Part shown: positions 1-64,000 of the stretch, piece after piece | Layout: the number at the start of each line of letters is the position of its first letter | Position numbering within the stretch: the stretch's first letter is position 1 | Source: a virus | Virus record (IMG/VR): IMGVR_UViG_3300042558_005646 | Length of the DNA: 64,000 nucleotides | Direction: 5' to 3' (one strand) | Program-made: the position numbers and the translations under genes | Notes under the pieces: model-generated | Database searches by the model: none | What the model was told of the DNA's origin: nothing | Seen by the model: only the letters and a program-made list of their open reading frames with translations

Positions 1-1
1 T

Positions 2-931
2 GATGAAATTCAATATCCAGCTTACAATACAATCCTGAGTGTAGAAGATGATACTGATCTTTTATTGAGAAATGGAAAAACAGCTTTTAAGATAACTCCA
101 ATAGAAGATTGTTTTGTAGGTGGAGTTACTTTCAAGTTGAACTACACAGCTGGTGGACAATCTACAGGGTACGGAACAACTGGATTATCATTATCAATTT
201 ATTCAGCTACAGGTACAACTCCCACGCCAAATGGAATGATTTCAAGTGAATCAGTATTGAGAAATTCTGACATAACTCAAGGCACTAATGAATATACAGT
301 TAAATTCAATTCTGGTGTAAATTTAGATCAAGGAACATCTTATTGGTTAGTGATAGACAAACCATCAGATTTTACAACAGCCTTGGGGTCAACTAGTTTG
401 TACACAAGAGTCATATTAGGTGGTTCAGGACAAGGACTTACCTCTGTAAATAATGGAACTTCTTGGACAGGCTCAGGTGGTACAGCATACTATAAGTTTA
501 GAGGCTATTTGGATGATGGAAACATACCTGGAGAAGTTCTTAAAAGAGGAATCAAACTTACCAACAGAATTGCTTTAGAGCCAAGGCAATTATCTGTTTA
601 TGTTCCAAATGTTGAGGATTTGACAATATCAAACGTAGTTTTCAATGGCTCTACAACTGGTATTGCAACTACTGATGATCAAACAATCAAGAATGACTTA
701 ATTGTCACAGTTATAGCAAAAAATGGTGATAATGGCATTCCTACTACCTTGACAACTACAATTCCAAAAGGAACACTTAGAAATCAAAGGTTTACTTTAG
801 GAAACGATTTACAAGTCTTTGACAGAGTTATTGATGCTTATGTAACTCCAGGTGAAAACTTGACTAGAATAAATAATGGTCCAATATTATGGGATATTTA
901 TGATCTTATAACTGTTGAAACCGCACCTTAG
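2..931 (+). CDS. Virion structural protein, C-terminal part (5'-truncated by window edge), beta-rich
   Basis: Frame is open from position 2 (DEIQYPAYNT...), so the TTG at 65 is not the true start; Gly/Ser/Thr-rich with FNSGVNLDQGTSYWLVI segment typical of beta-sandwich tail/baseplate domains; upstream of tube-like genes. Confidence 0.5.
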   Translation, partial: DEIQYPAYNTILSVEDDTDLLLRNGKTAFKITPIEDCFVGGVTFKLNYTAGGQSTGYGTTGLSLSIYSATGTTPTPNGMISSESVLRNSDITQGTNEYTVKFNSGVNLDQGTSYWLVIDKPSDFTTALGSTSLYTRVILGGSGQGLTSVNNGTSWTGSGGTAYYKFRGYLDDGNIPGEVLKRGIKLTNRIALEPRQLSVYVPNVEDLTISNVVFNGSTTGIATTDDQTIKNDLIVTVIAKNGDNGIPTTLTTTIPKGTLRNQRFTLGNDLQVFDRVIDAYVTPGENLTRINNGPILWDIYDLITVETAP

Positions 932-939
932 GTTTTGAG

Positions 940-2412
940 ATGAGAAAAAGTACTCCTTCAAGTTCACTCAAACCACAAGTAAAAGCTTTTGGCGTAGATC
1001 AAACTGTTATAGTTCCTAGCATTGGAAGTTCTGAAAGTTTTCCATCGCAATACTTATATAGAGAAGCATACAACAATTTTAGATCTCAACTTTATGCTCC
1101 AGCTTTTGAAACTGGATACTATGACATTTTTGCTTTGTCTAGAGAGTATGCAGAAGATCCAGATTTCAATTTGTCATTCAATAATATAAATTCAAATTAT
1201 TTGTTTTCGATAGATAATTTCAATATTATGGGAGCTCAAGAATCTGAAGCTGGTCAAAGATATGCAGGCGAAGGAGCAAATCCAAATACCTTTCAACTTG
1301 GACCAAAAGAGTACAATGTTAGTTTTACATATCCATTTAAAGTTGATAGTTGGGGATACTTAGACTTTTCATTAGCTGCTTTTTTTGATTATTGTATACA
1401 AGCATTTCAAGGTTCTCCAACATCATTTATTGGCAGATTTACAAGTGATAATTCTTCTGTTATAGGAGCAGGAACGACATCATTATATATTGATAACATT
1501 GCAGAATTTATGGGACTAAATCTACCATTTCAAGCAAAGATAAAATCAGATAATAATTCATATTACGATCTAGTTGAAATAACTTCAATAAATAAAGCAA
1601 ACAGTCTTTTGACAATTGGTGCTGGTATTAATACATCTTTTAACAGAGACACATCATTTATTTCTGCATATCCACAATCTACGGGAAGAGATGCATCTTT
1701 TTCGTTATTTACATTGAAACAAGGATTACTGAGTGGTTGTTTGGTTGAAAAATTTGCTATCAATTTTGTTCCTGGAGAACAAATTGTAGCATACATAGAT
1801 TTGAAAGTTTTGAATGTTGACAGAACTTACCAAGTACAAATGTTTAATAATTTTACTTCTATAGTTGAAAATTATTTTAAGAAAAAACCAAGTTATATAT
1901 TGAATGGATATAATGTCAGAGTCTATAAGAGTGCTCCAGAATATGGCTTGTTTGGATTAGGCGGAGTATTAAATTCTAAATTGTTTAGAGGATTTCAACA
2001 AACTCAACTTGACAGCATTTATGTTACTGAAATGTCAATATCTATAGAAAATAATTTAAAACCTGTTTTTACTCTTAATTCAAAAGGCAGCGACAGTAAA
2101 CAAAACTTTTTCAAAAATTCTTTGCCATTTGGATATTACTCAGAGGGAAGAAAAATATCTGGATCAATTACATACACTGGTCCTATGAAACCTTGGGCTA
2201 TGGTCGAATTTTTATCAGGTCCAAGTAGCATAAATAATGATGGTATAACTTTTGATATGGGACCAATTAAATTAGAGTTGCCAGAAGTTGTTTGGTCCAC
2301 AGAATCACAACAACACTCTAGAGTAGAGTATCAAAAAAATAAAGTTAATTTTACTGTGGCAACTCAAAATTACACATTTGATCCTATCTTAAAATCAACA
2401 GGAAGTTATTAA
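940..2412 (+). CDS. Tail tube-like protein 1
   Basis: Tube-like beta-strand signatures VEKFAINFVPGEQIVAYIDL, VTEMSISIENNL and GRKISGSITY; followed by a small chaperone-like ORF. Confidence 0.5.
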   Translation: MRKSTPSSSLKPQVKAFGVDQTVIVPSIGSSESFPSQYLYREAYNNFRSQLYAPAFETGYYDIFALSREYAEDPDFNLSFNNINSNYLFSIDNFNIMGAQESEAGQRYAGEGANPNTFQLGPKEYNVSFTYPFKVDSWGYLDFSLAAFFDYCIQAFQGSPTSFIGRFTSDNSSVIGAGTTSLYIDNIAEFMGLNLPFQAKIKSDNNSYYDLVEITSINKANSLLTIGAGINTSFNRDTSFISAYPQSTGRDASFSLFTLKQGLLSGCLVEKFAINFVPGEQIVAYIDLKVLNVDRTYQVQMFNNFTSIVENYFKKKPSYILNGYNVRVYKSAPEYGLFGLGGVLNSKLFRGFQQTQLDSIYVTEMSISIENNLKPVFTLNSKGSDSKQNFFKNSLPFGYYSEGRKISGSITYTGPMKPWAMVEFLSGPSSINNDGITFDMGPIKLELPEVVWSTESQQHSRVEYQKNKVNFTVATQNYTFDPILKSTGSY

Positions 2413-2798
2413 TGAGTATTTTTGTAGATGCTGGTAAAAGATTTAATCTTGTATTAAATTGCAATGTCATCAGAGATGACAATAATGAGGTTGTATGTTA
2501 CAAAATAGATCCTAATGGAAAATGTGAAATTTCTTGTGATGTAAAAGGAAGAAATTTTGCAGATATGTCAAATATTATAGAAGAAGCTACGATTATAAAT
2601 TCAGTCACAGGTAATCCTCTTCTAAGAACTTCTGTCTTGTGCAAAAGTATTATAAGTAATTTTTTCTCAGTCATCAGAATCAAAGATGGTGATAATGAAG
2701 AAACCTTTTATCCAGACCCACATAATGTTAGTATGATGAGATACGAATTAGTGAAATCATTATCAAAAAAATGGTTGGAGTTGACAGGCGGAAAATAA
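2412..2798 (+). CDS. Putative tail assembly chaperone
   Basis: 128 aa, TAATG-coupled directly after tube-like gene; position and size only. Confidence 0.4.
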   Translation: MSIFVDAGKRFNLVLNCNVIRDDNNEVVCYKIDPNGKCEISCDVKGRNFADMSNIIEEATIINSVTGNPLLRTSVLCKSIISNFFSVIRIKDGDNEETFYPDPHNVSMMRYELVKSLSKKWLELTGGK

Positions 2799-4028
2799 AT
2801 GCCAGATATTGTAAACAATGTCATCAATGGAATTTATCCAGCTTCAGGGCATAACATTTATGTTGTTGAACTGGCACCTTTCAGATTGGCACAGCCTTAT
2901 TTTCAACAGTTTAAATACTTTGGTGGATATAGAGTTGCAAAAAATATTACAGGTTCTAGATCTTATGTTTGGGATCTTTATCTATTGAGCCTATATGCTA
3001 AAAATGATAGTTTTGGCATATACGTAACTAAGAAATTTTCATCAGATTACAAACCTTTGTATTGTTCAAATTTTACTGATAATGCTGGACAAAATATTTA
3101 CCAACCAGTAAGAAATTTTTCTGGATTATCTGTTTTAAATCATCCTACTTTTGGAAATTATCAATATTCTGGCAATTTTTCTTTTAACCCAATTTTATCA
3201 ACAAATGTCAACCAGCAGTATCCAGCAGAAATAATACTTTACAGAGCTTCTTTTATACCTTTATATCCATTATTATTTTGTTCTTCTATACCTACTCACA
3301 GATCTTTTGGCCCAGCATTTGTAAATTCATTCACAATTAGTGTTGATGGTATGGAAAATTTGGGAGATGTAGAAATTAGTTGTTCAGTTTCAGGAGGCAG
3401 ATCTCTAATATCACCAACTGGAGTTTCGACTACACGACCTCAATTATTACAAAACTATATAAAAATGAAAACATTGAATACATCAGATAATCAAAATATT
3501 ACTGTAGAATCAAATAATTTTCTAAATAAATATAGGGCTATAAATTTATCAGATTGTGCCTTTTATCAAGGTTTATATTTAAAGTTCGATGATTTTGCCA
3601 AAGCTGTGCAAAATTCGTATAGTTCACAGAAAATGCCAATTTATAAAATTGTAAGCATGTCTCTATCAATAGATCAAAATATAGATTTCTCTTTTACTTA
3701 TCCTGGATATTCTTTTGATAACAGTCTTACAGAATTTACAGATGTTGTTGGACCAAGATTTGCATCTCTTGGCAGTAGAACAGTCAAGGGATCAATAAAA
3801 TTATTTAGCCCACAAAATTATAGTTTTATCACGACTAATGCTTCATCTTTAACTCTTTATTTTGGAAGTGTTTTTTACTACACAATGAAAAATGTTGACT
3901 GGCAACAACCTGTTATAACGATAAGTCCTGGTGGTGGATATTTTATTGAGTATAACTTTAGTGTTAGGCTTACAGAAATTACTTCGTTCAATGGTTTAGG
4001 GAACACTAGAGTTTCAGAGTTTTTATAA
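2799..4028 (+). CDS. Tail tube-like protein 2 (paralog of 940..2412)
   Basis: Shares VNSFTISVDG, IVSMSLSIDQNI and SRTVKGSIKL motifs with tube-like protein 1. Confidence 0.45.
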   Translation: MPDIVNNVINGIYPASGHNIYVVELAPFRLAQPYFQQFKYFGGYRVAKNITGSRSYVWDLYLLSLYAKNDSFGIYVTKKFSSDYKPLYCSNFTDNAGQNIYQPVRNFSGLSVLNHPTFGNYQYSGNFSFNPILSTNVNQQYPAEIILYRASFIPLYPLLFCSSIPTHRSFGPAFVNSFTISVDGMENLGDVEISCSVSGGRSLISPTGVSTTRPQLLQNYIKMKTLNTSDNQNITVESNNFLNKYRAINLSDCAFYQGLYLKFDDFAKAVQNSYSSQKMPIYKIVSMSLSIDQNIDFSFTYPGYSFDNSLTEFTDVVGPRFASLGSRTVKGSIKLFSPQNYSFITTNASSLTLYFGSVFYYTMKNVDWQQPVITISPGGGYFIEYNFSVRLTEITSFNGLGNTRVSEFL

Positions 4029-4621
4029 TGAAAGAATTTATTGAATATTACGAAAAAATTAAATCAGATAAAGTACATATTATAAATATTGATTCAGTAA
4101 AATTTATTGTAAGAGAAATAACCTGGAAAGAAGGCTTGCTGATAGACGCAAAATCTTTTAGAAAAAAAGACAATATAGTTTATCAAAATTCAGAATTCGA
4201 AAAAAGAGAAATCTTAAGTCTCGCTATTCTACGTGCTTATGATTCTAGTACAAACATAGAATATATCCCAGAATTTGAAACATCTTTGATTCATACAATG
4301 AACCACACAGTAATTGAAAAATTATGGGTGGAATATCAAAACTATCTTTACTTAAATGCAGATGAAGCTAATTTTTATTACATAGCTGCAAAAAAATATT
4401 ACAATCCAAATGATACAGAAACTTATCCTCTTCCCCCTCTAATCGTAGAAATTGATTATATGACAAGAGGATTAGTTTCCATGAGTAAAGATGAATTTGC
4501 AAACTTAAGCATGAAAGAATTTGAAACTATTCAACTTGTTCTGGCTACCAAAAATGAAGTCAAGCCAGAATCAGCTGCTAATTTGGATATAGACTTAGAG
4601 AGAGAATCTCAACGTGTTTGA
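4028..4621 (+). CDS. Putative tail assembly chaperone
   Basis: FIVREITWKEGLLID N-terminus typical of tail chaperones; TAATG-coupled after second tube-like gene. Confidence 0.45.
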   Translation: MKEFIEYYEKIKSDKVHIINIDSVKFIVREITWKEGLLIDAKSFRKKDNIVYQNSEFEKREILSLAILRAYDSSTNIEYIPEFETSLIHTMNHTVIEKLWVEYQNYLYLNADEANFYYIAAKKYYNPNDTETYPLPPLIVEIDYMTRGLVSMSKDEFANLSMKEFETIQLVLATKNEVKPESAANLDIDLERESQRV

Positions 4622-5395
4622 TTCTTTAGCAAGAAAATGATTTGCTAATTCTGTTCTATCCCATTGATGAAATATGCAGTAAGGAACACCATCTTTATTG
4701 GTGACTTGCTTACCATCAAAGAAAACTTCTACATTATCACGCTTTATAGCTTCTCCAGTACATGCAAAAGTATCATTGTAAGGATGACATAACATATTCT
4801 TAGGATTATTCTTGAGATATTGGCTTAAGTATCCCAAAAATTGTTGATCCATAACCAAGAATTGTGATTTTCTATTTGTATTTGAAAACATCATCAAACA
4901 GTGATTGATCATATGTTCAATTTTGCCTCCAAATATTCCCCCATTAATCACCCATTCATCTTCATAAGAATCATTGTGAGACCTGAGCATTGTTCTCAAA
5001 GATTGTTCCCACCATAAATTACAGTCATTTTCTTTTATCTTCATGCCTTCCAATGAATAAAACATATTTATATCAGGATGAGATTCAAAAAATTGAAAAG
5101 GATCTGTTTGTATAACTACATCTCTCAAGTCAGAATGCATAACGTATTTATATTCATCAACATGTTCTGAAAGCCAATTATACAAAGCTAAATAACTTGT
5201 ATATAAATTCTCATTATTAGGAATGATGATATCGAAGTATCTTTCTAGCTTCTTAATGTTCTGAGGACTGACATTACTTACAAATACTGCCTTTTCAAAT
5301 GTTTTAAATTTTGAAAGTGAGTTCAAGAAAATATCACCTTCTAAAGAATCAATGCATTTATCTCCGACAGAAAAGTTGACCAGTAAATTTTTCAA
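4595..5395 (-). CDS. Putative GT-A glycosyltransferase
   Basis: YVMHSDLRDVVIQTDPF DxxD-type motif, INGGIFGG, DQQ and C-terminal HQWDR; TTG start overlaps upstream TGA (TTGA). Confidence 0.6.
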   Translation of the reverse strand: MKNLLVNFSVGDKCIDSLEGDIFLNSLSKFKTFEKAVFVSNVSPQNIKKLERYFDIIIPNNENLYTSYLALYNWLSEHVDEYKYVMHSDLRDVVIQTDPFQFFESHPDINMFYSLEGMKIKENDCNLWWEQSLRTMLRSHNDSYEDEWVINGGIFGGKIEHMINHCLMMFSNTNRKSQFLVMDQQFLGYLSQYLKNNPKNMLCHPYNDTFACTGEAIKRDNVEVFFDGKQVTNKDGVPYCIFHQWDRTELANHFLAKESNTLRFSL

Positions 5396-6219
5396 TTTAA
5401 TTCATCCCTTAATTTATTATATGTATTTTTTATACCCAAATGTAATCCAAGCAAATCTATATCAAATAAATGCAAATTATAATCACCGTAATAATTTAAT
5501 CCAAAAGAGCTGCTATTGACAACAATATCAACTTTATGGTCGGACAATTCATTTATAATTTCCGCAATTGTACTAAGCTTGTATTTTTCTTGGTAAGAAC
5601 AGTTAATAATTTTTTGTGAAGTATTTGATTCAATAACAAATTTTATAACTTCACATAAATCATCCATATAGAAAAAATCCATCCATTTATCTTGATGAAT
5701 TACAATTGGTTTTTTATTTATGTAATTAACAATACTTGCTTTTATCATTCTAGAAGAAAGTTCATCTTCATTGAAAACATTAAATATTCTTATATTATGA
5801 AAATTTGGATACAATATTCCAGACTTGGCAATAAAGTTTTTACTCATCCCATAAGGATCAATTGGAAAAGCACTTTTCAATTCAACAGAAGGATCAATTC
5901 CGTATCTTCTGTCTAATTCTGCTCCTGATCCAAATGAAATATATTTATCAAATGAGCAAGCATTATCTAATATATTTTGATGCATTATGCAGTTTTCATA
6001 AAAAACATCTGAAGTATCTTCTTTGAGTCTACTTCCACCAGAAGTAGCTGTGTGAATTACAGCATCAAAAAATCTATGTTCAAAAAATTTTTTTACAGAT
6101 TTGGCATCTATTAAATTCAAGTTGGATCTATTTGCTAAGGTTAAATCATAGTCAGAAAATTGCTTGGCTATATTTCGGGCAATGTATCCATTACTACCAG
6201 TAATTAATAACTTTTTCAT
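5392..6219 (-). CDS. NAD-dependent epimerase/dehydratase/reductase (extended SDR)
   Basis: ITGSNGYIA Rossmann motif, YGMSK catalytic motif; start reassigned to ATG 6219, 1 nt after the upstream TAA. Confidence 0.85.
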   Translation of the reverse strand: MKKLLITGSNGYIARNIAKQFSDYDLTLANRSNLNLIDAKSVKKFFEHRFFDAVIHTATSGGSRLKEDTSDVFYENCIMHQNILDNACSFDKYISFGSGAELDRRYGIDPSVELKSAFPIDPYGMSKNFIAKSGILYPNFHNIRIFNVFNEDELSSRMIKASIVNYINKKPIVIHQDKWMDFFYMDDLCEVIKFVIESNTSQKIINCSYQEKYKLSTIAEIINELSDHKVDIVVNSSSFGLNYYGDYNLHLFDIDLLGLHLGIKNTYNKLRDELN

Positions 6220-6220
6220 A

Positions 6221-7951
6221 TTAGCTCCACTGAGCTTCAGATAGTCTGCCTGGAATAAATCTTCCATTTTCATCCATCTTTGCTACAACTCTAGGTTCAA
6301 AAATTTCATTTGGATCTGTGAAAACTTCGCAAAGACAAGGCCCATCATATTCAAAGAACTCAGTCAATCGACTTTCAATTTCACTATTATTTTTAATAGC
6401 AAAATAAGGTATTCCATATGCATCAGATATTTTTTGAAAATTTGGAAAAGAAACTCCACTTGATTTTTCTGAAGCTACATAATGACCTTTGAAAAATGAT
6501 TTTTGTGTTACTTTGATCGACAAATAACCTTCATTATTTAGCAGTAAAATTTTAATCGGCAAATTGTTGTGCATCATTGTTTGAAGTTCATGAATATTAA
6601 GATGTAAACTTCCATCACCTTCAATACATAATGTTTTTTGCCCAGTAGAAGCAACTCCGATAGCACAAGGAAGGCCATAACCCATAGGGGCACAACCAGT
6701 ATTTGTAATAAGTCTCTGGTTGTCTTTTAGCTTCACTACCTGCATAGTGACAACATTGGCAGATCCATCGCTTGTTACTATGTCGTAAGTAGGGGGAGTT
6801 ATTTCTGATAATTTTTCAATCAAAAAGTAATTACTTACATAATCAGTTTTTTCACGATGTTTGGCTAATACTTTTGGAGACCTCAGAGCTTCACATTCTG
6901 ATATCCAATCTGCTGAAGCTTTATTGATGAAAACTTTATTCAAATTATTTATGAATTTTTTTGCATCTTCGCAAACTTTCATATCAAGTCTAAGTGTAGG
7001 TTTTTCTAATTCGTTTGAGTCAATATCTACTGCAATTTTGTATGCGTTTTTGCCAAAATCATCAAAATTGTAACCTATTTGACGTACATAAAGTCTTGAA
7101 CCAATAGAAATTATAAAATCAGCTTCATTAATAAGCTTATTAGCGCATATCTGAGCATGAGTACCAAATCTCCCATAATAGTAGGGGTAAGATTCATTGA
7201 CAATATCGTTCCCATTAACTGCAGTAATGACAGGTATATTGGTCTTATCTAGAAGCTCAAATAAATTTTCAACAGCTCCTGAAATTCTTACACCATTCCC
7301 AACAATTAGTAATGGTTTCTTTGCTTTATTCCAAGAGTTCACTATAGAAATATAATCTACTGTAGATTGCGTCATCTCAATAATACTTGGCACAAAAGGT
7401 TTCAATTTTGATGGTTCAATTTGAGCAGACTGTACATCTAGGGGAATATCAACCCACACAGGTCCAGGTCTTTTATTAAGTGCAAAATAACACGCTTTTT
7501 CTAGATAATAGCGAATTTCTTCTGGATTGTTTACTTGAACAGCAAATTTTGTCATTGTCTTTGCAGTTTTTACAATATCAAATTCTTGATCACCTAATTG
7601 CCTAAGACTCAATTTAGTGTAATTTGTAGTCATTGGAGTGTTTACTTGTCCACTAATGACTATCACAGGAACTGAATCCAAATAACTGCATAGAGTTCCT
7701 GTGAGGGCATTTGTACCACCAGGACCAGAAGTTACTAAGCAAGCCCCTAGTTTATTCTTCTTTCTAGCGTAACCCTCTGCAGCAATTGATGCTCCTTGTT
7801 CATGATGAGTTGCTATGTAATTTACGTCTTCAGATTTTCCAAGTGAATCAACTAAATGTATACAACCACCTCCTGAAAGTGTAAAGATTGTATCTACATC
7901 ATAGTTATCGTGAAGAAATTTAATTACATAATCTGATAGTTTCATAAACAT
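6221..7951 (-). CDS. TPP-dependent acetolactate-synthase-fold enzyme (YerE-like sugar C2-branching candidate)
   Basis: HHEQGASIAAEGYAR, VTSGPGGTN, GQV, MGYGLP, GDGSLHLNIHELQT...NNEGY TPP motif; sits in a nucleotide-sugar cluster. Confidence 0.85.
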   Translation of the reverse strand: MFMKLSDYVIKFLHDNYDVDTIFTLSGGGCIHLVDSLGKSEDVNYIATHHEQGASIAAEGYARKKNKLGACLVTSGPGGTNALTGTLCSYLDSVPVIVISGQVNTPMTTNYTKLSLRQLGDQEFDIVKTAKTMTKFAVQVNNPEEIRYYLEKACYFALNKRPGPVWVDIPLDVQSAQIEPSKLKPFVPSIIEMTQSTVDYISIVNSWNKAKKPLLIVGNGVRISGAVENLFELLDKTNIPVITAVNGNDIVNESYPYYYGRFGTHAQICANKLINEADFIISIGSRLYVRQIGYNFDDFGKNAYKIAVDIDSNELEKPTLRLDMKVCEDAKKFINNLNKVFINKASADWISECEALRSPKVLAKHREKTDYVSNYFLIEKLSEITPPTYDIVTSDGSANVVTMQVVKLKDNQRLITNTGCAPMGYGLPCAIGVASTGQKTLCIEGDGSLHLNIHELQTMMHNNLPIKILLLNNEGYLSIKVTQKSFFKGHYVASEKSSGVSFPNFQKISDAYGIPYFAIKNNSEIESRLTEFFEYDGPCLCEVFTDPNEIFEPRVVAKMDENGRFIPGRLSEAQWS

Positions 7952-8966
7952 TTTCCAGTGCTGTTTTTATTATAGAATAATCTTCAATTTTTTGAATTAC
8001 TGGTTGATTATCTTTGATTAGCACCATGTTAACACAGCCAGTATTTTTCTTATCTGACTTGACACATTCCATAAGGCTCTCATAATCAAACCATTCTTGA
8101 TTAACAGATACTGTATTTTCTAGAAGTTTTTTGACAATATTTAATGTTGCAGAATAATCTTTGTAATTATAGTTATAAGATAGTTCACTTAACCTCAAGG
8201 CTACAAGACATCCAATTGCCACTGCATATCCATGCGATAACTTGTACTTTGAGGTAATTTCTAAAGCATGACCAAATGTATGACCAAAGTTCAGGAATTT
8301 ACGCTCTTTTTTATCAAATTCATCAATCTCTAAAACTGAAATTTTATAATTAAGACTTTTATGAATGTGATACAAAACATTTTTATTTTCAGTAATCAAA
8401 TCAATGACATTTGATTCTTGAATTTTATTTCTCAAGATATCAAACTTCAACAATTCGCCTAAACCACTACAAAAGTTTTCTTTACTTAAACCATCAAGCC
8501 ATTCTTCACAAATAAGAATTTCACAAGGAGGATAAAATGTACCAAGAATATTTTTTCTTGACCCATAATTGATAGAAGTTTTACCGCCAACACAGCTATC
8601 GATTTGAGAAAGCAATGTTGTTGGAACTAAATAATATTCAATACCTCTACAATAAACAGAAGCACAAAAACCCACTGCATCTTGTAAAACTCCACCACCA
8701 ATAACTACAAGTTTAGTTTGCGTATTGACTTTTTTTGCAGCAAATTTATCAAATATTTTTTCTAAACCACGCCATGATTTTAAGTCTTCATTTGTGTCTA
8801 TAACTATGAGATCACCTAATCCAAATTCAGGAAAACAGTGAGCAACATTTTTGTCAACTACTGCAAGATGATAATCTTCACCAATGAGTTTATATATTTC
8901 GCTCAAGCTTACAAAATTTACAGAATAATCTTTGATTTTTGATTTGACATCTATTTGGCTGTACAT
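7920..8966 (-). CDS. 3-dehydroquinate synthase-family sugar-phosphate cyclase
   Basis: GGGVLQD, RG...PTTLLSQIDSCVGGKTSIN, KNILGTFYPP, NFGHTFGHALE, HGYAVAIG. Confidence 0.9.
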   Translation of the reverse strand: MYSQIDVKSKIKDYSVNFVSLSEIYKLIGEDYHLAVVDKNVAHCFPEFGLGDLIVIDTNEDLKSWRGLEKIFDKFAAKKVNTQTKLVVIGGGVLQDAVGFCASVYCRGIEYYLVPTTLLSQIDSCVGGKTSINYGSRKNILGTFYPPCEILICEEWLDGLSKENFCSGLGELLKFDILRNKIQESNVIDLITENKNVLYHIHKSLNYKISVLEIDEFDKKERKFLNFGHTFGHALEITSKYKLSHGYAVAIGCLVALRLSELSYNYNYKDYSATLNIVKKLLENTVSVNQEWFDYESLMECVKSDKKNTGCVNMVLIKDNQPVIQKIEDYSIIKTALENVYETIRLCN

Positions 8967-9589
8967 GAATAACCACCATCTATAACTATATTTTGACCAG
9001 ATATATATGAATTGTTTACACTCAAGTAATATACTAAATCTGCAACTTCATTTGTATATCCCAATCTACCAACTGGAATTTTGCTTCTTAAATCTTTCAA
9101 ATCTTCTTCTGTGTTATTTTGAAAAGTCATATCCGTGATAAAAAATCCAGGAGACACAGTGTTTGCCAAAATATTATAAGTGCCATATTCAGCAGTTATA
9201 GCTTTTGTAAGAGAGTGTAAGGCATTTTTGCTAGCACTATATGAGGATCTTCCAGGTTTTGCATAATCTACCCATACACTTCCAATATTTACAACCCTGC
9301 CATAATTTTGTTTCTTCATATGAGGTAAGCAAAGTTTAAATAATCTTAAAGGTGAGAAATAATTTACTGTCATCATTTCTTCATAATTCTCACCTTCAAA
9401 TATAGAATCTATTATGTTAATACCAGCGTTATTTATTAAAATATCAATTTTGTCTGGAATAAAAGAAAAGGGTTGAGATAAATCAAGTTCTTCACGAGTT
9501 GGAGCAATAACTTCATGACCATATTTTTTGAAAATTTCACAAATATCACTGCCTATGCCTCTTGACCCACCAGTGATAAGTATTCTCAT
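8951..9589 (-). CDS. Classical SDR oxidoreductase (FabG-like)
   Basis: ITGGSRGIG, NNAG, YSASK, VSPG, VDGG-like C-terminus. Confidence 0.9.
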   Translation of the reverse strand: MRILITGGSRGIGSDICEIFKKYGHEVIAPTREELDLSQPFSFIPDKIDILINNAGINIIDSIFEGENYEEMMTVNYFSPLRLFKLCLPHMKKQNYGRVVNIGSVWVDYAKPGRSSYSASKNALHSLTKAITAEYGTYNILANTVSPGFFITDMTFQNNTEEDLKDLRSKIPVGRLGYTNEVADLVYYLSVNNSYISGQNIVIDGGYSCTAK

Positions 9590-10386
9590 AATTCAGAAGC
9601 TGATTTATTTATACGAGCTTGAATCATTTTAACTCTTGATTCATCTTGATTGGCTTGAGATTGATAATATTCCATCTTGTTTGTAAGCCATTCGTATTCA
9701 AACATTTGAGCCTTGAATAGTGCTCTGGATAAATTCTTTAGTGTAATTGAAGGATCAAATATTGCATATCTTGTTTCAAACTTATCAAGAAGTTTTTCAG
9801 AGTGTAATTTCTTTAAAAAGTCTAATGAATCAATTGAAACAGCACCACCAATACAAGCTTTAGCACCAAGCTTTTTAGTTCTTTCAAAAACATCATGAGC
9901 CATATTGTAAACTTCTTCAGAATTTACGTGACTTCTATCTGCTCCCATTGAAGAAACTAAATCTACTCTTCCGACAGTAACTCCATACAAAGCAGATGCG
10001 TTTTGGTTTGAAAGAATTTTGTCAATAGCTAAAACTGCAGAAATAGTCTCAATATTCACATTAAGCTGCAACGAACTTACAACTTCGGAAGGTAAATTAT
10101 TATTAACAGCTTGAACAAATTTAGTTAAACCAAATTCAGACTCAACCATCGGGGCTACCAAACCCTTTACTCCAATGATCATAGAGTCTTTGATATCTCT
10201 TATAGCTTCTGGTCCACCTATCTTTAAGGTTACTTTTGTTTTTGCTTGATTACAAATTTCTTTAAGTCTAAGAACTTCATTAAATGCAGCTCCTTCGTCT
10301 TCAAAACTTGTCTTAACGCCAACCAATCCGTAGTTTTCTACTAGATCTGTCAGAATTCTAACACACTCAAATTCTCTATTATTCAT
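9586..10386 (-). CDS. HpcH/HpaI aldolase / citrate-lyase-beta family
   Basis: VAPMVES, NIETISAV, VGRVDL motifs; polysaccharide-cluster variant with VKTSFEDEG and KIGGPEA. Confidence 0.75.
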   Translation of the reverse strand: MNNREFECVRILTDLVENYGLVGVKTSFEDEGAAFNEVLRLKEICNQAKTKVTLKIGGPEAIRDIKDSMIIGVKGLVAPMVESEFGLTKFVQAVNNNLPSEVVSSLQLNVNIETISAVLAIDKILSNQNASALYGVTVGRVDLVSSMGADRSHVNSEEVYNMAHDVFERTKKLGAKACIGGAVSIDSLDFLKKLHSEKLLDKFETRYAIFDPSITLKNLSRALFKAQMFEYEWLTNKMEYYQSQANQDESRVKMIQARINKSASEL

Positions 10387-10392
10387 AAATAT

Positions 10393-10401
10393 ATTTTACC
10401 A
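10393..10401 (-). promoter_or_regulatory. Extended -10 (TGGTAAAAT) 6 nt before aldolase ATG
   Basis: Same spacing as other leaderless sites, but overlaps the rmlB TGG-TAA end so may be coincidental. Confidence 0.4.
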
Positions 10402-11349
10402 AATGAAATGTGTTTTATAATATTCGACTATCTTTTTGATTTCATCGTCAAAAACACACTGAGGAGTCCAGCCTAAACCTCTAATCTTGTCGTCATTTAA
10501 AGCATATCTGACATCTTGTCCAGGTCTTTCAATTCCAAAATTAATAAAGTCTTGGTAATTATCCACTTCTTTTCCAAAGTATGCGTTCAAAACTTTTCTT
10601 ACTGTGTCTACATTTGATTGCTCAAACCCACCAGCGACATTGTAAATTTCGTTCTGCTTACCAGCCTCAATAATCTTCAACACAGCCAGAGCAGTGTCTT
10701 TTGCATGAAGCCAATTTCTTACTGGAGTACCTTGGTTATGTAATGGTATCTTTCTTTCAAGTCCTATAAATTTGCAAGATTTTGGAATCAACTTTTCAAC
10801 ATATTGTCCTTCGCCATAATTATTTGTAGGTCTTATGATATTGAAAGGTATGTCGTATGTTCTAGACCAAGCAATAATAAGTTGATCTGCAGCAGCTTTT
10901 GTGGCAGAGTAAGGATTACTAGGCTTCAAGATGTCTGTTTCAAAATGCTCACCATCTGCAATATCACCATAAACTTCATCTGTGCTGAAGTGAATTAGGG
11001 TTGGTACTACATATCCTTCTTTTTTGTATGTCTTAAGTAATTCAAGAATGTTGTGAACACCATAAATATTTGAATCAACAAAAACTTTACTGTCTCTTAT
11101 AGAATTATCTACATGAGTTTCTGCAGCTATATTGATAAAATAGTCACAATCCACCAATCTATCAATGTTGCAAATATTTTTATTTTCAAATTTGAATTTT
11201 GGATTAAGCATCCATTTTTCTAAAACACTAACGTCAGAGGCATAAGTACAATTGTCTATGCCATAAACATAGTATCCCTTATCAAGCAAAAGTTGAGTTA
11301 CTTGTCTGCCAATAAAACCTAAACAACCTGTAATATAAGCTAATTTCAT
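10396..11349 (-). CDS. rmlB: dTDP-glucose 4,6-dehydratase
   Basis: AAETHVDNSI, HFSTDEVYGD, PSNPYSATKAAAD, NNYG..Q..EKLIP, RNWLHAKD, RPGQDVRYA. Confidence 0.9.
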   Translation of the reverse strand: MKLAYITGCLGFIGRQVTQLLLDKGYYVYGIDNCTYASDVSVLEKWMLNPKFKFENKNICNIDRLVDCDYFINIAAETHVDNSIRDSKVFVDSNIYGVHNILELLKTYKKEGYVVPTLIHFSTDEVYGDIADGEHFETDILKPSNPYSATKAAADQLIIAWSRTYDIPFNIIRPTNNYGEGQYVEKLIPKSCKFIGLERKIPLHNQGTPVRNWLHAKDTALAVLKIIEAGKQNEIYNVAGGFEQSNVDTVRKVLNAYFGKEVDNYQDFINFGIERPGQDVRYALNDDKIRGLGWTPQCVFDDEIKKIVEYYKTHFIW

Positions 11350-12326
11350 TTATTCAATTTACGCTCTATGGTGTTTTTGATAAGATTTAGTACATTCCAG
11401 TCTTCAAAATTTTGTGTGCGAATATATTCACAAGTTCCGTCTGCAAAGTACCAATCAATTGTATCAACGCAAAATAAAATTAAAGTTTTGTTTTCATCAT
11501 AAACAACAGCATCTGTAAAAGATAAGCACCCAGGACCAGACTGACTAGTAACTATAACATCGCAGAATTTATGTAAATATTCAATTTCATCCAAGTTTGG
11601 AATTGGAAAATAATCATCAATATAATAGACATTGTTTGTTTTTATTTCATTAATTTTTGAAGTTAAGAGGAAGCAAATATTTGGATTATCTTTTATGTAG
11701 TCAGACAAAATATCTTCGTAAATATAATTTCTTCTTTGTCCAGAGGTTGTATTACCATTGCAGATCATGACTCTCATATCGTAATGACTTGTATCATTTA
11801 TTAATTTATCTGCAAAAAATTTGTATCTTGGATTGGAATTCCATTTACATACAAATTCTTTATGATCTGGAACCTCTAACTGCTTTGTAGAGAAATTCTC
11901 AATCAAAAAACTATTTATATTGTTGATTTTTTCTTGATAAAGTTTTGATTGCCAAATAGTTGAATCTTGAATTTCTTTACACCCAGAATGATAATTTCCA
12001 TTTTCGTCAGGAAGCTTGTACCCACCAGTTTCAATCTCTCTCATCTTTTCATAACTTGCTGCCCAAACATCTATCCAAAGAGCATCATCAAAGAATTCAG
12101 ACTTAAGATTATTTTTTAATTTCAATGCAGTACAACCATACATAAAATGAGGTAATGCAATTACAGTAACTTTTTCATGAATAAAACAAGTATCTTTGTC
12201 CTTAGTATGTAAATAAAAATAATTAAAATTATCACCTAGTTTATTAACTACCCATCTAACACCTTGTCTTGAGTGTAAAATGTCACCATACCCATGAGAA
12301 TTACAAAAAATAATAGTTTTTTTCAT
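11346..12326 (-). CDS. Putative GT-B (GT9-like) glycosyltransferase
   Basis: N-terminal HGYGDIL and C-terminal CDVIVTSQSGP resemble the GT9 pattern and match paralog 24005..24808; start reassigned to ATG 12326. Confidence 0.45.
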   Translation of the reverse strand: MKKTIIFCNSHGYGDILHSRQGVRWVVNKLGDNFNYFYLHTKDKDTCFIHEKVTVIALPHFMYGCTALKLKNNLKSEFFDDALWIDVWAASYEKMREIETGGYKLPDENGNYHSGCKEIQDSTIWQSKLYQEKINNINSFLIENFSTKQLEVPDHKEFVCKWNSNPRYKFFADKLINDTSHYDMRVMICNGNTTSGQRRNYIYEDILSDYIKDNPNICFLLTSKINEIKTNNVYYIDDYFPIPNLDEIEYLHKFCDVIVTSQSGPGCLSFTDAVVYDENKTLILFCVDTIDWYFADGTCEYIRTQNFEDWNVLNLIKNTIERKLNK

Positions 12327-12332
12327 AAAAAA

Positions 12333-12357
12333 ATTATACATTTATTGTTGGTATAAT
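12333..12357. promoter_or_regulatory. Divergent pair of sigma-70-type -10 elements, each 6 nt before an ATG (leaderless type)
   Basis: Minus TATAAT 12333-12338 before ATG 12326; plus TGGTATAAT (hexamer 12352-12357) before ATG 12364; no SD. Confidence 0.65.
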
Positions 12358-12363
12358 GTTCTC

Positions 12364-12765
12364 ATGAATAGAAAGTATTTACCAACTTTATCTGAACTTA
12401 TTGATAGATTGTCTATTGTCCAACTTAAAGAAGTTTTTATTGTTGATCATAAATCAGAATATTCAGAAGAAATAAGTGCAATTATTCACGACATTCAAGC
12501 ACATATAGACGAAAATAATGTTGTCTTAGATGCAGAAGTAATTCGAGCAATTGTTGTTTTGTCTCAAATGAATTTACATATCTGGCACAATGAAACAAAT
12601 TATCGTAAAGGTGTCAAAGACGGCAACAATCTTGAATTAACACACGGATTAAATGGCATTAGAAATACTGCAAAAAACAAAATTCAAGAAGCTTGTGGTG
12701 GTAGAAAAGATTATAAAATTGACTGTCTTGCCGCTGATTTTAAGGATTGGGAGATCAGCTGGTAA
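12364..12765 (+). CDS. Hypothetical protein, DUF6165-like
   Basis: PTLSELIDRLSIVQLK N-terminus resembles the ELIDKITILEIK pattern of small proteins in GT9/polysaccharide clusters. Confidence 0.4.
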   Translation: MNRKYLPTLSELIDRLSIVQLKEVFIVDHKSEYSEEISAIIHDIQAHIDENNVVLDAEVIRAIVVLSQMNLHIWHNETNYRKGVKDGNNLELTHGLNGIRNTAKNKIQEACGGRKDYKIDCLAADFKDWEISW

Positions 12766-13703
12766 TGGAAAAAGTCTTAATTACTGGTGGAGCTGGATAT
12801 TTAGGTTCAGTTTTGACTGAAGTTTTGCTCTCAAAAGGCTATGCAGTAACTGTTTTAGATAGTCTTGTTTACAAACAACTTTCTTTGACACAATTCTGTC
12901 ATAAAAAGAACTTCAAGCTTGTTGTTGGTGATGTACGTGACACCAAACTTCTTATAAGCCTGGTAGAAACTCATGACATTATCATCCCATTAGCTGCAAT
13001 TGTAGGTATGCCAGCTTGCAAAAAAGATCCAGATTTGACAGTAGCTGTAAATTATCAACAAATTAAAGACATTGTTGAAATAATTCAACCAAGTCAAAAA
13101 TTGTTAGTCCCTAATACAAACTCTCAATATGGAAGTTCTGAAACAATCATCACAGAAGAAAGTCCATTCAATCCTCTTTCTCTTTACGCAAAAACAAAAT
13201 GTGATGCAGAAAATCGTGTTTTAGAATGGGGTAATGGTATTTCTTTAAGATTAGCAACAGTATTTGGAGTCTCATATAGACAAAGAATGGATTTGCTTGT
13301 AAATGATTTTGTTTACCGAGCATTCACTGATGAGTTTCTAGTTTTATTTGAATCTCATTTCTTGCGAAACTATGTGCACGTAAGAGATGTTGCTAAAGCT
13401 TTTGTTCATCTGATTGAAAATTATAATCGATGTAACAATAATGCATACAATGTTGGGCTTACGTCTGCCAATATGTCCAAACTTCAGCTTGCTCAAAAGA
13501 TCAAGGAGTATGTTCCAAATTTAGTAATTATTGAGGAACAATTTAAGCAAGATTTTGACAAAAGAAACTATGTTGTTTCTAATGAAAAGCTTGAAAAAAC
13601 AGGATGGTTTTGTGATTATTCTTTAGACACTGGAATTGAAGAACTTCTCAAAGCTTATGCAATGATTTATAATTTTAAAAATAAAGATTTTACCAATCTT
13701 TAG
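12765..13703 (+). CDS. NAD-dependent epimerase/dehydratase
   Basis: ITGGAGYLGS, YAKTK, RLATVFG, RNYVHVRD; start reassigned to TAATG overlap at 12765. Confidence 0.85.
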   Translation: MEKVLITGGAGYLGSVLTEVLLSKGYAVTVLDSLVYKQLSLTQFCHKKNFKLVVGDVRDTKLLISLVETHDIIIPLAAIVGMPACKKDPDLTVAVNYQQIKDIVEIIQPSQKLLVPNTNSQYGSSETIITEESPFNPLSLYAKTKCDAENRVLEWGNGISLRLATVFGVSYRQRMDLLVNDFVYRAFTDEFLVLFESHFLRNYVHVRDVAKAFVHLIENYNRCNNNAYNVGLTSANMSKLQLAQKIKEYVPNLVIIEEQFKQDFDKRNYVVSNEKLEKTGWFCDYSLDTGIEELLKAYAMIYNFKNKDFTNL

Positions 13704-13711
13704 GAGCAACT

Positions 13712-14731
13712 ATGAAAGTTTTATATGTTTACAAACCATACTACGAGCATGATTTAAAATCCGAAAGCCAGCAAGAAAAAATAAGAGGTTCTTTTTACTC
13801 TGCATTTGGGGAAGACAATCCTGATTACACAATTGATGTAATTCACTTTGGGCATGCTCCTGGGTTAATTCGCACTTCTAAAGAAATGAATCAAGAAATT
13901 TTCAAAAAAGATTTTGATATATGTATAGTAAGTGAAGAGCTTGATTTTGCTGTTGAAATGGATACAATCAAAAAATTAGGAAAAAAACTATTTATTTGTT
14001 CTTGGGATAATTTTATTGCAACAAGTACAGATATGTATATAAACTTCAGGACAATGATTAAAAAGCCAAGAATTTGGGGCGAACATTGTTGGCCAATTCC
14101 GATTGCAGAAGCTGCGCAATATTGTAATGTCCTAGTTGGAGATTTTGGCAAAGATGAAATTATGCCCAATATTTATGGTGTCTATGGTGCAATGGACACT
14201 CGAAAATTAGATCTTGAAAATATCTTCGAGATTGAAAGAGATTTAGATGTTGGATTTAACGGAATGTTTTATATACCAGAAAGAGCTAGATTTTTTGAAA
14301 TATTTCAAAAAGCAAACATTCCAGTAACTTATTCTGGAAGTATTAATAAAAATATTTATCCAGCCCAAGTTTTGACTCTTGAAGATTACACTCACATGTT
14401 TAAAAGGACAAAAATATCTTTAGCTTACACTCAATCAGTATTTGGTCCAAACAATAAAACAAGAAAAGGTAGACCATTTGATTGTGCAATTTGTGGTAGT
14501 TTTATGTTGTCTACTCATCCTGAAGCTTATAAATTTAGAAACAGATATTGGTTTGAAGAAGGTGTTCATTATGATTCAATGAATGAATCGAACTGCGTAG
14601 ATAAAGTTAGATATTATCTTTCAAATCCTGAGAAAAGAATTGAAATGGCAAAAGCTATGAATCAACATTTTCATGACAATTACACTCCTATGCACTGGTG
14701 GCAAAATATCTTCAAATGGGCTGAGTCGTAA
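13712..14731 (+). CDS. Glycosyltransferase, GT-B CgeB/Glyco_trans_1_2-like
   Basis: C-terminal KGRPFDCAICGSFMLS...FEEGVHY...DKVRYYLSNPEKRIEMAKA; SD AGGAG. Confidence 0.7.
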   Translation: MKVLYVYKPYYEHDLKSESQQEKIRGSFYSAFGEDNPDYTIDVIHFGHAPGLIRTSKEMNQEIFKKDFDICIVSEELDFAVEMDTIKKLGKKLFICSWDNFIATSTDMYINFRTMIKKPRIWGEHCWPIPIAEAAQYCNVLVGDFGKDEIMPNIYGVYGAMDTRKLDLENIFEIERDLDVGFNGMFYIPERARFFEIFQKANIPVTYSGSINKNIYPAQVLTLEDYTHMFKRTKISLAYTQSVFGPNNKTRKGRPFDCAICGSFMLSTHPEAYKFRNRYWFEEGVHYDSMNESNCVDKVRYYLSNPEKRIEMAKAMNQHFHDNYTPMHWWQNIFKWAES

Positions 14732-14732
14732 C

Positions 14733-15692
14733 ATGTTCAAAGGAAAGAATGTTTTAATTACAGGAGGTTCTGGCATGATTGGTCGGCAACTTGTACTCAT
14801 TTTATTAGAAAAAGGTGCAAATGTATTTGTTGCTGACTTGAATGAACCTGTGAATATGCCAAATGAAATAACATTTTTAAAAGTTGATTTAAAAGAATTT
14901 TCAGATTGTAGAAGAATTTGTCAAGGTATGAATTTTATATTCAATTTAGTTGGTATTAAAGCTTCGCCAAAAGCTTGCATGGAACAGCCTGCTAATATTA
15001 TGGGCCCAATGATGCAATTTAACACCAATATGTTAGAAGCAGCAATGAAAGCAAATGTAGACTGGTATTTATATACTAGCTCTATTGGAGTTTACCAACC
15101 CGCACCTATTCTTCAAGAAGATGATGTGTTGAATACTATGCCTTCTAAAAATGACTGGTTTGGTGGTTGGGCCAAAAGAATGGGTGAAATGCAAATCAAG
15201 GCATATGAAGTTCAAAATGGTTTCAGCAAATGTTCAATTGTAAGGCCAGCAAATGTTTATGGTCCCTATGATAATTTTGACTTAAATTCAGCTATGGTAG
15301 TACCCTCATTAATTAGAAAAGCTGACGAAAATGAAAAGTTAGAAGTATGGGGAGATGGTTCACAGATAAGAGACTTTATTTATTCTCATGATGTTGCTAG
15401 AGGAATGATTTTTGCAGCAGAAAATAAATTAACTGAACCTATCAACTTAGGATCTGGTGAAGGCGTAACAATCAAAATTATTGCCGAAACTATAGCTAAC
15501 TATTTTGGAAAAGAATTAGTTTGGGATAAAGATAAGCCGTCTGGAGATCCTATAAGACTTTTTGACATGTCAAGAGCAAAATCTTATGGATATAAAGCAG
15601 AAATATCCATAGTTGAAGGTATTAATAACACTATTGATTGGTATGTCAATAATAAAAATATCATCAAGAAAAATTATGGAATCTTAAAATAA
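14733..15692 (+). CDS. NAD-dependent epimerase/reductase (GDP-fucose-synthase/GME-like, atypical)
   Basis: ITGGSGMIG, RPANVYGPYDNF, WGDGSQIRDFIY; GGWAK in place of YxxxK; start reassigned to ATG 14733. Confidence 0.8.
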   Translation: MFKGKNVLITGGSGMIGRQLVLILLEKGANVFVADLNEPVNMPNEITFLKVDLKEFSDCRRICQGMNFIFNLVGIKASPKACMEQPANIMGPMMQFNTNMLEAAMKANVDWYLYTSSIGVYQPAPILQEDDVLNTMPSKNDWFGGWAKRMGEMQIKAYEVQNGFSKCSIVRPANVYGPYDNFDLNSAMVVPSLIRKADENEKLEVWGDGSQIRDFIYSHDVARGMIFAAENKLTEPINLGSGEGVTIKIIAETIANYFGKELVWDKDKPSGDPIRLFDMSRAKSYGYKAEISIVEGINNTIDWYVNNKNIIKKNYGILK

Positions 15693-16274
15693 ATGGAGTC
15701 AAAACCCAAAGTCTTAATTACTGGATGCTCATCTGGTCTAGGAAATTATTTAGCTAAAAAGTTTGAAAAAGAAGGTCATCAAGTTTTACGACACAATGGA
15801 AAACTTCATTTTGATTTAAGTGAACAAAATGAAGTTTTGTCTTTATCGAAAGAAGCTAAAAACTTCGGTGTCACTATATTGATAAACAATGCCGCAGTTG
15901 TTTGTCCCGATTTAAAATTTGATGATTATTCTTTAAATCAGATTAATGAAATGATAGACGTTAATTTGAAAGCTCCAATAATCTTAACTTTAGATTTATT
16001 ACCAGTATTGAAAAATATTATTAATATTAATTCAATTGTTGGTTTAGAAATTAAGAAAAATAGGACTATGTATTCAGCTACGAAATGGGGACTAAGAGGA
16101 TTTTATAATAGTTTCAAAATAAACAGCAAAGCTAAAGTGCTAGATGTGTATCCATCGAATATACAAACATCTCCAGAAAGAACAAATGCGCTTGATATAG
16201 ACTTTGTAGTAAATTCAATTTACGATGCTTATCTTTCTGATCAAACTGAATTAATTTTGGATGGAAGAATTTAA
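15693..16274 (+). CDS. Short classical SDR oxidoreductase
   Basis: ITGCSSGLG, NNAA, VNL, YSATK. Confidence 0.85.
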   Translation: MESKPKVLITGCSSGLGNYLAKKFEKEGHQVLRHNGKLHFDLSEQNEVLSLSKEAKNFGVTILINNAAVVCPDLKFDDYSLNQINEMIDVNLKAPIILTLDLLPVLKNIININSIVGLEIKKNRTMYSATKWGLRGFYNSFKINSKAKVLDVYPSNIQTSPERTNALDIDFVVNSIYDAYLSDQTELILDGRI

Positions 16275-17239
16275 TGAAACAAAAAATGTTAATTTGCGGA
16301 GCAACAGGTTTTTTAGGTAGAAATATTCTTGAATATTATTCCAAAAAAAATCAGTATGATATCAAGGCAGTGCACTTTAGAAGACCAGCAATCATAGAAT
16401 ACCAAAATGTTGAGTGGATACATTGTGATTTAAGAAATTCTGATGACGTAAAAAAAGCTATTGAAGGAGTGGATATAGTCTTACAATTTGCTGCAACAAC
16501 ATCAGGAGCAAAGGATATTCTATCAAAACCATATATTCACGTTACTGACAATGCTATTATGAATTCTTTACTATTGAGAGAATCATTTGAGCAAGAAGTT
16601 AAGCATTTTATTTTTCCTAGCTGTACAATTATGTATCAAAGCTCAGAAAATCTTATTAAAGAAACTGATTTTAATCCTGCTGACGAAATAAAATCTACCT
16701 ATTTTGGAGCTGGTCATACTAAAGTTTATTTAGAGAATATGTGTGAATTTTATTCAAGGTTTGGCAAAACAAAACATACAGTAATTAGACATTCAAACAT
16801 CTATGGTCCTTACGATAAATTTGATTTAGAAAAGTCTCACGTTTTCGGAGCGACAGTTGCTAAAGTTTTCAATTCTACAGATGGATATGTTAATGTTTGG
16901 GGCGCAGGTGAAGAAAAGAGAGATTTACTTTATGTTGAAGATTTTTTAAGTTTCATAGATTGCGCAATATGTAATCAAAAAAGTTTTTTTGATATTTTTA
17001 ATGTGGGCTTGGGTCAATTCATAAGTATAAAAGACTTAGTTGACAAAATTATCAAGCAAGGTATAATTCCCTTGAAAGCAAGGAATGACTTATCCAAACA
17101 ATCTATTTCAACATCTATATGTTTGGATTGCACAAAGGCGAAAAACATTCTTGGTTGGTCACCCAAATTTACTTTAGATGCTGGAATTTTAAAAACTATT
17201 GAGTGGTATAAATTATGGAACAAAATGGATACTCTTTGA
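16274..17239 (+). CDS. NAD-dependent epimerase/reductase (atypical extended SDR)
   Basis: CGATGFLG, RHSNIYGPYD, WGAGEEKRDLLY; YFGAGHTK in place of YxxxK. Confidence 0.8.
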   Translation: MKQKMLICGATGFLGRNILEYYSKKNQYDIKAVHFRRPAIIEYQNVEWIHCDLRNSDDVKKAIEGVDIVLQFAATTSGAKDILSKPYIHVTDNAIMNSLLLRESFEQEVKHFIFPSCTIMYQSSENLIKETDFNPADEIKSTYFGAGHTKVYLENMCEFYSRFGKTKHTVIRHSNIYGPYDKFDLEKSHVFGATVAKVFNSTDGYVNVWGAGEEKRDLLYVEDFLSFIDCAICNQKSFFDIFNVGLGQFISIKDLVDKIIKQGIIPLKARNDLSKQSISTSICLDCTKAKNILGWSPKFTLDAGILKTIEWYKLWNKMDTL

Positions 17240-17961
17240 CTAAAGAACAAATAGACGAATTTCATGAAAATGGTTTTCTTCATTTGAAAAATGTGTTTTC
17301 AAATAAATATTGTCTTGAACTATTAGATGAGGCAGAAGAAAAGTCTAATGGATTTTACACAAACTATCTTCATTTTCATCGTACAGGCAAGTTTAGAAAA
17401 CTAATTGCTGGTAAAACAATGTGTGATATTGGGGATTCGTTAATGGATCATAAAATGATTCCTTGCGGAAGTGGCTTCTTTTTCTGCAAACCAAACAATC
17501 CTCTTGAGCATGGGTCTGTTTGGCATCAGGACAATTATTCAGTTAAGGCTCCATTCAATTCATATTTAAATTTAGCCGTAGTTCTAGACGACGCAGATGA
17601 ATCAAATGGTTCGCTTACAGTAGTACCTGGTTCTCATAAATTAGGTGACCTTCCTAATGATCCTAAACCAAATTTTAAGTACGATGAAGAAGGAAGACTT
17701 TACCAATTTGCACCTATTGGAAATAACTGCGAAGTACCAGAAGGTTACCCAATTGTAAACTTGACTTATAACAGAGGTGATGTTTTATGTATACATGCAC
17801 ACATTGTTCATAAGGCAAATAAAAATGTTCACGAAACAAAATGGAGAAGAAAAATTTATCTCGATTACATCAAGAATGGTGACCCATTTTGGCCAGGCTG
17901 GACTGCAAAAAGATTACTCTTAGAAAGATACGATTCACCTCACTATAAGGATGAAGATTAA
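17215..17961 (+). CDS. PhyH-family Fe(II)/2-oxoglutarate dioxygenase
   Basis: WHQD, LDDADESNGSL.VVPGSHK, distal H (IVHKA) and R. Confidence 0.85.
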   Translation: MEQNGYSLTKEQIDEFHENGFLHLKNVFSNKYCLELLDEAEEKSNGFYTNYLHFHRTGKFRKLIAGKTMCDIGDSLMDHKMIPCGSGFFFCKPNNPLEHGSVWHQDNYSVKAPFNSYLNLAVVLDDADESNGSLTVVPGSHKLGDLPNDPKPNFKYDEEGRLYQFAPIGNNCEVPEGYPIVNLTYNRGDVLCIHAHIVHKANKNVHETKWRRKIYLDYIKNGDPFWPGWTAKRLLLERYDSPHYKDED

Positions 17962-17964
17962 AAG

Positions 17965-18507
17965 ATGAAAAAAGCACTTGTTATTACTTGGGAAAAGTAT
18001 CAAGACCATGAATTGATTTATCCATATTATTCTCTAAAAGAACATGGATTTGAAGTTGATATTATGGCAAACAAGGTAGGAAAAATTTGGGGCAGTTTAG
18101 GAACTCATATGCCTTGTACTCGAGAAACTTCTGAATTCGAAAATTTAGAAAACATCGAAAAATACCTTAATGAATATGAAATTTTAGTTGTACCTGGTGG
18201 TGTAAAAGCGCTTGAAAAGGTTCGACAAGAAAAAGGTGTTTTAGAATTCATTAGACAATGGAACGAAAAAAGAAAAACCATCTTTTGTATCTGTAATGGT
18301 GCTCAATTGTTAATTTCTGCTAAGATTTTAAATGGCAGAATTATGTCAGGATATTATTCAATTGATATTGATATCGAAAATGCAGGAGCTACATATGATA
18401 GAAGTCCTGTTGTAGTCGATGATAATATAATTTCCTGCCCACATTATGACTTTATGGGCTTATGGCTTAAAACAGCATTTGAAGTTCATGCAAATAGAAT
18501 CTCATAA
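17965..18507 (+). CDS. DJ-1/PfpI family protein
   Basis: QDHELIYP, VVPGG, ICNGAQLLISA nucleophile elbow, VVVDDNIIS. Confidence 0.85.
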   Translation: MKKALVITWEKYQDHELIYPYYSLKEHGFEVDIMANKVGKIWGSLGTHMPCTRETSEFENLENIEKYLNEYEILVVPGGVKALEKVRQEKGVLEFIRQWNEKRKTIFCICNGAQLLISAKILNGRIMSGYYSIDIDIENAGATYDRSPVVVDDNIISCPHYDFMGLWLKTAFEVHANRIS

Positions 18508-19168
18508 TAATAATATAATTAAGAAACCTTGGGGCTACGAGTATCTTGTATATCAAGATACTAATGTAGCTCTTTGGTTTTTATATATTGCTCCAAATCA
18601 TAAAACATCTTTGCACTCTCATCCAAAAAAAACTACAGGATTGATAATTTTGGATGGAAAAGCACAAGTAGATTTTTTTAATAACGAAAATGTCTTAAAC
18701 AAACTTGACAAAATTATGATTAGAAAAGGGATGTTTCATTCAACAACATCTATTTCAGAAAATGGAACAAAACTTTTCGAAATAGAAACCCCAAATGATA
18801 AACTAGATTTAGTTAGATTAGAAGATTCATACGGTAGAAAGGGTTTGCCTTATGAAGATTCATCTTATGAAAATCCGAAACAAGATAATTGTCTTTGGTT
18901 GGAAAATCTTTCACTTTATGAGAATCAAAAACTTTTATTTTCTAATTGCAATCTAAGTATTTTGAATGTTAAAAAAATTACTGATTTGACTTGGTTAGAG
19001 CCGCAGAAAAATGTTATGTTTTTAACTGGTGGTATAATTACTGATTACGAAGTACTTATAGTTTGTCCCGGAGATATAGTCAAGATTGAAATATTACAAA
19101 AAATTGAAACAGTGTTTAATAAAATAAAAGAAAACACATTTGTAATTTTATTTGAAAATTTAGATTAA
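18488..19168 (+). CDS. Cupin (mannose-6-phosphate isomerase-like) domain protein
   Basis: KPWGYE, TSLHSHPKK, FHS, EIETP, DLVRLEDSYGR; start reassigned to ATG 18488. Confidence 0.75.
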   Translation: MQIESHNNNIIKKPWGYEYLVYQDTNVALWFLYIAPNHKTSLHSHPKKTTGLIILDGKAQVDFFNNENVLNKLDKIMIRKGMFHSTTSISENGTKLFEIETPNDKLDLVRLEDSYGRKGLPYEDSSYENPKQDNCLWLENLSLYENQKLLFSNCNLSILNVKKITDLTWLEPQKNVMFLTGGIITDYEVLIVCPGDIVKIEILQKIETVFNKIKENTFVILFENLD

Positions 19169-19169
19169 T

Positions 19170-20000
19170 ATGAATAACTATTTAGAGAAAGTTTTTGAAA
19201 AAATTTCTTTTTGCAGGCATTTTGAACAATATGTTTATAAAAAAGTGCAAGATAAAACTATCAAAATCCCAGTGTATTTATCAGCTGGTCAAGAAAGTAC
19301 TCCTTGTTCAATTTCAACTTATTTAGAAGATAAAAATATTAAGCCAAATATTTTTATTCAACATAGAGGACATTCAACATACTTGGCTTTTGAAGCGCCA
19401 CCTGAAAAGCTAATTGATGAATTACTTGGGTTAGATTCCGGCTGTGCATTTGGTATGGGAGGTTCTGCTTCTATACAATCTTTAGAAAAAAATATATTTG
19501 GTCATGATGGTTTAATGGGTTCTCAGGTACCTATTGCTGTTGGACATTGCTATCAAACAAAACAACCAACTATTGTTTTTATGGGAGATGCATCTGCGGA
19601 AGAAGATTATGTTGGTGCAGCCATAGGGTGGGCTTCAACTAAAAATCTACCAATTCTATTTGTTGTTGAAGATAATAATTTGTCAATTCTTACAGAAAAG
19701 AAGATTAGAAGAAACTGGAATATGCATGAGCTTGCACAAGCATATAAGGTTGAAGCTTATGACATTGAAGATAGTCCTACAGAAATTTTCAATCATCTCA
19801 AAAATGTTTTTAATACTCCTTTATTGTTGAATGTGAGAACTATCAGAAAATTTTGGCATTCTGGTGCTGGAATTGATGGGGATTATTTTGATAGGCTTGA
19901 ATGGATAAAAGAAACCTTGCAGTTTGATACATCATTTATCGATGAAAACAACAAAAATAAAGTTGAGGCATTATGGCAATCACGCTTAGAGACACTATAA
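19170..20000 (+). CDS. TPP-dependent dehydrogenase E1 alpha-like subunit
   Basis: YLSAGQE, HRGH, GGS, GSQVPIAVG, GDASAEE...VEDNN TPP motif. Confidence 0.85.
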   Translation: MNNYLEKVFEKISFCRHFEQYVYKKVQDKTIKIPVYLSAGQESTPCSISTYLEDKNIKPNIFIQHRGHSTYLAFEAPPEKLIDELLGLDSGCAFGMGGSASIQSLEKNIFGHDGLMGSQVPIAVGHCYQTKQPTIVFMGDASAEEDYVGAAIGWASTKNLPILFVVEDNNLSILTEKKIRRNWNMHELAQAYKVEAYDIEDSPTEIFNHLKNVFNTPLLLNVRTIRKFWHSGAGIDGDYFDRLEWIKETLQFDTSFIDENNKNKVEALWQSRLETL

Positions 20001-20893
20001 AATCAATAGTAAAAGACCATTTAGTTAGCAAAAAAGGCAAAGCATATGGTCAATGCTTAACTGCTGTAGGCTGGGTTGGTGGAACTTTACCAGAGCTTTA
20101 TGAACATGATGGCATGGTTGAACTTTCTATGGCAGATGTTGCTGGTGGTGCAATTGTTGTTGGTGCAGCTTTAGCTGGAGATAGACCTATTTATGTAGTT
20201 AGATATCAAGGTTTTCAGTGGTATAACTGCGTGTCAATTGTTAATTATGCCGCAAAATCTAAATCAATATGGAAAAGGCCTTGTCCAGTTTTTGTGAGAT
20301 CTATTGCTATGGAAGGCGGAATTGGGCCTGTTGCTGGTTCATCTCATCATTCCTTGGTTTATAGAATGCCCGGAATTAAAATTGCAAGTCCCATGTCTCC
20401 ATCAGAATATTTAGAATGTTATGATCATTTTATGAACGATGATGAGCCATACTATATATCTGAACATAGAAAAAGCTATGATAATACATCTAATTTATGT
20501 GATGTTTTTGAAAACGAGACTCCAGATTTTACAATTTTCCCAATTTCAATAACCAGATTTGAAATGGACAAACTAGTTCAATTATGTAAAGAATATAGTA
20601 TCAAGATTAACATATGTAATTTGATGTGGTTGAAACCACTTAAAGTATCCGACAAAGCTATAAAGAGTCTAAGTAATTCAAAATTTGGAGGCTTAGTATT
20701 AGATGATGATTACGAAAGCGGTTGCCAATCACATATTGCTAATCAATTATCAGTATCTTCTAGTAAAATTGTTAGATGCTTGGGCCTGGAAGATAAAACA
20801 GCAGGCTTCTATAACAGAGTTGATGTTCTACCTCCAACTGCTAAAAGTATCGTTGATTTTTTATTGAATATTAAAAACGAAACTAGGGTATAA
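19973..20893 (+). CDS. TPP-dependent dehydrogenase E1 beta / transketolase C-terminal-like subunit
   Basis: ELSMAD...GAALAGDRPI, GPVAGSSH, PGIKIASP, ISEHR, WLKPL; coupled to the E1 alpha-like gene. Confidence 0.8.
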   Translation: MAITLRDTIKSIVKDHLVSKKGKAYGQCLTAVGWVGGTLPELYEHDGMVELSMADVAGGAIVVGAALAGDRPIYVVRYQGFQWYNCVSIVNYAAKSKSIWKRPCPVFVRSIAMEGGIGPVAGSSHHSLVYRMPGIKIASPMSPSEYLECYDHFMNDDEPYYISEHRKSYDNTSNLCDVFENETPDFTIFPISITRFEMDKLVQLCKEYSIKINICNLMWLKPLKVSDKAIKSLSNSKFGGLVLDDDYESGCQSHIANQLSVSSSKIVRCLGLEDKTAGFYNRVDVLPPTAKSIVDFLLNIKNETRV

Positions 20894-20909
20894 TTTATTA
20901 GGGTGTAAA

Positions 20910-22073
20910 ATGTTTTATTTACCATTAATGAACAATAATATTGACAAAGAAGATATTAATTCAGTTATTGATTTTTTATCTCAAGATCAAATTCCCAAGC
21001 TTACAAATGGACCGAAAGTTGCTGAATTTGAGTCTGCTTGGGGAAAATGGCTAGGTACAAAGTATAATTTATTTGTCAATTCTGGAGCATCAGCAAATGA
21101 ATTGACAATGCTAGCTATAGCTCATTTAATTGGTGAAGGGGAAATTATTCTTCCACCACTTACCTGGATTTCAGATATTTCTTCAGTACTTTTTGCTGGA
21201 CATAAACTAGTATTTGTTGATGTAAATTTTACAAATCTTTCCTTTGATATAGAGAAATTAATAGCTGCTATCACCCCAGAAACAAAAGCCATATTTCTTA
21301 CTCACGTTCTAGGAATCAATGGTCTTACCAATGATCTTTTAAGGATATGTGAAGAGAACAACATTCTTTTAATAGAAGATGTTTGTGAATCTCATGGTAC
21401 AACTTTTCAAGATTGCAAAGTTGGAAATTTTGGATTTGCAAGTAATTTTAGTTTTTATTTTGCTCACCATATGTCAACTATTGAAGGCGGTATGATCTCT
21501 ACAAATAATTGGGAATTTTATCAAGTTTGTCGTGCTCTTAGGTCGCATGGAATGACTAGAGAAATGACAAGTGAAACAATGAAAATTTCTATTGCTCAAG
21601 ATAATCCTGACCTTAATCCAGATTTTATTTTTCTAAGACCGGCTCATAATTTTAGAAGCACTGAAATTAATGCTGTAATTGGAATTTCTCAGTTGACTAA
21701 GTTAGATCAAAAAAATAATGAAAGAAGAGAAAATTTTGACTTATTCATATCAAACTTAAATCCTGAAAAATATCATATAGCAATTAATACTGAGGGTAAT
21801 TGCAATTACGCTTTTATAGTAATACTTAAAGAGCCTAATTTTGAAAAACGAAATGCTCTGGAAAATAAACTATCTGAAAATGGAATTGAATTTAGAAGAG
21901 GATTGTCTGGTGGTGGAAATCAAATGAGACAGCCATTTTTTAAGGCTATTTATAACGATTTTACAAATTATCCTAATATTGAACACATTCATAATTTCTC
22001 TTGGTATGTTGGAAACTATCCTGGTCTTGAAAAAGAAAAAATTATCAAATTACTAGAGGTTTTGAATAGTTAA
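20910..22073 (+). CDS. DegT/DnrJ-family PLP enzyme with His in place of the Schiff-base Lys: ColD-like NDP-4-keto-6-deoxyhexose 3-dehydratase
   Basis: VNSGASAN, EDVCESHG, FSFYFAHHMSTIEGG, SHG, NFRSTE. Confidence 0.8.
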   Translation: MFYLPLMNNNIDKEDINSVIDFLSQDQIPKLTNGPKVAEFESAWGKWLGTKYNLFVNSGASANELTMLAIAHLIGEGEIILPPLTWISDISSVLFAGHKLVFVDVNFTNLSFDIEKLIAAITPETKAIFLTHVLGINGLTNDLLRICEENNILLIEDVCESHGTTFQDCKVGNFGFASNFSFYFAHHMSTIEGGMISTNNWEFYQVCRALRSHGMTREMTSETMKISIAQDNPDLNPDFIFLRPAHNFRSTEINAVIGISQLTKLDQKNNERRENFDLFISNLNPEKYHIAINTEGNCNYAFIVILKEPNFEKRNALENKLSENGIEFRRGLSGGGNQMRQPFFKAIYNDFTNYPNIEHIHNFSWYVGNYPGLEKEKIIKLLEVLNS

Positions 22074-22078
22074 TTTCT

Positions 22079-22849
22079 ATGAAAAGTCAATTTAAAAATA
22101 TAAATATATTAGTTATTGGAGATTCTTGCACTGATATTTTCACTTATGGAAATGTTTATAGATTGGCTCCAGAAGGCCCAGTACCCGTTTTTAATCCAAG
22201 CCATTCTCAAAGTAGTGGTGGAATGGCTTTAAATGTGCATCGCAATATTGTTGCAATAGGAGCAAATGCTACACTAATCTGTCAAGAAGAAGAAATTTAC
22301 AAAACAAGATATGTTGATTATCGGACAAATAGTCTTCTTCTAAGAATTGATACAAACGACAAATCAACAAGAATCAGTAGAGAAGTAATTAGTAAAATAA
22401 AAAATAATCATTATTTAGATGTAGCATACGATGCAATAATTATAAGTGATTATTGTAAAGGTTTTCTTGAAGAGGATGATATTTCTTTCATTGGAAGAAA
22501 TAATAAAAATGTTTTTCTAGACACTAAAAAAATTTTAGATGAATGGTGCAAGAATGTTTCATATATTAAAATAAATGAAACTGAATATGAAAGAACATTA
22601 CATACTATAGAAAAGTTAAATATTAATAAAAAACTTATAATAACAAAGTCTGATAAAGGTTGTGAATTTGATGGAAATATATTTCCAGTTGAAAAAGTTA
22701 ATATTAAAGACTTATCTGGCGCTGGAGATACTTTTATTTCAGGATTAGCTGTAGAGTTTGCAAGATCTAATGATATTTTTAATTCAATTGTTTTTGCTCA
22801 AGAATGTGCTACTAAAGTTGTGCAAAAGAAAGGTGTGTGTACTATATGA
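22079..22849 (+). CDS. rfaE: HldE/RfaE domain I-like heptose-7-phosphate kinase (PfkB family)
   Basis: LVIGDSCTD...RLAPEGPVPV, GGMALNV, KTRY, SDYCKG, KINETE, DLSGAGDTF. Confidence 0.8.
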   Translation: MKSQFKNINILVIGDSCTDIFTYGNVYRLAPEGPVPVFNPSHSQSSGGMALNVHRNIVAIGANATLICQEEEIYKTRYVDYRTNSLLLRIDTNDKSTRISREVISKIKNNHYLDVAYDAIIISDYCKGFLEEDDISFIGRNNKNVFLDTKKILDEWCKNVSYIKINETEYERTLHTIEKLNINKKLIITKSDKGCEFDGNIFPVEKVNIKDLSGAGDTFISGLAVEFARSNDIFNSIVFAQECATKVVQKKGVCTI

Positions 22850-23718
22850 TAGATATAGATACAATTATTCGTGAAAGATTAAATCTTCATGATATCTCTG
22901 ACATAGATTGTTATAAAAACATTGACAAAAGAAATGAATTTCATACAAAAATAAAAGACATTATTAATGAACATGTTCCGAAGATTGAATCAAAACATAA
23001 CCCAGAACATGAAGCACTTCTTAAAGATCAAGGATATGTCATTTTTGAAAATTTTTTGAGCCAAGAGCAAGTAAATAGTATTTTAGAATACACTAAAGAT
23101 AAAGCTGGATATAATTTCCATGTTCCTAATAGAGCTTACAATAAAGAAACTAAAATTTTTTCTGACGATATAGATTGGAATATTTTAGCTTATAATACAG
23201 ATGTATTACTTAAAAACGAGTTAATTATCAAAATTATGACTGACCCTGTGTTAGTTTCATTGGCGCAATCATATATAGGTTGCTTGCCCTCTGTACATAT
23301 GCTAAGTATGTGGTGGAGTAAATTCACAGGTGAAGTTTTTCACACTCAAAAAATACACAGAGACGGGGACGATTATAAGTTTTTAGCTTTTTTTGTTTTC
23401 TTGACTGATATTGATGAAAACAATGGACCTCATATTTTTTATCCAAGAACACAAAATGGTTCAGATGATCTTTCTGAAAAAGTTGTTATAACAGGAAAAG
23501 CAGGAACTGCAGTTTTAGCAGATACATTTGCTTGGCATCATGGAGCACCTTTAAAGGAAGGTAAAAGAATGCTAATGTTTATTAGATTTGGTCTATTTAA
23601 AAATAATAATTATTATAGAGATGAAAGCTACGTACATGCTCAAGATTCTGATGTATTCTTTAGTAAAATTGAAGATTCATATACTAATAGGCATTTATTG
23701 AGGTTATTTATCAAATGA
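22837..23718 (+). CDS. PhyH-like Fe(II)/2OG dioxygenase
   Basis: HRDGDD, FLTDIDENNGPH, GKAGT..LADT..WHHG..R. Confidence 0.75.
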   Translation: MYYMIDIDTIIRERLNLHDISDIDCYKNIDKRNEFHTKIKDIINEHVPKIESKHNPEHEALLKDQGYVIFENFLSQEQVNSILEYTKDKAGYNFHVPNRAYNKETKIFSDDIDWNILAYNTDVLLKNELIIKIMTDPVLVSLAQSYIGCLPSVHMLSMWWSKFTGEVFHTQKIHRDGDDYKFLAFFVFLTDIDENNGPHIFYPRTQNGSDDLSEKVVITGKAGTAVLADTFAWHHGAPLKEGKRMLMFIRFGLFKNNNYYRDESYVHAQDSDVFFSKIEDSYTNRHLLRLFIK

Positions 23719-24005
23719 ATATGAAAGAATATTATGCAATGTACTTGACTTTGCATCAAAATAAAATTTGTAGAAGATTGCATGTGTTGGGTCAAATTAT
23801 GACATTACTTTGGATTGCAGGATGTCTTAATTTCGGATATTACTGGTTTCTTTTATTGACTCCTTTTGTAGTATATCCTTTTGCATGGTCAGGACATTAT
23901 TTTTTCGAAAAGAATCAACCAGCAGCCTTCAAGGATCCTTTAAAGGCAAAGATCAGTGATTGGATTATGTTATGGGATATTTTGAAAGGGAAAATAGAAA
24001 TATAA
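23715..24005 (+). CDS. DUF962/Mpo1-like membrane protein
   Basis: YLTLHQNKICRRLHVLG, FAWSGHYFFEKNQPAAF..P. Confidence 0.8.
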   Translation: MNMKEYYAMYLTLHQNKICRRLHVLGQIMTLLWIAGCLNFGYYWFLLLTPFVVYPFAWSGHYFFEKNQPAAFKDPLKAKISDWIMLWDILKGKIEI

Positions 24006-24808
24006 TGAATTTGTTATTATGGATAAATCAATCAAATGGCGACACTCTGACTGCTATACCTTTAATGGAAGCAATAATAAAACAATTTCCTAATGTAAAT
24101 ATCAAATTTGCATGTTTCAAAAGTCAATCTTATTTAGTAAGACATTTGCCTATACAAATTATTGAAGCCGACGGTAATTACAGAAACCTCGTAATGAGAA
24201 CAAGACCGGATTATTTTTTGAGGAAAATTAAACCATTCATTAAACCAGAAGATACTCTAATTCATCTTTGGGGTGGTCTTTATAATTTAAAGCACATTTG
24301 GCAGGATCAAATCAAAACATTCAATCAACAATGCGCAAATAATAATATAAATTTATTTCTTGATAATTCAGAATTTGGGTATATTGAGTTACCTATAGTT
24401 GATGTAAATGTAAAAGCAAATGCAGTTTATGTAGAAAATAGTCAACCAGTTAGCGGACAAACTAATTTTCAGTATGATATGTATAAATTGGGCTTGATGT
24501 TTCCAAGAATTAATTTTTATACTGTTGGACCAATTAATTTTTCTGCAAATAATGTACATGATTGTAGCAAAAAATCTTTAATAGAACTTTCTAGTATTTC
24601 CAGAAAATGTAAACTTATTTTAGGAAAAGGAAGTGGTCCTTTTTTCTGTACATTAAATGAAGAAAACAAACATAAAACGAAGGTCTTGGCGGGCTTAATG
24701 GGTGGATTTAGATATAAGTTTTGGAATCTAAATGATGAAAATACATTACTACTTGATACTGAACAAGAAATATTTGAGCTATTAAGGCCAATAAATAGAG
24801 GTCAATGA
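24005..24808 (+). CDS. Putative GT-B (GT9-like) glycosyltransferase
   Basis: QSNGDTLTAIPLMEAIIKQFPNVNI N-terminus and LIELSSISRKCKLILGKGSGP; start reassigned to TAATG at 24005. Confidence 0.55.
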   Translation: MNLLLWINQSNGDTLTAIPLMEAIIKQFPNVNIKFACFKSQSYLVRHLPIQIIEADGNYRNLVMRTRPDYFLRKIKPFIKPEDTLIHLWGGLYNLKHIWQDQIKTFNQQCANNNINLFLDNSEFGYIELPIVDVNVKANAVYVENSQPVSGQTNFQYDMYKLGLMFPRINFYTVGPINFSANNVHDCSKKSLIELSSISRKCKLILGKGSGPFFCTLNEENKHKTKVLAGLMGGFRYKFWNLNDENTLLLDTEQEIFELLRPINRGQ

Positions 24809-24856
24809 AGATCTCTATTTATTGGCCTTTAAATTCAGTTCTAATTGATTTTATTT

Positions 24857-26167
24857 TTATTTGTCAAAAAAACTATCCAAAACATCACTTATATAATAAA
24901 TTTGTTCCGGTGTAATTACTGGAGATGTACCTAAAAAGAAAGTATCAGTGGTTACCTTTTTAGCTACAGGAAAATCACCAAGATCCATATCACCAACCAA
25001 ATGACTATAAGCTGGTTGCATAAGAATATTTCCAGCAAAATATGGTCTAGTTTGAATTTTTTTAGATTCTAAATATTGACATAAATCACTTCTCTTAAAT
25101 GGTGCGTTATCTTTTATAGTAATAGGAAATGCAAACCAATTAACATCTGAATTTTTTTGTGCTACTGGAAGAACAAAGTATTCTTCATACTTGCTAAAAA
25201 TATCAAAAAGCAACTTATGATTTCTTTGGCGAAGTTTCTTAATTTCATTAAGTTTATCAATTTGAGCCAACAACATACTAGCTTGAACTTCGATTGGTTT
25301 TAAATTATAACCAATTTCCTCATACACATACTTGTGATCAAAAACTTCACCTGGGATACTTGGCAACCATTCAGAAAATCTTTTATTACAAGCTCCACAT
25401 TCTGTAATATTTTGTTTACCAATACAGAAACAGCCACGCCCCCAATCACGAAAAGAACGAATTACTTTTTCAAGATTTTCATCATTACAAACAACTAATC
25501 CACCCTCACCACAAGTAATGTGATGAGCAGGATAAAAAGAGCAAGAAGCCATTGCGCCAAAGCTGCCTAAGGGATTACCATCAAATGACGATCCAAGAGC
25601 ATCACAGCAATCTTCTAACAAAATCAACCCATAATGGTCGATGATATCTAATAGCCTATACATGTCAGGAGGATTACCAAGTACATGAGCAAATGTAATT
25701 ATCTTGATCTCTGGGTCAGCCTGCAATGTGGCTTCAACATCGTCTAAGTTCAAGTTCAATCCATCTAATGAAATATCTACAAAGACTGGCTTAAAACCAC
25801 ACTGAAATATGGGATTGATTGTAGTGGGAAATCCAGCAATAGGAGTTAGTACTTTGGTTCCTTCAGGCAAATTTAAGTATCTTTTTGACTTAATTGCTGA
25901 CATCATAAGAAGATTTGAACTGCTACCAGAGTTTGTCAATAAAGCATGGTTTTTGCCAAATAAAGAAGCTAATTTCTTTTCAGCTTTATAGGCTTCAGCA
26001 CCAAGAACTAACCAACCATCTAGAAGAGTTGATACTGATCTAACAATTTCAGTATGATCAAAGTAAGGCCCAGCATAATGTACATGATCTTTTCCTGGTC
26101 TCCAACTCTTATTTGGTTCATTCTTGATATACTCTTCTACTAATTTAAGCAATTCTTCTTTGGTCAT
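24857..26167 (-). CDS. rfbH: CDP-4-keto-6-deoxy-D-glucose 3-dehydrase (RfbH/DdhC, E1)
   Basis: NSGSSSNLL, EDCCDALGS, SFYPAHHITCGEGG, DWGRGCFC...C..RF Fe-S motif, DHKYVYEEIGYNLK. Confidence 0.9.
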   Translation of the reverse strand: MTKEELLKLVEEYIKNEPNKSWRPGKDHVHYAGPYFDHTEIVRSVSTLLDGWLVLGAEAYKAEKKLASLFGKNHALLTNSGSSSNLLMMSAIKSKRYLNLPEGTKVLTPIAGFPTTINPIFQCGFKPVFVDISLDGLNLNLDDVEATLQADPEIKIITFAHVLGNPPDMYRLLDIIDHYGLILLEDCCDALGSSFDGNPLGSFGAMASCSFYPAHHITCGEGGLVVCNDENLEKVIRSFRDWGRGCFCIGKQNITECGACNKRFSEWLPSIPGEVFDHKYVYEEIGYNLKPIEVQASMLLAQIDKLNEIKKLRQRNHKLLFDIFSKYEEYFVLPVAQKNSDVNWFAFPITIKDNAPFKRSDLCQYLESKKIQTRPYFAGNILMQPAYSHLVGDMDLGDFPVAKKVTTDTFFLGTSPVITPEQIYYISDVLDSFFDK

Positions 26168-26173
26168 ATAATA

Positions 26174-26182
26174 ATTTTACCA
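26174..26182 (-). promoter_or_regulatory. Extended -10 (TGGTAAAAT) 6 nt before rfbH ATG
   Basis: Lies between capsid terminator and rfbH start; no SD. Confidence 0.6.
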
Positions 26183-26192
26183 TTATTTAAAT

Positions 26193-26224
26193 AAAAAAAG
26201 AGGAGTATTTCTACTCCTCTTTTT
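26193..26224 (-). terminator. Intrinsic terminator after major capsid gene
   Basis: AAAAAGAGGAGTA-tttc-TACTCCTCTTTTT inverted repeat with T-runs on both strands. Confidence 0.85.
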
Positions 26225-26240
26225 CATGACTAGTTTAGAA

Positions 26241-27095
26241 TTAGCTAACGGTAATTCTTGAAACTGCATAGTCATTGATGAGAGCAAAACCGAGCTCTTC
26301 GTAAACAACCCATCCGAGTCTAAGTCTCTTTGGATCGTCTGCTGGGAGAACAGTAATGTCTTGGCGAACTGGCATTGCACCAACGAATTGGGCAGGTGCG
26401 AGAACGTAGACAGAGTTCTTAGGAACCATTGTGGAGACATGGATGTCTGCAGAATAAATATGTCCGTAAAGACCAGTCATAAGGATATCTCTTTGAGTTG
26501 CCTCATCGAAGAATTCCTTACCCCAGTTACGGATATCCTTGTATCTTTGTGGGTGAAGAACAACCTTAGCACCGATCAACTCGTGCTCTTCAATGAGGGT
26601 CAACGCAAGGTTGATATTCTCTGGTTGAAGGGTACCGGAAACGGAAATTGCTTGGTCAGTTGGAACACCAGCATTGATAACCTTGAAGACTTCAGTATCT
26701 TCTTGTCTTTGGAGGGAGTCCTTAGCACGGACTTGAGCTCTATCAACAATGTAGAATCTTCTTTGGCGGATTTCGTTCAATCTGATTTGTGGGTGTGCAG
26801 CTAATTCAACTGTAGGAACGAGAAGCTCTTCAGCCTCAACCTCAGCTGTTGGAACAGCACCACGCTTAGGAATGACGTATGACTTTACAGCAACGTCTCT
26901 TTCGTAGCGAGCAAGAGCACCTTGTGGGAGCTCATCAACCATCAAAAGCTTGCGCCCGATGGCTTGGTACATGAGGGAAGTCTTGATTGGCTCAACCATT
27001 GCTTGTGCAAGAGCTGTGCGTCCCTCTGGAGTCTCGAGAGCCATTGCAATAATGGATTCTCTTTGCTCATTTGTGTTTCTCTTAATCATTGACAT
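26241..27095 (-). CDS. Major capsid protein, HK97 fold, 284 aa without delta domain
   Basis: ETPEGRTALAQAMVEPI...GRKLLMVDELPQGALARYERD...RLGWVVYEELG; strong SD AGGAG, biased codons; follows protease-scaffold-cement genes. Confidence 0.85.
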   Translation of the reverse strand: MSMIKRNTNEQRESIIAMALETPEGRTALAQAMVEPIKTSLMYQAIGRKLLMVDELPQGALARYERDVAVKSYVIPKRGAVPTAEVEAEELLVPTVELAAHPQIRLNEIRQRRFYIVDRAQVRAKDSLQRQEDTEVFKVINAGVPTDQAISVSGTLQPENINLALTLIEEHELIGAKVVLHPQRYKDIRNWGKEFFDEATQRDILMTGLYGHIYSADIHVSTMVPKNSVYVLAPAQFVGAMPVRQDITVLPADDPKRLRLGWVVYEELGFALINDYAVSRITVS

Positions 27096-27128
27096 TTGAA
27101 TAATTCTCCTTTAAAAATTCTTTACCGA

Positions 27129-27779
27129 TTAGATGCCGTTAAGTTGGGTGAAGTAAAGAAGGCCAGCAGCAGAGTCATAAGAATCAACTCTACCAACAAT
27201 AACGCCGTCTGTACCAGCTGTACTCAACTTTACAAGCTTACCAGCATTGGCAGAAGCACCTGCAACAGTAAGAAGATCACCAGCAGTAGGGGTCCATGCA
27301 GCACCGTCAGTTGTGACGTTAGTTGATGCAGTAGCTGCAAATCTATCAGTAATAAATTGTGCACCTGGGGTGTTGAAAACTCCAACACCTCTTCTTGGGC
27401 CTTCATATCCTGAAGAACCAGCTGTAGGGTTAGTAACACCATTGACGTTTTCAGCTAAGAAGTCGCCAATAGCTCTCTTTGAAACAACGTAGAAACCGTT
27501 GTTATTTGCTTGAAGAACACCACTTGAATCGGTGTATGAAGCACCAACTGGATCAGCAAGGATCATAGTGTTGCCAGTTCTTGCAGTATCATCTGCAGAG
27601 AATCCAACGAATCTACCAAGTTGTTGTGAAAGTGTGGTAAAACCAGTAGCCGCTCTAAAAGCAGCAGAAACTGTTCCATCAGCGGTGCTGATCATAAGAG
27701 CATCACCAGCAAGGAATGAAGCAGAAGCAGCTGTGTTGTAGTTAGCAACTACGAGTGTGTTTAATGCACGAATAGCCAT
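27129..27779 (-). CDS. Capsid cement/decoration protein
   Basis: Ala/Gly/Thr-rich, AGDLLTV...GKL...VGRV tulip-like pattern; directly upstream of MCP; SD AGGAG. Confidence 0.7.
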   Translation of the reverse strand: MAIRALNTLVVANYNTAASASFLAGDALMISTADGTVSAAFRAATGFTTLSQQLGRFVGFSADDTARTGNTMILADPVGASYTDSSGVLQANNNGFYVVSKRAIGDFLAENVNGVTNPTAGSSGYEGPRRGVGVFNTPGAQFITDRFAATASTNVTTDGAAWTPTAGDLLTVAGASANAGKLVKLSTAGTDGVIVGRVDSYDSAAGLLYFTQLNGI

Positions 27780-27811
27780 TTTATATTTCTCCTAATTATT
27801 TGTTGAGGAAA

Positions 27812-29476
27812 TTATCCCTCGATTTTTGGCATTGTAAAAGCGCCTTTGAGAGCACTTTGGATGTCAAGAGCTGCACTATTGGTGTTTACACCACTAAATG
27901 CAGGAGATGTAGATACGCCTAATGTAGAAGCGGTTCTAGTACTCATTCTTTCGGCAGCAGCAGCTGCAACTCTTTCAGTTGAAGATTGTGCTGACTTAAG
28001 TAAGAGTTTGGTTTGTCTGATCATTGAATCAGCTTTAAGACCATCATTAATCATTTGTTCTGCATATGAATCAACTTCTTCGGAAGTAATAATTCCTGCT
28101 AATGCTAATTTTGTAGCACAGCTATAAGAAGTTTTGACTCTTGCAAGATCAACTGCAGCAGACTTGTCCATCTCAACTTGAGTGTAAGCGTCTTGCAATT
28201 GTTGTTGAGTATTATTGATTTTCTTTTGAGTATTGACATGATTTTCAGTGTCAACATTTTGTGCTTCAACTTCTTTGTCCTTGGAGCCAGCGTTTGATGA
28301 GCAATCTTTATTTGCACAACGAGTTGCTTCATCATTCATTTCTGCTTCAGACAGTCTCATCGATGCACCACAAGAAGTGCATTCACAATCATGCTTTGCT
28401 TCTTCATCTCTGGATGCACCAACAGTTCTAGTGGTCTTATGTGGCATTGAAGGCATTTGAGTTGGGATGTGAGGATGATCAACATCCAAACCTTCAGATG
28501 GTGTTTCCAAATGATCCCAATCAACTGTATACTCTAATGAACCATCTCCAGAACCTTCAAGTTTTGAAGGCTTTGTAACTGTTGGAAATTGTAAAGAAGT
28601 TGGGTTGTTGGTAGGAACATGTTGATCTGCCCAAGTTGGGTTCTCTTCTTTTTGTGAATTCTCACCAGGCATTGTCATGCTTGGATATTCAATTTCACCC
28701 TTCATATCAACCATATCTTCGTTATACTTAAATGAGGCTGACGCTGGATAAGTCTCTTCTTCAGAAGCAATCTTCATGAGAATTTCTTCTCTTTCAGCTC
28801 TTCTCAATAGAGCTTCTCTCTGTGCCTTGCGCTCAGCCAATGCTTGTTTAGTCATTGATCTAACCTCGTTGCTTTTTTTCATAAATTGGTTTTCATTGTC
28901 TTCTTCATCATCTGATTCATCTTCAGAATCCATATCATCATCATCGTTAAAATGAGTGACATCTTCATCATCATCTTCATCAGAATCAACATCTCCGCCA
29001 AGAAGATTATCTAGCGCCTCTTGCACAGCTTTTTGTGCTTGGTCAACCATATCAGCGGGAACTTCAATCTCAAAAGTGGCGACATCATCACTATCTTCTA
29101 CTTCGTCTTCGTCGTCCATATCTTCATCAGACATGTCATCATCATCTACATCTTCTGAATCTTCATCACTCTCAAAGTGATGAAATTCCATATCATCTTC
29201 ATCATCTTCAGATTCATCGTTTGCGAAGTCAACAGTCTCTTTGCCCTCATCAAGGTCCAAACTTGAAACAACAATACCAGCTTGCTTTGCAATATTTGGA
29301 AGATATTTTGCTCTGATAGCATGGGCTACAACAATTGCCTCATCTTTTTCAAGTGAAGCTGTTTTTTCCATATCAGAAGCGCAATTTTTTAAATCTTCCT
29401 TATCAGTTGCATTGATTTCAGCTAATCTCATTGCTGCAAATCTCTCCTGATTGGCTCTATTCGAATTTTTATTCAT
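27812..29476 (-). CDS. Acidic head scaffolding protein
   Basis: Long D/E tracts, coiled segments, CxxC..C...C ribbon, many [KR]xA motifs; lies between protease and cement/MCP. Confidence 0.65.
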   Translation of the reverse strand: MNKNSNRANQERFAAMRLAEINATDKEDLKNCASDMEKTASLEKDEAIVVAHAIRAKYLPNIAKQAGIVVSSLDLDEGKETVDFANDESEDDEDDMEFHHFESDEDSEDVDDDDMSDEDMDDEDEVEDSDDVATFEIEVPADMVDQAQKAVQEALDNLLGGDVDSDEDDDEDVTHFNDDDDMDSEDESDDEEDNENQFMKKSNEVRSMTKQALAERKAQREALLRRAEREEILMKIASEEETYPASASFKYNEDMVDMKGEIEYPSMTMPGENSQKEENPTWADQHVPTNNPTSLQFPTVTKPSKLEGSGDGSLEYTVDWDHLETPSEGLDVDHPHIPTQMPSMPHKTTRTVGASRDEEAKHDCECTSCGASMRLSEAEMNDEATRCANKDCSSNAGSKDKEVEAQNVDTENHVNTQKKINNTQQQLQDAYTQVEMDKSAAVDLARVKTSYSCATKLALAGIITSEEVDSYAEQMINDGLKADSMIRQTKLLLKSAQSSTERVAAAAAERMSTRTASTLGVSTSPAFSGVNTNSAALDIQSALKGAFTMPKIEG

Positions 29477-29556
29477 TTTTATGCTGCTTCCCTTAATAAA
29501 ATAAAATCTTTTATCAAAGAATCTATAAATTAGTTATTTATAAACTTTTTTTAAAC

Positions 29557-29583
29557 TTCTAGATAACTTGTTTTTACACCTTT
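29557..29583 (-). promoter_or_regulatory. Putative phage-sigma promoter AAAGG-N17-TAGAA
   Basis: Motif repeated with identical 17-nt spacing before four other virion genes. Confidence 0.65.
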
Positions 29584-29585
29584 TT

Positions 29586-29628
29586 TAAAGAAAATAGTGA
29601 GAGAGCAAATCTCTCACTATTTTCTTTA
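29586..29628 (-). terminator. 19-bp perfect hairpin / terminator after protease gene
   Basis: TAAAGAAAATAGTGAGAGA-gcaaa-TCTCTCACTATTTTCTTTA. Confidence 0.8.
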
Positions 29629-29631
29629 TGA

Positions 29632-32600
29632 TTAATCAATCCATGTGATAGAAACATCAAGCTTTGATGGATCTTTTCTGGATGCATGTACACTAGTTCT
29701 AGAGTAATTTCCACACTTATAACAGAATGTATTATTCTTTACCTTATGAGCTTCTCTATTTCCACATGATGGGCAAACCATACCAATAGGAAGCATAGAA
29801 ACTGCAGTCTTATCAAAGTTTGGTAGTGCAGTTTTGAGGTATATATCAGAATCAACTGTGGCAGATAATCTGACCATAGTTTTGATTTCAGATGCTACAG
29901 GACCCATGCCTGGAGCTGCTGGAGAAGGTGTAGGAGTTTCAGTTGGAGCAGTAGCAGCTCCAAGACCCATATCTGGGCCTAATCCCATAGGTTCTTCTTC
30001 CATTGATGACTTACCCTTATCTCCCATTGAAATTAATTCAATTTGTTGAAGAATTTTGTAAGTTGTTCCACAGCTTTGACAGTCTGCATTTGATTCAGAA
30101 ATGTTTACATCGTCTGCTCCACAAACAGGACAAACGCTTCCCCATGGTTTCTTTTCACCTGGCTCAGCAATAGCATCCATATCTTCAGATGCGTTCATAT
30201 CTGTTCCACCAGTCAATGAAGAAATTCCTAAATCACCACCACCAGGAGCGCCAGCACCCATACCTGGATCAACAGGACCTGCAGCAGGACCGGCTGGAGC
30301 AGGAGCACCCATACCTGGGGCAACTTGTGCATATTTTGATAGAATAGAGTCTCTACGATTCTTTCTAGCAAGTCTAGCACCTTCGGTCATAATTACAGGC
30401 ATTTCTTCTGTAATTTCGGCATTCATTTCGCCATCTGCTTCATCTGTCTTGAAAGTCTTTGAAGATGATGTTGATACTGTTGCAGTTACATCACCATTTT
30501 CTGATACAATTAAGTCAGTGAAAGAGAAAGTACCTGGATCTACTTGGAAGCCATGTCCTTGAAGAACTTCAATTGCTTTTTGCTTGAATGAATCATCAAA
30601 GTTGCTGTCACTAGGTTGCATACCATCTAAGTCTTCAGATCTACAGATAAATCTGATGCAATCTGACTTGCTTTGGGTAACAGTCATACCAGCTGTTCTT
30701 TCAGAAGCAATTACAGCTTTTGCAACTAATTTTTCTGCAACTTCAAATTCTTCACAAAGTCTCTTTGCAGCCTTAGCAATTCTTCTTGTGCTGATGCCAA
30801 AGTTTGTTGAGTAGTCTGCCAACCATCCAACAACATTATCAGAAATATTCTTTGTTGAAGCAGTCTTTACGCCCCAGAATTCTCTTCTTGCTCTAGCTCT
30901 TAATCTGCCATCAGTTGCAGTTGCAGTTTTAGCTCTATCAATAGCAGCCATCAATTGTTTTTCTGGCATTGCTTCAACAGAATCAACTACTTCATCAGGA
31001 GTTGTTCCAGTTTCTTTTGATGACATTGCCATTGCAGAAATTGCAGACTTAAGATCATCTTTTGAAATAAGATCAGCATCAGCATCTACAGCTGACATTA
31101 AAGCAGACTTAAGTTCTTCATTTTTAGAAGGAGCAGTCTCTACGTCTAGTCCTTCTTCAGGAACAGAAGCTTGTCCCATAAGAAGTTCAGCAATTCTTGA
31201 AACACCTTCTTTGGTCATCTCGCCTTCTTCAACGGCAACTGAAAGTGCATCAGCAAGATCTTGAGCTGTTACTTCTGAAGTAACAGCTGCACCTAATTGC
31301 TTGAGAATTGCAGATACAGAATTTTCTGGTTCAGCATTGCCACCAAAGAAATCAACCTTTTCTGCTTTATCTGCTTCCATATCAGTTCCAGCAGCAGCAG
31401 TTCCAATCATTTCAGGAAGCATTGGTTCTTCAGCTAATGTTTGCGCAACTCTAACAATTGTCTTAGGAGTTTCAAGCGATGAAATTACAGCCTTGCCCAA
31501 GGCATTGATTGTAGCAGCCATAATTTCGTGAGCACTTGCAGAGCCCTCTGTACGGCAGCAAGCTAATTGTTTTTCTAAAACTTCAGTTGGAACACCATGA
31601 GTTACTTCATCTACCAATTCAGTTAAGGACTTGCAAACTTCTTCATCCTTGACTCTTCTGCCATAAAGTCCAGCATCTCCAAGAAGAATTTCCTTGACTG
31701 CATCTTGGCTTGCACCTGTTTGTTTTGATTTAAGAGTAAGTTCACGAACTTGATTGATAACACCAGTATTCTTGCTCTTAACGCCATCAACCAAGTTATC
31801 ATATGACTCACCACTTCTAACTTCATCAAGTTGTCTTTCTCTTTCATCAAGTCTTTCTTTGACATCAAGTAAAGCAGTCTTGACAAATTGTGAGTAGTCC
31901 TTGAGTAAATCAGCAGCAACTCTTGTTCCTTGTCCATTTTCCATTAAACCAATTTGGTTTTCATTAAGGATAGGTTCCCAAGCAGTTCTTTTTCCATTTG
32001 TGTAACCTGTAATCGAACCATCAGTAGAAAGAACAACTCTATTACCTGCATTATCCTCGACTTTAAAATCGATTGTAACTGCAGCAGCAAGTTTTTTTCT
32101 TTGCTCTGATGCAATCTTTGCAAAGTGATCCATTTGATTTCTGCTCCCCGCCACGAAAGGCGTATTTGTTTTTATATTTTTGCTTCTTTCATTAGCAACC
32201 CTAATGACATTATCAATACTTTTTTGAATTTCTGAATTGTCACTTAAATTATTTTTCAAATTTAATATGCTTTGAGATAAATTCAAAATTTTATTGGAAG
32301 ATGAACTGCTTTGAGTACTAGCAAAAACTTCTCTTTTACCATCTCTTGAAGCCCATACCAAATTGTGCGAGCTAGAGGCTAATGCAACTCCGCCTCCAAC
32401 CTGACTATCTTGATCTTCAGAATAAGTAAGATCCATTACTTTTCCAACAGATTCAGTTGGTGCATAATTTGCCAAACCAACATTGGCATTCATCGGAGAA
32501 GCTTGTGGGGCTTGTCCTTGTTGTAAATTTTGAGGTTGATTTATTTGTTGAGGTCTTTGACCACTACCAACATCAACACCGTCGTCAATCATGTCTTGCA

Positions 32601-33768
32601 TTGTTGATTGAAGTTCAGCCATTGATTTTGTAACTTTGCCAACATGTCCAAGATCTACATTGTCTTTTCGGGCAAACATATTCATAACTGCTACTTCAAG
32701 GAAGTTTAGTGATAAATTGATCAAGTCCAAGATATTAAGGCCAGATCTTGGATCAATACCTAATGCGCCAAGAACAGCTGCAACAGTAGAATTCTGATTT
32801 GCACCCTGCCCTGCTAGTAAAGGCCCACCAACTAATGTCCCAGCTTGTTGAGCTAGTCTTACTGCTGTTTTGGCAGTTGCATTTGCAACTCTTAGACAAT
32901 TTTCATATTCAGGTCTTGAGATATTGTCATGTGGAGCACCTTGAAGAGCCAATACAATATTTGAAGAAATTTCATTTGCTTTTTTCTCTAAATTTGTCGC
33001 TGCATCAAGAACGTCATCTACATCATATATTTCTTGAATTTCACAAGATTCAAAAGCACCATCACCAACACAAGAAAGCTCAATGAACTTTACTCCGTAG
33101 TTTTTCTCATATGCTTTTTTGCCTGATTCAGGGTAAATTTTCCCTTTATATTTTTTGAGGTGTTCACAATAATCTCTTTCGGTATAGGCTTTATTTCCAC
33201 AAACCGAACAAACGCCCCATTCAACACTTGCTCCCATAGAAACGTCATGGATTACACCAGTGCGGATATTTCTAGCAATATCTGGATAAGCTTCTTCATC
33301 TACAAAGAAAGTACAATACACACAGTCTTCTTTTTCGTCCCACTCTGCATATACAACCATTCCTTTTGCTTGCTCGATATCATCATTCTTGTGGTTTGTA
33401 TAGATAGGAACGCCTTCAAAAGTTTTGTAGGCTGGAATTTTCTTGCCTTTAATTTCAGTTTCTTTGAGTAATTCTTCTTTGGAAAATAAGTCACCATTTG
33501 CATTTACTACGTCAGCATCTATGGCTCTAGCTCTTACCCATAGCAATTTAGCACCTTTACGTGCTTGCATTTCTCTGACAATATCGAAATCTTTGTATTT
33601 TTCTAGGACTTCTTTTGGATCTGCATAGAGAGATTGAAGACCGATTTTTGCTGCCTCTCTCATATTTGAAGAAGCAGTCTTGATAATATAATCTCTAGCT
33701 ATATTTCGGTCATTTTCGTTGAGGAAACTATTTATTGTTATAGCTCCACCTTTTGCAACCTTGTACAT
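29632..33768 (-). CDS. Prohead maturation protease (HK97/assemblin fold, Zn-finger insert) fused to a long scaffold-like region
   Basis: NANGDLF, PIYTNH (His), HDVSMG (Ser), CSVCG...CEH insert, FIELSCVGDGA; then ~1100 aa Ala/Glu-rich region and C-terminal CxxC ribbons. Confidence 0.8.
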   Translation of the reverse strand: MYKVAKGGAITINSFLNENDRNIARDYIIKTASSNMREAAKIGLQSLYADPKEVLEKYKDFDIVREMQARKGAKLLWVRARAIDADVVNANGDLFSKEELLKETEIKGKKIPAYKTFEGVPIYTNHKNDDIEQAKGMVVYAEWDEKEDCVYCTFFVDEEAYPDIARNIRTGVIHDVSMGASVEWGVCSVCGNKAYTERDYCEHLKKYKGKIYPESGKKAYEKNYGVKFIELSCVGDGAFESCEIQEIYDVDDVLDAATNLEKKANEISSNIVLALQGAPHDNISRPEYENCLRVANATAKTAVRLAQQAGTLVGGPLLAGQGANQNSTVAAVLGALGIDPRSGLNILDLINLSLNFLEVAVMNMFARKDNVDLGHVGKVTKSMAELQSTMQDMIDDGVDVGSGQRPQQINQPQNLQQGQAPQASPMNANVGLANYAPTESVGKVMDLTYSEDQDSQVGGGVALASSSHNLVWASRDGKREVFASTQSSSSSNKILNLSQSILNLKNNLSDNSEIQKSIDNVIRVANERSKNIKTNTPFVAGSRNQMDHFAKIASEQRKKLAAAVTIDFKVEDNAGNRVVLSTDGSITGYTNGKRTAWEPILNENQIGLMENGQGTRVAADLLKDYSQFVKTALLDVKERLDERERQLDEVRSGESYDNLVDGVKSKNTGVINQVRELTLKSKQTGASQDAVKEILLGDAGLYGRRVKDEEVCKSLTELVDEVTHGVPTEVLEKQLACCRTEGSASAHEIMAATINALGKAVISSLETPKTIVRVAQTLAEEPMLPEMIGTAAAGTDMEADKAEKVDFFGGNAEPENSVSAILKQLGAAVTSEVTAQDLADALSVAVEEGEMTKEGVSRIAELLMGQASVPEEGLDVETAPSKNEELKSALMSAVDADADLISKDDLKSAISAMAMSSKETGTTPDEVVDSVEAMPEKQLMAAIDRAKTATATDGRLRARARREFWGVKTASTKNISDNVVGWLADYSTNFGISTRRIAKAAKRLCEEFEVAEKLVAKAVIASERTAGMTVTQSKSDCIRFICRSEDLDGMQPSDSNFDDSFKQKAIEVLQGHGFQVDPGTFSFTDLIVSENGDVTATVSTSSSKTFKTDEADGEMNAEITEEMPVIMTEGARLARKNRRDSILSKYAQVAPGMGAPAPAGPAAGPVDPGMGAGAPGGGDLGISSLTGGTDMNASEDMDAIAEPGEKKPWGSVCPVCGADDVNISESNADCQSCGTTYKILQQIELISMGDKGKSSMEEEPMGLGPDMGLGAATAPTETPTPSPAAPGMGPVASEIKTMVRLSATVDSDIYLKTALPNFDKTAVSMLPIGMVCPSCGNREAHKVKNNTFCYKCGNYSRTSVHASRKDPSKLDVSITWID

Positions 33769-33808
33769 ATATTCAATCCTTAAAAAATAAAGTTATCAAT
33801 AGGATTTG

Positions 33809-33835
33809 TTCTATTTTTGACCTATTAAGACCTGT
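33809..33835 (-). promoter_or_regulatory. Putative phage-sigma promoter ACAGG-N17-TAGAA
   Basis: Intergenic, between portal terminator and protease SD AAGGA. Confidence 0.65.
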
Positions 33836-33841
33836 AAAATT

Positions 33842-33867
33842 TAAACCCGTCGAAATCGACGGGTTTA
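33842..33867 (-). terminator. Intrinsic terminator after portal gene
   Basis: TAAACCCGTCGA-aa-TCGACGGGTTTA. Confidence 0.8.
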
Positions 33868-33893
33868 TTGTACAGTGACAAACTATTCTATAA

Positions 33894-36263
33894 TTATAGA
33901 TATTCCGAATTACCCTCTCCCATACCTGTTCTTCGCTTAATTACTTTAATTAACACGTTTAAACAATCTTGAGGATGATCATTCAATTCTTTATCTGTAA
34001 ATCTGATGATAATCCAGCCATTTGCAGCCAATTCAGAATCTCTACGTTTATCTTTTGCAATTTTGTCTGGGTTATTATGCCAAATTTCACCATCTGCCTC
34101 AATTCCAAGTTTCAAGTTTGGAATAGCTGCATCTAGTTGATAATCCATTGTAGGACCAGCAGAATATTGTGCATATAAGGGAAAAGGCATGTTTAAAGAC
34201 ATCATCAGTCCATAAAGTTTCTTTTCAAGATTAGTAAACATTTTTGGTTGCTGAGAAACATCTACTTTCTTTTTTGCATATTTTTTTATTGAATCGTTTT
34301 CGTTGCTGGCAAATTGATAAATCTCTTCTAGAGCATAATTATTTAATGGATGAGAATTATCACCACCCATAATTGGTATATACAAAGTGCCGAATAATCC
34401 ATCATATTCATCTGGTAAAGGACCTAATGATCCTCTGCCTGTTACTGGAGTTAATGATTTCAAGAAACCTTCATGGGCTGCAGATTTGATTTTCTTGCTA
34501 GCAGTTCTTACGCCTGAATTTTTTGCCTCTATTCTTTCAGTGTAAATTTCATTAATTGTAGAACTAGCAACTTTGTAGAACTTATTCATTACAGAAGCTG
34601 TAGGTGCAGCTCCTGGAGCGGCAGGTGCAGGAGGTGGAGCACCACCAGCAGGAGGCGTACCACCAACTGAAAGATCAGCAGGAGGTGGCATTCCTTCAAT
34701 ACCAGCAGATGCATTGGGTGTTGCTGCTCCAAAACCTTGCCCAGTAACACCACCACTCTGAAAACTTAATGAAACATTAGGAGTACCAAAAGATTGATCA
34801 TTTACAAAGTTTGCACCTTGTTCAAATCTAAGTCTTTCAATTTCTTGATCAGAGTCAAGCCCGAAAGCTTCAATCAATGAAACGTTGGAAATCACTCCAT
34901 TTTGATTTGCAGTGACAAGCATTTGCAACTTACCAGTATCATCACGCAATTGCAGATCATCAAATTTGATTTTTGGATAGACTAATTCGTCTTGTCCTCT
35001 CTCGCCTTCAATTACAAAGCCATTCCATTTTGCAACTGGCATGAAAACATTTTGTTCAATCCAATGGGCTACTTCTCTTCTAAATGTCTCTAATCTTTGA
35101 GCCATTGCAAGAAGTCCAACTTGAGCGTTTCCATAAGTTGGGCCCTCACCATTCAACAGAGCTTTGTTGAGCATAACGCCGTCTAAGATTTCTTGTTCAA
35201 TAAGTTCAAATTCACCAGTTAGAGGATGAATTTTACCAGTAGCTCCATACCATTCAAGATCAAAATTGTGGTGAGTAACAAGAGTCAAGTTTGGATCATT
35301 GGCAATAGATGCCAATTCATCTTGCACGTTGTCAATATCTTCTTGTGATGCTGGTCTTGTATCACTACCAATCTTTACAACCTTGATTGGTAAGATAAGA
35401 CGTTCTGCAATCATATATTGTGCTTGACGTAATTTATCTTTGTAAGTTAAGATTGGAAATAATGGGCGAATCATAGAAATTCCATAATCTTCCCATGGGT
35501 TTGATCCATACTTAAAATGGTGGATAGAAATAGGATTCAACTTAATTGGATTACCCTGAATAATCATCTTTTTGATGTTGTCAGGAATTGAATCGTAAAT
35601 TTCTTTAGGATTTCTTTCGTTTACAATTCTTATTTCTTCAGCAGATGGTCGATAAGCATAGCTTCCAGCTTGATCAATCATTCCTGGAGTTTTAATTACA
35701 GAATCTGGATTAAGAATTGAAATTGATTTCCAAGTAGCACCATCATGTTGACATTCTTGATTTTTGTCATCATCCCAGTTAGATCCATGACAATGTGGGC
35801 AGTCCAATGAAAGGAGCACAAAAGAATCACCTAATAAGTGATATGTTTTGGAAATTTCTGGCAGCCATTTTTGAAAGTTAAGAGATTCTACTAACTTTTC
35901 AAAGTAATCTTTTACGTAAGATGAAGAACATTCTAATTTCCATCCAGAGAAAGGATAGTTAGTATAGAAATTAATGGCTGCAGCAATTTTTGGTTCATTG
36001 TTTCTCCACCAGTTTGCCCAAAGATAAACTTCACGTCGAGCATTTGGGATTTGAAACGATGATGGAGTAAGAAATGGTGAATAGAAGTTAGGAGCTGTAG
36101 TAACTGTGTTTATGCTTGCAGTTCTAGTGACGCTTGGTCCTAATCCTAGACCAATTCGACTACTTGCATAATTTCTCTCTACAGTAGTTGTGCTTGTTGG
36201 TGCTCCTGATACTTGTGTTGCTGCTGTTCTGATAGCAGAAGCCAATGATGTTCTATTTGCCAT
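33894..36263 (-). CDS. Portal protein with Pro/Ala linker and C-terminal Vsr/DUF559-like PD-(D/E)XK nuclease
   Basis: Portal-like core (EPKIAAAINFY, HFK..PWEDYGISMIRP, GEGPTY, RLETFR); C-terminus TNLEKKLY...AQY...YQLDAAIP..LGIEADGEIWH...DKRRDSELAANGWIIIRF. Confidence 0.8.
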   Translation of the reverse strand: MANRTSLASAIRTAATQVSGAPTSTTTVERNYASSRIGLGLGPSVTRTASINTVTTAPNFYSPFLTPSSFQIPNARREVYLWANWWRNNEPKIAAAINFYTNYPFSGWKLECSSSYVKDYFEKLVESLNFQKWLPEISKTYHLLGDSFVLLSLDCPHCHGSNWDDDKNQECQHDGATWKSISILNPDSVIKTPGMIDQAGSYAYRPSAEEIRIVNERNPKEIYDSIPDNIKKMIIQGNPIKLNPISIHHFKYGSNPWEDYGISMIRPLFPILTYKDKLRQAQYMIAERLILPIKVVKIGSDTRPASQEDIDNVQDELASIANDPNLTLVTHHNFDLEWYGATGKIHPLTGEFELIEQEILDGVMLNKALLNGEGPTYGNAQVGLLAMAQRLETFRREVAHWIEQNVFMPVAKWNGFVIEGERGQDELVYPKIKFDDLQLRDDTGKLQMLVTANQNGVISNVSLIEAFGLDSDQEIERLRFEQGANFVNDQSFGTPNVSLSFQSGGVTGQGFGAATPNASAGIEGMPPPADLSVGGTPPAGGAPPPAPAAPGAAPTASVMNKFYKVASSTINEIYTERIEAKNSGVRTASKKIKSAAHEGFLKSLTPVTGRGSLGPLPDEYDGLFGTLYIPIMGGDNSHPLNNYALEEIYQFASNENDSIKKYAKKKVDVSQQPKMFTNLEKKLYGLMMSLNMPFPLYAQYSAGPTMDYQLDAAIPNLKLGIEADGEIWHNNPDKIAKDKRRDSELAANGWIIIRFTDKELNDHPQDCLNVLIKVIKRRTGMGEGNSEYL

Positions 36264-36270
36264 AACATAT

Positions 36271-36276
36271 ATTATA
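36271..36276 (-). promoter_or_regulatory. -10 hexamer TATAAT 7 nt before portal ATG
   Basis: No SD between hexamer and ATG. Confidence 0.5.
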
Positions 36277-36296
36277 CCGTTCTATAAAAATAGAAC

Positions 36297-36839
36297 TTAA
36301 TACCAAGTTTGATTGGATGGTTTATTACCGAAAAGGATAGGGTCTTGTTTACCTTTTAATGCTTGATAATATCCTTCACCATTCTTAAAATGTTGAAAGC
36401 TATTTCCTTTTTCAATTGAACCCATACTTTGTGGATCTCTATTATTGTTTTGCTGTCTTGAGCCTTCCAATTGATCTTCTAATGTTGTGACTTCAGGCGC
36501 ATCATGATATGGAGAGTGTCTACGAGCTTCTATAGATGCAGATTGAGGGGAAATAATAAATTGTCCATTATTATCCATATTCATTCTATGAGGCCGTTGA
36601 ACCAAGAGATCCCAAATTTCTTTTTGTTGTTCTTGATTCATATTGTAATATTGATCAAGAGTTTTGCCCATTTTATCTAAAATGCCAGCAAGTTCATCAT
36701 AAAGTCCTGCAGGCTCATTGTCTACATCATGAATTTCATCTATTTTAGAATTTGATGTTGAATCAATAGTGTCAAGAGGCTTTTCTCCTGACAAATTGAC
36801 GCCACCACCAATTTGGGCTAAAACTTGCTTATACCACAT
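36297..36839 (-). CDS. Putative internal head protein with MWYKQVLAQ leader
   Basis: Leader shared with three other genes; TLEDQLE repeat-like motif; in head operon. Confidence 0.5.
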   Translation of the reverse strand: MWYKQVLAQIGGGVNLSGEKPLDTIDSTSNSKIDEIHDVDNEPAGLYDELAGILDKMGKTLDQYYNMNQEQQKEIWDLLVQRPHRMNMDNNGQFIISPQSASIEARRHSPYHDAPEVTTLEDQLEGSRQQNNNRDPQSMGSIEKGNSFQHFKNGEGYYQALKGKQDPILFGNKPSNQTWY

Positions 36840-38484
36840 CGTCGTATTCTTCTCTTTTAGATTCCATGATGTAATCTAAACCAAGTTCATCAGCAAATTT
36901 CTTAAGATCATCATCTGAAAATTGATGACCAAAGCTATCTTCGTCTTCGTCATTCAATAAAGTTTCGATATTAACAGTGATCTTCTTGTTTTGTCTTGTA
37001 TCTTCTAGTTGTTTATCCATAGGAACATCAACTATATTTTTCTTTCTTGTTTCACCAAGAATTTGCTCTTGATTAAGTTCTTTTTTGGATGCAGTCTTAT
37101 CTAACTGTTGAATAATGGATTCTTTTGGTTCAGCTTTGTCTTTGTTCAATTCATCTCTGTAATTGATTGGATCTTTACCGTTGACATTCAATTGATCAGC
37201 ATAAGATTCTTCCATTTCACCACGATGAGTATAAAGTCCATCAGAATCAAGTTGATCTTCTAGTACTTCATCAGTAACAGATTCTTGGTTATTCAATTTT
37301 CTCAATAAAGCTTCAAGGTATTCTGTGCCTTTTTGTTCTTTTCTAGGAAGTTGTGAGTCAATTGTTTTCAAAGAATCAGATTGAGCTTGTTTAGGGCGCA
37401 TAACAGGCTTGTCGCCTTGTTGATGGCCATAACTGGATTGCTTGGCATCTGACAATTGTTTTTCCATTGAATCATCGACATTTTGTTTGCCTCTGATTTT
37501 ATTAGCGCCCCTATCAGAATTGTCAAATCTAGCTTCAAATCCAATTTCACCTTCAGTGAGTTTTTTGGATCTTTCGCCTTCCTTAAGTTCAAGAGCATTG
37601 GCTTCATTATCAGGATGCTTATGAACATCAAGTCTAGCCATAACTTCATCATGAGATTGGAAAGCAACTTTAAGCCAATCTTGATATGCACAAGTTACAG
37701 TTCCATCTTTGCCAACTCTTGAGTCTATACAATTTTCTCTACACTTGGATATTTCCATAGGAATTGGAGCTTTGTATCCTTGCATTTTTCCTTTAGGACA
37801 CAATAAATAAGGCTCATTGGCTTGTGTAAATAAAGTTGTATATGCAACTCTTCTATTTTCTTTTGGTGTGATTTCTGAATACCAATTGTGTAAATAGTTT
37901 GCAATTTTGACAGCTAAGTTTTTGTTTCCTGACAAAACAATTTTTCTAGCATTTGCAATTTTGCTAAGTCTAATTTCTGAAGAACAAAATGCTGTAAGTT
38001 TATCAAGTGTATTAATCGTTTCAATTTGCCAAAAACCTGATGACTTTTCACTATTCTTGTAAGCAACTCTTTCCATTCTAGCTGCTTCATTATCTTTGTT
38101 CAAGAAATTTTGAATAGCCATATATGCATAACGGAGAGTATTTCTTTCTTCAGCAACTCTAATATTGTTTAAATTATTAAATGCCTGATGTAAATGATGA
38201 TGTGCATCTTTTTTTGGAAGAGCTACTATCTTCATAATGTGCTCAGGACCACCCATATTTTTGAAGGCTGAAATTACTGGATCATCACCAAAATCATCCA
38301 TTCCTAAAACGTGAAATGGAGAAGACATTGGCATAGAATCTCCATCTCCAAGACCTGATAAAGTATCTTGAAGCATACGAAGCAATCCATTACCACCAAC
38401 TTCTGATTTTTTTTCTAAAATCTTTTCAATTTTTTCAGGATCGTGTGTCTCGTATGTAGCTTTGATTTTATATCCTTTGTCCAT
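36829..38484 (-). CDS. Putative head protein with Cys-containing middle domain and C-terminal ExQL-type repeats
   Basis: About 10 degenerate repeats (MEKQL, IDSQL, LEDQL, YADQL, IIQQL, MDKQL); RVA, KVA, KTA motifs. Confidence 0.5.
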   Translation of the reverse strand: MDKGYKIKATYETHDPEKIEKILEKKSEVGGNGLLRMLQDTLSGLGDGDSMPMSSPFHVLGMDDFGDDPVISAFKNMGGPEHIMKIVALPKKDAHHHLHQAFNNLNNIRVAEERNTLRYAYMAIQNFLNKDNEAARMERVAYKNSEKSSGFWQIETINTLDKLTAFCSSEIRLSKIANARKIVLSGNKNLAVKIANYLHNWYSEITPKENRRVAYTTLFTQANEPYLLCPKGKMQGYKAPIPMEISKCRENCIDSRVGKDGTVTCAYQDWLKVAFQSHDEVMARLDVHKHPDNEANALELKEGERSKKLTEGEIGFEARFDNSDRGANKIRGKQNVDDSMEKQLSDAKQSSYGHQQGDKPVMRPKQAQSDSLKTIDSQLPRKEQKGTEYLEALLRKLNNQESVTDEVLEDQLDSDGLYTHRGEMEESYADQLNVNGKDPINYRDELNKDKAEPKESIIQQLDKTASKKELNQEQILGETRKKNIVDVPMDKQLEDTRQNKKITVNIETLLNDEDEDSFGHQFSDDDLKKFADELGLDYIMESKREEYDDVV

Positions 38485-38486
38485 AA

Positions 38487-39476
38487 TTATTTACCCAATC
38501 CTAAGTTTGATAATTCTTCTTTATCAAAACCTCTATCCTGAAGTGCTGCCTTAATTTGTTTTAATTCTTCTGATACGCCTTTTTTATCTGCAGCATCTTT
38601 GAAATCACCTTGTTTGGTTGTTTTGGAGTAATCTTGTAAATCCATAAGAAAACAAGCTCTCATAATCAACTCAGGCGTAGATCTTTTTTCAAAATTTGGT
38701 TTTGCATTATAATCAAAAGCTGCAGTTTTTACTGAAGCATTCTTGTTACCTTTTTCTTCAGTATCATTTATCTGCTCTATTGTTTCTTCAACATCTTTAG
38801 TTTCTTTCTCGACTTCTTCTTTTTTGTCAAGTAATCTTTCAAGATCCACAACATTGGCAGTTTTTTTAGATTTTTTTGGTTTTTCTTCTTTATCTTTGCC
38901 TTGCTCTAGTTTTTTGTTGTATTCTTTAACAATATCTACAGCACGTTCAATTGTCTCTTTATTCCAGTACTTGAGTTTTGAAATGTATCTAACAATATCG
39001 TTCTTTTCGACACCGTGATCAAGCAATTTACCCACTTTACCCATTAAAACACGGAATGGATTGCCTCTAGTTTTCTTTTTCTTTTTGACCTGTGCTGTTT
39101 TTGAATTGTTGTACACGTTTTTAGCCTCGGATAAATAAGTTTCTTCAATCTTATTCGCTATATCAGAATAGCTTGGATCTAATTCTTGAGTAATTGGATC
39201 TTTAGTTCTTGTTCTACTATTATTTGACATAATTAGTGCTTTAGATAACTTATATAATTGATGTCTTAAGCTTTCATCTTGCACTCTGTCTGCTATGACA
39301 GTAACTTCATCTGAAAGTTCACCGTAGTTCTCATTAGCAGATTTGACCTTGTTCATCAACTGTCTCATTTCATCTTTGGTTACACCTTCGGCATTTTCAC
39401 CACTCAAGGGAATATTGTTAATCCCATTTGCAGGATTTGAAGCTAAAGGTGGTTCAATTTGAGACAGTTTATTCAT
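38487..39476 (-). CDS. Hypothetical head-module protein
   Basis: Coupled in head operon; KTAQ, KTAN, KTAA motifs separate charged segments. Confidence 0.5.
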   Translation of the reverse strand: MNKLSQIEPPLASNPANGINNIPLSGENAEGVTKDEMRQLMNKVKSANENYGELSDEVTVIADRVQDESLRHQLYKLSKALIMSNNSRTRTKDPITQELDPSYSDIANKIEETYLSEAKNVYNNSKTAQVKKKKKTRGNPFRVLMGKVGKLLDHGVEKNDIVRYISKLKYWNKETIERAVDIVKEYNKKLEQGKDKEEKPKKSKKTANVVDLERLLDKKEEVEKETKDVEETIEQINDTEEKGNKNASVKTAAFDYNAKPNFEKRSTPELIMRACFLMDLQDYSKTTKQGDFKDAADKKGVSEELKQIKAALQDRGFDKEELSNLGLGK

Positions 39477-40291
39477 TAATCTAAATCGTCAAAGTTTATG
39501 TCAATACTATTATAAATTTCATTAACAGTTTTAGCTCTATTTAGAGATTTACTGTTCATGTCATTTTGAATATTTTTCTTAATTGCTAATCTTTCATTTC
39601 TGATCTTTTCTTGATTTGCAATTCTCATTGATTCTCTAGAATCCAGAGCAGATGGATCTATCATTCCAAATGTAGAATTGAATTCATTGTCAGATGATGT
39701 TCTTAAGATTGAATGTGCTCTTGAGGAAACTACAGAAGATTGTCTCAAGTTATTTATTTGGCTTTCTTCCCAAGCTTTATGACGAGTTGCTTTAGCTTCT
39801 CTTACTCTTTGATTTTCAATAATCGATTGCTCGCTTGTAGAAGATTGAGAATTCAAGAATTCTTCAGAAATTGCAATCATATCAGGGTTGAAAATAGAAG
39901 CAGATCTTGACAACATTGCATTCATATATTCATCTGCTGAAAATGCTTTTAAACCACTAGTTGTAGTTCTTGCAGTCTCACCAGAATCAAATTGTGATCC
40001 AGCTCTTCTGATTGCACCAAAATCCTGTGATAAAATTCTTTCTTCCATAGAGGTTTCTCTTAAGTCTTGATAAGTAGATGGACCTTGAATTTTTTCCCAA
40101 GATTTATTGATATTATTTGCTTCTTTTGTAAAACCAATATTTTGTTTAGAGATTGACTGTCTGTTGGCCGTAGAATTTCTTTTTAACTCTGCATAAGGAT
40201 CTTCTTCAACTTCAACTTGAGCGCCAATGAATCTCTTTTCCAAGAATGTTGGAATATTTTCGATTTCTGATACTTTTCTAAATCTGCTCAT
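39476..40291 (-). CDS. Hypothetical head-module protein (coiled coil)
   Basis: Start reassigned to ATG 40291 after SD-like AGGA; begins MSRFRKVS. Confidence 0.5.
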   Translation of the reverse strand: MSRFRKVSEIENIPTFLEKRFIGAQVEVEEDPYAELKRNSTANRQSISKQNIGFTKEANNINKSWEKIQGPSTYQDLRETSMEERILSQDFGAIRRAGSQFDSGETARTTTSGLKAFSADEYMNAMLSRSASIFNPDMIAISEEFLNSQSSTSEQSIIENQRVREAKATRHKAWEESQINNLRQSSVVSSRAHSILRTSSDNEFNSTFGMIDPSALDSRESMRIANQEKIRNERLAIKKNIQNDMNSKSLNRAKTVNEIYNSIDINFDDLD

Positions 40292-40322
40292 GTTTATTAT
40301 CCTGTTGTTACTTTTCAAGAAT

Positions 40323-40346
40323 GTCCCAGGGCAAAAGCCCTGGGAC
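40323..40346. other. GC-rich intergenic hairpin (terminator or processing/stabilising stem)
   Basis: GTCCCAGGGC-aaaa-GCCCTGGGAC; T-tract stronger on the + (antisense) side. Confidence 0.7.
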
Positions 40347-40370
40347 TATTTTTCTTGAGGATTATTTTTA

Positions 40371-41441
40371 CTACTTGTCGTATTTCTTGGTGAAGAGTGC
40401 ATCAATCCACTCTTGATCACCATAACCAAGTTCATTTTTCCAGTAATCAATAATTCTGGAATAGTCTGCATCTGAAAGGGTTGCAACTTTGATCATTGAA
40501 GAAGCTGCAGCAACCTTTACATTTGTTTCAAGGCCAGAAGCAAGAACATTCTTGATATCGGATAAATTGTCAACTTCAGGTGTGGATGTTTCGCCTAATC
40601 TAGCATTTACATACTCAATTGGGAAACCTTCTGCTAAAGCCTTAGCAGCAAATGCTCTTCTTGCAGCAGATGAGAATGCTTTAACTTCCTTCATTTCTGA
40701 ATCCTTTCCGCATTCACATTTTTTGCCAGCATAAACTCCGCCACATTTTTCACATTCTTTGTCCATAGCTGCTTCTTTCTTTTCTTCCATCTTTTCAGCA
40801 ACTCTTTGAACCAAGGATTCTCTGTAAGCTTTTCTTTGTGCAAGCTTTACATTTGCCTCTTGTTGTGCTTGTACTTGGCGCTCGATTTTGCCAGCTAATC
40901 TGACTCTTCTATCATGACGAGCAGCAAGGATAGCATTCTTGAGATCTTCATCACCAGCAGCTACAGCAGCTTCTACTGCTTCAGCTGATAATTGTGATGC
41001 ATGGTTGAAGTGAAAAGCCTTCTTTTCAGCTTTAGACTTAGGACCTTTTCTCTTCATAGGACCTTTGTCAGCTTTTTCTTCATCATCATGACCTTCGTCT
41101 TCATCTTCATCTTCAGAATCTTCAGACTTCTTCTTGCCCTTGCCATTCTCTTCCATCCACTTTCTCAAGCCTTCTGGAAGACCTTTCTTGGCTTCTTTGC
41201 CCATACCTGATTTGTGATCCATCCCAGATTCAGCGTCATGATCATCGTGATCTTCGCCTTGTAATCTATCGACTTCTTCATCACCAATAGCGTCGATAAG
41301 AGCTTTGAGACCCTTGTTCTCTTTAGGCTCTTTGGCTTCAGCTAATCTTTGATTAAAGTTGTCCCAATCAATTCCTTGGAAAACCAAGTCAGAATCAAGA
41401 GGATCTTCTTGAAATCTGTTTGGGAAAATTCTATCTGCCAT
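40371..41441 (-). CDS. Hypothetical highly charged head/scaffold-like protein
   Basis: SD GAGGAG and own promoter; K/E/D-rich, CxxC..CxC, KLAQ and IKVA motifs. Confidence 0.55.
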   Translation of the reverse strand: MADRIFPNRFQEDPLDSDLVFQGIDWDNFNQRLAEAKEPKENKGLKALIDAIGDEEVDRLQGEDHDDHDAESGMDHKSGMGKEAKKGLPEGLRKWMEENGKGKKKSEDSEDEDEDEGHDDEEKADKGPMKRKGPKSKAEKKAFHFNHASQLSAEAVEAAVAAGDEDLKNAILAARHDRRVRLAGKIERQVQAQQEANVKLAQRKAYRESLVQRVAEKMEEKKEAAMDKECEKCGGVYAGKKCECGKDSEMKEVKAFSSAARRAFAAKALAEGFPIEYVNARLGETSTPEVDNLSDIKNVLASGLETNVKVAAASSMIKVATLSDADYSRIIDYWKNELGYGDQEWIDALFTKKYDK

Positions 41442-41481
41442 AATTAATTTTTCTCCTCAAGAAAAAATACATTAAGAAAAT

Positions 41482-41508
41482 TTCTAAATTTAATGCTCAA
41501 ATTCCTTT
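41482..41508 (-). promoter_or_regulatory. Putative phage-sigma promoter AAAGG-N17-TAGAA
   Basis: Intergenic, same spacing as other copies. Confidence 0.65.
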
Positions 41509-41519
41509 AATGCATCTAT

Positions 41520-41900
41520 TTATGTTTTTTTACTCAAAATTAGTTTCTTGCCCTTCAAGAGCAATTTGTCTCCAATACCAATCTTTAGTTTTTTAAACAA
41601 GCCTTTATTTGCTTCTACAATAAATACAACGTTGTTAGAATCTGGAGAAACAGATTTTGGATCATCTGCTTCCATATCTTTAAAGTCCACAATCTTATGA
41701 TTTTTGTCTAAAAAAGCTAAAGAAAGTGGAAATGACACATTCTTATTCCAAAAAGAATAACAATCAGGATAATCAAAAGTAAAATAAACTACTTCATATT
41801 CTCCCAAAGGTTCTGCATGCATCAATCCTTTACTTCGTAATTTATCAGTATCTGCTACAAACCTAACATCGAATTCATCACGGAATTCTTCATTAGTGAG
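41520..41900 (-). CDS. DUF192-domain reading frame with no start codon before the domain's N-terminal motif; in frame with 41901..42392 across one TGA
   Basis: Translates LTNEEFRDEFDVRFVADTDKLRSKGLMHAEPL...FWNKNVSFPLSLAFLD...VEANKG; ADT...GLM lies upstream of the first TTG/ATG (41825/41822). Confidence 0.7.
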   Translation of the reverse strand, partial: LTNEEFRDEFDVRFVADTDKLRSKGLMHAEPLGEYEVVYFTFDYPDCYSFWNKNVSFPLSLAFLDKNHKIVDFKDMEADDPKSVSPDSNNVVFIVEANKGLFKKLKIGIGDKLLLKGKKLILSKKT

Positions 41901-42392
41901 TCATGAACCAACTTTTTTAAATTTATTTGAAGATGCTTTCACACTTCTTGCGTCTTCAAGATCAAATCTATCTTTGGTTCTTTGCTTTCTAAATTCATTA
42001 ACATTATCTATGCTCAAATAATGATCACGTAATGCTAATCTTGCTCTTTCAGTCAATTCTACAGATCTACCATAACCTGTAAGTAATCCAGCAGTTTTCA
42101 TAGCTAAAAGATCATTATCAGAAATTTCAGTAGGAACTCCACATACTTTGCTGTCTTTGTGTAAAGCAACATAGCTAGCAGCAGTAACTAAAGCATCTGT
42201 ATTTGCATCAATTGACTTAAGCATTTCCAAATATTTTTCACTTAATTTAGCTGCTTCTGCTTTTTTAGGAGCTTGTGAAACACCAAGAAGTTGAATTTGA
42301 ATATCAGAAAGTCCAAGACCTTCCATTGATGGTCCGTCAAATAATTCTGCATGCAAATCTAAAGAGTGTACTGGCTTAATTGGTATAGGCAT
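41901..42392 (-). CDS. Hypothetical protein (possible N-terminal half of a DUF192 fusion)
   Basis: SD AAGGA; ends NKFKKVGS-TGA. Confidence 0.6.
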   Translation of the reverse strand: MPIPIKPVHSLDLHAELFDGPSMEGLGLSDIQIQLLGVSQAPKKAEAAKLSEKYLEMLKSIDANTDALVTAASYVALHKDSKVCGVPTEISDNDLLAMKTAGLLTGYGRSVELTERARLALRDHYLSIDNVNEFRKQRTKDRFDLEDARSVKASSNKFKKVGS

Positions 42393-42406
42393 AATTTTTT
42401 ATTCCT

Positions 42407-42865
42407 TTATCTAATTGGTAATCTATTTTTCCAACCATTTCCTTCATCAACATTTTTCTGATAGGTTTCTTCCCAAGAAAATTTATCGCACAAATCAGCT
42501 CCGCTATGAATTGCCATAGATGGGCTTGATGCTGGATTACCTGGGTCTACATAAGCAGGACCAGGAACATTATCAGGACCATGTAATTGTCCTTCTATAT
42601 TTGCACCATCAGCTTCTCCACCCAAATCCATATATTCTTTTGGAACTTTTCTAGGATTTATTTTTTGTCTCCAATAGTCATTTTGTTTTGTTTCTTCTTC
42701 TATTTCCTCATATGGAACCAAAGAAACATTTGGAGATTGAGTTATTGATTGCTGTGGATAATATTGTGCAATTTTTTCAAACAACTTATCTGACTTTAAG
42801 TATTCGCCAGATTTATCCAATCTTGAACATATTTTTATAATTGTTTGAATTGATTTAGCATTCAT
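42407..42865 (-). CDS. Putative internal head protein with LDxxG...SDK...KIAQ leader
   Basis: Leader IIKICSRLDKSGEYLKSDKLFEKIAQ aligns with that of 54056..54679. Confidence 0.5.
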   Translation of the reverse strand: MNAKSIQTIIKICSRLDKSGEYLKSDKLFEKIAQYYPQQSITQSPNVSLVPYEEIEEETKQNDYWRQKINPRKVPKEYMDLGGEADGANIEGQLHGPDNVPGPAYVDPGNPASSPSMAIHSGADLCDKFSWEETYQKNVDEGNGWKNRLPIR

Positions 42866-42877
42866 GATTTTGAACCT

Positions 42878-43870
42878 TTAAAGACTATGACCCGATATCC
42901 CGTAGAATGCAGATCCTGGATACGATTCTTCAACGCCTTTAGGTTCTTTGTTTGAAGGATCGATAAAATCTAAATAATTTGTATCTTTTTTCTTTGGATT
43001 CAATTGCTGTTCAAAAGAAACGAAAGGATCAATATCTTTTGTTGCTTCTGATTTAGGGGCAATATCTTTTGGCGCATATATATTTGGTTTTGTATCAGGA
43101 TCAGGGTAAGACAATAAAGTGTCTTTCAAGCCATACTCTTGGAATCCATCTTCATTTGGAGTTTTTTCAATCATCAAATGATTTATATAATCATTGAAAT
43201 CTTCACCGTGAGTTAGGATGGGAGTTTTTCCAATTGGAACATAACTAAATTGATTTTCATCAAATTCATTTCGTTCTTCAGGATATTCTTTTGTCATCCT
43301 GTTTCTTCTTGCAATTTCATAGTCTTCTGCAATACGATTTATTGACTTATCTGAAATGGCAAAATGTAATCTTTCTGGCTTATCTGGATCTTTGTATTCT
43401 TCTCTTGGATATTTGAAATCTTTATTGTATTTATGACGATCTTCTAAGGATTGCTCCATAGTCATCATATGCTCTTTTTTTGGCTGATAATGATCTCGTA
43501 TATATGCTGGACTATTTTTCATTAAGTCGCTTGCTGCATTTTCTAAAGATTTTTTGTAATTATGTAATTGAGCTCTAAATTTAGCTCTTAATCTTTCCTC
43601 AGGAGTAAGTTCGTAAGGAATTAATTCTTCATAATTTTTATGTTGTGGAGTCAATCTTGACTCTATATTGACATCTCTTGTATCAGGTTCAATATGGGTA
43701 CGTCTTAACAATTTATCGAAGCTTGAATCTTCGTCTACGTATAAATTGATTTCATGTCCACCTCGGTTTCCACCACCACGACCGATAGGACTACCACCAG
43801 GCTGAAATGGAGCTCCATTCCCTCCACCGCCTACACCACCAAATTGAGCTGTTCTGATATTGTTAGACAT
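42878..43870 (-). CDS. Putative internal head protein with MSNNIRTAQ leader and Gly-rich segment
   Basis: RTAQ motif at residues 6-9; MEQSL and FEQQL repeats; preceded by phage-sigma motif. Confidence 0.5.
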   Translation of the reverse strand: MSNNIRTAQFGGVGGGGNGAPFQPGGSPIGRGGGNRGGHEINLYVDEDSSFDKLLRRTHIEPDTRDVNIESRLTPQHKNYEELIPYELTPEERLRAKFRAQLHNYKKSLENAASDLMKNSPAYIRDHYQPKKEHMMTMEQSLEDRHKYNKDFKYPREEYKDPDKPERLHFAISDKSINRIAEDYEIARRNRMTKEYPEERNEFDENQFSYVPIGKTPILTHGEDFNDYINHLMIEKTPNEDGFQEYGLKDTLLSYPDPDTKPNIYAPKDIAPKSEATKDIDPFVSFEQQLNPKKKDTNYLDFIDPSNKEPKGVEESYPGSAFYGISGHSL

Positions 43871-43879
43871 AATGAATTG

Positions 43880-43906
43880 TTCTTATAAATAAAAATAATT
43901 ACCTTT
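43880..43906 (-). promoter_or_regulatory. Putative phage-sigma promoter AAAGG-N17-AAGAA
   Basis: Fills the terL/next-gene gap; 9 nt before ATG 43870. Confidence 0.6.
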
Positions 43907-46016
43907 ATCTTCTATTTAAATTGACCATTTTTGATCTTGGCAATCTAATCATAATTTTAGATGTTAAGCATTCAAATGCTACAGCAGCGACTGCATCACA
44001 AATATCATCTTTATATCCAGAAAGTGCCTCAATGTAATATCTTTTGCCTTTCCATTTTTTCTGCAAAAATAAAAATTGAATTTTTGCTTCTTGTATTTCA
44101 TTTAAAGATATAAGCCTATTATCTAAATCTCTATATTCTCCACCAGGCAAATCATAAATATCAATTCGGTCATCACGGATTAATTGTGATAATTCAGTGT
44201 AAATTTTTTCCTTGTATTCTTTATTAAATTGGCGCTCTACAATTGGGACTCTTCTTGATTGCAATTTAATTAATGATGATTGAGAATTCCATTGATCAAT
44301 AGAAACTTGCTTGAATTTGAATTTATGATGTAAATCGATTACATAATCTTCAACTTCGCTTTCTTTTACAGGTTGATTTTTAGTTTTAGGATTCCAAAAA
44401 TGTACATGATCAATCACAACTCTTTTGAGTGGTTGAAAATCAGGCCCAATTTGACCATACATATTTTCAGTATGAGCAATTACAAGAGCGTAGTAGTCTG
44501 ACGTTCTGGCAGGGTCTAAGTGGCAAAAATATTCAAAATGTCCCTCTGCCATTTCTTTTCTTTTGACCATAGACATTGAAGCGAACATTCTGTCTATATC
44601 TTCAGAATTAAACATAGGGTCAGAGGATGAAGCACCAAATTCAGCTCCATACTGCATCTGAAATTCTTGAGGATCTTTCTTCTTTTGCCCATCCAACCAT
44701 TCTTTGTCAATGTTTGGATTTGTAAGCCAAGTAGGAAGTCTCATCACAAGAGTTGTTGGATCTTCTTGTCTATTTTCGTGAAGATCATATAACAACCCAA
44801 GAGGACCTTTAGGGTTGGAAAGAAGCATCATTTTGCCATCTTTACCAAATGTAGCAAGAGATGGCTTTAAGTCATCATAAAGAGCGTAGTCAACACCAGA
44901 TTCAGGATTATCTCCAGCCATAGCAGCAACTTCGTCCATAATAATTGCCCAACAAGTTAAACCAACAAGACCTGAAGCATTACTACTACCACATCGCAAT
45001 ACCAAAGAACCCGCAAAAAGATTGATATTTTGCTCTTTTCTTCTTACATTCTCTTCTCTATCATGTTCTGTATAAAATCGCATTTCAAGCTCTGTATCTT
45101 TGCCAATATAAGGAGCAAAGAATGGAGAAGCTAGAACTGTTTGTTTGATTTTTGAGAAGATTGCTTTTTTAGCCTGTTCTTCATTACGAGCAACATTGAG
45201 AAGAACAACTTCATCAAATTCCATCAAGCCATATCTAGCTTGAGGGTGACCCATAGAAATCAATCTATATAATTCATAAAGAGCCATAGCAGACACAAGG
45301 AATGACTTACCCGAACGTCTGCCAAGCACTAAAACTAATTCTTCAAATTTATATCTTTTTTTGCATTTTTCTTGAACTTGCATCCTTAATTTTGGGTCAA
45401 ATTCTTCGGAATAAAGTAAGTCGAATTCACTTTGAAAAGCATCAATTATTGGTCTTGCTTCTAATACCTCAACTTGTCTTTCAGCATCTGGGTTAGTTGC
45501 TTCATCTTTTGCAAATTTATATCTTTCATCTCTAACTTCATTTTTAAGACGCTTACATTGAAGACAAGGTGAATTGACGACATTGAAAATTGTTTTGAAT
45601 TGTCTTTTTTCTGCACGGGCTTTTAAAAATTCATTTTCGTTCTTTTGGATATAATCCCAAACACATCCTTTGCAATCTTCTTGATTGTCAGATTCATTTA
45701 TTACAAGGTTAGTATTGCCTTCTTGCCCCATATAAAAACATTTAAGTATAAGTTTTTGCCAAGGATAAGGTCTTAGATTACAAAAATATGGATGTTCAAT
45801 AAATGTAATAATGTCTACAATTTGGTCAGGGTTAAATCTGTCTTTAGGAGGTTTGACTGGAGGTGCTACTTCTTGTCTTGTAGCAGGAGCAATTTCATCT
45901 ACAAAATCTTCGGCATATTCCGTGCCTTTGAATAATTCTGTAACTGAATTTGCTTGCTGTAATAATTGACTTCGTAATTCGTTTGAAGATTTAACGACTG
46001 GAGTTGGCTTTCTCAT
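43905..46016 (-). CDS. terL: Terminase large subunit
   Basis: PYPWQ adenine-binding motif, LGRRSGKS Walker A, IIMDEVA Walker B, LLSNP motif III, QYGAEF, HLDPARTSDYYA nuclease, DDICDAVA. Confidence 0.92.
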   Translation of the reverse strand: MRKPTPVVKSSNELRSQLLQQANSVTELFKGTEYAEDFVDEIAPATRQEVAPPVKPPKDRFNPDQIVDIITFIEHPYFCNLRPYPWQKLILKCFYMGQEGNTNLVINESDNQEDCKGCVWDYIQKNENEFLKARAEKRQFKTIFNVVNSPCLQCKRLKNEVRDERYKFAKDEATNPDAERQVEVLEARPIIDAFQSEFDLLYSEEFDPKLRMQVQEKCKKRYKFEELVLVLGRRSGKSFLVSAMALYELYRLISMGHPQARYGLMEFDEVVLLNVARNEEQAKKAIFSKIKQTVLASPFFAPYIGKDTELEMRFYTEHDREENVRRKEQNINLFAGSLVLRCGSSNASGLVGLTCWAIIMDEVAAMAGDNPESGVDYALYDDLKPSLATFGKDGKMMLLSNPKGPLGLLYDLHENRQEDPTTLVMRLPTWLTNPNIDKEWLDGQKKKDPQEFQMQYGAEFGASSSDPMFNSEDIDRMFASMSMVKRKEMAEGHFEYFCHLDPARTSDYYALVIAHTENMYGQIGPDFQPLKRVVIDHVHFWNPKTKNQPVKESEVEDYVIDLHHKFKFKQVSIDQWNSQSSLIKLQSRRVPIVERQFNKEYKEKIYTELSQLIRDDRIDIYDLPGGEYRDLDNRLISLNEIQEAKIQFLFLQKKWKGKRYYIEALSGYKDDICDAVAAVAFECLTSKIMIRLPRSKMVNLNRR

Positions 46017-46696
46017 TAATTATCTTGTTGGATCTTATTTCTCAAAGCTACAATTTCTTCTCTGATAATTCTTTTATCTGCTTCACTTTCCATTTTTTCG
46101 TGAAGATTAGCTAAAATTTCAAATATATTGATGTCAAAGATTCCACGATTATCTCTCGAGTCTTTGACATTGAGAATTTTAGAAATTAATTTCTCAACCA
46201 TAGCTGCTCTTTTAAGTTTCATGTCATTATTTTTAGAGCAGTCAATGCCACGAACATCATCAAGTTCTACAAGTAAAGCAGTAAGGGCTAATTGATGTTC
46301 ACGAAAAATCCATGGAGCGATAAGTTCTTCTCTTTGTTCGTAGTTCTTAAGACCAGAAGTTGAGATTTTTTTGAAATCACAGTGTTGTTCCATATGAGTA
46401 TTAATTTGCATCCAGTTCATCTGTGCATCAAAATACTGATGGAAAAATCTAATTACCGATTGATTTTTTCTTCCACTGTCTAAATATACGTGTTCTACTA
46501 AATCTCTAAATGGTGAAGTACAAATCGCACATCTAGGTTCTATGAATTGAGGATAAGATATATCACTCATATTGTCAGGAGGAAGAGGCATTAATGGCTT
46601 ATCGCCTTCTTTCAAATCCCTGAACATTCTCGATGGTTTCTTGGGTCCTTCATCAGGAACAATAAGAGCATCTACAGTTTCTTTTTTCGATTCCAT
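46016..46696 (-). CDS. Probable terminase small subunit (Zn-finger plus helical)
   Basis: CAIC...THMEQHC Zn-binding pattern, coiled C-terminus, TAATG-coupled to terL. Confidence 0.5.
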   Translation of the reverse strand: MESKKETVDALIVPDEGPKKPSRMFRDLKEGDKPLMPLPPDNMSDISYPQFIEPRCAICTSPFRDLVEHVYLDSGRKNQSVIRFFHQYFDAQMNWMQINTHMEQHCDFKKISTSGLKNYEQREELIAPWIFREHQLALTALLVELDDVRGIDCSKNNDMKLKRAAMVEKLISKILNVKDSRDNRGIFDINIFEILANLHEKMESEADKRIIREEIVALRNKIQQDN

Positions 46697-46703
46697 TTCT
46701 TTA

Positions 46704-46709
46704 GTTATA
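46704..46709 (-). promoter_or_regulatory. -10 hexamer TATAAC 7 nt before ATG 46696
   Basis: Immediately downstream of a terminator hairpin; no SD. Confidence 0.45.
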
Positions 46710-46715
46710 CAAGCA

Positions 46716-46743
46716 AAACAAGCCGCATAAATGCGGCTTGTTT
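46716..46743 (-). terminator. Intrinsic terminator
   Basis: AAACAAGCCGCAT-aa-ATGCGGCTTGTTT. Confidence 0.8.
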
Positions 46744-46762
46744 CTTTCTGTTAGGATATAAA

Positions 46763-47476
46763 TTAGTCTTTTAAGGCTCTTTTGAGTCTTTGATATGGAG
46801 AAACTGTATCTACAGCTTTTACCATAAATTCGTCAGCAAGACCAAAATCAACATAATTCCCGCCTATAAATTTATCACTGGATGAAGTTGCATTTGTCAA
46901 ATCAACTTCAGCAGTTCCCTTCTTCATGGATACAACATATTTATTTTTAGAAGCTGTTTTAATTTGAGCTTCTTGAGATTGTGCTAAAAGAACATTGTTA
47001 AGAAGTGTTTCTTCAATAAAAGGCTTTAAAGATGCATGAAGATTTCCTCTTCCAGTTCTACTTTCTTTAGCAGCTTCAGTAATTCTTAACCAAAATCCAA
47101 GCCCTTTTTCGTCAGTTTTTACAATTGAATGAGGACCAGTGCAAAGTCTCTTGACAAATTCCTTCGCAGATAATTTGGTCAAAGATCTTTCAATAATAGG
47201 AGCGCAGTCAGAATATCTTGTTGGGACTACAGCAACTTCGATAGCAGTATTTTGTGCAACTTCTTCAGCACTATCAAATAATTTAGAAGCTACTCTGTTT
47301 GCAATGTCTAAATCAAAATTATCAGCTGCAAGTAATTCTACAACTTCGGACTTTTCAAAACCTTGATTTTTGTATTTTTGAGCTTGACTATTGGCAACAA
47401 CGAAAACACCATCATTATGTGACTTTAATTCATTGCGCCAGTTGTAAATCATGTCATTTGTGTTATTTTCAGACAC
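46763..47476 (-). CDS. Hypothetical protein with internal KTA motif
   Basis: GTG start with SD AAGGGAG; QIKTASK motif. Confidence 0.6.
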   Translation of the reverse strand: MSENNTNDMIYNWRNELKSHNDGVFVVANSQAQKYKNQGFEKSEVVELLAADNFDLDIANRVASKLFDSAEEVAQNTAIEVAVVPTRYSDCAPIIERSLTKLSAKEFVKRLCTGPHSIVKTDEKGLGFWLRITEAAKESRTGRGNLHASLKPFIEETLLNNVLLAQSQEAQIKTASKNKYVVSMKKGTAEVDLTNATSSSDKFIGGNYVDFGLADEFMVKAVDTVSPYQRLKRALKD

Positions 47477-47533
47477 TTATCTTATCTCCCTTAGATTTTT
47501 TTGATCCCCACCAACAAAAGGACTTAAATAAAT

Positions 47534-47569
47534 AAACCTCTAGACGTGCTTGAAAAGTCGTAGAGGTTT
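47534..47569. other. Bulged hairpin in the 176-nt divergent intergenic region
   Basis: AAACCTCTA-GAC-(11-nt loop)-GTC-g-TAGAGGTTT. Confidence 0.55.
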
Positions 47570-47615
47570 TTGTGGAACATATTAGTATAATACGAGAATT
47601 TCAAAAATATATTCC

Positions 47616-47642
47616 AAAGGTTAAATTAGTACATTTGTAAAA
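47616..47642 (+). promoter_or_regulatory. Putative phage-sigma promoter AAAGG-N17-TAAAA
   Basis: Same 17-nt spacing; 10 nt before MWYS gene ATG. Confidence 0.5.
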
Positions 47643-47652
47643 TAAAAAATAT

Positions 47653-50364
47653 ATGTGGTACTCAAAAATTATCGAATCTGCAACAGCCTGGGACGTTTTA
47701 TCTACTAAAGAAGTTTTGTGGGCTGGCTCTTTCTCTAGAACTTTCAAAGATTTTTCATTTTACGATCCAAATGAAAACCCTACTATGACTGCTATGCTCA
47801 AGTTTATAGGAGATATAGAAAAGGGCAGAACTGGTGATTCAATTATTGATAAATATCTTGAGAAAGCGAAAAATGACGGCAGTACTTTGTCTGACATTTC
47901 AATTTTTTCTTATAATTTATCAAAATTTATTGATAATGAAATGAAAAAACAAGGAAGTTCTGCTAATACAGATATGATGAAAGTATTAGACTTTCTTGGC
48001 AAACTCAATGAATATATAAAATCAAGAGGCGGAAATGGCATAGAACTTGGTGATAGAATTCCAGATATTGACAAAGTAAAATCATCTGTCAATAGCACTC
48101 TTGGTATGGGATTTACCACATTAAATTTACTCTTGAAAAAAGGCACGAGTATGAATGAGGCACTAGCTATGTTTATCATTCGTGGAGATGATGTTAACTT
48201 ACTAGGATATCCTCTTTCTCAACAAAGAAACTTGCTTGTTTATCAACTTCTTGAAGCCAGACCAGAATTAGAATATTTTCAAAATCAAGAAAATGTTGTA
48301 AATTTAATTAGACGTGGAGAGGGAAAATTCTATTTTCCAAACATCAAAGAATACATTTTTTCAGGTATTACCGAAAGCAAAATTTTAGAAATTGTTTTTG
48401 AGTTATTATTGAAAGATTTTGATCAAGTAGATGTTGCAAGTATGCTTCACTATCTTCCAAACAAAACTCAAATTAACGTAGCTGTAAAAATCGATGAATA
48501 CCCACAGTACGATAGATTTTGCCAAAATATAGCAGAAAAGTTATACTCAAGTATCGGTGAGTATGATTTTGATCAAGATGTTTTATTAATAAGAAAACTT
48601 AAATCTTTCAAAAAATTTATGGATCTTATTGATAGTAAAGGTGATCAATGCTCTCCTTTATTTATAATCAAGGGAATTGCAAAACCACAAGTTATTATAA
48701 ATTATTTAGATAAAAATCCAGAAGATTATGAAAAATTTGATGTTAATTTATTAGACAGCCTTGGCAGTGAAATTAAAAACCAAATTCAACAAAAAGGCAA
48801 AGCTGCAAAAGCCAGAATTCAATCTGATGGTTTTGCTCTTTTAGAAAAAGCACAACAAGAAGGAGTTATAAAAATAATTAAAGCTTCTGACACTGCTTTT
48901 AATTATGCTTACGGAAAAGGACCAAAAAGAGACCCAGCACCACAAGGTATGTCTGAAAGCGAACAAAGACAAAAAGAAAAGTCTGATGAAATATTTTCAA
49001 AGTTCCAACAGTCATATGAAGATCGTATGCAACAAGAAGCTCCATTTGCTGGCGTAAGTACTGAAGATATAAGTAAATATGCTGATCAAATGGTGATTGT
49101 AGAATTTAGCACTTATAGCTTAAAGAATTTTATGCGAGAAAATAATGTGCCTAAATTAAAAATAGGTCCTGTAGATTTTACTGATGAGAAATGGGGTGGA
49201 TTATTTGTACCTAAATTTCCAACAAAAGATATGGGTCCACGTCCAGCAATTATTATCAAAACAGATATATGGTCTCAATTAGCTTTTCATAGAAAATTAG
49301 CTGAAAATATTGGAATGGATGCTAATCATTATCTTGAAGCCACTAAAAGACACGAAGTAGCTCACGCATTACAGTATCTTCAATCTGGAGATTTGATGAT
49401 GGAAGATTCTGTAGCTTTAAATCCAGAATTGACTCCTGAAGAAGCTTACATATCTGATCCTTCTGAACTATATGCAAGAATTCACGGAGATATACCTTAT
49501 CTGGCTAGAATCTTTGATGCTCATATTGGAAAATTGATGGCAGATCCAAAAATCTATCAAGCTGCCAAAGAACAATGGATTCTAGATATCCAGGATGAAA
49601 TGATTCACTTGATGTCAGGTGGAACAAATGCTAAAAGATTACTTGAAGATATGGAGACTGGTAGATTTGGAACTTACACCTCATCTACAGGACAAACAAT
49701 TACATTAACTGATCCTCTTGAAGTAATTAATAAAAAATTACAGCGTCAAAGAAACAGATTGGAAATGATTTTTCACGAGACTTTTCAAATTCAAGGAAGA
49801 CGTGATTATAGAAGAGGGTTGATTGGTAAGAAAAATCAATTAGCTCAACAAATTGAATCTACCCCTATTTATTCTTCTGAAAGAACCAAACTCGAAAAAG
49901 AATTAAAAGAAGTTGAAACAAATTTAGTTGAATCAGGGAGAATGCTTATCTTTGATGTGAAAGATGTATCTGAGGCTGTAGTTGAGGGATATTTAGCAGA
50001 TTACTATAGCAAAATTGCGAAAGCTGTAGCAGATGGCTTACTTACAACAGATACAATTAATCCTCAAGGCGAAGATCAAAGAGTAGAAAATCAGCAATTA
50101 CGTGAAGAAGCTAAAAAACAAGAACCACCAACAGCACAAGACATTAAACAACACGCAAGATTTCAAATTCAACAAACAGAGCCTATCCCGAGTGGCAGAA
50201 AGATTGACGTTATTATTCCAAGATATAAAGGTACTGGAAGACCACCTGGCAATTTTCCAGGCTTTGATGATGCAGAAAAAGATGATCAACAAGTTGATAT
50301 TACTATAGAAAGAAAAGAAGACAAAATTGCTAGCGTTTTCAATTACAGAAAATTAATCAAATAA
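47653..50364 (+). CDS. Large protein with MWYS leader and zincin metallopeptidase domain
   Basis: RHEVAHALQ (HExxH, nt 49351-49365) followed by YISDPSELYARI; C-terminal KIASVFNYRK. Confidence 0.65.
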   Translation: MWYSKIIESATAWDVLSTKEVLWAGSFSRTFKDFSFYDPNENPTMTAMLKFIGDIEKGRTGDSIIDKYLEKAKNDGSTLSDISIFSYNLSKFIDNEMKKQGSSANTDMMKVLDFLGKLNEYIKSRGGNGIELGDRIPDIDKVKSSVNSTLGMGFTTLNLLLKKGTSMNEALAMFIIRGDDVNLLGYPLSQQRNLLVYQLLEARPELEYFQNQENVVNLIRRGEGKFYFPNIKEYIFSGITESKILEIVFELLLKDFDQVDVASMLHYLPNKTQINVAVKIDEYPQYDRFCQNIAEKLYSSIGEYDFDQDVLLIRKLKSFKKFMDLIDSKGDQCSPLFIIKGIAKPQVIINYLDKNPEDYEKFDVNLLDSLGSEIKNQIQQKGKAAKARIQSDGFALLEKAQQEGVIKIIKASDTAFNYAYGKGPKRDPAPQGMSESEQRQKEKSDEIFSKFQQSYEDRMQQEAPFAGVSTEDISKYADQMVIVEFSTYSLKNFMRENNVPKLKIGPVDFTDEKWGGLFVPKFPTKDMGPRPAIIIKTDIWSQLAFHRKLAENIGMDANHYLEATKRHEVAHALQYLQSGDLMMEDSVALNPELTPEEAYISDPSELYARIHGDIPYLARIFDAHIGKLMADPKIYQAAKEQWILDIQDEMIHLMSGGTNAKRLLEDMETGRFGTYTSSTGQTITLTDPLEVINKKLQRQRNRLEMIFHETFQIQGRRDYRRGLIGKKNQLAQQIESTPIYSSERTKLEKELKEVETNLVESGRMLIFDVKDVSEAVVEGYLADYYSKIAKAVADGLLTTDTINPQGEDQRVENQQLREEAKKQEPPTAQDIKQHARFQIQQTEPIPSGRKIDVIIPRYKGTGRPPGNFPGFDDAEKDDQQVDITIERKEDKIASVFNYRKLIK

Positions 50365-50919
50365 GAAATCTTCACCAAGAATTAGTTTCATTTGTTCAAG
50401 GGCTTTTGATAATCTTTTTGAAAAAGCCCCTTGAGTAATACCTAGAGTTTCAGCACATTCTTTTTGATCTAATCCATCGAAGAAATAGACTTGGATTACT
50501 TCCTTGCTTTTTTCACTCAATTGATCCATAGCTTGATGTATACAAATTACATTGTCAATCTTATTAAATGGATCTTCATATTCTTCAGGAAAATAATCAT
50601 CATCTGAAATTTCTTCTTTTGGGAAATATTTATCAGCGGTATATCTGAATAAATTTATGTCTATTCTTGTTGATAAGAAATAAGAAAAATAAGATAACTT
50701 TGGATCATATTGGTCGATTAATTTCTTGAGAACAAATATAGAATCACTTAAAATATCTTCTCTATGCGAAGAAAGCCGAGATTCTTTTTGAACAATTCTT
50801 TTAACTGATGAAATAAAGAGAGGTTTATAGAATTCATATAATTCAAAAAGTGCTTCTTCATTTCCAGCTTTGTATTTATGTAAAAGCTGGTTGATCTCAT
50901 CGTAATTATTCTCGGCCAT
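50353..50919 (-). CDS. RNA polymerase sigma-70 family factor (regions 2 and 4 only)
   Basis: KYKAGNEEALFELY, DQYDPKLSYFSYFL, LSEKSKEVIQVYFFDGLDQKECAETLGITQ HTH. Confidence 0.85.
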   Translation of the reverse strand: MAENNYDEINQLLHKYKAGNEEALFELYEFYKPLFISSVKRIVQKESRLSSHREDILSDSIFVLKKLIDQYDPKLSYFSYFLSTRIDINLFRYTADKYFPKEEISDDDYFPEEYEDPFNKIDNVICIHQAMDQLSEKSKEVIQVYFFDGLDQKECAETLGITQGAFSKRLSKALEQMKLILGEDFLFD

Positions 50920-50925
50920 ACAGAG

Positions 50926-50931
50926 ATTATA
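50926..50931 (-). promoter_or_regulatory. -10 hexamer TATAAT 6 nt before sigma ATG 50919
   Basis: Leaderless-type spacing; overlaps holA stop. Confidence 0.45.
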
Positions 50932-51928
50932 CAGAGGTGAGTTTTGAAATTAGAATGGGAACTGAATGATTGACTGAACCATTTGAGCGTAAATCAATAA
51001 TACTATCAACAAGCAAAGTAATCATTTTCGAGTATTGCGCTGGGCTGTACATATTATCTTTGCTCGATTGGATACGAATTCTTATGGGATTTTGAACTTT
51101 CACTGTGAAAGTAGGCTCTTTGTATTCATCACTTAAATACTTGCCCAGCAAATCCCGTAATTCAACTTTTTCTTGAACTTCAGTAAAGTGGTGATATTTC
51201 TTATTAGTCTCTGATATAACAAGCATAAAGTTTAATTGACTTAATAAGACAAGTAAGAATCCTTGCTCTCCCATAGAATCAATAAGAAGATCTATTTTTG
51301 TCAAGCAATAATCCAAATTCTTATTCATCAGTTGTTCGATAAATTCGAATATGTCGCATTCTTCATTGAAAGACGCATTTTGGATGTCACGCAGAAATAT
51401 TTTGTCTGTGTAAGAAATTATCTTTTCTAATTCCTTGAAAAGAATATCAATGTCATAGCAGATAATTTCTTTCTTACTGCCTGATTGCTTAGACTTGATA
51501 CGCAATACAGGGCAGACCTCAACAAGATGATTCAAAGTCTCACCATTGATGTTTGCGTTGTTTTTTAACACATAATTATTTATATGACGTTTGAGTGCAT
51601 TGAAATCTCCGACAAGTGGATAACTACAATCAAAAATCAAGTTATTCTTCTTGGCTTTTGCTATAAGAGACAATCTTCCATCAAAACTATCATCTTCATA
51701 CAAAATGACGTGATTGCTGCCTAATTTCTCACTCTTTTCTTGAATAAGCTTGATATCTTCATTAGAAATATTTGTATGAATATATACATTTTTATTATCA
51801 AAGAATTTAGAATAATTATTAATTATCTTTTCAACATTGTTATCAATAAGAAGAATAAGACCAGGGAATTCTTCCTTGATCTTATTCAATGCTAGAGTTG
51901 TTGATCCGTAATAAATTCTTGGAAACAT
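50927..51928 (-). CDS. holA: DNA polymerase III delta-like clamp loader subunit
   Basis: Degenerate AAA+ N-terminus, ELEKIISY, IFEFIEQL collar; adjacent to dnaN and near dnaX. Confidence 0.6.
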   Translation of the reverse strand: MFPRIYYGSTTLALNKIKEEFPGLILLIDNNVEKIINNYSKFFDNKNVYIHTNISNEDIKLIQEKSEKLGSNHVILYEDDSFDGRLSLIAKAKKNNLIFDCSYPLVGDFNALKRHINNYVLKNNANINGETLNHLVEVCPVLRIKSKQSGSKKEIICYDIDILFKELEKIISYTDKIFLRDIQNASFNEECDIFEFIEQLMNKNLDYCLTKIDLLIDSMGEQGFLLVLLSQLNFMLVISETNKKYHHFTEVQEKVELRDLLGKYLSDEYKEPTFTVKVQNPIRIRIQSSKDNMYSPAQYSKMITLLVDSIIDLRSNGSVNHSVPILISKLTSV

Positions 51929-51929
51929 A

Positions 51930-53027
51930 TTAATCCATTGGGAAAAGAATGTGCTTAAAGTTTTCAGCTTCGAGCATCAATAAAATAAAATCATTATGCT
52001 TTATAAAATTAAGTTTTAATTTCTTGCTATCGAGCAAATCCAAAACTCTTATCAAATGAGAAGAAACATAAGATACAGATAAAATTTCATAATTTTCAAC
52101 TTCAATGGTATCTACAACAGCATTTTTTTCATTACTTGTTGCTGATATCACGATCTTGTTGATGTCAAGAGTTAAGTTTATCATATGAGAATTTGTAATA
52201 TTGGATACAAACTTAACACTCTTTACCAATGCATCTTTTTCTAAATCGAGTGAAAGAAAAAATTGATCACTGAAAAATTGATTGAAGTTTGAAAAGATCT
52301 TCTCGTAAGTATTTTTCTCAAGATTGCAAGATAATTCTCCACCATTCCAGGTCAAATAAATTTTGCTATTATAAAGAGAGAAAACGATGCCAGGTATTTT
52401 TTCAATATAATAAAGAACTACATCTGAAATTGTTTTGGAAATCAGATAAGATTGTTGTAATTCATATTTTTTACCAAACACGCTAATTCTATGCTTGTCT
52501 GAAGATTGAGTGTTTATTTTTCCATCTTCTATAAACCAAAGAATAGAAGTGTAAGGATGTTCATCAAAATCAGGTGCGCAAGAAAATGAAGTCATTTTTA
52601 TACTGTGAACAAAATCATCTGCTGTAATATCTAGCGTTTCTAAATCTTGAGAAAAACTAACAATAAAATTATCAACAGGAACGGTAGCCAAAGATACTCT
52701 AGTTTTCTTGTTTCCAAAGATGAGTAAATTGTCGGCAGGGCTATAAATAAATTGAACTTCTTCTGTTGGAAAGTTATTTAAAGCATTGAAAAAAGAAGAC
52801 ACGTCTAAGCCAAATGTTCCATCTTCTGTAGGTTGAACATTTGTAAGTAAAAACTTTGAACAACAGAAATTGTTTTCTGTCTGTACGTAAAGCTTCCCAT
52901 CAATTGAATGAAAAATAAGACTACTTGATGCAGCTTTATTTTCACGCATAGATAGCTTCGATTTTTCGATTTTATTAAGTAAGGCAAAACAAACGAGATG
53001 TTCTGCCTTATTCAACTTAAATTTCAA
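51930..53027 (-). CDS. dnaN: DNA polymerase III beta sliding clamp
   Basis: About 365 aa three-domain pattern, TQSSDKHRIS (ATDGHRL equivalent), C-terminal HILFPM; TTG start overlaps purA TGA. Confidence 0.75.
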   Translation of the reverse strand: MKFKLNKAEHLVCFALLNKIEKSKLSMRENKAASSSLIFHSIDGKLYVQTENNFCCSKFLLTNVQPTEDGTFGLDVSSFFNALNNFPTEEVQFIYSPADNLLIFGNKKTRVSLATVPVDNFIVSFSQDLETLDITADDFVHSIKMTSFSCAPDFDEHPYTSILWFIEDGKINTQSSDKHRISVFGKKYELQQSYLISKTISDVVLYYIEKIPGIVFSLYNSKIYLTWNGGELSCNLEKNTYEKIFSNFNQFFSDQFFLSLDLEKDALVKSVKFVSNITNSHMINLTLDINKIVISATSNEKNAVVDTIEVENYEILSVSYVSSHLIRVLDLLDSKKLKLNFIKHNDFILLMLEAENFKHILFPMD

Positions 53028-54019
53028 TGCAGTTGTCCTTGAAATTGGATAAATACACCAGGAAGAACCATTCCAACTTCTTTCCAAATATTAGAAACAA
53101 ATGTATCTTCATTTGCACAAGAAATCAACATATTATTTTCGTAATAATTCCAAGCGCTGTCAACTTGTCGAAGAACATCCATTTTGTTGATAATAAGCTT
53201 TGTAACACCATTCATTTGACAAGCAGTTATGACTTCTTGGATATTTAGCCAGTCGATTTGTCTTGGTCGTCCGGTTGTGGCTCCATACTCTTGACCAATT
53301 TCTCTGAGTTGTTCAAATCGCTCGTCATCTTTTTGGTATCCTTTAGCTCCAACATAGGTAGAATAACACTTGATAACCCCGACAACATCCCGTACTTGCT
53401 TATAATTGAAACCATTGTTTAATACTGCTCCTACTCCAGTGTTTGATGAAGTGACATAAGGATAATCACCAAAGTCAATATCAAGCCAATATCCTTGAGC
53501 ACCTTCAGCTAAAAATTTCTTGGGTGAAGAATGAATAAGGCTGTGCATATCAACAAGATATGGTGCCAATTCTGGAACATCTTTAGCACGAAGACCTGTG
53601 CGACCAACTTTGTCTTTATAACAAGGGCCATTTCCAGTGCGAGTTGTTCCAATAGTTGTATCTTTGGAATCTTCGTCAATATGTTCTTGGGTAATTATGT
53701 GTGCGTTTTCTGCAATCTTTAAAAGCGATGTATTGAATCCAAGTCCTTCAAGATACGCAAGTTCGTCAAATAATTTTTGCGTATTGATAACACAACCATT
53801 ACCAATGACACTAGGAATGCCATGCAGAACGCCACAAGGAACAAGATGCGTAACAATTTTCTCTCCATTGATGTAAATTGTATGACCAGCATTTCCTCCA
53901 CCGTTAAAACGGACAACGTAGTCATATTCACCTGATGCAGCCATTTGATTGGCTATTTTGCCCTTGCCTTCATCACCATACTGCATACCGATAACTACAT
54001 CAACAATTGAAGTTTCCAT
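53024..54019 (-). CDS. purA: Adenylosuccinate synthetase (short form)
   Basis: GMQYGDEGKG, GGNAGHT, IGTT, EGAQG, YPYVTSS, GATTGRPR, NKMD; start ATG 54019. Confidence 0.9.
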   Translation of the reverse strand: METSIVDVVIGMQYGDEGKGKIANQMAASGEYDYVVRFNGGGNAGHTIYINGEKIVTHLVPCGVLHGIPSVIGNGCVINTQKLFDELAYLEGLGFNTSLLKIAENAHIITQEHIDEDSKDTTIGTTRTGNGPCYKDKVGRTGLRAKDVPELAPYLVDMHSLIHSSPKKFLAEGAQGYWLDIDFGDYPYVTSSNTGVGAVLNNGFNYKQVRDVVGVIKCYSTYVGAKGYQKDDERFEQLREIGQEYGATTGRPRQIDWLNIQEVITACQMNGVTKLIINKMDVLRQVDSAWNYYENNMLISCANEDTFVSNIWKEVGMVLPGVFIQFQGQLH

Positions 54020-54025
54020 ATGCAC

Positions 54026-54054
54026 ATTCTACTTCATTGTAGAGATGCAAGCAA
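54026..54054 (-). promoter_or_regulatory. Sigma-70-type promoter TTGCTT-N17-TAGAAT, 6 nt before purA ATG
   Basis: Both hexamers at canonical spacing; no SD. Confidence 0.65.
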
Positions 54055-54055
54055 G

Positions 54056-54679
54056 TTATAATTCTATGTCTTTTTCTTCGTCAAAAAACTCTCTATCATC
54101 AATACCATTTACAACAACATCAACGTGTGTATCTGGGAATTTTTGTCGAACTTTTTCCATTGCTTCTTCTTTGCTGTAATCTTCAAGGGTCAAATTTGAA
54201 GTGAAAACTACATCGTGAGAAATTTCTTCGGCATCTTCTTCCTCACCATATAAATTTTCTAATCCAGGGATAGAAAGCTGATCTGTTAAGAGTTTGCCCT
54301 CTTTGTCAGAACCTTTTGATAATGATTTTAATGATAAAGGATCTAAAAAGAAAAATTTCCATACTCCACTTTCAGGAAATAAAATAATTTGAGGATAAAT
54401 TGCAAAATGTCTTCTTGTTCCTTTGGATCTTTCAACAAGTTGTTCCATAGGATCTTTTGATGGATCTACAGTGAACTTTTCATCTCCAAGAACCTCTACA
54501 ATATCTCTGCCTTGTTTTCTTGCTTTAGTTAATGCAAAATCAGAATATGTCTCTGGATTTCTATACACAGTATCAAAGTCTAAATCTGATTGATCTATTG
54601 CAACTTTGGTAAATTTGTCAGCAAGTTTGAAGCATCCTAAATTGTCTAGGATAGAAGCAGTGCGAAGAAAATTTATCAT
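54056..54679 (-). CDS. Hypothetical protein with LDxxG...ADK...KVA leader (putative virion cargo)
   Basis: MINFLRTASILDNLGCFKLADKFTKVA; leader matches 42407..42865. Confidence 0.55.
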   Translation of the reverse strand: MINFLRTASILDNLGCFKLADKFTKVAIDQSDLDFDTVYRNPETYSDFALTKARKQGRDIVEVLGDEKFTVDPSKDPMEQLVERSKGTRRHFAIYPQIILFPESGVWKFFFLDPLSLKSLSKGSDKEGKLLTDQLSIPGLENLYGEEEDAEEISHDVVFTSNLTLEDYSKEEAMEKVRQKFPDTHVDVVVNGIDDREFFDEEKDIEL

Positions 54680-55383
54680 AACTTACTTTTTGGCACTTTA
54701 TGAGTAGCATCCTTCTTCTCATCATCTTTGAATTGAGTATAAACTTCAGATGCTTTTTTTCTAATTCTTGTAAGTGCATTGTCAACACATTTGGCTGGAA
54801 CACTTAGTGTTTGTGAAATTTCTTTATATGAAGAATTGTGGCCATACTCAACAAATATATCTGCCTCTAATGGCGTAAGCTTGTCCATCAATAGTTCTGA
54901 GTTTAATTCTAGTTCTTCTCTAACAATAAGATCTTCTACTAAATTTACTTCTGGAGATTCATCATAAGGATTTTTCTTATCAGGGATATAGTCTCCCAAA
55001 GAATGGAAATTACCATCGTCATTTAAAATAAAAGGAGCGTCAAGCGAAATAGAATCATTCAAAGCTGAATTCTTCATTCTTTTCGCTGACGCTATAGCTG
55101 TTGCAAGATGTCTTTTACAAACTAAATTTACGCAAAAGTTCTTAAATGTTGTATCTTTAGTACAATCGTAGGAATTTACCGCTTTAAATACACCTAATCT
55201 CAATTCTTGCATTACATCTTCTCTGTCTCCACCGACTATGAAAAAGTGTGGTGCAATCTTTTTGAGATCTGGTTCTACCATCTTGAGCAGTTTTTTAAAG
55301 GCTGCTTCATTACCTGCTTTTGCTCTATTGACTATTCTTACTATTCTGAAATCTTCGGTTGCCATCAAAACTCCCGAAGGCAT
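54676..55383 (-). CDS. sigH: SigH-like RNA polymerase sigma factor
   Basis: FFIVGGDREDVMQE, TTFKNF, SISLDAP, SYKEIS, VDNALTRIRKK closely parallel Bacillus SigH YFLIGADREDIVQE...SYQEIS...IDNALQRVKRK. Confidence 0.85.
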   Translation of the reverse strand: MPSGVLMATEDFRIVRIVNRAKAGNEAAFKKLLKMVEPDLKKIAPHFFIVGGDREDVMQELRLGVFKAVNSYDCTKDTTFKNFCVNLVCKRHLATAIASAKRMKNSALNDSISLDAPFILNDDGNFHSLGDYIPDKKNPYDESPEVNLVEDLIVREELELNSELLMDKLTPLEADIFVEYGHNSSYKEISQTLSVPAKCVDNALTRIRKKASEVYTQFKDDEKKDATHKVPKSKL

Positions 55384-55388
55384 AATTC

Positions 55389-55394
55389 ATTATA
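55389..55394 (-). promoter_or_regulatory. -10 hexamer TATAAT 5 nt before sigH-like ATG
   Basis: No SD; AAAGG lies 16 nt upstream of the hexamer. Confidence 0.45.
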
Positions 55395-55405
55395 AAAACT
55401 TCTTT

Positions 55406-56467
55406 TTACGCCTTTTCCCTATTTGCGTACTTTTCTATAATTTTGAGGATACCTGTAGTTGCAACAATATCCTCAGAGACAGTTTGCCTTATATCTTTTG
55501 AAATGTTATACAATTGTTCTGCGATATCTATAAGCAACAAAGTATCAACAGACTTGGCTATTTCTTCTATATCAGGGACTCTTTCACCCTTTTTTGTCTT
55601 TATTACAACATATCTGAATGCTGTTATGAAGATTTGAGATGTTTCAAGTAATAAATTACCTAAGTTTCTTCCCTCTGCATTGGAAGCTTGAATTATTCTA
55701 AAAGCATTGGCAAAATCTTCATTGATAACACAAAAAGAAAGATCAATTGCTAATTGTTTTGGTGATCTATCAAGCAACTCTCTAATGTTTTCTTCTGATA
55801 TATCACTCATAGAAGCTTGTTCAAGAATAGAAAGAGCAGTTCTAGCACTTCCTTCAGCATCAGTTGCAATAAGATTCAAGGCTTCTTCGTCATAAACAAG
55901 ATTTTCTTTCTCACAAACTTCTTCTAATAATTGAACAAGATTTTGCTTGGTCAATTTCTTCATAAGAAAAGTCTGACAACGAGTATGTATTGCACGAAGA
56001 ATTTTATGTGGGTCAGTTGTGCAAAAGAAAAACTTTACATACGCTGGTGGTTCTTCAGTAAGCTTAATTAGAGATGTTTGCGCTTGAGTGGTAAGCATTT
56101 GAGCTTCATCAAGAATAAAAATCTTGTACTTACCCAAAGTTGGAGCAAGACGAGATAGTTGAACTACATTTTCTCGAATATGATCAACACCATTATTTAC
56201 AGCGCAATTAATTTCATAAACATCAGGATGCTCATCACTCAACACCATATCCTTCAAATCATCTTGATCGTCATTACAAAGAAGATGAGCTGAAGCAACA
56301 CGGGCAAGAGTTGTCTTACCAGTGCCAGGAGGACCAGCTAAGATGTAAGCATGAGTAGTCCTTTTATTCTGAATCTGTGTTTCAAGAATTTCAGCAGATT
56401 TACTACCCTTGATATCCTTAAATGTTCTAGGGCGATATTTATTGTAATAGCTTTGACTAATCATCAT
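55406..56467 (-). CDS. dnaX: DNA polymerase III gamma/tau clamp-loader subunit (gamma-length)
   Basis: YRPRTFKDI, HAYILAGPPGTGKT, NGVDHIR, ILDEAQML, EEPP, TRCQ, GSAR. Confidence 0.9.
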   Translation of the reverse strand: MMISQSYYNKYRPRTFKDIKGSKSAEILETQIQNKRTTHAYILAGPPGTGKTTLARVASAHLLCNDDQDDLKDMVLSDEHPDVYEINCAVNNGVDHIRENVVQLSRLAPTLGKYKIFILDEAQMLTTQAQTSLIKLTEEPPAYVKFFFCTTDPHKILRAIHTRCQTFLMKKLTKQNLVQLLEEVCEKENLVYDEEALNLIATDAEGSARTALSILEQASMSDISEENIRELLDRSPKQLAIDLSFCVINEDFANAFRIIQASNAEGRNLGNLLLETSQIFITAFRYVVIKTKKGERVPDIEEIAKSVDTLLLIDIAEQLYNISKDIRQTVSEDIVATTGILKIIEKYANREKA

Positions 56468-56939
56468 CTTCCATTGGTAAAATTAAAGGTAAAGCGTGAG
56501 TGCCATCCAACAATGAAGGCAATCCATCTTTCAATATCCAGTATGGACCATATCCGGCTCTAACAAAGTATTCTGTAATAAAGCCAAAATCCTGTACATC
56601 GAATGAACGAATTTTACCATCTTGTGAAGGACTTATAGAGTACAAGCAACGGAAAATAATCCATTCTTTTTTTGACTGCTCTAATTCTTCCCAGAGATCA
56701 GACCAGACTCCAAGGCAATAAACTTTACCATTGCCAAGAGATTGTAAAATTCCCCTAGCCCAAGATTGAGTTAACCCCGACATAATATATGGCGGGGCAT
56801 TCTTTCCTTTATATCCATCCATTTCAACAAAGTGAACTAAATCTAAGTTTACATATCCTATAAATGGATAATATTTAGAAATAAGTTTTTCTGCAATTTC
56901 TTTGCATTCAATAGATTCAATAAATTCTGGATCACTCAT
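56457..56939 (-). CDS. Phage metallopeptidase-like protein with degenerate HExxH
   Basis: W..L...KEWIIFRCLYSI...KIRSFDVQDF matches the layout of the ...LIDHELxH...HDVEEF family. Confidence 0.5.
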   Translation of the reverse strand: MSDPEFIESIECKEIAEKLISKYYPFIGYVNLDLVHFVEMDGYKGKNAPPYIMSGLTQSWARGILQSLGNGKVYCLGVWSDLWEELEQSKKEWIIFRCLYSISPSQDGKIRSFDVQDFGFITEYFVRAGYGPYWILKDGLPSLLDGTHALPLILPMEDDD

Positions 56940-57271
56940 AATGATAACTGAGTAACTGCTACAACTTGACCACTCTCATCACGAATTGCTGTTGGACCTG
57001 TATCTACACTAAATACATCTTCACGATCAAATGGAATGAACTCCATTGATACTCTGTTGACTATGTAATAAACACCATCTTCAGGATCAGGAAGATTTAC
57101 AATCTTTTCAAAATGAGTTTCAGCAACAGGAACGCTTGCAACTTTACCAATAATTCTTTGTTTAGTTTGAACAAAGCAAGGATTTTCTGCCCTTGGTAAA
57201 GTTCCATATCCTGAAATTGTAATATCGTGTCCAATTAAGTTCACAAATTTTTTAAATTCTGGATACATCAT
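56936..57271 (-). CDS. Small conserved phage protein, possible Crn4-like ring nuclease
   Basis: VNLIGHDI...LPDPEDGVYYIV...RED...IRDESGQVVAV. Confidence 0.4.
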   Translation of the reverse strand: MMYPEFKKFVNLIGHDITISGYGTLPRAENPCFVQTKQRIIGKVASVPVAETHFEKIVNLPDPEDGVYYIVNRVSMEFIPFDREDVFSVDTGPTAIRDESGQVVAVTQLSL

Positions 57272-57645
57272 AAATCTATCCCTGCTACACCTTCATTGCG
57301 CTTTGGCTGACAAACAAAGGCTGACTGATCTCCATTAGCTCTCAAATCATTTATAAGAACTCTAGACCCACCGCCAATGCCCATTACTAATTGATCATAA
57401 ACAATACCAGCATAAGAAAGCTGCTTGACTGTTACATCTCGCAAGCTTTCTTTACGTCCAGTAGTAAGAATGATCTTATAGCCTTTGCTATCCCATTCAC
57501 GAACCTTGTCTACGGTTCCGTGAATAATTTTAGGTTGATATCCAGGTTTGGCAATTTCAGTAGGATCACCTTGTTCCCAAAGTGTTCCATCTAAATCACA
57601 AAAAATAGTGTAATTCTTTGTGGCTTGGTCAATGTTATGTTCCAT
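57268..57645 (-). CDS. Short cap-less HAD-superfamily phosphatase
   Basis: FCDLDGTL, LTTGR, INDL. Confidence 0.8.
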   Translation of the reverse strand: MEHNIDQATKNYTIFCDLDGTLWEQGDPTEIAKPGYQPKIIHGTVDKVREWDSKGYKIILTTGRKESLRDVTVKQLSYAGIVYDQLVMGIGGGSRVLINDLRANGDQSAFVCQPKRNEGVAGIDL

Positions 57646-58166
57646 TACTTACCTGTACTACCCAATCCACCCTTGCGGGATGTCTTGTCAGTTGAAGTAA
57701 ATTCTTCAACTTCTACAAGTTCGTGATCTGCCAACTTTGCTACAACCATTTGAGCAATTCGATCACCATGCTTGATTGAAAATGGAATCTTGTTGTGGTT
57801 AATAAGAATAACCTTAAGTTCAAAATCTTCTCCATCGCCACAATAATCACTGTCAATAGTGCCTGGAGTATTGAGAACTGTGACGCCAAATTTTGCAGCT
57901 AAACCGGAACGAGGGCGAATTTGGATCTCGTACCCATTTGGAATATTTACATTCAAGCCAGTAGGAACAATCAAAGTTGAATGTGGAGCAATAAGAGTTT
58001 GCTCATCATAAGATTCCTTAAGCCAAGCACAAAGATCATACCCAGCAGCACTCTCAGTTGCCTTCTTGGGAATTACTGCGCTCTCACGAAAAGCTTTAAT
58101 TTCAACTGTTGCCTTAGCAACAGTAGGCATATTTACTGTAACTTGTCCACTACCTGATGCAGCCAT
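57645..58166 (-). CDS. dut: Trimeric dUTPase
   Basis: AGYDL, RSGLA, GTIDSDY, RIAQ, RKGGLGSTG; start ATG 58166. Confidence 0.92.
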   Translation of the reverse strand: MAASGSGQVTVNMPTVAKATVEIKAFRESAVIPKKATESAAGYDLCAWLKESYDEQTLIAPHSTLIVPTGLNVNIPNGYEIQIRPRSGLAAKFGVTVLNTPGTIDSDYCGDGEDFELKVILINHNKIPFSIKHGDRIAQMVVAKLADHELVEVEEFTSTDKTSRKGGLGSTGK

Positions 58167-58167
58167 A

Positions 58168-58485
58168 TTAAATTCCTTCCTCATTCTTAATCATATCGGC
58201 AGTAATCTCTTCATCATCTGGATTGAAGATAAGAGATAATGGATGTTCACGATTCTTGAGAGCAATCGAAAAATTGATAAGTTCTCTACCTTCCAAATAA
58301 CGATCCATTTTGGTCAATTCTTTGATATCATCCAACGATAAAACAGCAGCATAAACTCTTTCAGACTTTACATCTTGAAGTTGAAGCCAAATAAATTGAA
58401 CAATTGTAGGCTCATCTTCAGTGCCTTCATCTTCTTTCAATACTGCATCTAAAATTTTTACTTCTCTAACTACTGATTTTGCCAT
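58168..58485 (-). CDS. Hypothetical protein
   Basis: 105-aa acidic ORF heading the dut-dnaX-sigH run; own -10 element. Confidence 0.6.
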   Translation of the reverse strand: MAKSVVREVKILDAVLKEDEGTEDEPTIVQFIWLQLQDVKSERVYAAVLSLDDIKELTKMDRYLEGRELINFSIALKNREHPLSLIFNPDDEEITADMIKNEEGI

Positions 58486-58491
58486 ACAAGG

Positions 58492-58500
58492 ATTTTACCA
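58492..58500 (-). promoter_or_regulatory. Extended -10 (TGGTAAAAT) 6 nt before ATG 58485
   Basis: In divergent intergenic gap; no SD. Confidence 0.6.
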
Positions 58501-58522
58501 CAACATATAGTAAAAGTAAATT

Positions 58523-60475
58523 ATGTGGTATAGAATTGCACAAGAAAGATCTGTATTTAGACCTAGAGAATGGAAAAGTGAAGTTAAAAAAGAAGCTGAT
58601 GGTACATCACTAACTTTTTATAGTCCTGCTAGACGTGTAAAAAATAAAACAAAATATGACCCAAGAGGTTCTTATTTTGGATTTTATCAAGAATATCCAA
58701 ATATAAGAATTTTATTCAAATATCCTAAAGATTATGGGTCTTTGGATGATCCTTATAATAATATGTTAGAGTTTAATATACCGCAATCAGAAATAAACGA
58801 GATATTAAAAAGAGTTCTCAATGTATTATCCAAATATAATAAAGGTTTTTTCCATGGTGAGACTATTGTAAATATTGTCTCTGAAATTCATCCTGATAAA
58901 GCTTCTGGGGTTAAACCTGCAGCATTTGCTGAATTAGGTGGTAATAAAGTTTTCTCTGACAAAGATAGTATTGCAATGGCGTTGGATCACGAAATTGGAC
59001 ATCTTTTAACAGATTTTCAACCACTTGATGAAGAAAAAAAAATGATGACAGAAGGTTCTCCATCAATTTATGGTGAGGAGAGCTACAAGGAAGCTTTTGC
59101 TGAGGCATTTGAACTTCTGATGAAAAAGGGATACAATTTCAGATTTGAAGAAACTTCTCAAAATAACATTAAACAAAATAAACTTTTAGATTATGTTCGA
59201 AAAAAAATAAACCCTTCGGATTTTATAAATTTACAATTTACCGAACCTGTCGAAAGTGGAAAATTTAATTTTAATGAAAATAAAGAAAAAGATTTATCTG
59301 ATTATAATGCAGCTAGACATACTGCTTTAGTTGGCGCTTTTCAAAATGCCATAGATAAATTCAAGGGTGATAAAAATTCTTATGCAAAATCTTTATTATC
59401 AAATAAACAAAAAATTAACGAAATAGTCAAATATGTTAATGGATTGATGATGTTTATCAACAATCCTGCAAATCAAAAAGAAATAGATTTAGCTGTTAAA
59501 ACAATTGGTATATCTTCTGATAAAAAACCTAATCCTAATTCTTTTAATATTAATGGGACAAGATTTAATAAAATACTTGAAAAAGATGCGAGTACAAGTG
59601 TAAGTAAATTTTATTTACCAAAAGCAATCAAAGACTTTATAGACATTAATATTGGAATGGCAAAATATTATGGACCTTCCAAAGTGCTTAACTCATTAAT
59701 TTCTCAACCTAAACCTTATCATCCATTAGATGAATATATGCCAACTGAGTTATCTTACTTAGAAAAAGATCCAAAAAACTTTGGAGAATTTTGGGATCCT
59801 AGATACTCTATTAACAAAATACCAAAAAATAAATTAAATAAAATTCCACAAGTCTCTGTTTTTGATCAACTTGTACCAGTTGATGAGTTGGAATATAAAA
59901 TTGGTCAAAGCATTATCAATGCAAGCTCTTCAAAAAATAACACTTATTTAAACGATAGTTTTGAAATTGAATATCTAGCTAATAATTTAATAAAACAAAT
60001 TTTTCCTCCACTTAATTATAAAAATCCAGAAGACTATCTTTATTACGATTTTCATTTAGATAGCTCTGGAGATTATAGTTTAGACACAAATGCAGTGGAA
60101 CAAAAAATAAACAATGCAATTAACACAAGCGAATTTACAAAAAAAATGAATGACGCTCAAAAGAAAAAAATTGCATATGAATTGCGAACAAGAATAAATA
60201 GAGTTAAAAATTCTCATACAAATATATTAAACAAAACCATAGAAGAAGGAGATATTTTTGGAGATTCAAGCTTATTCCCAGGCGGTAAGTTTAGAAATAT
60301 TGGATCAAGCATAAATGTAGCTAAACAAGCAGTAGACAAATTATTTACTGCAAAAATTCCAAGAAGAAATTTATTATTTATGAGAATTTATAACAATACT
60401 GGAATATCTGAAAAACAAAAACAAGAATTGTTAAATTACTACAAATCCAAACAAGCGCAAGTTTTAAGGAAATAA
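58523..60475 (+). CDS. Protein with MWYRIAQ leader and zincin metallopeptidase motif
   Basis: LDHEIGHLL (HExxH, nt 58988-59002) followed by KEAFAEAF. Confidence 0.65.
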   Translation: MWYRIAQERSVFRPREWKSEVKKEADGTSLTFYSPARRVKNKTKYDPRGSYFGFYQEYPNIRILFKYPKDYGSLDDPYNNMLEFNIPQSEINEILKRVLNVLSKYNKGFFHGETIVNIVSEIHPDKASGVKPAAFAELGGNKVFSDKDSIAMALDHEIGHLLTDFQPLDEEKKMMTEGSPSIYGEESYKEAFAEAFELLMKKGYNFRFEETSQNNIKQNKLLDYVRKKINPSDFINLQFTEPVESGKFNFNENKEKDLSDYNAARHTALVGAFQNAIDKFKGDKNSYAKSLLSNKQKINEIVKYVNGLMMFINNPANQKEIDLAVKTIGISSDKKPNPNSFNINGTRFNKILEKDASTSVSKFYLPKAIKDFIDINIGMAKYYGPSKVLNSLISQPKPYHPLDEYMPTELSYLEKDPKNFGEFWDPRYSINKIPKNKLNKIPQVSVFDQLVPVDELEYKIGQSIINASSSKNNTYLNDSFEIEYLANNLIKQIFPPLNYKNPEDYLYYDFHLDSSGDYSLDTNAVEQKINNAINTSEFTKKMNDAQKKKIAYELRTRINRVKNSHTNILNKTIEEGDIFGDSSLFPGGKFRNIGSSINVAKQAVDKLFTAKIPRRNLLFMRIYNNTGISEKQKQELLNYYKSKQAQVLRK

Positions 60476-60476
60476 T

Positions 60477-60839
60477 ATGTGGTACAAATTTGCCCAAGAA
60501 CAAAATGATATTCTAGAATTAATCAATTTCTTCATAAATAAATATCCAGAAATTGTTTTAAGAATCAATGAATATGAAAACAAAATCAAATTAGATAAAA
60601 TATTTATCCCCAAAGAAATGAGAGGGATTGGCATAGGAACAGAAATAATTACTGCTCTTAAAGAATATAGCCAAAGAGTAAACAAACCAATTGTCCTCAA
60701 CCCTGAACCTGAAAAAGGTAAAAAAGGTGCTCTTCAAAGATTTTATGAGCGAAATGAATTTGTAGATAATGCTGGAAGAAGAAAAGATTATGATTTAACA
60801 GACACATTTTCCAGAACTATGTACTATAAACCAAAATAA
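60477..60839 (+). CDS. GNAT-fold acetyltransferase with MWYKFAQ leader
   Basis: IFIPKEMRGIGIGTEII acetyl-CoA motif A; LQRFYERNEF. Confidence 0.8.
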   Translation: MWYKFAQEQNDILELINFFINKYPEIVLRINEYENKIKLDKIFIPKEMRGIGIGTEIITALKEYSQRVNKPIVLNPEPEKGKKGALQRFYERNEFVDNAGRRKDYDLTDTFSRTMYYKPK

Positions 60840-60869
60840 AAAAAGAGGGGAGAAATCCCCTCTTTTTTT
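60838..60869. terminator. Bidirectional intrinsic terminator
   Basis: AAAAAAGAGGGGA-gaaa-TCCCCTCTTTTTTT between convergent GNAT and nrdA. Confidence 0.85.
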
Positions 60870-63312
60870 ATGCTCCGCAGCTTTCGCAATCTGGATTGTC
60901 TAGAGAACATACCTTTGCTGTAAATTCACTAGGATCAAAATCCTTCATTTGCTCCATTTCTTTAGGTTTTTCTACTTCTTGAATTGATGCACTTGAAAGA
61001 TCAATTCCAAGGCCCTTTAATGCTTGTGCTTTAGGCTTGACACGTAAGTAATACATACCTGTTTTAAGACCTAATTTCCAACCATACATATGAGCAGAAG
61101 ACAATTTACTTGCAGTTGGTTCAGCCATAAACATATTCAATGATTGTGATTGATCAATAAAAAATGAACGATCACGAGCCATTTCAAGAATAGACTTTCC
61201 CTTCATCTCCCAAACTGTCTTGTAAACTTCCTTGATGTCAGTTGGAATTTCAGGAATGTTTTGTACTGATCCATTCTCATTGAATAGCTTCAATCTAACA
61301 TTGTCACTCCAGATACCCAAATTTACAAGATCTTCTACTAAATGCTTATTGATAACAGCATATTCACCACTCAAAGTATTACGCTTATAGAGATTGGTAG
61401 TGAAAGGCTCAAAACATTCATTATTTCCAAGAATTTGAGCTGTTGAAGCTGTAGGCATTGGAGCAACAAGAAGTGAATTTCTCAAACCAAATTGCTTGAT
61501 TTCTTCTTTGAGCGTTGAAAAATCCCACATACCGGAAAGATCATTTTCAGTAAGTCCCCAGAGGTCATATTGTAGTAAACCTTGAGATGCTGGAGATCCT
61601 TCAAAAGACGCATAAGAGCCATATTGCTTAGCCAAGTCCTTAGACGCAGTAAGAGCAGCAAAATAAATTGTTTCAAAGATATCTTTGTTCAATTTTTTTG
61701 CTTCATCTGATTCGAAAGGTAAACCCATCATAACAAAGGTATCAGCCAAACCTTGAACACCTAAACCAATTGGACGATGCTTGTTATTTGAGTTCTTTGT
61801 TTCAGGAGTTGGGTAGAAATTTACATCAATAACTTGATTCAAATTAACTGTTGCTTGGTAAACAACTTCATATAAGAATTTGAAGTCATACTTGCGTAAT
61901 TTCTTATCCTTCTCACGAACTTTACCAGATGGAATCATTACATACTTTGGCAATGCAACAGAAGCAAGATTACATACAGCAATCTCATCTTTATCTGTAT
62001 ATTCCAAAATTTCTGTACAGAGGTTTGAAGATTTGATTGTTCCAAGATTCTTCTGATTGCTCTTGTAATTACACGCATCCTTATAAAGCATATAAGGAGT
62101 GCCGGTCTCAACCTGTGAATCAAGAATTTTTTCCCACAATTCACGAGCCTTAATTGTTTTGAGAGCTTTACCTTCAGACTCATACTTCTCAAAAAGTTCA
62201 GTAAAAGATTTCTTGTCCGGAGAATCATAAGCATCAATCAAGCCTGGAACTTGGTCAGGAGAGAATAAAGACCAATTACCATCAGCCTCAACACGCTTCA
62301 TAAACAAGTCAGGAATCCACATAGCTAAGAACAAGTCTCTAGCACGTAATTCTTCCTTACCTTGGTTCTTACGAAGTTCAAGAAAGTCAAAGATATCACC
62401 GTGCCAAGGCTCAAGATAAACAGCAATTGAACCCTTACGCTTTCCACCACCCTGATCAACATAACGTGCAGTTTCATTGAACACCTTGAGCATTGGGATA
62501 ATTCCATTAGAATATCCATTAGTACCCTTGATATAACTACCCTTAGCACGAATCTTGTGAATGTTGATACCAATTCCACCAGCAGATTGAGAAATCAAAG
62601 CACAATCTGAAAGTGTCTTGTAGATGCCTGGAATACTGTCATCATCAATATCAAGCAAGAAACAAGATGATAATTGAGGACGATTAGTTGAAGCGTTAAA
62701 AAGAGTTGGAGTAGCGTGAGTAAAAAGACCTTGAGAAAGCATATCGTAAGTCTTCTGAACCATCTCTAAATTTTCACGCCAAATACCAACGGCAACACGC
62801 ATATAAAGATGTTGAGGTGTTTCAGCTGCCTCACCATCAATTTTGAGTAGATAAGATTTACGTAAAGTCATAAATCCAAAATAATCAAAATTGAAGTCTC
62901 TATCATGAACGATCATTCCATCAAGTTCTCGTGAATGCTTAACAATGACATCATAAACTTCATCAGATATCATTCCAGCCTTTTCACCAGTCTTAGGATT
63001 AATGTATTCGTAAAGCTTCTTTGCAATTACAGAAAAATCTTTTTCAACATTTTTGTATAGAGCAGTGATGGCAATACGAGCAGCCAATTTACCAAAGTCA
63101 GGATGAACAGTGACCATAGATGCAGCAGTCTCAGAACTAAGCTGATCAAGCTCAGTGCTAGAAACACCATCATAAAGTCCAGATACAACTTTTGTGCTTA
63201 CAATGTCTGGATCAACACGTTCATTTAAGCCATATGTAAGCTTCTTGATACGTGAGGAAATCTTTTCTAATTTTAGTGGTTCTCTTCCACCATTACGCTT
63301 GATAATATCCAT
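60868..63312 (-). CDS. nrdA: Ribonucleotide reductase class Ia alpha subunit with ATP cone
   Basis: IIKRNG ATP cone, ATPTLFN, SSCFL, SNLCTE, VCNL, APMPTAST, DQSQS, KTGMYY, C-terminal CxxC. Confidence 0.95.
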   Translation of the reverse strand: MDIIKRNGGREPLKLEKISSRIKKLTYGLNERVDPDIVSTKVVSGLYDGVSSTELDQLSSETAASMVTVHPDFGKLAARIAITALYKNVEKDFSVIAKKLYEYINPKTGEKAGMISDEVYDVIVKHSRELDGMIVHDRDFNFDYFGFMTLRKSYLLKIDGEAAETPQHLYMRVAVGIWRENLEMVQKTYDMLSQGLFTHATPTLFNASTNRPQLSSCFLLDIDDDSIPGIYKTLSDCALISQSAGGIGINIHKIRAKGSYIKGTNGYSNGIIPMLKVFNETARYVDQGGGKRKGSIAVYLEPWHGDIFDFLELRKNQGKEELRARDLFLAMWIPDLFMKRVEADGNWSLFSPDQVPGLIDAYDSPDKKSFTELFEKYESEGKALKTIKARELWEKILDSQVETGTPYMLYKDACNYKSNQKNLGTIKSSNLCTEILEYTDKDEIAVCNLASVALPKYVMIPSGKVREKDKKLRKYDFKFLYEVVYQATVNLNQVIDVNFYPTPETKNSNNKHRPIGLGVQGLADTFVMMGLPFESDEAKKLNKDIFETIYFAALTASKDLAKQYGSYASFEGSPASQGLLQYDLWGLTENDLSGMWDFSTLKEEIKQFGLRNSLLVAPMPTASTAQILGNNECFEPFTTNLYKRNTLSGEYAVINKHLVEDLVNLGIWSDNVRLKLFNENGSVQNIPEIPTDIKEVYKTVWEMKGKSILEMARDRSFFIDQSQSLNMFMAEPTASKLSSAHMYGWKLGLKTGMYYLRVKPKAQALKGLGIDLSSASIQEVEKPKEMEQMKDFDPSEFTAKVCSLDNPDCESCGA

Positions 63313-63314
63313 GA

Positions 63315-64000
63315 CTAAAAGTCCTCATCAAATGAAATTTGCTCTTGAACTTCACCAACCCCACTCTTTACATAGTCAGCAACACGCTTCTCAAAGAAGT
63401 TGGTCTTGTTCTGCAAAGCAATATTAGCCATAAAGTCAAAAGGATTATCTGTATTATAGACTTTTCCTACGCCCAAATCCATCAACAGACGATCAGAAAC
63501 ATACTCTAAATACTGTTTCATCAATTCAGAATTCATACCAATCAAAGATACTGGCAATGCTTCAGTAATAAATTCTTTCTCAATCACAAGAGCAGAATCA
63601 ATAATCTCAAGGATACGTTCACGGGAAAGCTTATTCTCGATATGGTTCTTGTATAGATGAACTGCGAAATCTGTATGCAATCCTTCATCACGAGAAATCA
63701 ATTCGTTCGAGAATGAAAGACCAGGCATCAAACCACGCTTCTTGAGCCAGAAAATTGAACAGAAAGATCCAGAAAAGAAAATTCCCTCAACAGCAGCAAA
63801 AGCGATAAGACGCTCTACAAAAGATTCAGATCCAATCCACTTGAGAGCCCATTCTGCTTTCTTTTGCACGGCAGGAACAGTATCAATTGCGTTGAAAAGA
63901 TGATTTTGCTCTTCTTTATCTTTGATGTATGTGTCAATAAGAAGGGAGTATGTCTCGGAGTGGATATTCTCCATCATAATTTGGAAACCATAGAAAAATT
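63315..64000 (-). CDS. nrdB: Ribonucleotide reductase class Ia beta subunit (5'-truncated by window edge)
   Basis: Frame open to edge: [39 protein letters not shown]. Confidence 0.95.

Follow-up and report, generated by a model that had tools for sequence, protein, structure and literature searches.

Rare deoxy and branched sugars as the predicted product of a hypervariable island beside the capsid gene of a phage G-like jumbo phage

What use could a phage have for about 21 kb of intact genes, placed next to its capsid gene and predicted at the gene level to encode enzymes for rare deoxy and carbon-branched sugars? The question is raised by a 64,000-nucleotide stretch of viral DNA (IMG/VR record IMGVR_UViG_3300042558_005646; hereafter the window), whose source is an uncultured freshwater jumbo phage of the phage G-like kind. 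A preliminary description, made from the sequence alone, had reported 25 genes in three blocks at 4595-26167, and the ORF listing confirmed them as 25 non-overlapping intact genes (g01-g25) in three strand blocks, with eight genes on the minus strand (12341 to 4595), 16 on the plus strand (12364 to 24808) and one on the minus strand (26167 to 24857). All the enzyme classes named there were recovered by Pfam and NCBIfam searches, i.e. an RmlB-like protein (g07), extended (g02, g10, g12, g14) and classical (g05, g13) SDRs, two 3-dehydratases (g25, g20), two TPP systems (g03, g18/g19), an aldolase (g06), a DHQS-family enzyme (g04), an HldE-type kinase (g21) and a cupin (g17). Absent from its list were the PhyH proteins g15 and g22, the DJ-1/PfpI protein g16, the Mpo1-like g23 and the conserved g09; it also missed the hypervariability of the island, the backbone nature of g01 and the occurrence of one gene cassette in bacteria and unrelated phages.

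As previously described, the right flank is a head module with capsid protein, portal and terminase genes. The major capsid protein gene (26241..27095, minus strand; phrog_2522, 231.6 bits), whose product is 48% identical to phage G gp27, forms the right island boundary and is directly followed by a predicted intrinsic-terminator hairpin with a U-run (26194..26225, minus strand; 14-bp stem, -18.4 kcal/mol, z -4.6), which would keep capsid transcription apart from the island. To the left, where the preliminary description placed a putative tail module, lie five conserved plus-strand genes, t1-t5 (65..4621), found in unchanged order beside g01 in five relatives (G001, G002, G004, G006 and G007; 27-87% identity); searches of Pfam, PHROG and PDB gave no match for them except a choice-of-anchor R domain in t1, and the AF2 model of t2 was unusable (pLDDT 47). 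The g01 gene (4595..5395, minus strand) has the predicted GT-A fold of a retaining GT6/GT8-like glycosyltransferase, its AF2 model (pLDDT 84, pTM 0.84) matching alpha-1,3-galactosyltransferase and glycogenin in Foldseek (E 3e-9, TM 0.57). In most relatives, among them L014 with an island of 72 bp, its product keeps 39-57% identity, and in L170 and L171 90%, with D89, R91 and D92 invariant; g01 is a conserved backbone gene outside the variable island. The latter comprises 5396-26240 (20.8 kb), between g01 and the capsid gene.

This site is hypervariable at the population level, the gene set differing between close relatives. Among relatives with capsid protein identity of 90-100%, 11 complete islands were 72 bp to 21.6 kb long and held 71 gene families in total, with a pairwise Jaccard index of gene content of at most 0.58 and several pairs at 0, having nothing in common. 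The most widespread island genes include g25 (19 loci) and g23 (17 loci), and g21 was found in 15 relatives' loci; NeuB, PanB and a RuBisCO-like protein are additions in relatives' islands. Synonymous divergence across the island is mosaic (against relative G002, dS is 0.12-0.19 for g04/g05, 0.35 for the capsid gene and 1.33 for g20). Since dN/dS of island genes is 0.04-0.23 (0.046 for g10 against L011), compared with 0.04-0.06 for the capsid gene, the island is under purifying selection. It is not an assembly chimera, a concern voiced at the outset, because more than 25 contigs, each assembled independently, have an insert at this site between the same phage flanks.

All the genes that we call module 1 lie on the minus strand. 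RmlB-like g07 (10396..11349) is a putative NDP-hexose 4,6-dehydratase, scoring 288.6 bits with TIGR01181 (cut-off 365) versus 58 bits with the CDP-glucose 4,6-dehydratase model. The product of g25 (24857..26167) is an E1/RfbH-type, PMP- and Fe-S-dependent 3-dehydrase (RfbH NF011936, 441.5 bits, cut-off 423; E1 structure 3bcx, 331.6 bits), in which the E1 active-site His and Cys-rich segment align; in both g25 and g20, which share the DegT fold, the dehydratase His replaces the Schiff-base Lys. E1 requires a reductase partner; none was seen for g25 and an E3 reductase is absent from the island. A YerE/JanthE-like thiamine-diphosphate carboligase with three TPP domains in Pfam is encoded by g03 (6221..7951), its best solved relative being JanthE (8rph, 394.6 bits; best acetolactate synthase, 257 bits), a YerE-like enzyme (PMC12188165). 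The extended SDR g02 (5392..6273; Pfam Epimerase, 74.9 bits), a candidate YerF/ErwF-type side-chain ketoreductase, invariably adjoins the ThDP gene in viral and bacterial copies of the cassette g02-g06. The HpcH/HpaI-family (citrate-lyase-type) aldolase g06 (9586..10386; PF03328, 35 bits, cut-off 25) is a candidate source of the alpha-keto-acid donor, and the aldolase of the caryophyllose locus, MMAR_2331, belongs to the same family (PMC9306805). The remaining members are g04 (7920..8966; Pfam DHQ_synthase and DHQS_C), which falls below cut-off with both TIGR04425 (298.9 bits, cut-off 400) and the aroB model TIGR01357 (242.6 bits, cut-off 305) and which among solved structures comes closest to true DHQS (143 bits or less), and the classical short-chain dehydrogenase g05 (8951..9589; adh_short, 127.8 bits), which adjoins g04 in every cassette copy.

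In the published branched-sugar scheme an aldolase acts first, then a ThDP enzyme on CDP-4-keto-3,6-dideoxyglucose, then a reductase (PMC9306805). By enzyme family, g07, g25, g03 and g06 plus a reductase appear to match this route to long acyl-branched 3,6-dideoxyhexoses such as erwiniose and caryophyllose, and substrates and products can be inferred from it. Host-supplied NDP-glucose would be dehydrated at C4/C6 by g07 and would lose its 3-hydroxyl to g25, giving an NDP-4-keto-3,6-dideoxyhexose; the aldolase g06 would supply a hydroxylated alpha-keto acid, to be decarboxylated by g03 and added onto the C4 ketone, and g02 would then reduce the side-chain ketone, the product being a 3,6-dideoxyhexose with a long acyl branch, of the erwiniose or caryophyllose kind. 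The DHQS-like g04 and the short SDR g05 fall outside this scheme; they may tailor donor or side chain. Relative L013 has the erwiniose-type set, in which RfbH and a ThDP enzyme go with an acetaldehyde dehydrogenase and a DmpG-type aldolase.

The five genes of the cassette, g02-g06, keep their synteny in about 25 bacterial genomes (29-46% identity). Freshwater Bacteroidota have it in polysaccharide loci, and in one Flavobacteriales MAG it is accompanied by a nucleotidyltransferase, a 4,6-dehydratase, RfbH and glycosyltransferases. About 50 other viral contigs hold it with the phage gene order kept, one of them carrying a T4-type Gp23 capsid gene. To judge from these homologues, the module 1 cassette is common to bacteria and unrelated phages, at least one of them T4-like. 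The bacterial cassette loci look CDP-type and g07 scores as dTDP-type.

On the plus strand, module 2 could provide a second dideoxy sugar. Its ColD-type PLP/PMP 3-dehydratase g20 (20910..22073) has ColD itself as nearest solved structure (2gms, 173.7 bits), with the active-site His aligned with ColD His188. Nearby are the GalE/RmlB-like extended SDR g10 (12747..13703; Epimerase, 115.6 bits), the Fcl-like SDRs g12 and g14 with the classical SDR g13 between them (14673..17239; 145.8 and 94.7 bits for g12 and g14 with the GDP-L-fucose synthase model, below its 500 cut-off; adh_short, 80.7 bits for g13), the PhyH dioxygenase g15, DJ-1/PfpI protein g16 and cupin g17 of the PMI C-terminal type (17215..19168; PF05721 79.1, PF01965 108.9 and PF01050 27.5 bits), the HldE domain I-like PfkB sugar kinase g21 (22079..22849; TIGR02198, 121.8 bits, cut-off 345), and the PhyH dioxygenase g22 and 96-aa Mpo1-like/DUF962 protein g23 (22837..24005; PF05721 34.5 and PF06127 101.1 bits). 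The split E1 alpha/beta thiamine enzyme g18/g19 (19170..20893; E1_dh 52.5 and Transket_pyr 37.8 bits) is found with E2 and E3 partners absent; in sugar pathways of Gram-positive bacteria, C2 branches are introduced by ThDP enzymes with two subunits (PMC4753412). Together, g20, g12, g14, g10, g18/g19, g21 and the dioxygenases would assemble a sugar perhaps of the colitose or dideoxyheptose type, perhaps with a C2 branch. The first gene of the block, g09 (12364..12765), encodes a conserved protein of 133 aa, 81-90% identical in relatives and always beside g10, with no family match in Pfam and NCBIfam searches.

Four GT-like proteins had been proposed, and all four kept their assignment on different evidence: g01 by its fold; the GT-B protein g11 (13712..14731, plus strand) by Pfam (PF13524 Glyco_trans_1_2, 56.1 bits); the GT9-like g24 (23960..24808, plus strand), with no Pfam match, by an Atlas structure model against GT9 clusters (TM 0.76); and the putative GT9-like g08 (11346..12341, minus strand), with no match in Pfam or PDB, only by ESM Atlas language-model features, which retrieved viral clusters scoring 0.96-0.98, including one that is 81% PF01075 Glyco_transf_9. 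Membrane-like segments were found in no island protein, and the island products all look soluble. The preliminary observation that flippase, polymerase and ligase genes are missing holds beyond the window: Wzy_C, Polysacc_synt and Bac_transf gave no match in five relatives' contigs that are 47-100% complete, and near-complete relatives hold no Wzx, Wzy/WaaL or initiating transferase. The island has no nucleotidyltransferase, and none was found in relative G002, which is 89% complete, so that the pathway has to start from an NDP-sugar of the host.

At the gene level, the claim that the phage makes an exotic glycan is supported as to an intact deoxy/branched-sugar pathway with transferases under purifying selection, and on these genes we hold a phage-encoded pathway of this kind to be highly probable. 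As to its target, we infer that the four transferases would work within the cell during infection and join the sugars most likely to the phage's own virion proteins, in which case each phage variant would bear its own glycan. The lack of membrane-like island proteins and of export genes in relatives and the position of the island within the structural region support this reading, as would the predicted glycogenin-like fold of the adjoining g01; virion glycosylation has a precedent in mycobacteriophages, as recounted in PMC12619734 (Freeman 2023). Against the explanation count the access that soluble transferases also have to lipid-linked host intermediates, the lack of a nucleotidyltransferase and of an E1 reductase partner, and the dTDP-type score of g07 beside bacterial loci that look CDP-type. 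Taken whole, the explanation including the virion-protein target is tentative, with chances somewhat short of even.

The virion is only slightly favoured over the host envelope, where the phage NDP-sugars would be added by soluble transferases to lipid-linked LPS, capsule or S-layer intermediates and exported by host flippases and ligases, altering the cell surface in the course of a lengthy jumbo-phage infection, perhaps as a bar to superinfection or to keep progeny from sticking to cell debris. Such remodelling would suit the surface-polysaccharide loci in which the bacterial cassette homologues sit, the two transferases resembling GT9 (the LPS-core heptosyltransferase family), the HldE-like g21 and a phage whose lack of a nucleotidyltransferase already makes it dependent on host sugar metabolism, and the same reading was given for the LPS clusters of cyanophage P-SSM2 (PMC1079782) and for the pelagimyophage islands, whose authors favoured host O-chain modification (PMC7029224). 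We nonetheless consider it rather unlikely, given relatives, 84-100% complete, devoid of initiating transferase, flippase, polymerase and ligase, an island that has no membrane-associated protein and lies within the virion gene region, and the need for host machinery to accept widely differing foreign glycans from each phage variant. Some other soluble product, either a glycoside or cyclitol, free or bound to a small molecule (metabolite, signal or protectant), or glycosylated host proteins, could accommodate the DHQS-like enzyme, dioxygenases, DJ-1/PfpI protein and kinase that have no assigned step in a nucleotide-sugar route, and the extra NeuB, PanB and RuBisCO-like protein of relatives; it seems improbable, as four transferases and a cassette tightly linked to RfbH and a 4,6-dehydratase speak for NDP-sugar chemistry and the building of a glycan, and polyketide, NRPS and aglycone genes are absent. 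Least likely of the targets, and very improbable indeed, is DNA hypermodification, with sugars on modified phage-genome bases evading restriction. Phage glycosyltransferases that put diverse glycans on 5-hydroxymethylpyrimidines are known (Pyle 2024), and variability between relatives would suit an arms race against restriction systems. This part of the preliminary proposal recedes because neither a ThyA-family hydroxymethylase nor a TET/JBP dioxygenase was found in contigs of the five relatives, one of which reaches 100% completeness, although a positive control was lacking for the TET search; moreover, ordinary metagenomes routinely yield assemblies of these genomes, and no pathways of such size or kind are known for DNA sugars.

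The closest chemistry is that of the bacterial yersiniose (YerE/YerF), erwiniose (ErwE/F/I/J) and caryophyllose (MMAR_2331/2332) pathways (Steitz et al. 2022, PMC9306805), in which, as proposed here, a 4,6-dehydratase and an E1 3-dehydrase give the 4-keto-3,6-dideoxy acceptor, and an aldolase makes the alpha-keto-acid donor; the YerE-like ThDP enzyme comes next, followed by a reductase. Like that of M. marinum, the island aldolase belongs to the HpcH/citrate-lyase family, and one relative's island has a BphI/BphJ-type pair as in Pectobacterium. Unlike those pathways, the island is phage-encoded, its cassette always includes the extra DHQS-like enzyme and short SDR, nucleotidyltransferase and E3 reductase are lacking, and the 4,6-dehydratase is dTDP-type by score, not CDP-type. 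Comparable swappable glycan islands are already published for cyano- and pelagimyophages: the pelagimyophage 'host recognition cluster' (PMC7029224) and the 24 LPS genes of P-SSM2 (PMC1079782) are likewise large non-syntenic islands, placed within the structural region in large lytic phages of aquatic habitats and, like ours, rich in GT8-type glycosyltransferases, rfaE-like kinases and deoxysugar enzymes, with a putative function. Here, however, the backbone is phage G-like rather than T4-like, the island shows no recognisable tail-fibre genes, and a near-complete branched-deoxysugar pathway dominates instead of transferases alone. In mycobacteriophages, as PMC12619734 presents Freeman et al. 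2023, cytoplasmic transferases near structural genes also act without export machinery; these phages have one or two transferases that use host sugars, and their capsid and tail-tube glycans were seen by mass spectrometry, whereas the glycan here is a prediction from genes. Giant viruses (Mimivirus, chloroviruses; PMC9614988) resemble it in encoding rare bacterial-type sugar pathways and transferases for the particle, with clade-specific gene sets; they are, in contrast, eukaryotic viruses making viosamine, bacillosamine, rhamnose and other sugars, and the variability that in them separates clades is concentrated here at a single locus between near-identical phages.

Towards its right end, the window carries the genes of a major capsid protein (26241-27095, minus strand; phrog_2522, 231.6 bits), a portal, a large terminase and a giant protein with a prohead-protease-like domain. 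The capsid protein shares 48% identity with gp27 of Bacillus phage G, its next matches being proteins of other very large phages, and a capsid-based scan of IMG/VR retrieved 80 loci, around 30 of which carry capsid proteins 90-100% identical to that of the window, on contigs of up to 379 kb; no DNA nearly identical to the window was found among the cultured phages searched. An exact 39-mer of the window matched a 2.9-kb metagenome contig and nothing among viral contigs, and the remainder of the genome was judged from relatives. Judged by capsid similarity and by these IMG/VR loci, the source of the window is an abundant, uncultured phage G-like jumbo phage. Next to the capsid gene lies the sugar-gene block, 25 genes (g01-g25) in three strand blocks at 4595-26167; this arrangement, first put forward in the preliminary description, was borne out by the ORF listing, and every enzyme class named there was recovered with Pfam and NCBIfam. 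The GC content of the block (0.29-0.33) agrees with that of the rest of the phage. Phage G itself lacks sugar genes beside its capsid gene, and the similarity of the h3 protein to the phage G decoration protein gp26 was not significant.

The window genes were compared with the loci of relatives and, for four large contigs, with longer stretches; the content between two constant boundaries proved to be variable. The left boundary consists of five conserved genes (t1-t5; 65-4621) followed by g01, a GT-A glycosyltransferase gene which, being present even beside an empty island, belongs to the phage backbone; the right one is the capsid gene. Only t1 (65-931) among the five has a family match, to a choice-of-anchor R domain (NF041539, 37.8 bits); PDB sequence searches with profiles of t2 and t4 gave no match, and the AF2 model of t2 has a pLDDT of 47. 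The five would correspond to the tail module of the preliminary description, and t2 and t3 might encode sheath and tube. Both boundaries are present in 11 cases, with intervals of 72 bp (locus L014), 1, 6-10, 11, 17, 20, 20.8 (the window, 5396-26240) and 21.6 kb. These eleven intervals hold 71 gene families, 37 of them confined to a single island; the Jaccard index of island pairs does not exceed 0.58 and several pairs have no family in common. The most widespread island genes are g25, g23, g21 and g20, found in 13-19 loci. The same site is occupied in many independent assemblies, which rules out that the block is a chimeric bacterial insert, the case against it that had been envisaged initially. 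With dN/dS values of 0.04-0.23 (0.04-0.06 for the capsid gene; the pair of g10 with locus L163 was left out because its value was artefactual), the island genes are under purifying selection. Synonymous divergence from the relative G002, an 89%-complete contig, is mosaic: dS is 0.12-0.19 for g04/g05, 0.35 for the capsid gene and about 1.3 for g20 and g10, which points to module exchange between co-occurring phages.

Several further features of the site were recorded. Between window 7920-9589 and L164:15636-17302 on G002, g04/g05 are less diverged than the capsid genes and the adjoining g03 and g02 are only 63% and 50% identical, indicating a recombination breakpoint inside the cassette. A LAGLIDADG-type homing endonuclease gene with an HTH domain, absent from the window, sits between capsid gene and island at L030:10977-12443 and has homologues in L001, L004, L006, L009, L019, L024 and L027; such an enzyme could help to make the site a recombination hotspot. 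Single extended-SDR (epimerase/dehydratase) genes occur far from the island in three relatives (G002:C1:135774-136493, G003:C1:51832-52536 and G007:C1:289629-290297) and not in the island-less relative G006, so that these genomes have some sugar genes outside the island as well. The capsid gene is directly followed by a strong terminator, a hairpin of -18.4 kcal/mol (z -4.6); transcription of the island is therefore not mere read-through from that gene. A scan for sigma-70 promoters gave no matches above chance. The motif GGTAWAAT, possibly the -10 element of a phage promoter common to island and structural genes, has 12 copies in the window against 5.3 expected. Eight of them lie just upstream of gene starts (10393, 12350, 17060, 19031, 20887, 26174, 36271 and 58492), namely those of g06, g09, g15, g18, g20, g25, the portal gene and the gene ending at 58485.

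The enzymes encoded in what we call module 1 correspond to a defined chemistry. Steitz et al. (PMC9306805) showed how long acyl-branched sugars are made. First, a gamma-hydroxy-alpha-keto acid is formed by an aldolase, which in Pectobacterium is BphI-like and accompanied by an acetaldehyde dehydrogenase and in M. marinum belongs to the HpcH/citrate-lyase family; a YerE-like enzyme then couples this keto acid to CDP-4-keto-3,6-dideoxyglucose, and the side chain is completed by a reductase. The window holds exactly this set: a 4,6-dehydratase (g07), an E1 3-dehydrase (g25), an HpcH-family aldolase (g06), a thiamine diphosphate (ThDP) enzyme (g03) and an SDR reductase (g02). The relative L013 has, in a row, RfbH, a ThDP enzyme, an acetaldehyde dehydrogenase and a DmpG-type aldolase, which by gene content is an erwiniose-type variant. 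The g03 product has a three-domain ThDP/FAD fold, and its best solved relative is JanthE (8rph, 394.6 bits, versus 257 bits for the best acetolactate synthase), a YerE-like enzyme that joins alpha-keto acids to ketones (PMC12188165); it scores far under the cut-offs of all acetolactate synthase NCBIfam models. The genes g07, g25 and g02 share the island with g03, an association repeated in bacteria and other phages, and by fold and neighbourhood g03 would be a YerE-like ThDP carboligase acting on a ketone acceptor. Both DegT-fold proteins, g20 and g25, have a histidine at the Schiff-base lysine position of aminotransferases. g25 exceeds the curated cut-off of the RfbH model NF011936 (441.5 bits versus 423) and can be aligned over its full length with the E1 dehydrase 3bcx, with the histidine and the Cys-rich Fe-S segment (C-x-C...C-x2-C) present. 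No ferredoxin-NAD reductase-type gene, as expected for a dedicated E3 partner (AscD/DdhD), was found among the 25 genes, and g25 would need a host reductase. SpnQ also uses a host reductase.

Every copy of the cassette contains g04, which is DHQS-like, and g05, a short SDR, including copies without the aldolase; both are extra to the published scheme. The g04 product stays below the cut-offs of both aroB (242.6 bits; cut-off 305) and TIGR04425 (298.9 bits; cut-off 400), and its sequence places it in the DHQS superfamily only. It could act on the donor or the side chain by phosphate elimination, by cyclisation or as an oxidoreductase, a step that may be new sugar chemistry; we found no paper in the literature linking caryophyllose with a DHQS-like enzyme.

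Module 2 and the remaining genes comprise the ColD-type g20, the Fcl-like reductases g12 and g14, g10, a thiamine enzyme split into E1 alpha and beta subunits (g18/g19), the HldE-like kinase g21, two PhyH dioxygenases, a DJ-1/PfpI protein, a cupin and an Mpo1-like protein. The nearest structure to g20 is ColD (2gms, 173.7 bits), whose His188 aligns with the g20 active-site histidine. ColD and an Fcl-like enzyme make colitose from GDP-mannose, and similar enzymes of Campylobacter act on GDP-heptoses. By analogy, we infer that the product of module 2 may be of the colitose type or derive from a GDP-heptose, the latter being in keeping with the heptose-type kinase and with the GT9-like transferases. 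Two-subunit thiamine enzymes put C2 branches into sugar pathways of Gram-positive bacteria (PMC4753412). As for the four transferase-like proteins, g11 is supported by Pfam; the g01 model (pLDDT 84) matches retaining GT-A enzymes, among them alpha-1,3-galactosyltransferase and glycogenin; g24 is GT9-like by its Atlas structure (TM 0.76); and g08 is a candidate from language-model features. PDB sequence searches gave no match for g01, g08, g09 or g24, and BLASTP detected no mutual similarity among g01, g08 and g24. The islands of relatives add an RmlC-like epimerase, a HAD-nucleotidyltransferase fusion with a GHMP kinase, FkbM methyltransferases, NeuB, PanB and GT2/GT92 transferases. A B12-binding radical-SAM enzyme and TylC3-type C-methyltransferase domains, encoded at L005:8533-10065 and in members of alignment A5, suggest C-methyl-branched sugars in sister phages, and L024:4749-5924, inside the sugar island of one relative and adjoined by a GHMP kinase and a HAD-nucleotidyltransferase fusion, encodes a RuBisCO-large-subunit-like protein (PF00016, 115 bits), probably a RuBisCO-like sugar-phosphate enzyme.

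The cassette is not restricted to the window lineage. In about 25 bacterial genomes g02, g03, g06, g05 and g04 form a syntenic operon (29-46% identity), often with RfbH nearby; most of these genomes are from freshwater Bacteroidota (Chitinophagaceae, Flavobacteriales), the others from Ignavibacteria, Geobacteraceae, Smithella and CPR bacteria. One copy, in a Flavobacteriales MAG, lies among a nucleotidyltransferase, a 4,6-dehydratase, RfbH, GT2 and GT4 transferases and an acetyltransferase, by gene content a surface-polysaccharide locus. A profile search of IMG/VR returned 54 loci, four from the lineage of the window; the other viral loci, about 50 (L172-L221, with L214 on the 122-kb contig G009), have the order (g25)-g07-g06-g05-g04-g03-g02, 40-75% identity and no window-lineage flanks. 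Three cassette contigs of 110-122 kb have no phage G-like capsid gene, and one has a T4-type Gp23 capsid gene. In a tree of the ThDP enzymes, viral and bacterial sequences are largely apart (three label changes versus 17 in shuffles), and monophyly of the viral sequences is not supported, nor is it rejected (p-AU 0.096). To judge from these sequences, the cassette circulates among phages.

With regard to the destination of the sugars, the island has no nucleotidyltransferase, and neither of two common families of this enzyme was found in G002; host NDP-hexoses must therefore feed the pathway. The island also lacks the defining genes of Wzx/Wzy- or ligase-dependent O-antigen and capsule loci, having no initiating phosphoglycosyl transferase, flippase, polymerase or ligase. 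The preliminary description had noted the absence of the latter three in the window; it extends to five relatives' contigs, 47-100% complete, in which PF02397, PF01943 and PF04932 (initiating transferase, Wzx, Wzy/WaaL) gave no matches while positive controls worked. No genes for a ThyA-family base hydroxymethylase or a TET/JBP dioxygenase, either of which would make the acceptor base for DNA glycosylation, were matched in the same five contigs (the TET search being without a positive control), and modification of the phage DNA seems an unlikely destination. Remodelling of host envelope glycans through the host's own export machinery is a serious rival; comparable islands of cyanomyophages and pelagimyophages have been interpreted in this way (PMC1079782, PMC7029224). 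We slightly favour cytoplasmic glycosylation of a phage product, since the enzymes are soluble, with no membrane-like segment in any island protein, export genes are lacking, the island lies in the structural region, the backbone transferase is glycogenin-like and the content varies at strain level. No capsid-targeting MWY leader was found in the island proteins. Mycobacteriophages and giant viruses offer precedents; in mycobacteriophages, glycans on capsid and tail-tube proteins have been demonstrated by mass spectrometry, and here virion glycosylation is predicted from genes. Carrying glycosylation of a phage product further, it is tempting, albeit rather speculative, to picture particles coated with strain-specific glycans whose dideoxy sugars bear long carbon branches, perhaps with a side chain that is carbocyclic or otherwise tailored by the DHQS-like enzyme, and to suppose that unrelated phage lineages swap the biosynthetic modules. 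If so, such glycans would be to these phages what O-antigen serotypes are to bacteria, and the DHQS-like/SDR pair would represent a step of branched-sugar chemistry not described before.

It has been known since 2005 that lytic aquatic phages may carry large sugar-gene clusters, of unproven function, and the attachment point of the glycan would decide whether these phages glycosylate themselves or their hosts. Nearly identical capsid genes beside islands ranging from empty to full provide a clean natural experiment, and the locus points to a defined and testable chemistry, that of acyl-branched 3,6-dideoxyhexoses; the enzymes involved are of interest for biocatalysis too. Sugar-gene islands in large lytic aquatic phages have already been published (PMC1079782, PMC7029224), and the one described here resembles the glycan/LPS islands of aquatic myophages in being non-syntenic, in its fixed place within the structural region and in combining transferases with sugar genes. 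Unlike those, it is associated with a phage G-like capsid rather than a T4-like backbone and has no tail-fibre-like genes among the 25. New with respect to the known islands are the phage G-like backbone, the sharp series of islands at a single site, from an empty one to one of 21.6 kb, next to a capsid gene that hardly varies, the explicit agreement with the published route to acyl-branched sugars, with a second, erwiniose-type variant in a sister phage, and the link of a conserved cassette, common to at least two unrelated phage lineages, to polysaccharide loci of Bacteroidota.

Follow-up and report, generated by a model that had tools for sequence, protein, structure and literature searches.

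A giant uncultured phage related to Bacillus phage G carries a short N-terminal peptide, M-W-Y-[KR]-x-[AS]-[QS], on several of its enzymes. This tag is real and modular, is selected at the protein level, and is found on proteins that are otherwise unrelated. We lean, with confidence somewhat better than even, towards the view that it is a head-targeting leader comparable to the capsid targeting sequence (CTS) of phage T4, and that it is removed by the prohead protease of the phage.

Four genes of the window share an N-terminal peptide

Within the window – the whole 64-kb stretch of DNA analyzed here – the string ATGTGGTAY occurs four times on the two strands together, each time at the first start codon of a long open reading frame (Table 1). 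An earlier sequence-only reading had proposed these four starts, and all are present. They amount to 4/66 genes beginning with MWY, where ~0.03 would be expected from composition (W 1.13%, Y 4.5%; Poisson P(≥4) ~5e-8). The single shared leader described in that reading is less uniform than supposed, since two of the four are variants, MWYKQVLAQ having two extra residues and MWYSKIIESA being without K-x-A-Q. Its statement that the proteins share nothing obvious beyond the leader is borne out, and the bodies belong to four different BLAST families.

Table 1. Positions of tagged genes, head genes and upstream motifs in the window
Feature	Coordinates	Strand	Details
Tagged 180-aa protein	36297..36839	-	Start at 36839, directly upstream of portal gene; MWYKQVLAQ (codons 36813-36839), then GGG linker
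Tagged 903-aa protein	47653..50364	+	Variant tag MWYSKIIESA; HEVAH at residue 567
Tagged 650-aa protein	58523..60475	+	Canonical tag MWYRIAQ; N-terminal zincin-like domain, HEIGH at residue 156
Tagged 120-aa GNAT-like protein	60477..60839	+	Starts MWYKFAQ
207-aa protein	54056..54679	-	Long helical leader, MINFLRTAS-ILDNLG-FKLADK...KVAIDQ
152-aa head-module protein	42407..42865	-	Helical leader ending EKIAQ, residues 30-34
330-aa head-module protein	42878..43870	-	Starts MSNNIRTAQ, then Gly-rich linker; short leader without MWY
Portal protein	33894..36263	-	Fusion with C-terminal DUF559/Vsr-like domain
Protease-fusion (core) protein, 1378 aa	29632..33768	-	Starts MYKVAK; protease core at about residues 50-300
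Candidate scaffold, 554 aa	27812..29476	-	Between protease and decoration/capsid genes; motif sites K38, R216, K235, K494, R514
Major capsid protein, 284 aa	26241..27095	-	No delta domain; no motif site
Bipartite promoter-like motif	58488..58515	+	AAGGnTT-N-(A/T)GTAAAA; ends 8 nt before ATG of 650-aa gene
Similar bipartite motif	~47617-47642		10 nt before 903-aa gene

The enzymatic assignments proposed for these proteins hold in part. Both putative zincins contain HExxH, but the 650-aa protein matches the fold of lethal-factor/PPEP-type zincins only weakly; the GNAT-like protein matches phrog_10691 (E 1e-12), but its Pfam score of 25.7 bits lies under the cut-off of 27. Sites resembling the end of the tag recur near the C-termini of the two larger proteins, at K891 (DKIAS) of the 903-aa protein, 12 residues from its end, and as a conserved KQAQ 7 residues from the end of the 650-aa protein. 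Of 10 related records examined, 9 keep a tagged gene next to the portal gene, the most distant of these having a portal 46% identical, and in record G006 this gene has a GTG start; in the one exception, G007, whose portal is 45% identical, the position is taken by a 140-aa gene without the tag.

The tag is widespread and selected as a peptide

In a 358-kb relative, 15/413 genes start with MWY where 0.2 are expected, making it the top N-terminal tripeptide of that genome, so that the count exceeds background there as in the window. ATGTGGTAY is also more frequent than a reversed-pattern control in five large relatives, and a scan of IMG/VR found 66 matches spread over 64 stretches; ~54 of these matches coincide with ORF starts, and most are on low-GC jumbo-phage contigs of up to 441 kb. 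The 95 non-identical tagged proteins collected, mostly single-domain and of 74-386 aa, were sorted by BLAST with the first 12 residues removed and form 33 families with no similarity between them. We therefore reject chance and common descent (i.e. paralogues with a common N-terminus) as the origin of the shared start, and give them next to no likelihood: some tagged genes are tandem neighbors, with a run of five in the 358-kb relative, but neither the excess there nor the Poisson probability for the window is compatible with chance, and the 33 families include different Pfam folds. A Sec or Tat signal peptide was likewise rejected, because the 6-7 residues of the tag are followed by polar sequence or a folded domain and there is no ~10-residue hydrophobic core after a basic N-region.

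Selection acts at the protein level, because synonymous codons vary within the tag: Tyr is encoded by TAT in 21 cases and TAC in 15, Lys/Arg by five different codons, and Ala by four. Conservation of a nucleotide or translational feature, e.g. a 5′ element of leaderless mRNAs, is very improbable. Several tagged genes do have a -10-like GTAAAA 8-11 nt 5′ of the ATG, as would suit transcripts with no leader or a very short one, but many others sit inside operons and are without this motif, W-Y-[KR] is kept with GTG and probable TTG starts, and the peptide stays invariant while the bodies of homologues (e.g. of the 650-aa protein) fall to 28% identity. The upstream signal had earlier been read as a promoter motif of virion genes. 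The genes at 47653 and 58523 do share a bipartite motif (Table 1), but no match to it was found at the head genes of this window, only before tagged or leader-bearing genes, and this part of the reading was not confirmed.

The tag exchanges with a longer leader

Two families exchange the 7-residue tag for a helical leader of ~30 residues on otherwise similar bodies. Protein P0181 begins MWYKEAQ-SNQTYRFI and P0180 has a 32-residue helical leader ending AIDQAQ-SNQTYRFI, with bodies 79% identical; a 131-aa family shows the same type of swap, between MWYRKAQ-DMS and a leader ending EKFAQ-DMS. These natural swaps place a module boundary directly after A-Q. The 207-aa protein of the window has a leader of the type that is swapped with the MWY tag in relatives.

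The tag ends in a motif enriched in head proteins

The final four residues of the tag match an over-represented motif, [KR]-[TIVL]-A-[SQ]. In the form [KR][TIVLFMY]A[SQ] it occurs 31 times in the window (5.1±2.1 expected) and 77 times in the 358-kb relative (28.4±4.6 expected), with each position specifically enriched. The sites accumulate in three proteins, namely the 554-aa protein, the protease fusion and the portal, and orthologues from relatives with 45-70% portal identity keep them at the same positions; an example is a conserved [FY]-[KR]-x-A-[SQ] site in the portal linker (FYKVAS, residues 562-567, nt 34563-34580). Among 113 diverged protease-fusion proteins, [KR][TIVLMF]A[SQ] is found 517 times against 66 expected (~8-fold), and their N-termini have the form of the tag, M-hydrophobic-x-[KR]-x-A. 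Recurrence of the tag core inside head proteins, claimed by the sequence-only reading, is thus well founded, and the strings it quoted (MYKVAK, HFAKIAS, QFVKTAL and SKYAQ of the protease, FYKVAS of the portal, and NIRTAQ within the MSNNIRTAQ start of the 330-aa protein) are all present. This enrichment and conservation fit a predicted prohead-protease site. Internal WY[KR]x[AS] is not enriched, which makes the MWY part specific to the N-terminus.

The tag might instead dock to a hub outside the capsid or mark proteins for turnover, as a ClpX-type N-terminal degron or a client signal for a phage Hsp70/DnaJ, its likeness to the head motif being coincidental. W-Y-K-L resembles the hydrophobic-hydrophobic-basic-hydrophobic form of ClpX N-motif-1, and ClpP is encoded by one relative. 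We regard this as improbable, because ClpP is present in only 1/4 tag-bearing relatives and absent from both 100%-complete genomes, and because neither the 6-8-fold enrichment of the four-residue ending in portal, scaffold-like and protease-fusion proteins nor the tagged gene beside the portal gene would be explained.

The prohead protease and its predicted specificity

The AF2 model of the protease domain (pLDDT 85.7) has the fold of T4 gp21 and herpesvirus assemblin, the top Foldseek matches being 5jbl (T4 gp21) and herpesvirus proteases, with probabilities of 0.92-1.0 but E values of only 2e-3 to 1e-2. Its nearest annotated relatives in cultured phages are named ‘prohead core protein protease’ and ‘head maturation protease’, and it is 27-29% identical to the phiKZ/SPN3US-type proteins annotated with the first of these names. 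The domain is bracketed by two conserved motif sites, K30 (IKTAS) and R304 (VRLAQ), and further sites lie at 551, 773, 968 and 1145 of the 1378-aa protein. Assemblins cut at Y-L-Q-A↓T and V-x-A↓S (arrow, cut; PMC4498786). Motif statistics suggest that the phage protease would cut at the tag motif, and by analogy the scissile bond could equally well be [KR]xA↓Q or the one after Q.

The tag could also be a processing site and nothing else, with the protease or another peptidase trimming the N-terminus so as to activate or stabilize the enzymes and with no role in loading the head. The cut-site-like motif is indeed the core common to all leaders, and hydrophobic positions preceding K/R are mildly enriched at internal sites too, so W-Y could simply be the optimal P5-P4 residues. 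We nevertheless consider this unlikely. WY is strictly N-terminal, the exchange with a helical leader of ~30 residues suggests more than a cut site, and it is not obvious how the loss of six residues next to a folded domain would activate an enzyme. Moreover, prohead proteases are normally active only within proheads, and a substrate would therefore already be in the head.

A putative head-loading leader

In the mechanism that we infer, comprising docking, packaging, a cut site and injection, M-W-Y-[KR]-x-[AS]-[QS] would be a modular N-terminal leader whose last four residues form a cutting site for the gp21/assemblin-fold domain at the N-terminus of the core protein, and whose N-terminus-specific Met-Trp-Tyr acts as the docking element. 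Proteins bearing the leader would join the prohead core during assembly, as with the T4 CTS; the protease would then cut the leader off, most probably at [KR]-x-A↓Q, and the released enzymes would remain in the head and enter the host with the DNA. A capsid-loading and release tag had been proposed from the window alone, and this is supported in part – for a modular tag on unrelated enzymes, ending in a head-protein motif – while the promoter link to virion genes was not confirmed. Some observations count against the head-loading reading. The majority of tagged genes are located away from the head module, frequently on the other strand; a subset has the promoter-like motif that was not found at the head genes of this window; and two of the four window tags depart from K-x-A-Q. 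In several proteins no linker separates the tag from the first strand of the folded domain, which begins at residue 9 in NUDIX and at residue 12 in the kinase, and this could hinder cleavage. If the reading is correct, the tag would be a portable signal of 6-7 residues that places arbitrary enzymes in a large phage capsid and frees them there. It would account for the delivery of many host-takeover enzymes by giant phages alongside their DNA, give a simple rule for reading injected-protein genes in uncultivated jumbo phages, and provide a very small handle for packaging foreign proteins into phage particles.

More tentatively, and as a possibility that we would not yet back, an entire uncultivated clade of 250-440-kb phages may rely on an address code that the protease can remove and that exists in two interchangeable forms, short (MWY[KR]xAQ) and long (helical). 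With this code the phages would load the capsid with at least 30 unrelated host-takeover enzymes, in effect a polyvalent protein in ‘unbundled’ form, and the tags would dock as pseudo-substrates on the protease-core protein while it is still inactive. The N-terminus of that protein itself has the form of the tag. On this view the tag would be the shortest known portable capsid-loading signal.

Comparison with known systems

No description of the MWY tag was found in the searchable literature, in agreement with the sequence-only reading, and the novelty lies in the tag rather than in the principle, since removal of leaders by T4 and phiKZ prohead proteases at short consensus sites is established, as that reading had stated. 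Four internal proteins of T4, IPI-III and Alt, carry the CTS (Mullaney and Black 1996, summarized in PMC7411985). It is an N-terminal peptide of ~10-20 aa that ends in the prohead protease consensus, directs its carriers into the prohead core, and is afterwards cut off. The systems resemble each other in having a short N-terminal peptide on unrelated proteins of one phage (here 4/66 and 15/413 genes, and 33 families), in a cargo that includes an ADP-ribosyltransferase, and in the protease fold. The ending of the tag, [KR]xA[SQ], is enriched 6-8-fold and conserved in head proteins and protease fusions, and may likewise be the consensus site of the protease. The systems differ in that the tag has 6-7 residues with apparent A-Q/S (small, polar) surroundings of the cut, an interchangeable helical form of ~30 residues, and at least 33 families of carriers, compared with four proteins in T4. 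MWY[KR]xAQ has no sequence likeness to the T4 CTS, MKTYQEFIAE, which is cut after Glu, and would thus be an analogue and not a homologue.

Encapsulin cargo-loading peptides similarly address arbitrary enzymes to the interior of an HK97-fold shell through a short terminal peptide. Most of these sit at the C-terminus, and they attach directly to the shell protein and stay on the cargo, whereas the tag is N-terminal and putatively cleaved.

In phiKZ and SPN3US, propeptides of head and ejection proteins are cut by gp175 and gp245 at A-x-E (PMC7411985, PMC10052503). These are also jumbo phages in which a gp21-like protease processes many head-internal or ejected proteins at a short consensus, but their propeptides are long and protein-specific, with no common minimal tag described, and cleavage follows Glu.

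Phages and conjugative elements encode polyvalent proteins, for which packaging and injection along with the DNA are predicted, and ART, InPase, NUDIX, GNAT and zincin-like peptidase domains are discussed among them (Iyer et al. 2017, PMC5512222). Tagged proteins carry PF18760 ART-PolyVal, PF18823 InPase, PF14284 PcfJ, NUDIX, AAA_33 kinase, GNAT and HExxH zincin domains, so that the ART-PolyVal, InPase, PcfJ, NUDIX, GNAT and lethal-factor-like zincin domains of the polyvalent repertoire are all represented. Polyvalent proteins join 2-15 disparate domains in one polypeptide, whereas here each domain makes up a protein of its own and has its own tag. Some tagged proteins, namely a 2-hydroxyacid dehydrogenase, kinases and NUDIX proteins, are not obviously injected effectors, which counts against the head-loading reading.

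The herpesvirus protease-scaffold polyprotein pUL26 is cut at release and maturation sites, YLQA↓T and VQA↓S (PMC4498786). Like the phage core protein, it begins with a protease of the assemblin fold that is continuous with a long assembly protein, and its cut sites have Ala at P1 (cf. FYKVA-S and WYKxA-Q, with conserved sites flanking the protease domain here); in the phages, however, the part joined to the protease is much longer (1100-2300 aa) and P3 is basic, and no herpesvirus is known to use a copy of the site for loading unrelated enzymes. For the large and unstudied protease-fusion family (~3000 representatives), the motif statistics predict a specificity that can be tested with peptides.

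The tag and its frequency

The four Met-Trp-Tyr starts described in the sequence-only reading are all present in the window, one on the minus and three on the plus strand, and ATGTGGTAY occurs on either strand only at these starts. Residue composition (Trp 1.13%, Tyr 4.5%) predicts about 0.03 MWY-starting genes in the window, which has about 66 genes, so the Poisson probability of at least four is about 5e-8. The generality of the tag was assessed in relatives of the window's phage. A 358-kb relative (89% complete) has 413 genes, of which 15 start with MWY versus 0.2 expected, and MWY is the top N-terminal tripeptide. In each of five large relatives ATGTGGTAY outnumbered its reversed-pattern control, at 17 to 2, 18 to 7, 24 to 7, 9 to 2, and 11 to 0. 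Across all of IMG/VR there are 66 matches to ATGTGGTAYARANNNGCNCAR in 64 stretches, about 54 of them at ORF starts, mainly in low-GC contigs (the largest 441 kb), with the others in short frames or at internal positions, chiefly in higher-GC contigs.

The 95 non-identical tagged proteins collected form 33 families that, without the first 12 residues, show no BLAST similarity to each other, which contradicts chance or common descent as the origin of the shared start; the four window proteins, said to be unrelated, indeed fall in separate families. A signal acting at the RNA level is contradicted by the freely varying synonymous codons of the tag (Tyr as TAT 21 and TAC 15 times, five Lys/Arg codons, four Ala codons). 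Because W-Y-[KR] is also kept behind GTG and probable TTG starts, selection acts on the peptide. In the family of the 650-aa protein the tag is invariant at body identities down to 28%; peptide-pattern searches for this protein gave no match in cultured phages or IMG/VR, and a protein-atlas search gave no usable match for the 180-aa protein. The latter is aromatic at both termini, since its C-terminus reads ...PSNQTW[YF], conserved in close relatives. The sequence-only reading knew of no description of the tag, and a literature search likewise found no paper containing it.

The head module and its protease

Head and packaging genes occupy 26 to 47.5 kb of the window, forming a module on the minus strand. 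Among cultured phages Bacillus phage G comes closest, with a portal 28% identical and the same gene order; close relatives are present in IMG/VR, and CheckV completeness estimates give genomes of about 350 kb.

Features of the window and of related records
Feature	Position	Strand	Remark
Large terminase	43905-46016	minus	head module, first in order
Several small genes		minus	head module, after large terminase
Tagged 180-aa gene	36297-36839	minus	head module, after small genes
C-terminus of 180-aa protein	36297-36320
Portal fused to DUF559/Vsr-like domain	33894-36263	minus	after 180-aa gene
DUF559/Vsr-like domain	33894-34700		portal C-terminus, with the linker before it
1378-aa protein	29632-33768	minus	after portal; first 300 residues are head-maturation protease
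Protease domain, with Cys-rich insert	32869-33768		within protease fold
554-aa protein	27812-29476	minus	head module, after 1378-aa protein
216-aa protein		minus	head module, after 554-aa protein
Major capsid protein, 284 aa		minus	after 216-aa protein; without delta domain
Tagged 903-aa gene	start 47653	plus
DKIAS site of 903-aa protein	50320-50364
Sigma-factor-like gene, 188 aa	50353-50919		between tagged genes
Tagged 650-aa gene	start 58523	plus
KQAQ site of 650-aa protein	60455-60475
Tagged 120-aa gene	start 60477	plus
Helical-leader proteins	54056-54679; 42407-42865		two in all in window
AAGGnTT...(A/T)GTAAAA motif	58488-58515; about 47617-47642		also in relatives G001, G003, G009
ClpP of 358-kb relative	G009:C1:206392-206925
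M-N-W-Y-K-L-S-Q	L188:18195-18680		173-kb IMG/VR contig
Phage G gp5-gp20	L160:3500-18000		N-terminal motif shared by several

Relatives of the protease domain number 2987 in a set of 1.84 billion cluster representatives, and most are fusion proteins of 1000-2600 aa. Residues 1-300, modelled with AF2 (pLDDT 85.7), have their best matches in T4 gp21 and herpesvirus assemblins, with probabilities of 0.92-1.0 and E-values of only 2e-3 to 1e-2. The closest matches overall are unannotated genes of cluster-C-type mycobacteriophages, and the nearest annotated ones in cultured phages (Dickeya, Erwinia and Burkholderia jumbo phages) are named 'prohead core protein protease' and 'head maturation protease'. 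The fold carries a Cys-rich insert, in family consensus C-S-x-C-x-N-K-A ... Y-C-x-H, possibly a zinc ribbon.

Relatives of at least 900 aa (113 proteins) contain 517 [KR][TIVLMF]A[SQ] sites versus 66 expected. Their own N-termini follow M-[LIAF]-x-[KR]-x-A, which is the form of the tag M-W-Y-[KR]-x-A; of the 113, 66 have K/R at position 4 and 42 have Ala at position 6. Assemblins head a protease-scaffold polyprotein and cut after Ala, at YLQA↓T and VQA↓S (PMC4498786), and by this analogy [KR]-x-A↓[QS] would be the likely scissile bond. Conserved K30 and R304 sites lie on either side of the window's protease domain and can be likened to the herpesvirus release site.

The [KR]-x-A-[SQ] site

Sites of the form [KR][TIVLFMY]A[SQ] number 31 in the window and 77 in the 358-kb relative, versus 5.1±2.1 and 28.4±4.6 in shuffled proteins; [KR]TA[SQ] was seen 11 times versus 0.7. 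Each position is specifically enriched (Q 3.0-fold, S 1.6-fold, A 2.7-fold, K/R 2.2-fold, T/V/I/L about 2-fold), as are I/V preceding the basic residue. The more general [FWY]x[KR]x[AS] was not enriched, the enrichment being confined to the [KR]xA[SQ] core.

Sites are concentrated in the protease fusion, which has six, and in the 554-aa protein and the portal, with five each; their positions are kept in orthologues with portal identity of only 45-70%. Conserved examples in the fusion are IKTAS, VRLAQ, AKIAS, VKTAS and SKYAQ, while the 554-aa protein keeps EKTAS and TRTAS. The strings quoted previously from the protease (MYKVAK, HFAKIAS, QFVKTAL, SKYAQ) and portal (FYKVAS), and MSNNIRTAQ, were recovered. 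The portal linker has conserved [FY][KR]xA[SQ] and VRTAS sites, the former varying among orthologues as FYKVAS, NYRLAS or AYRIAQ, and because of them the DUF559/Vsr-like endonuclease domain behind the linker may be cut loose at maturation. Conserved sites also lie near the C-termini of the 650-aa (KQAQ, 7 residues before the end) and 903-aa (DKIAS, 12 residues) proteins.

The motif is 4-5 times more frequent in the first ten residues than internally, and head-module N-termini in diverged relatives include MSNNIRTAQ, MSSKNIKTAQ, MKGLRTAQ, MSKRIAQ, MAKKTAQ and MIRKQAQ. Since head genes of distant protease relatives, some marine, start MKFNLSKVAQ, MKKAQNQ and MRKYAQPK, short [KR]xA[QS] leaders extend well past the MWY clade. 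In the contig of one of these distant relatives, M-N-W-Y-K-L-S-Q occurs at an internal Met of an ORF. The head-module proteins gp5, gp9, gp10, gp17 and gp20 of phage G share an N-terminal [ST]-R-[LI]-K-K-[IVT], followed in gp10 by F-D-G-G-G-G, resembling the Gly linker behind window leaders; phage G may have its own lineage-specific 'dialect' of the leader system.

Interchangeable leaders and a proposed role

Proteins P0181 and P0180 are 79% identical from 'AQSNQTYRFI' on, P0181 starting MWYKEAQ and P0180 with a 32-residue helical leader ending ...KLAIDQAQ. Similarly, in a 131-aa family one member reads MWYRKAQ/DMSVPFYRYP (slash between leader and body) and four relatives have helical leaders ending ...EKFAQ/DMS, ...ERIAQ/DMS, ...DRIAQ/DMS and ...LKLAQ/DMS; in a third family about 70 extra N-terminal residues precede the tag counterpart NYKIA/VTKVDPSGQ. 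These swaps on shared bodies indicate that tag and helical leader can replace one another as modules, sharing an ending and a boundary at A-Q. The helical leader itself opens with a tag-like M-x-x-F-L-K-I-S-Q. Internal WY[KR]x[AS] is not enriched, so Met-Trp-Tyr is specific to the N-terminus and the ending is a general site, hinting at two functions, docking and release.

We favour, with modest confidence, a scheme in which the leader would dock an enzyme on the prohead core, with the protease-core protein and the 554-aa protein as obvious candidate receptors, the protease would remove it at the [KR]xA[QS] site, and the enzyme would remain in the head; the T4 capsid targeting sequence follows the same logic (PMC7411985). 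Prediction of a complex between protease residues 45-300 and a tagged N-terminus of 40 residues, each supplied as an alignment, gave no support (score 0.02, mark 0.32), which counts neither for nor against docking, and docking in cis is unreadable from the single-chain AF2 model because the protease's own leader (residues 1-16 and 30-43) is at low confidence.

Tagged proteins carry Pfam domains ART-PolyVal, InPase, PcfJ (twice), AAA_33 kinase, GNAT, 2-hydroxyacid dehydrogenase and NUDIX (alone and with HAD_SAK_2), and both large window proteins have HExxH. The model of the 650-aa protein is of moderate confidence (pLDDT 64), with a disordered tag and a weak match to lethal-factor/PPEP-type zincins. 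Several of these domain kinds (ART, InPase, NUDIX, GNAT, zincin-like peptidase) also feature in the discussion of polyvalent proteins, for which packaging and injection along with the DNA are predicted (PMC5512222); tagged proteins have one such domain each, with its own tag.

Against head loading stand the scattered positions of tagged genes, the metabolic look of some products, and the direct abutment of tag and fold, with no linker, in some. That the leader is a cut site only, with no targeting role, is improbable in our estimate, and a Clp degron or chaperone signal marginally more so: a phage-encoded ClpP is present in the 358-kb relative, and searches of three other tag-bearing relatives, including two complete genomes, did not reveal one.

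Upstream sequences

Some tagged genes are preceded by a promoter-like motif, AAGGnTT, 12-16 nt, then (A/T)GTAAAA ending 5-11 nt before the ATG, a spacing by which the mRNAs would be leaderless or have only a very short leader. It stands almost exclusively before tagged or leader-bearing genes: a relaxed scan of the window and the 358-kb relative placed 8 of 10 genes behind it in these classes, and in a stricter scan 7 of 9 genes starting within 60 nt were MWY genes and an eighth had an FRKIAA leader. None was found before the head genes of the window, a further point against head loading, and the earlier remark on a virion-gene promoter is therefore not confirmed. A sigma-factor-like gene lies between tagged genes, and many non-head genes of the window have a -10-like element, GGTAAAAT or GGTATAAT, 8-12 nt before the ATG.
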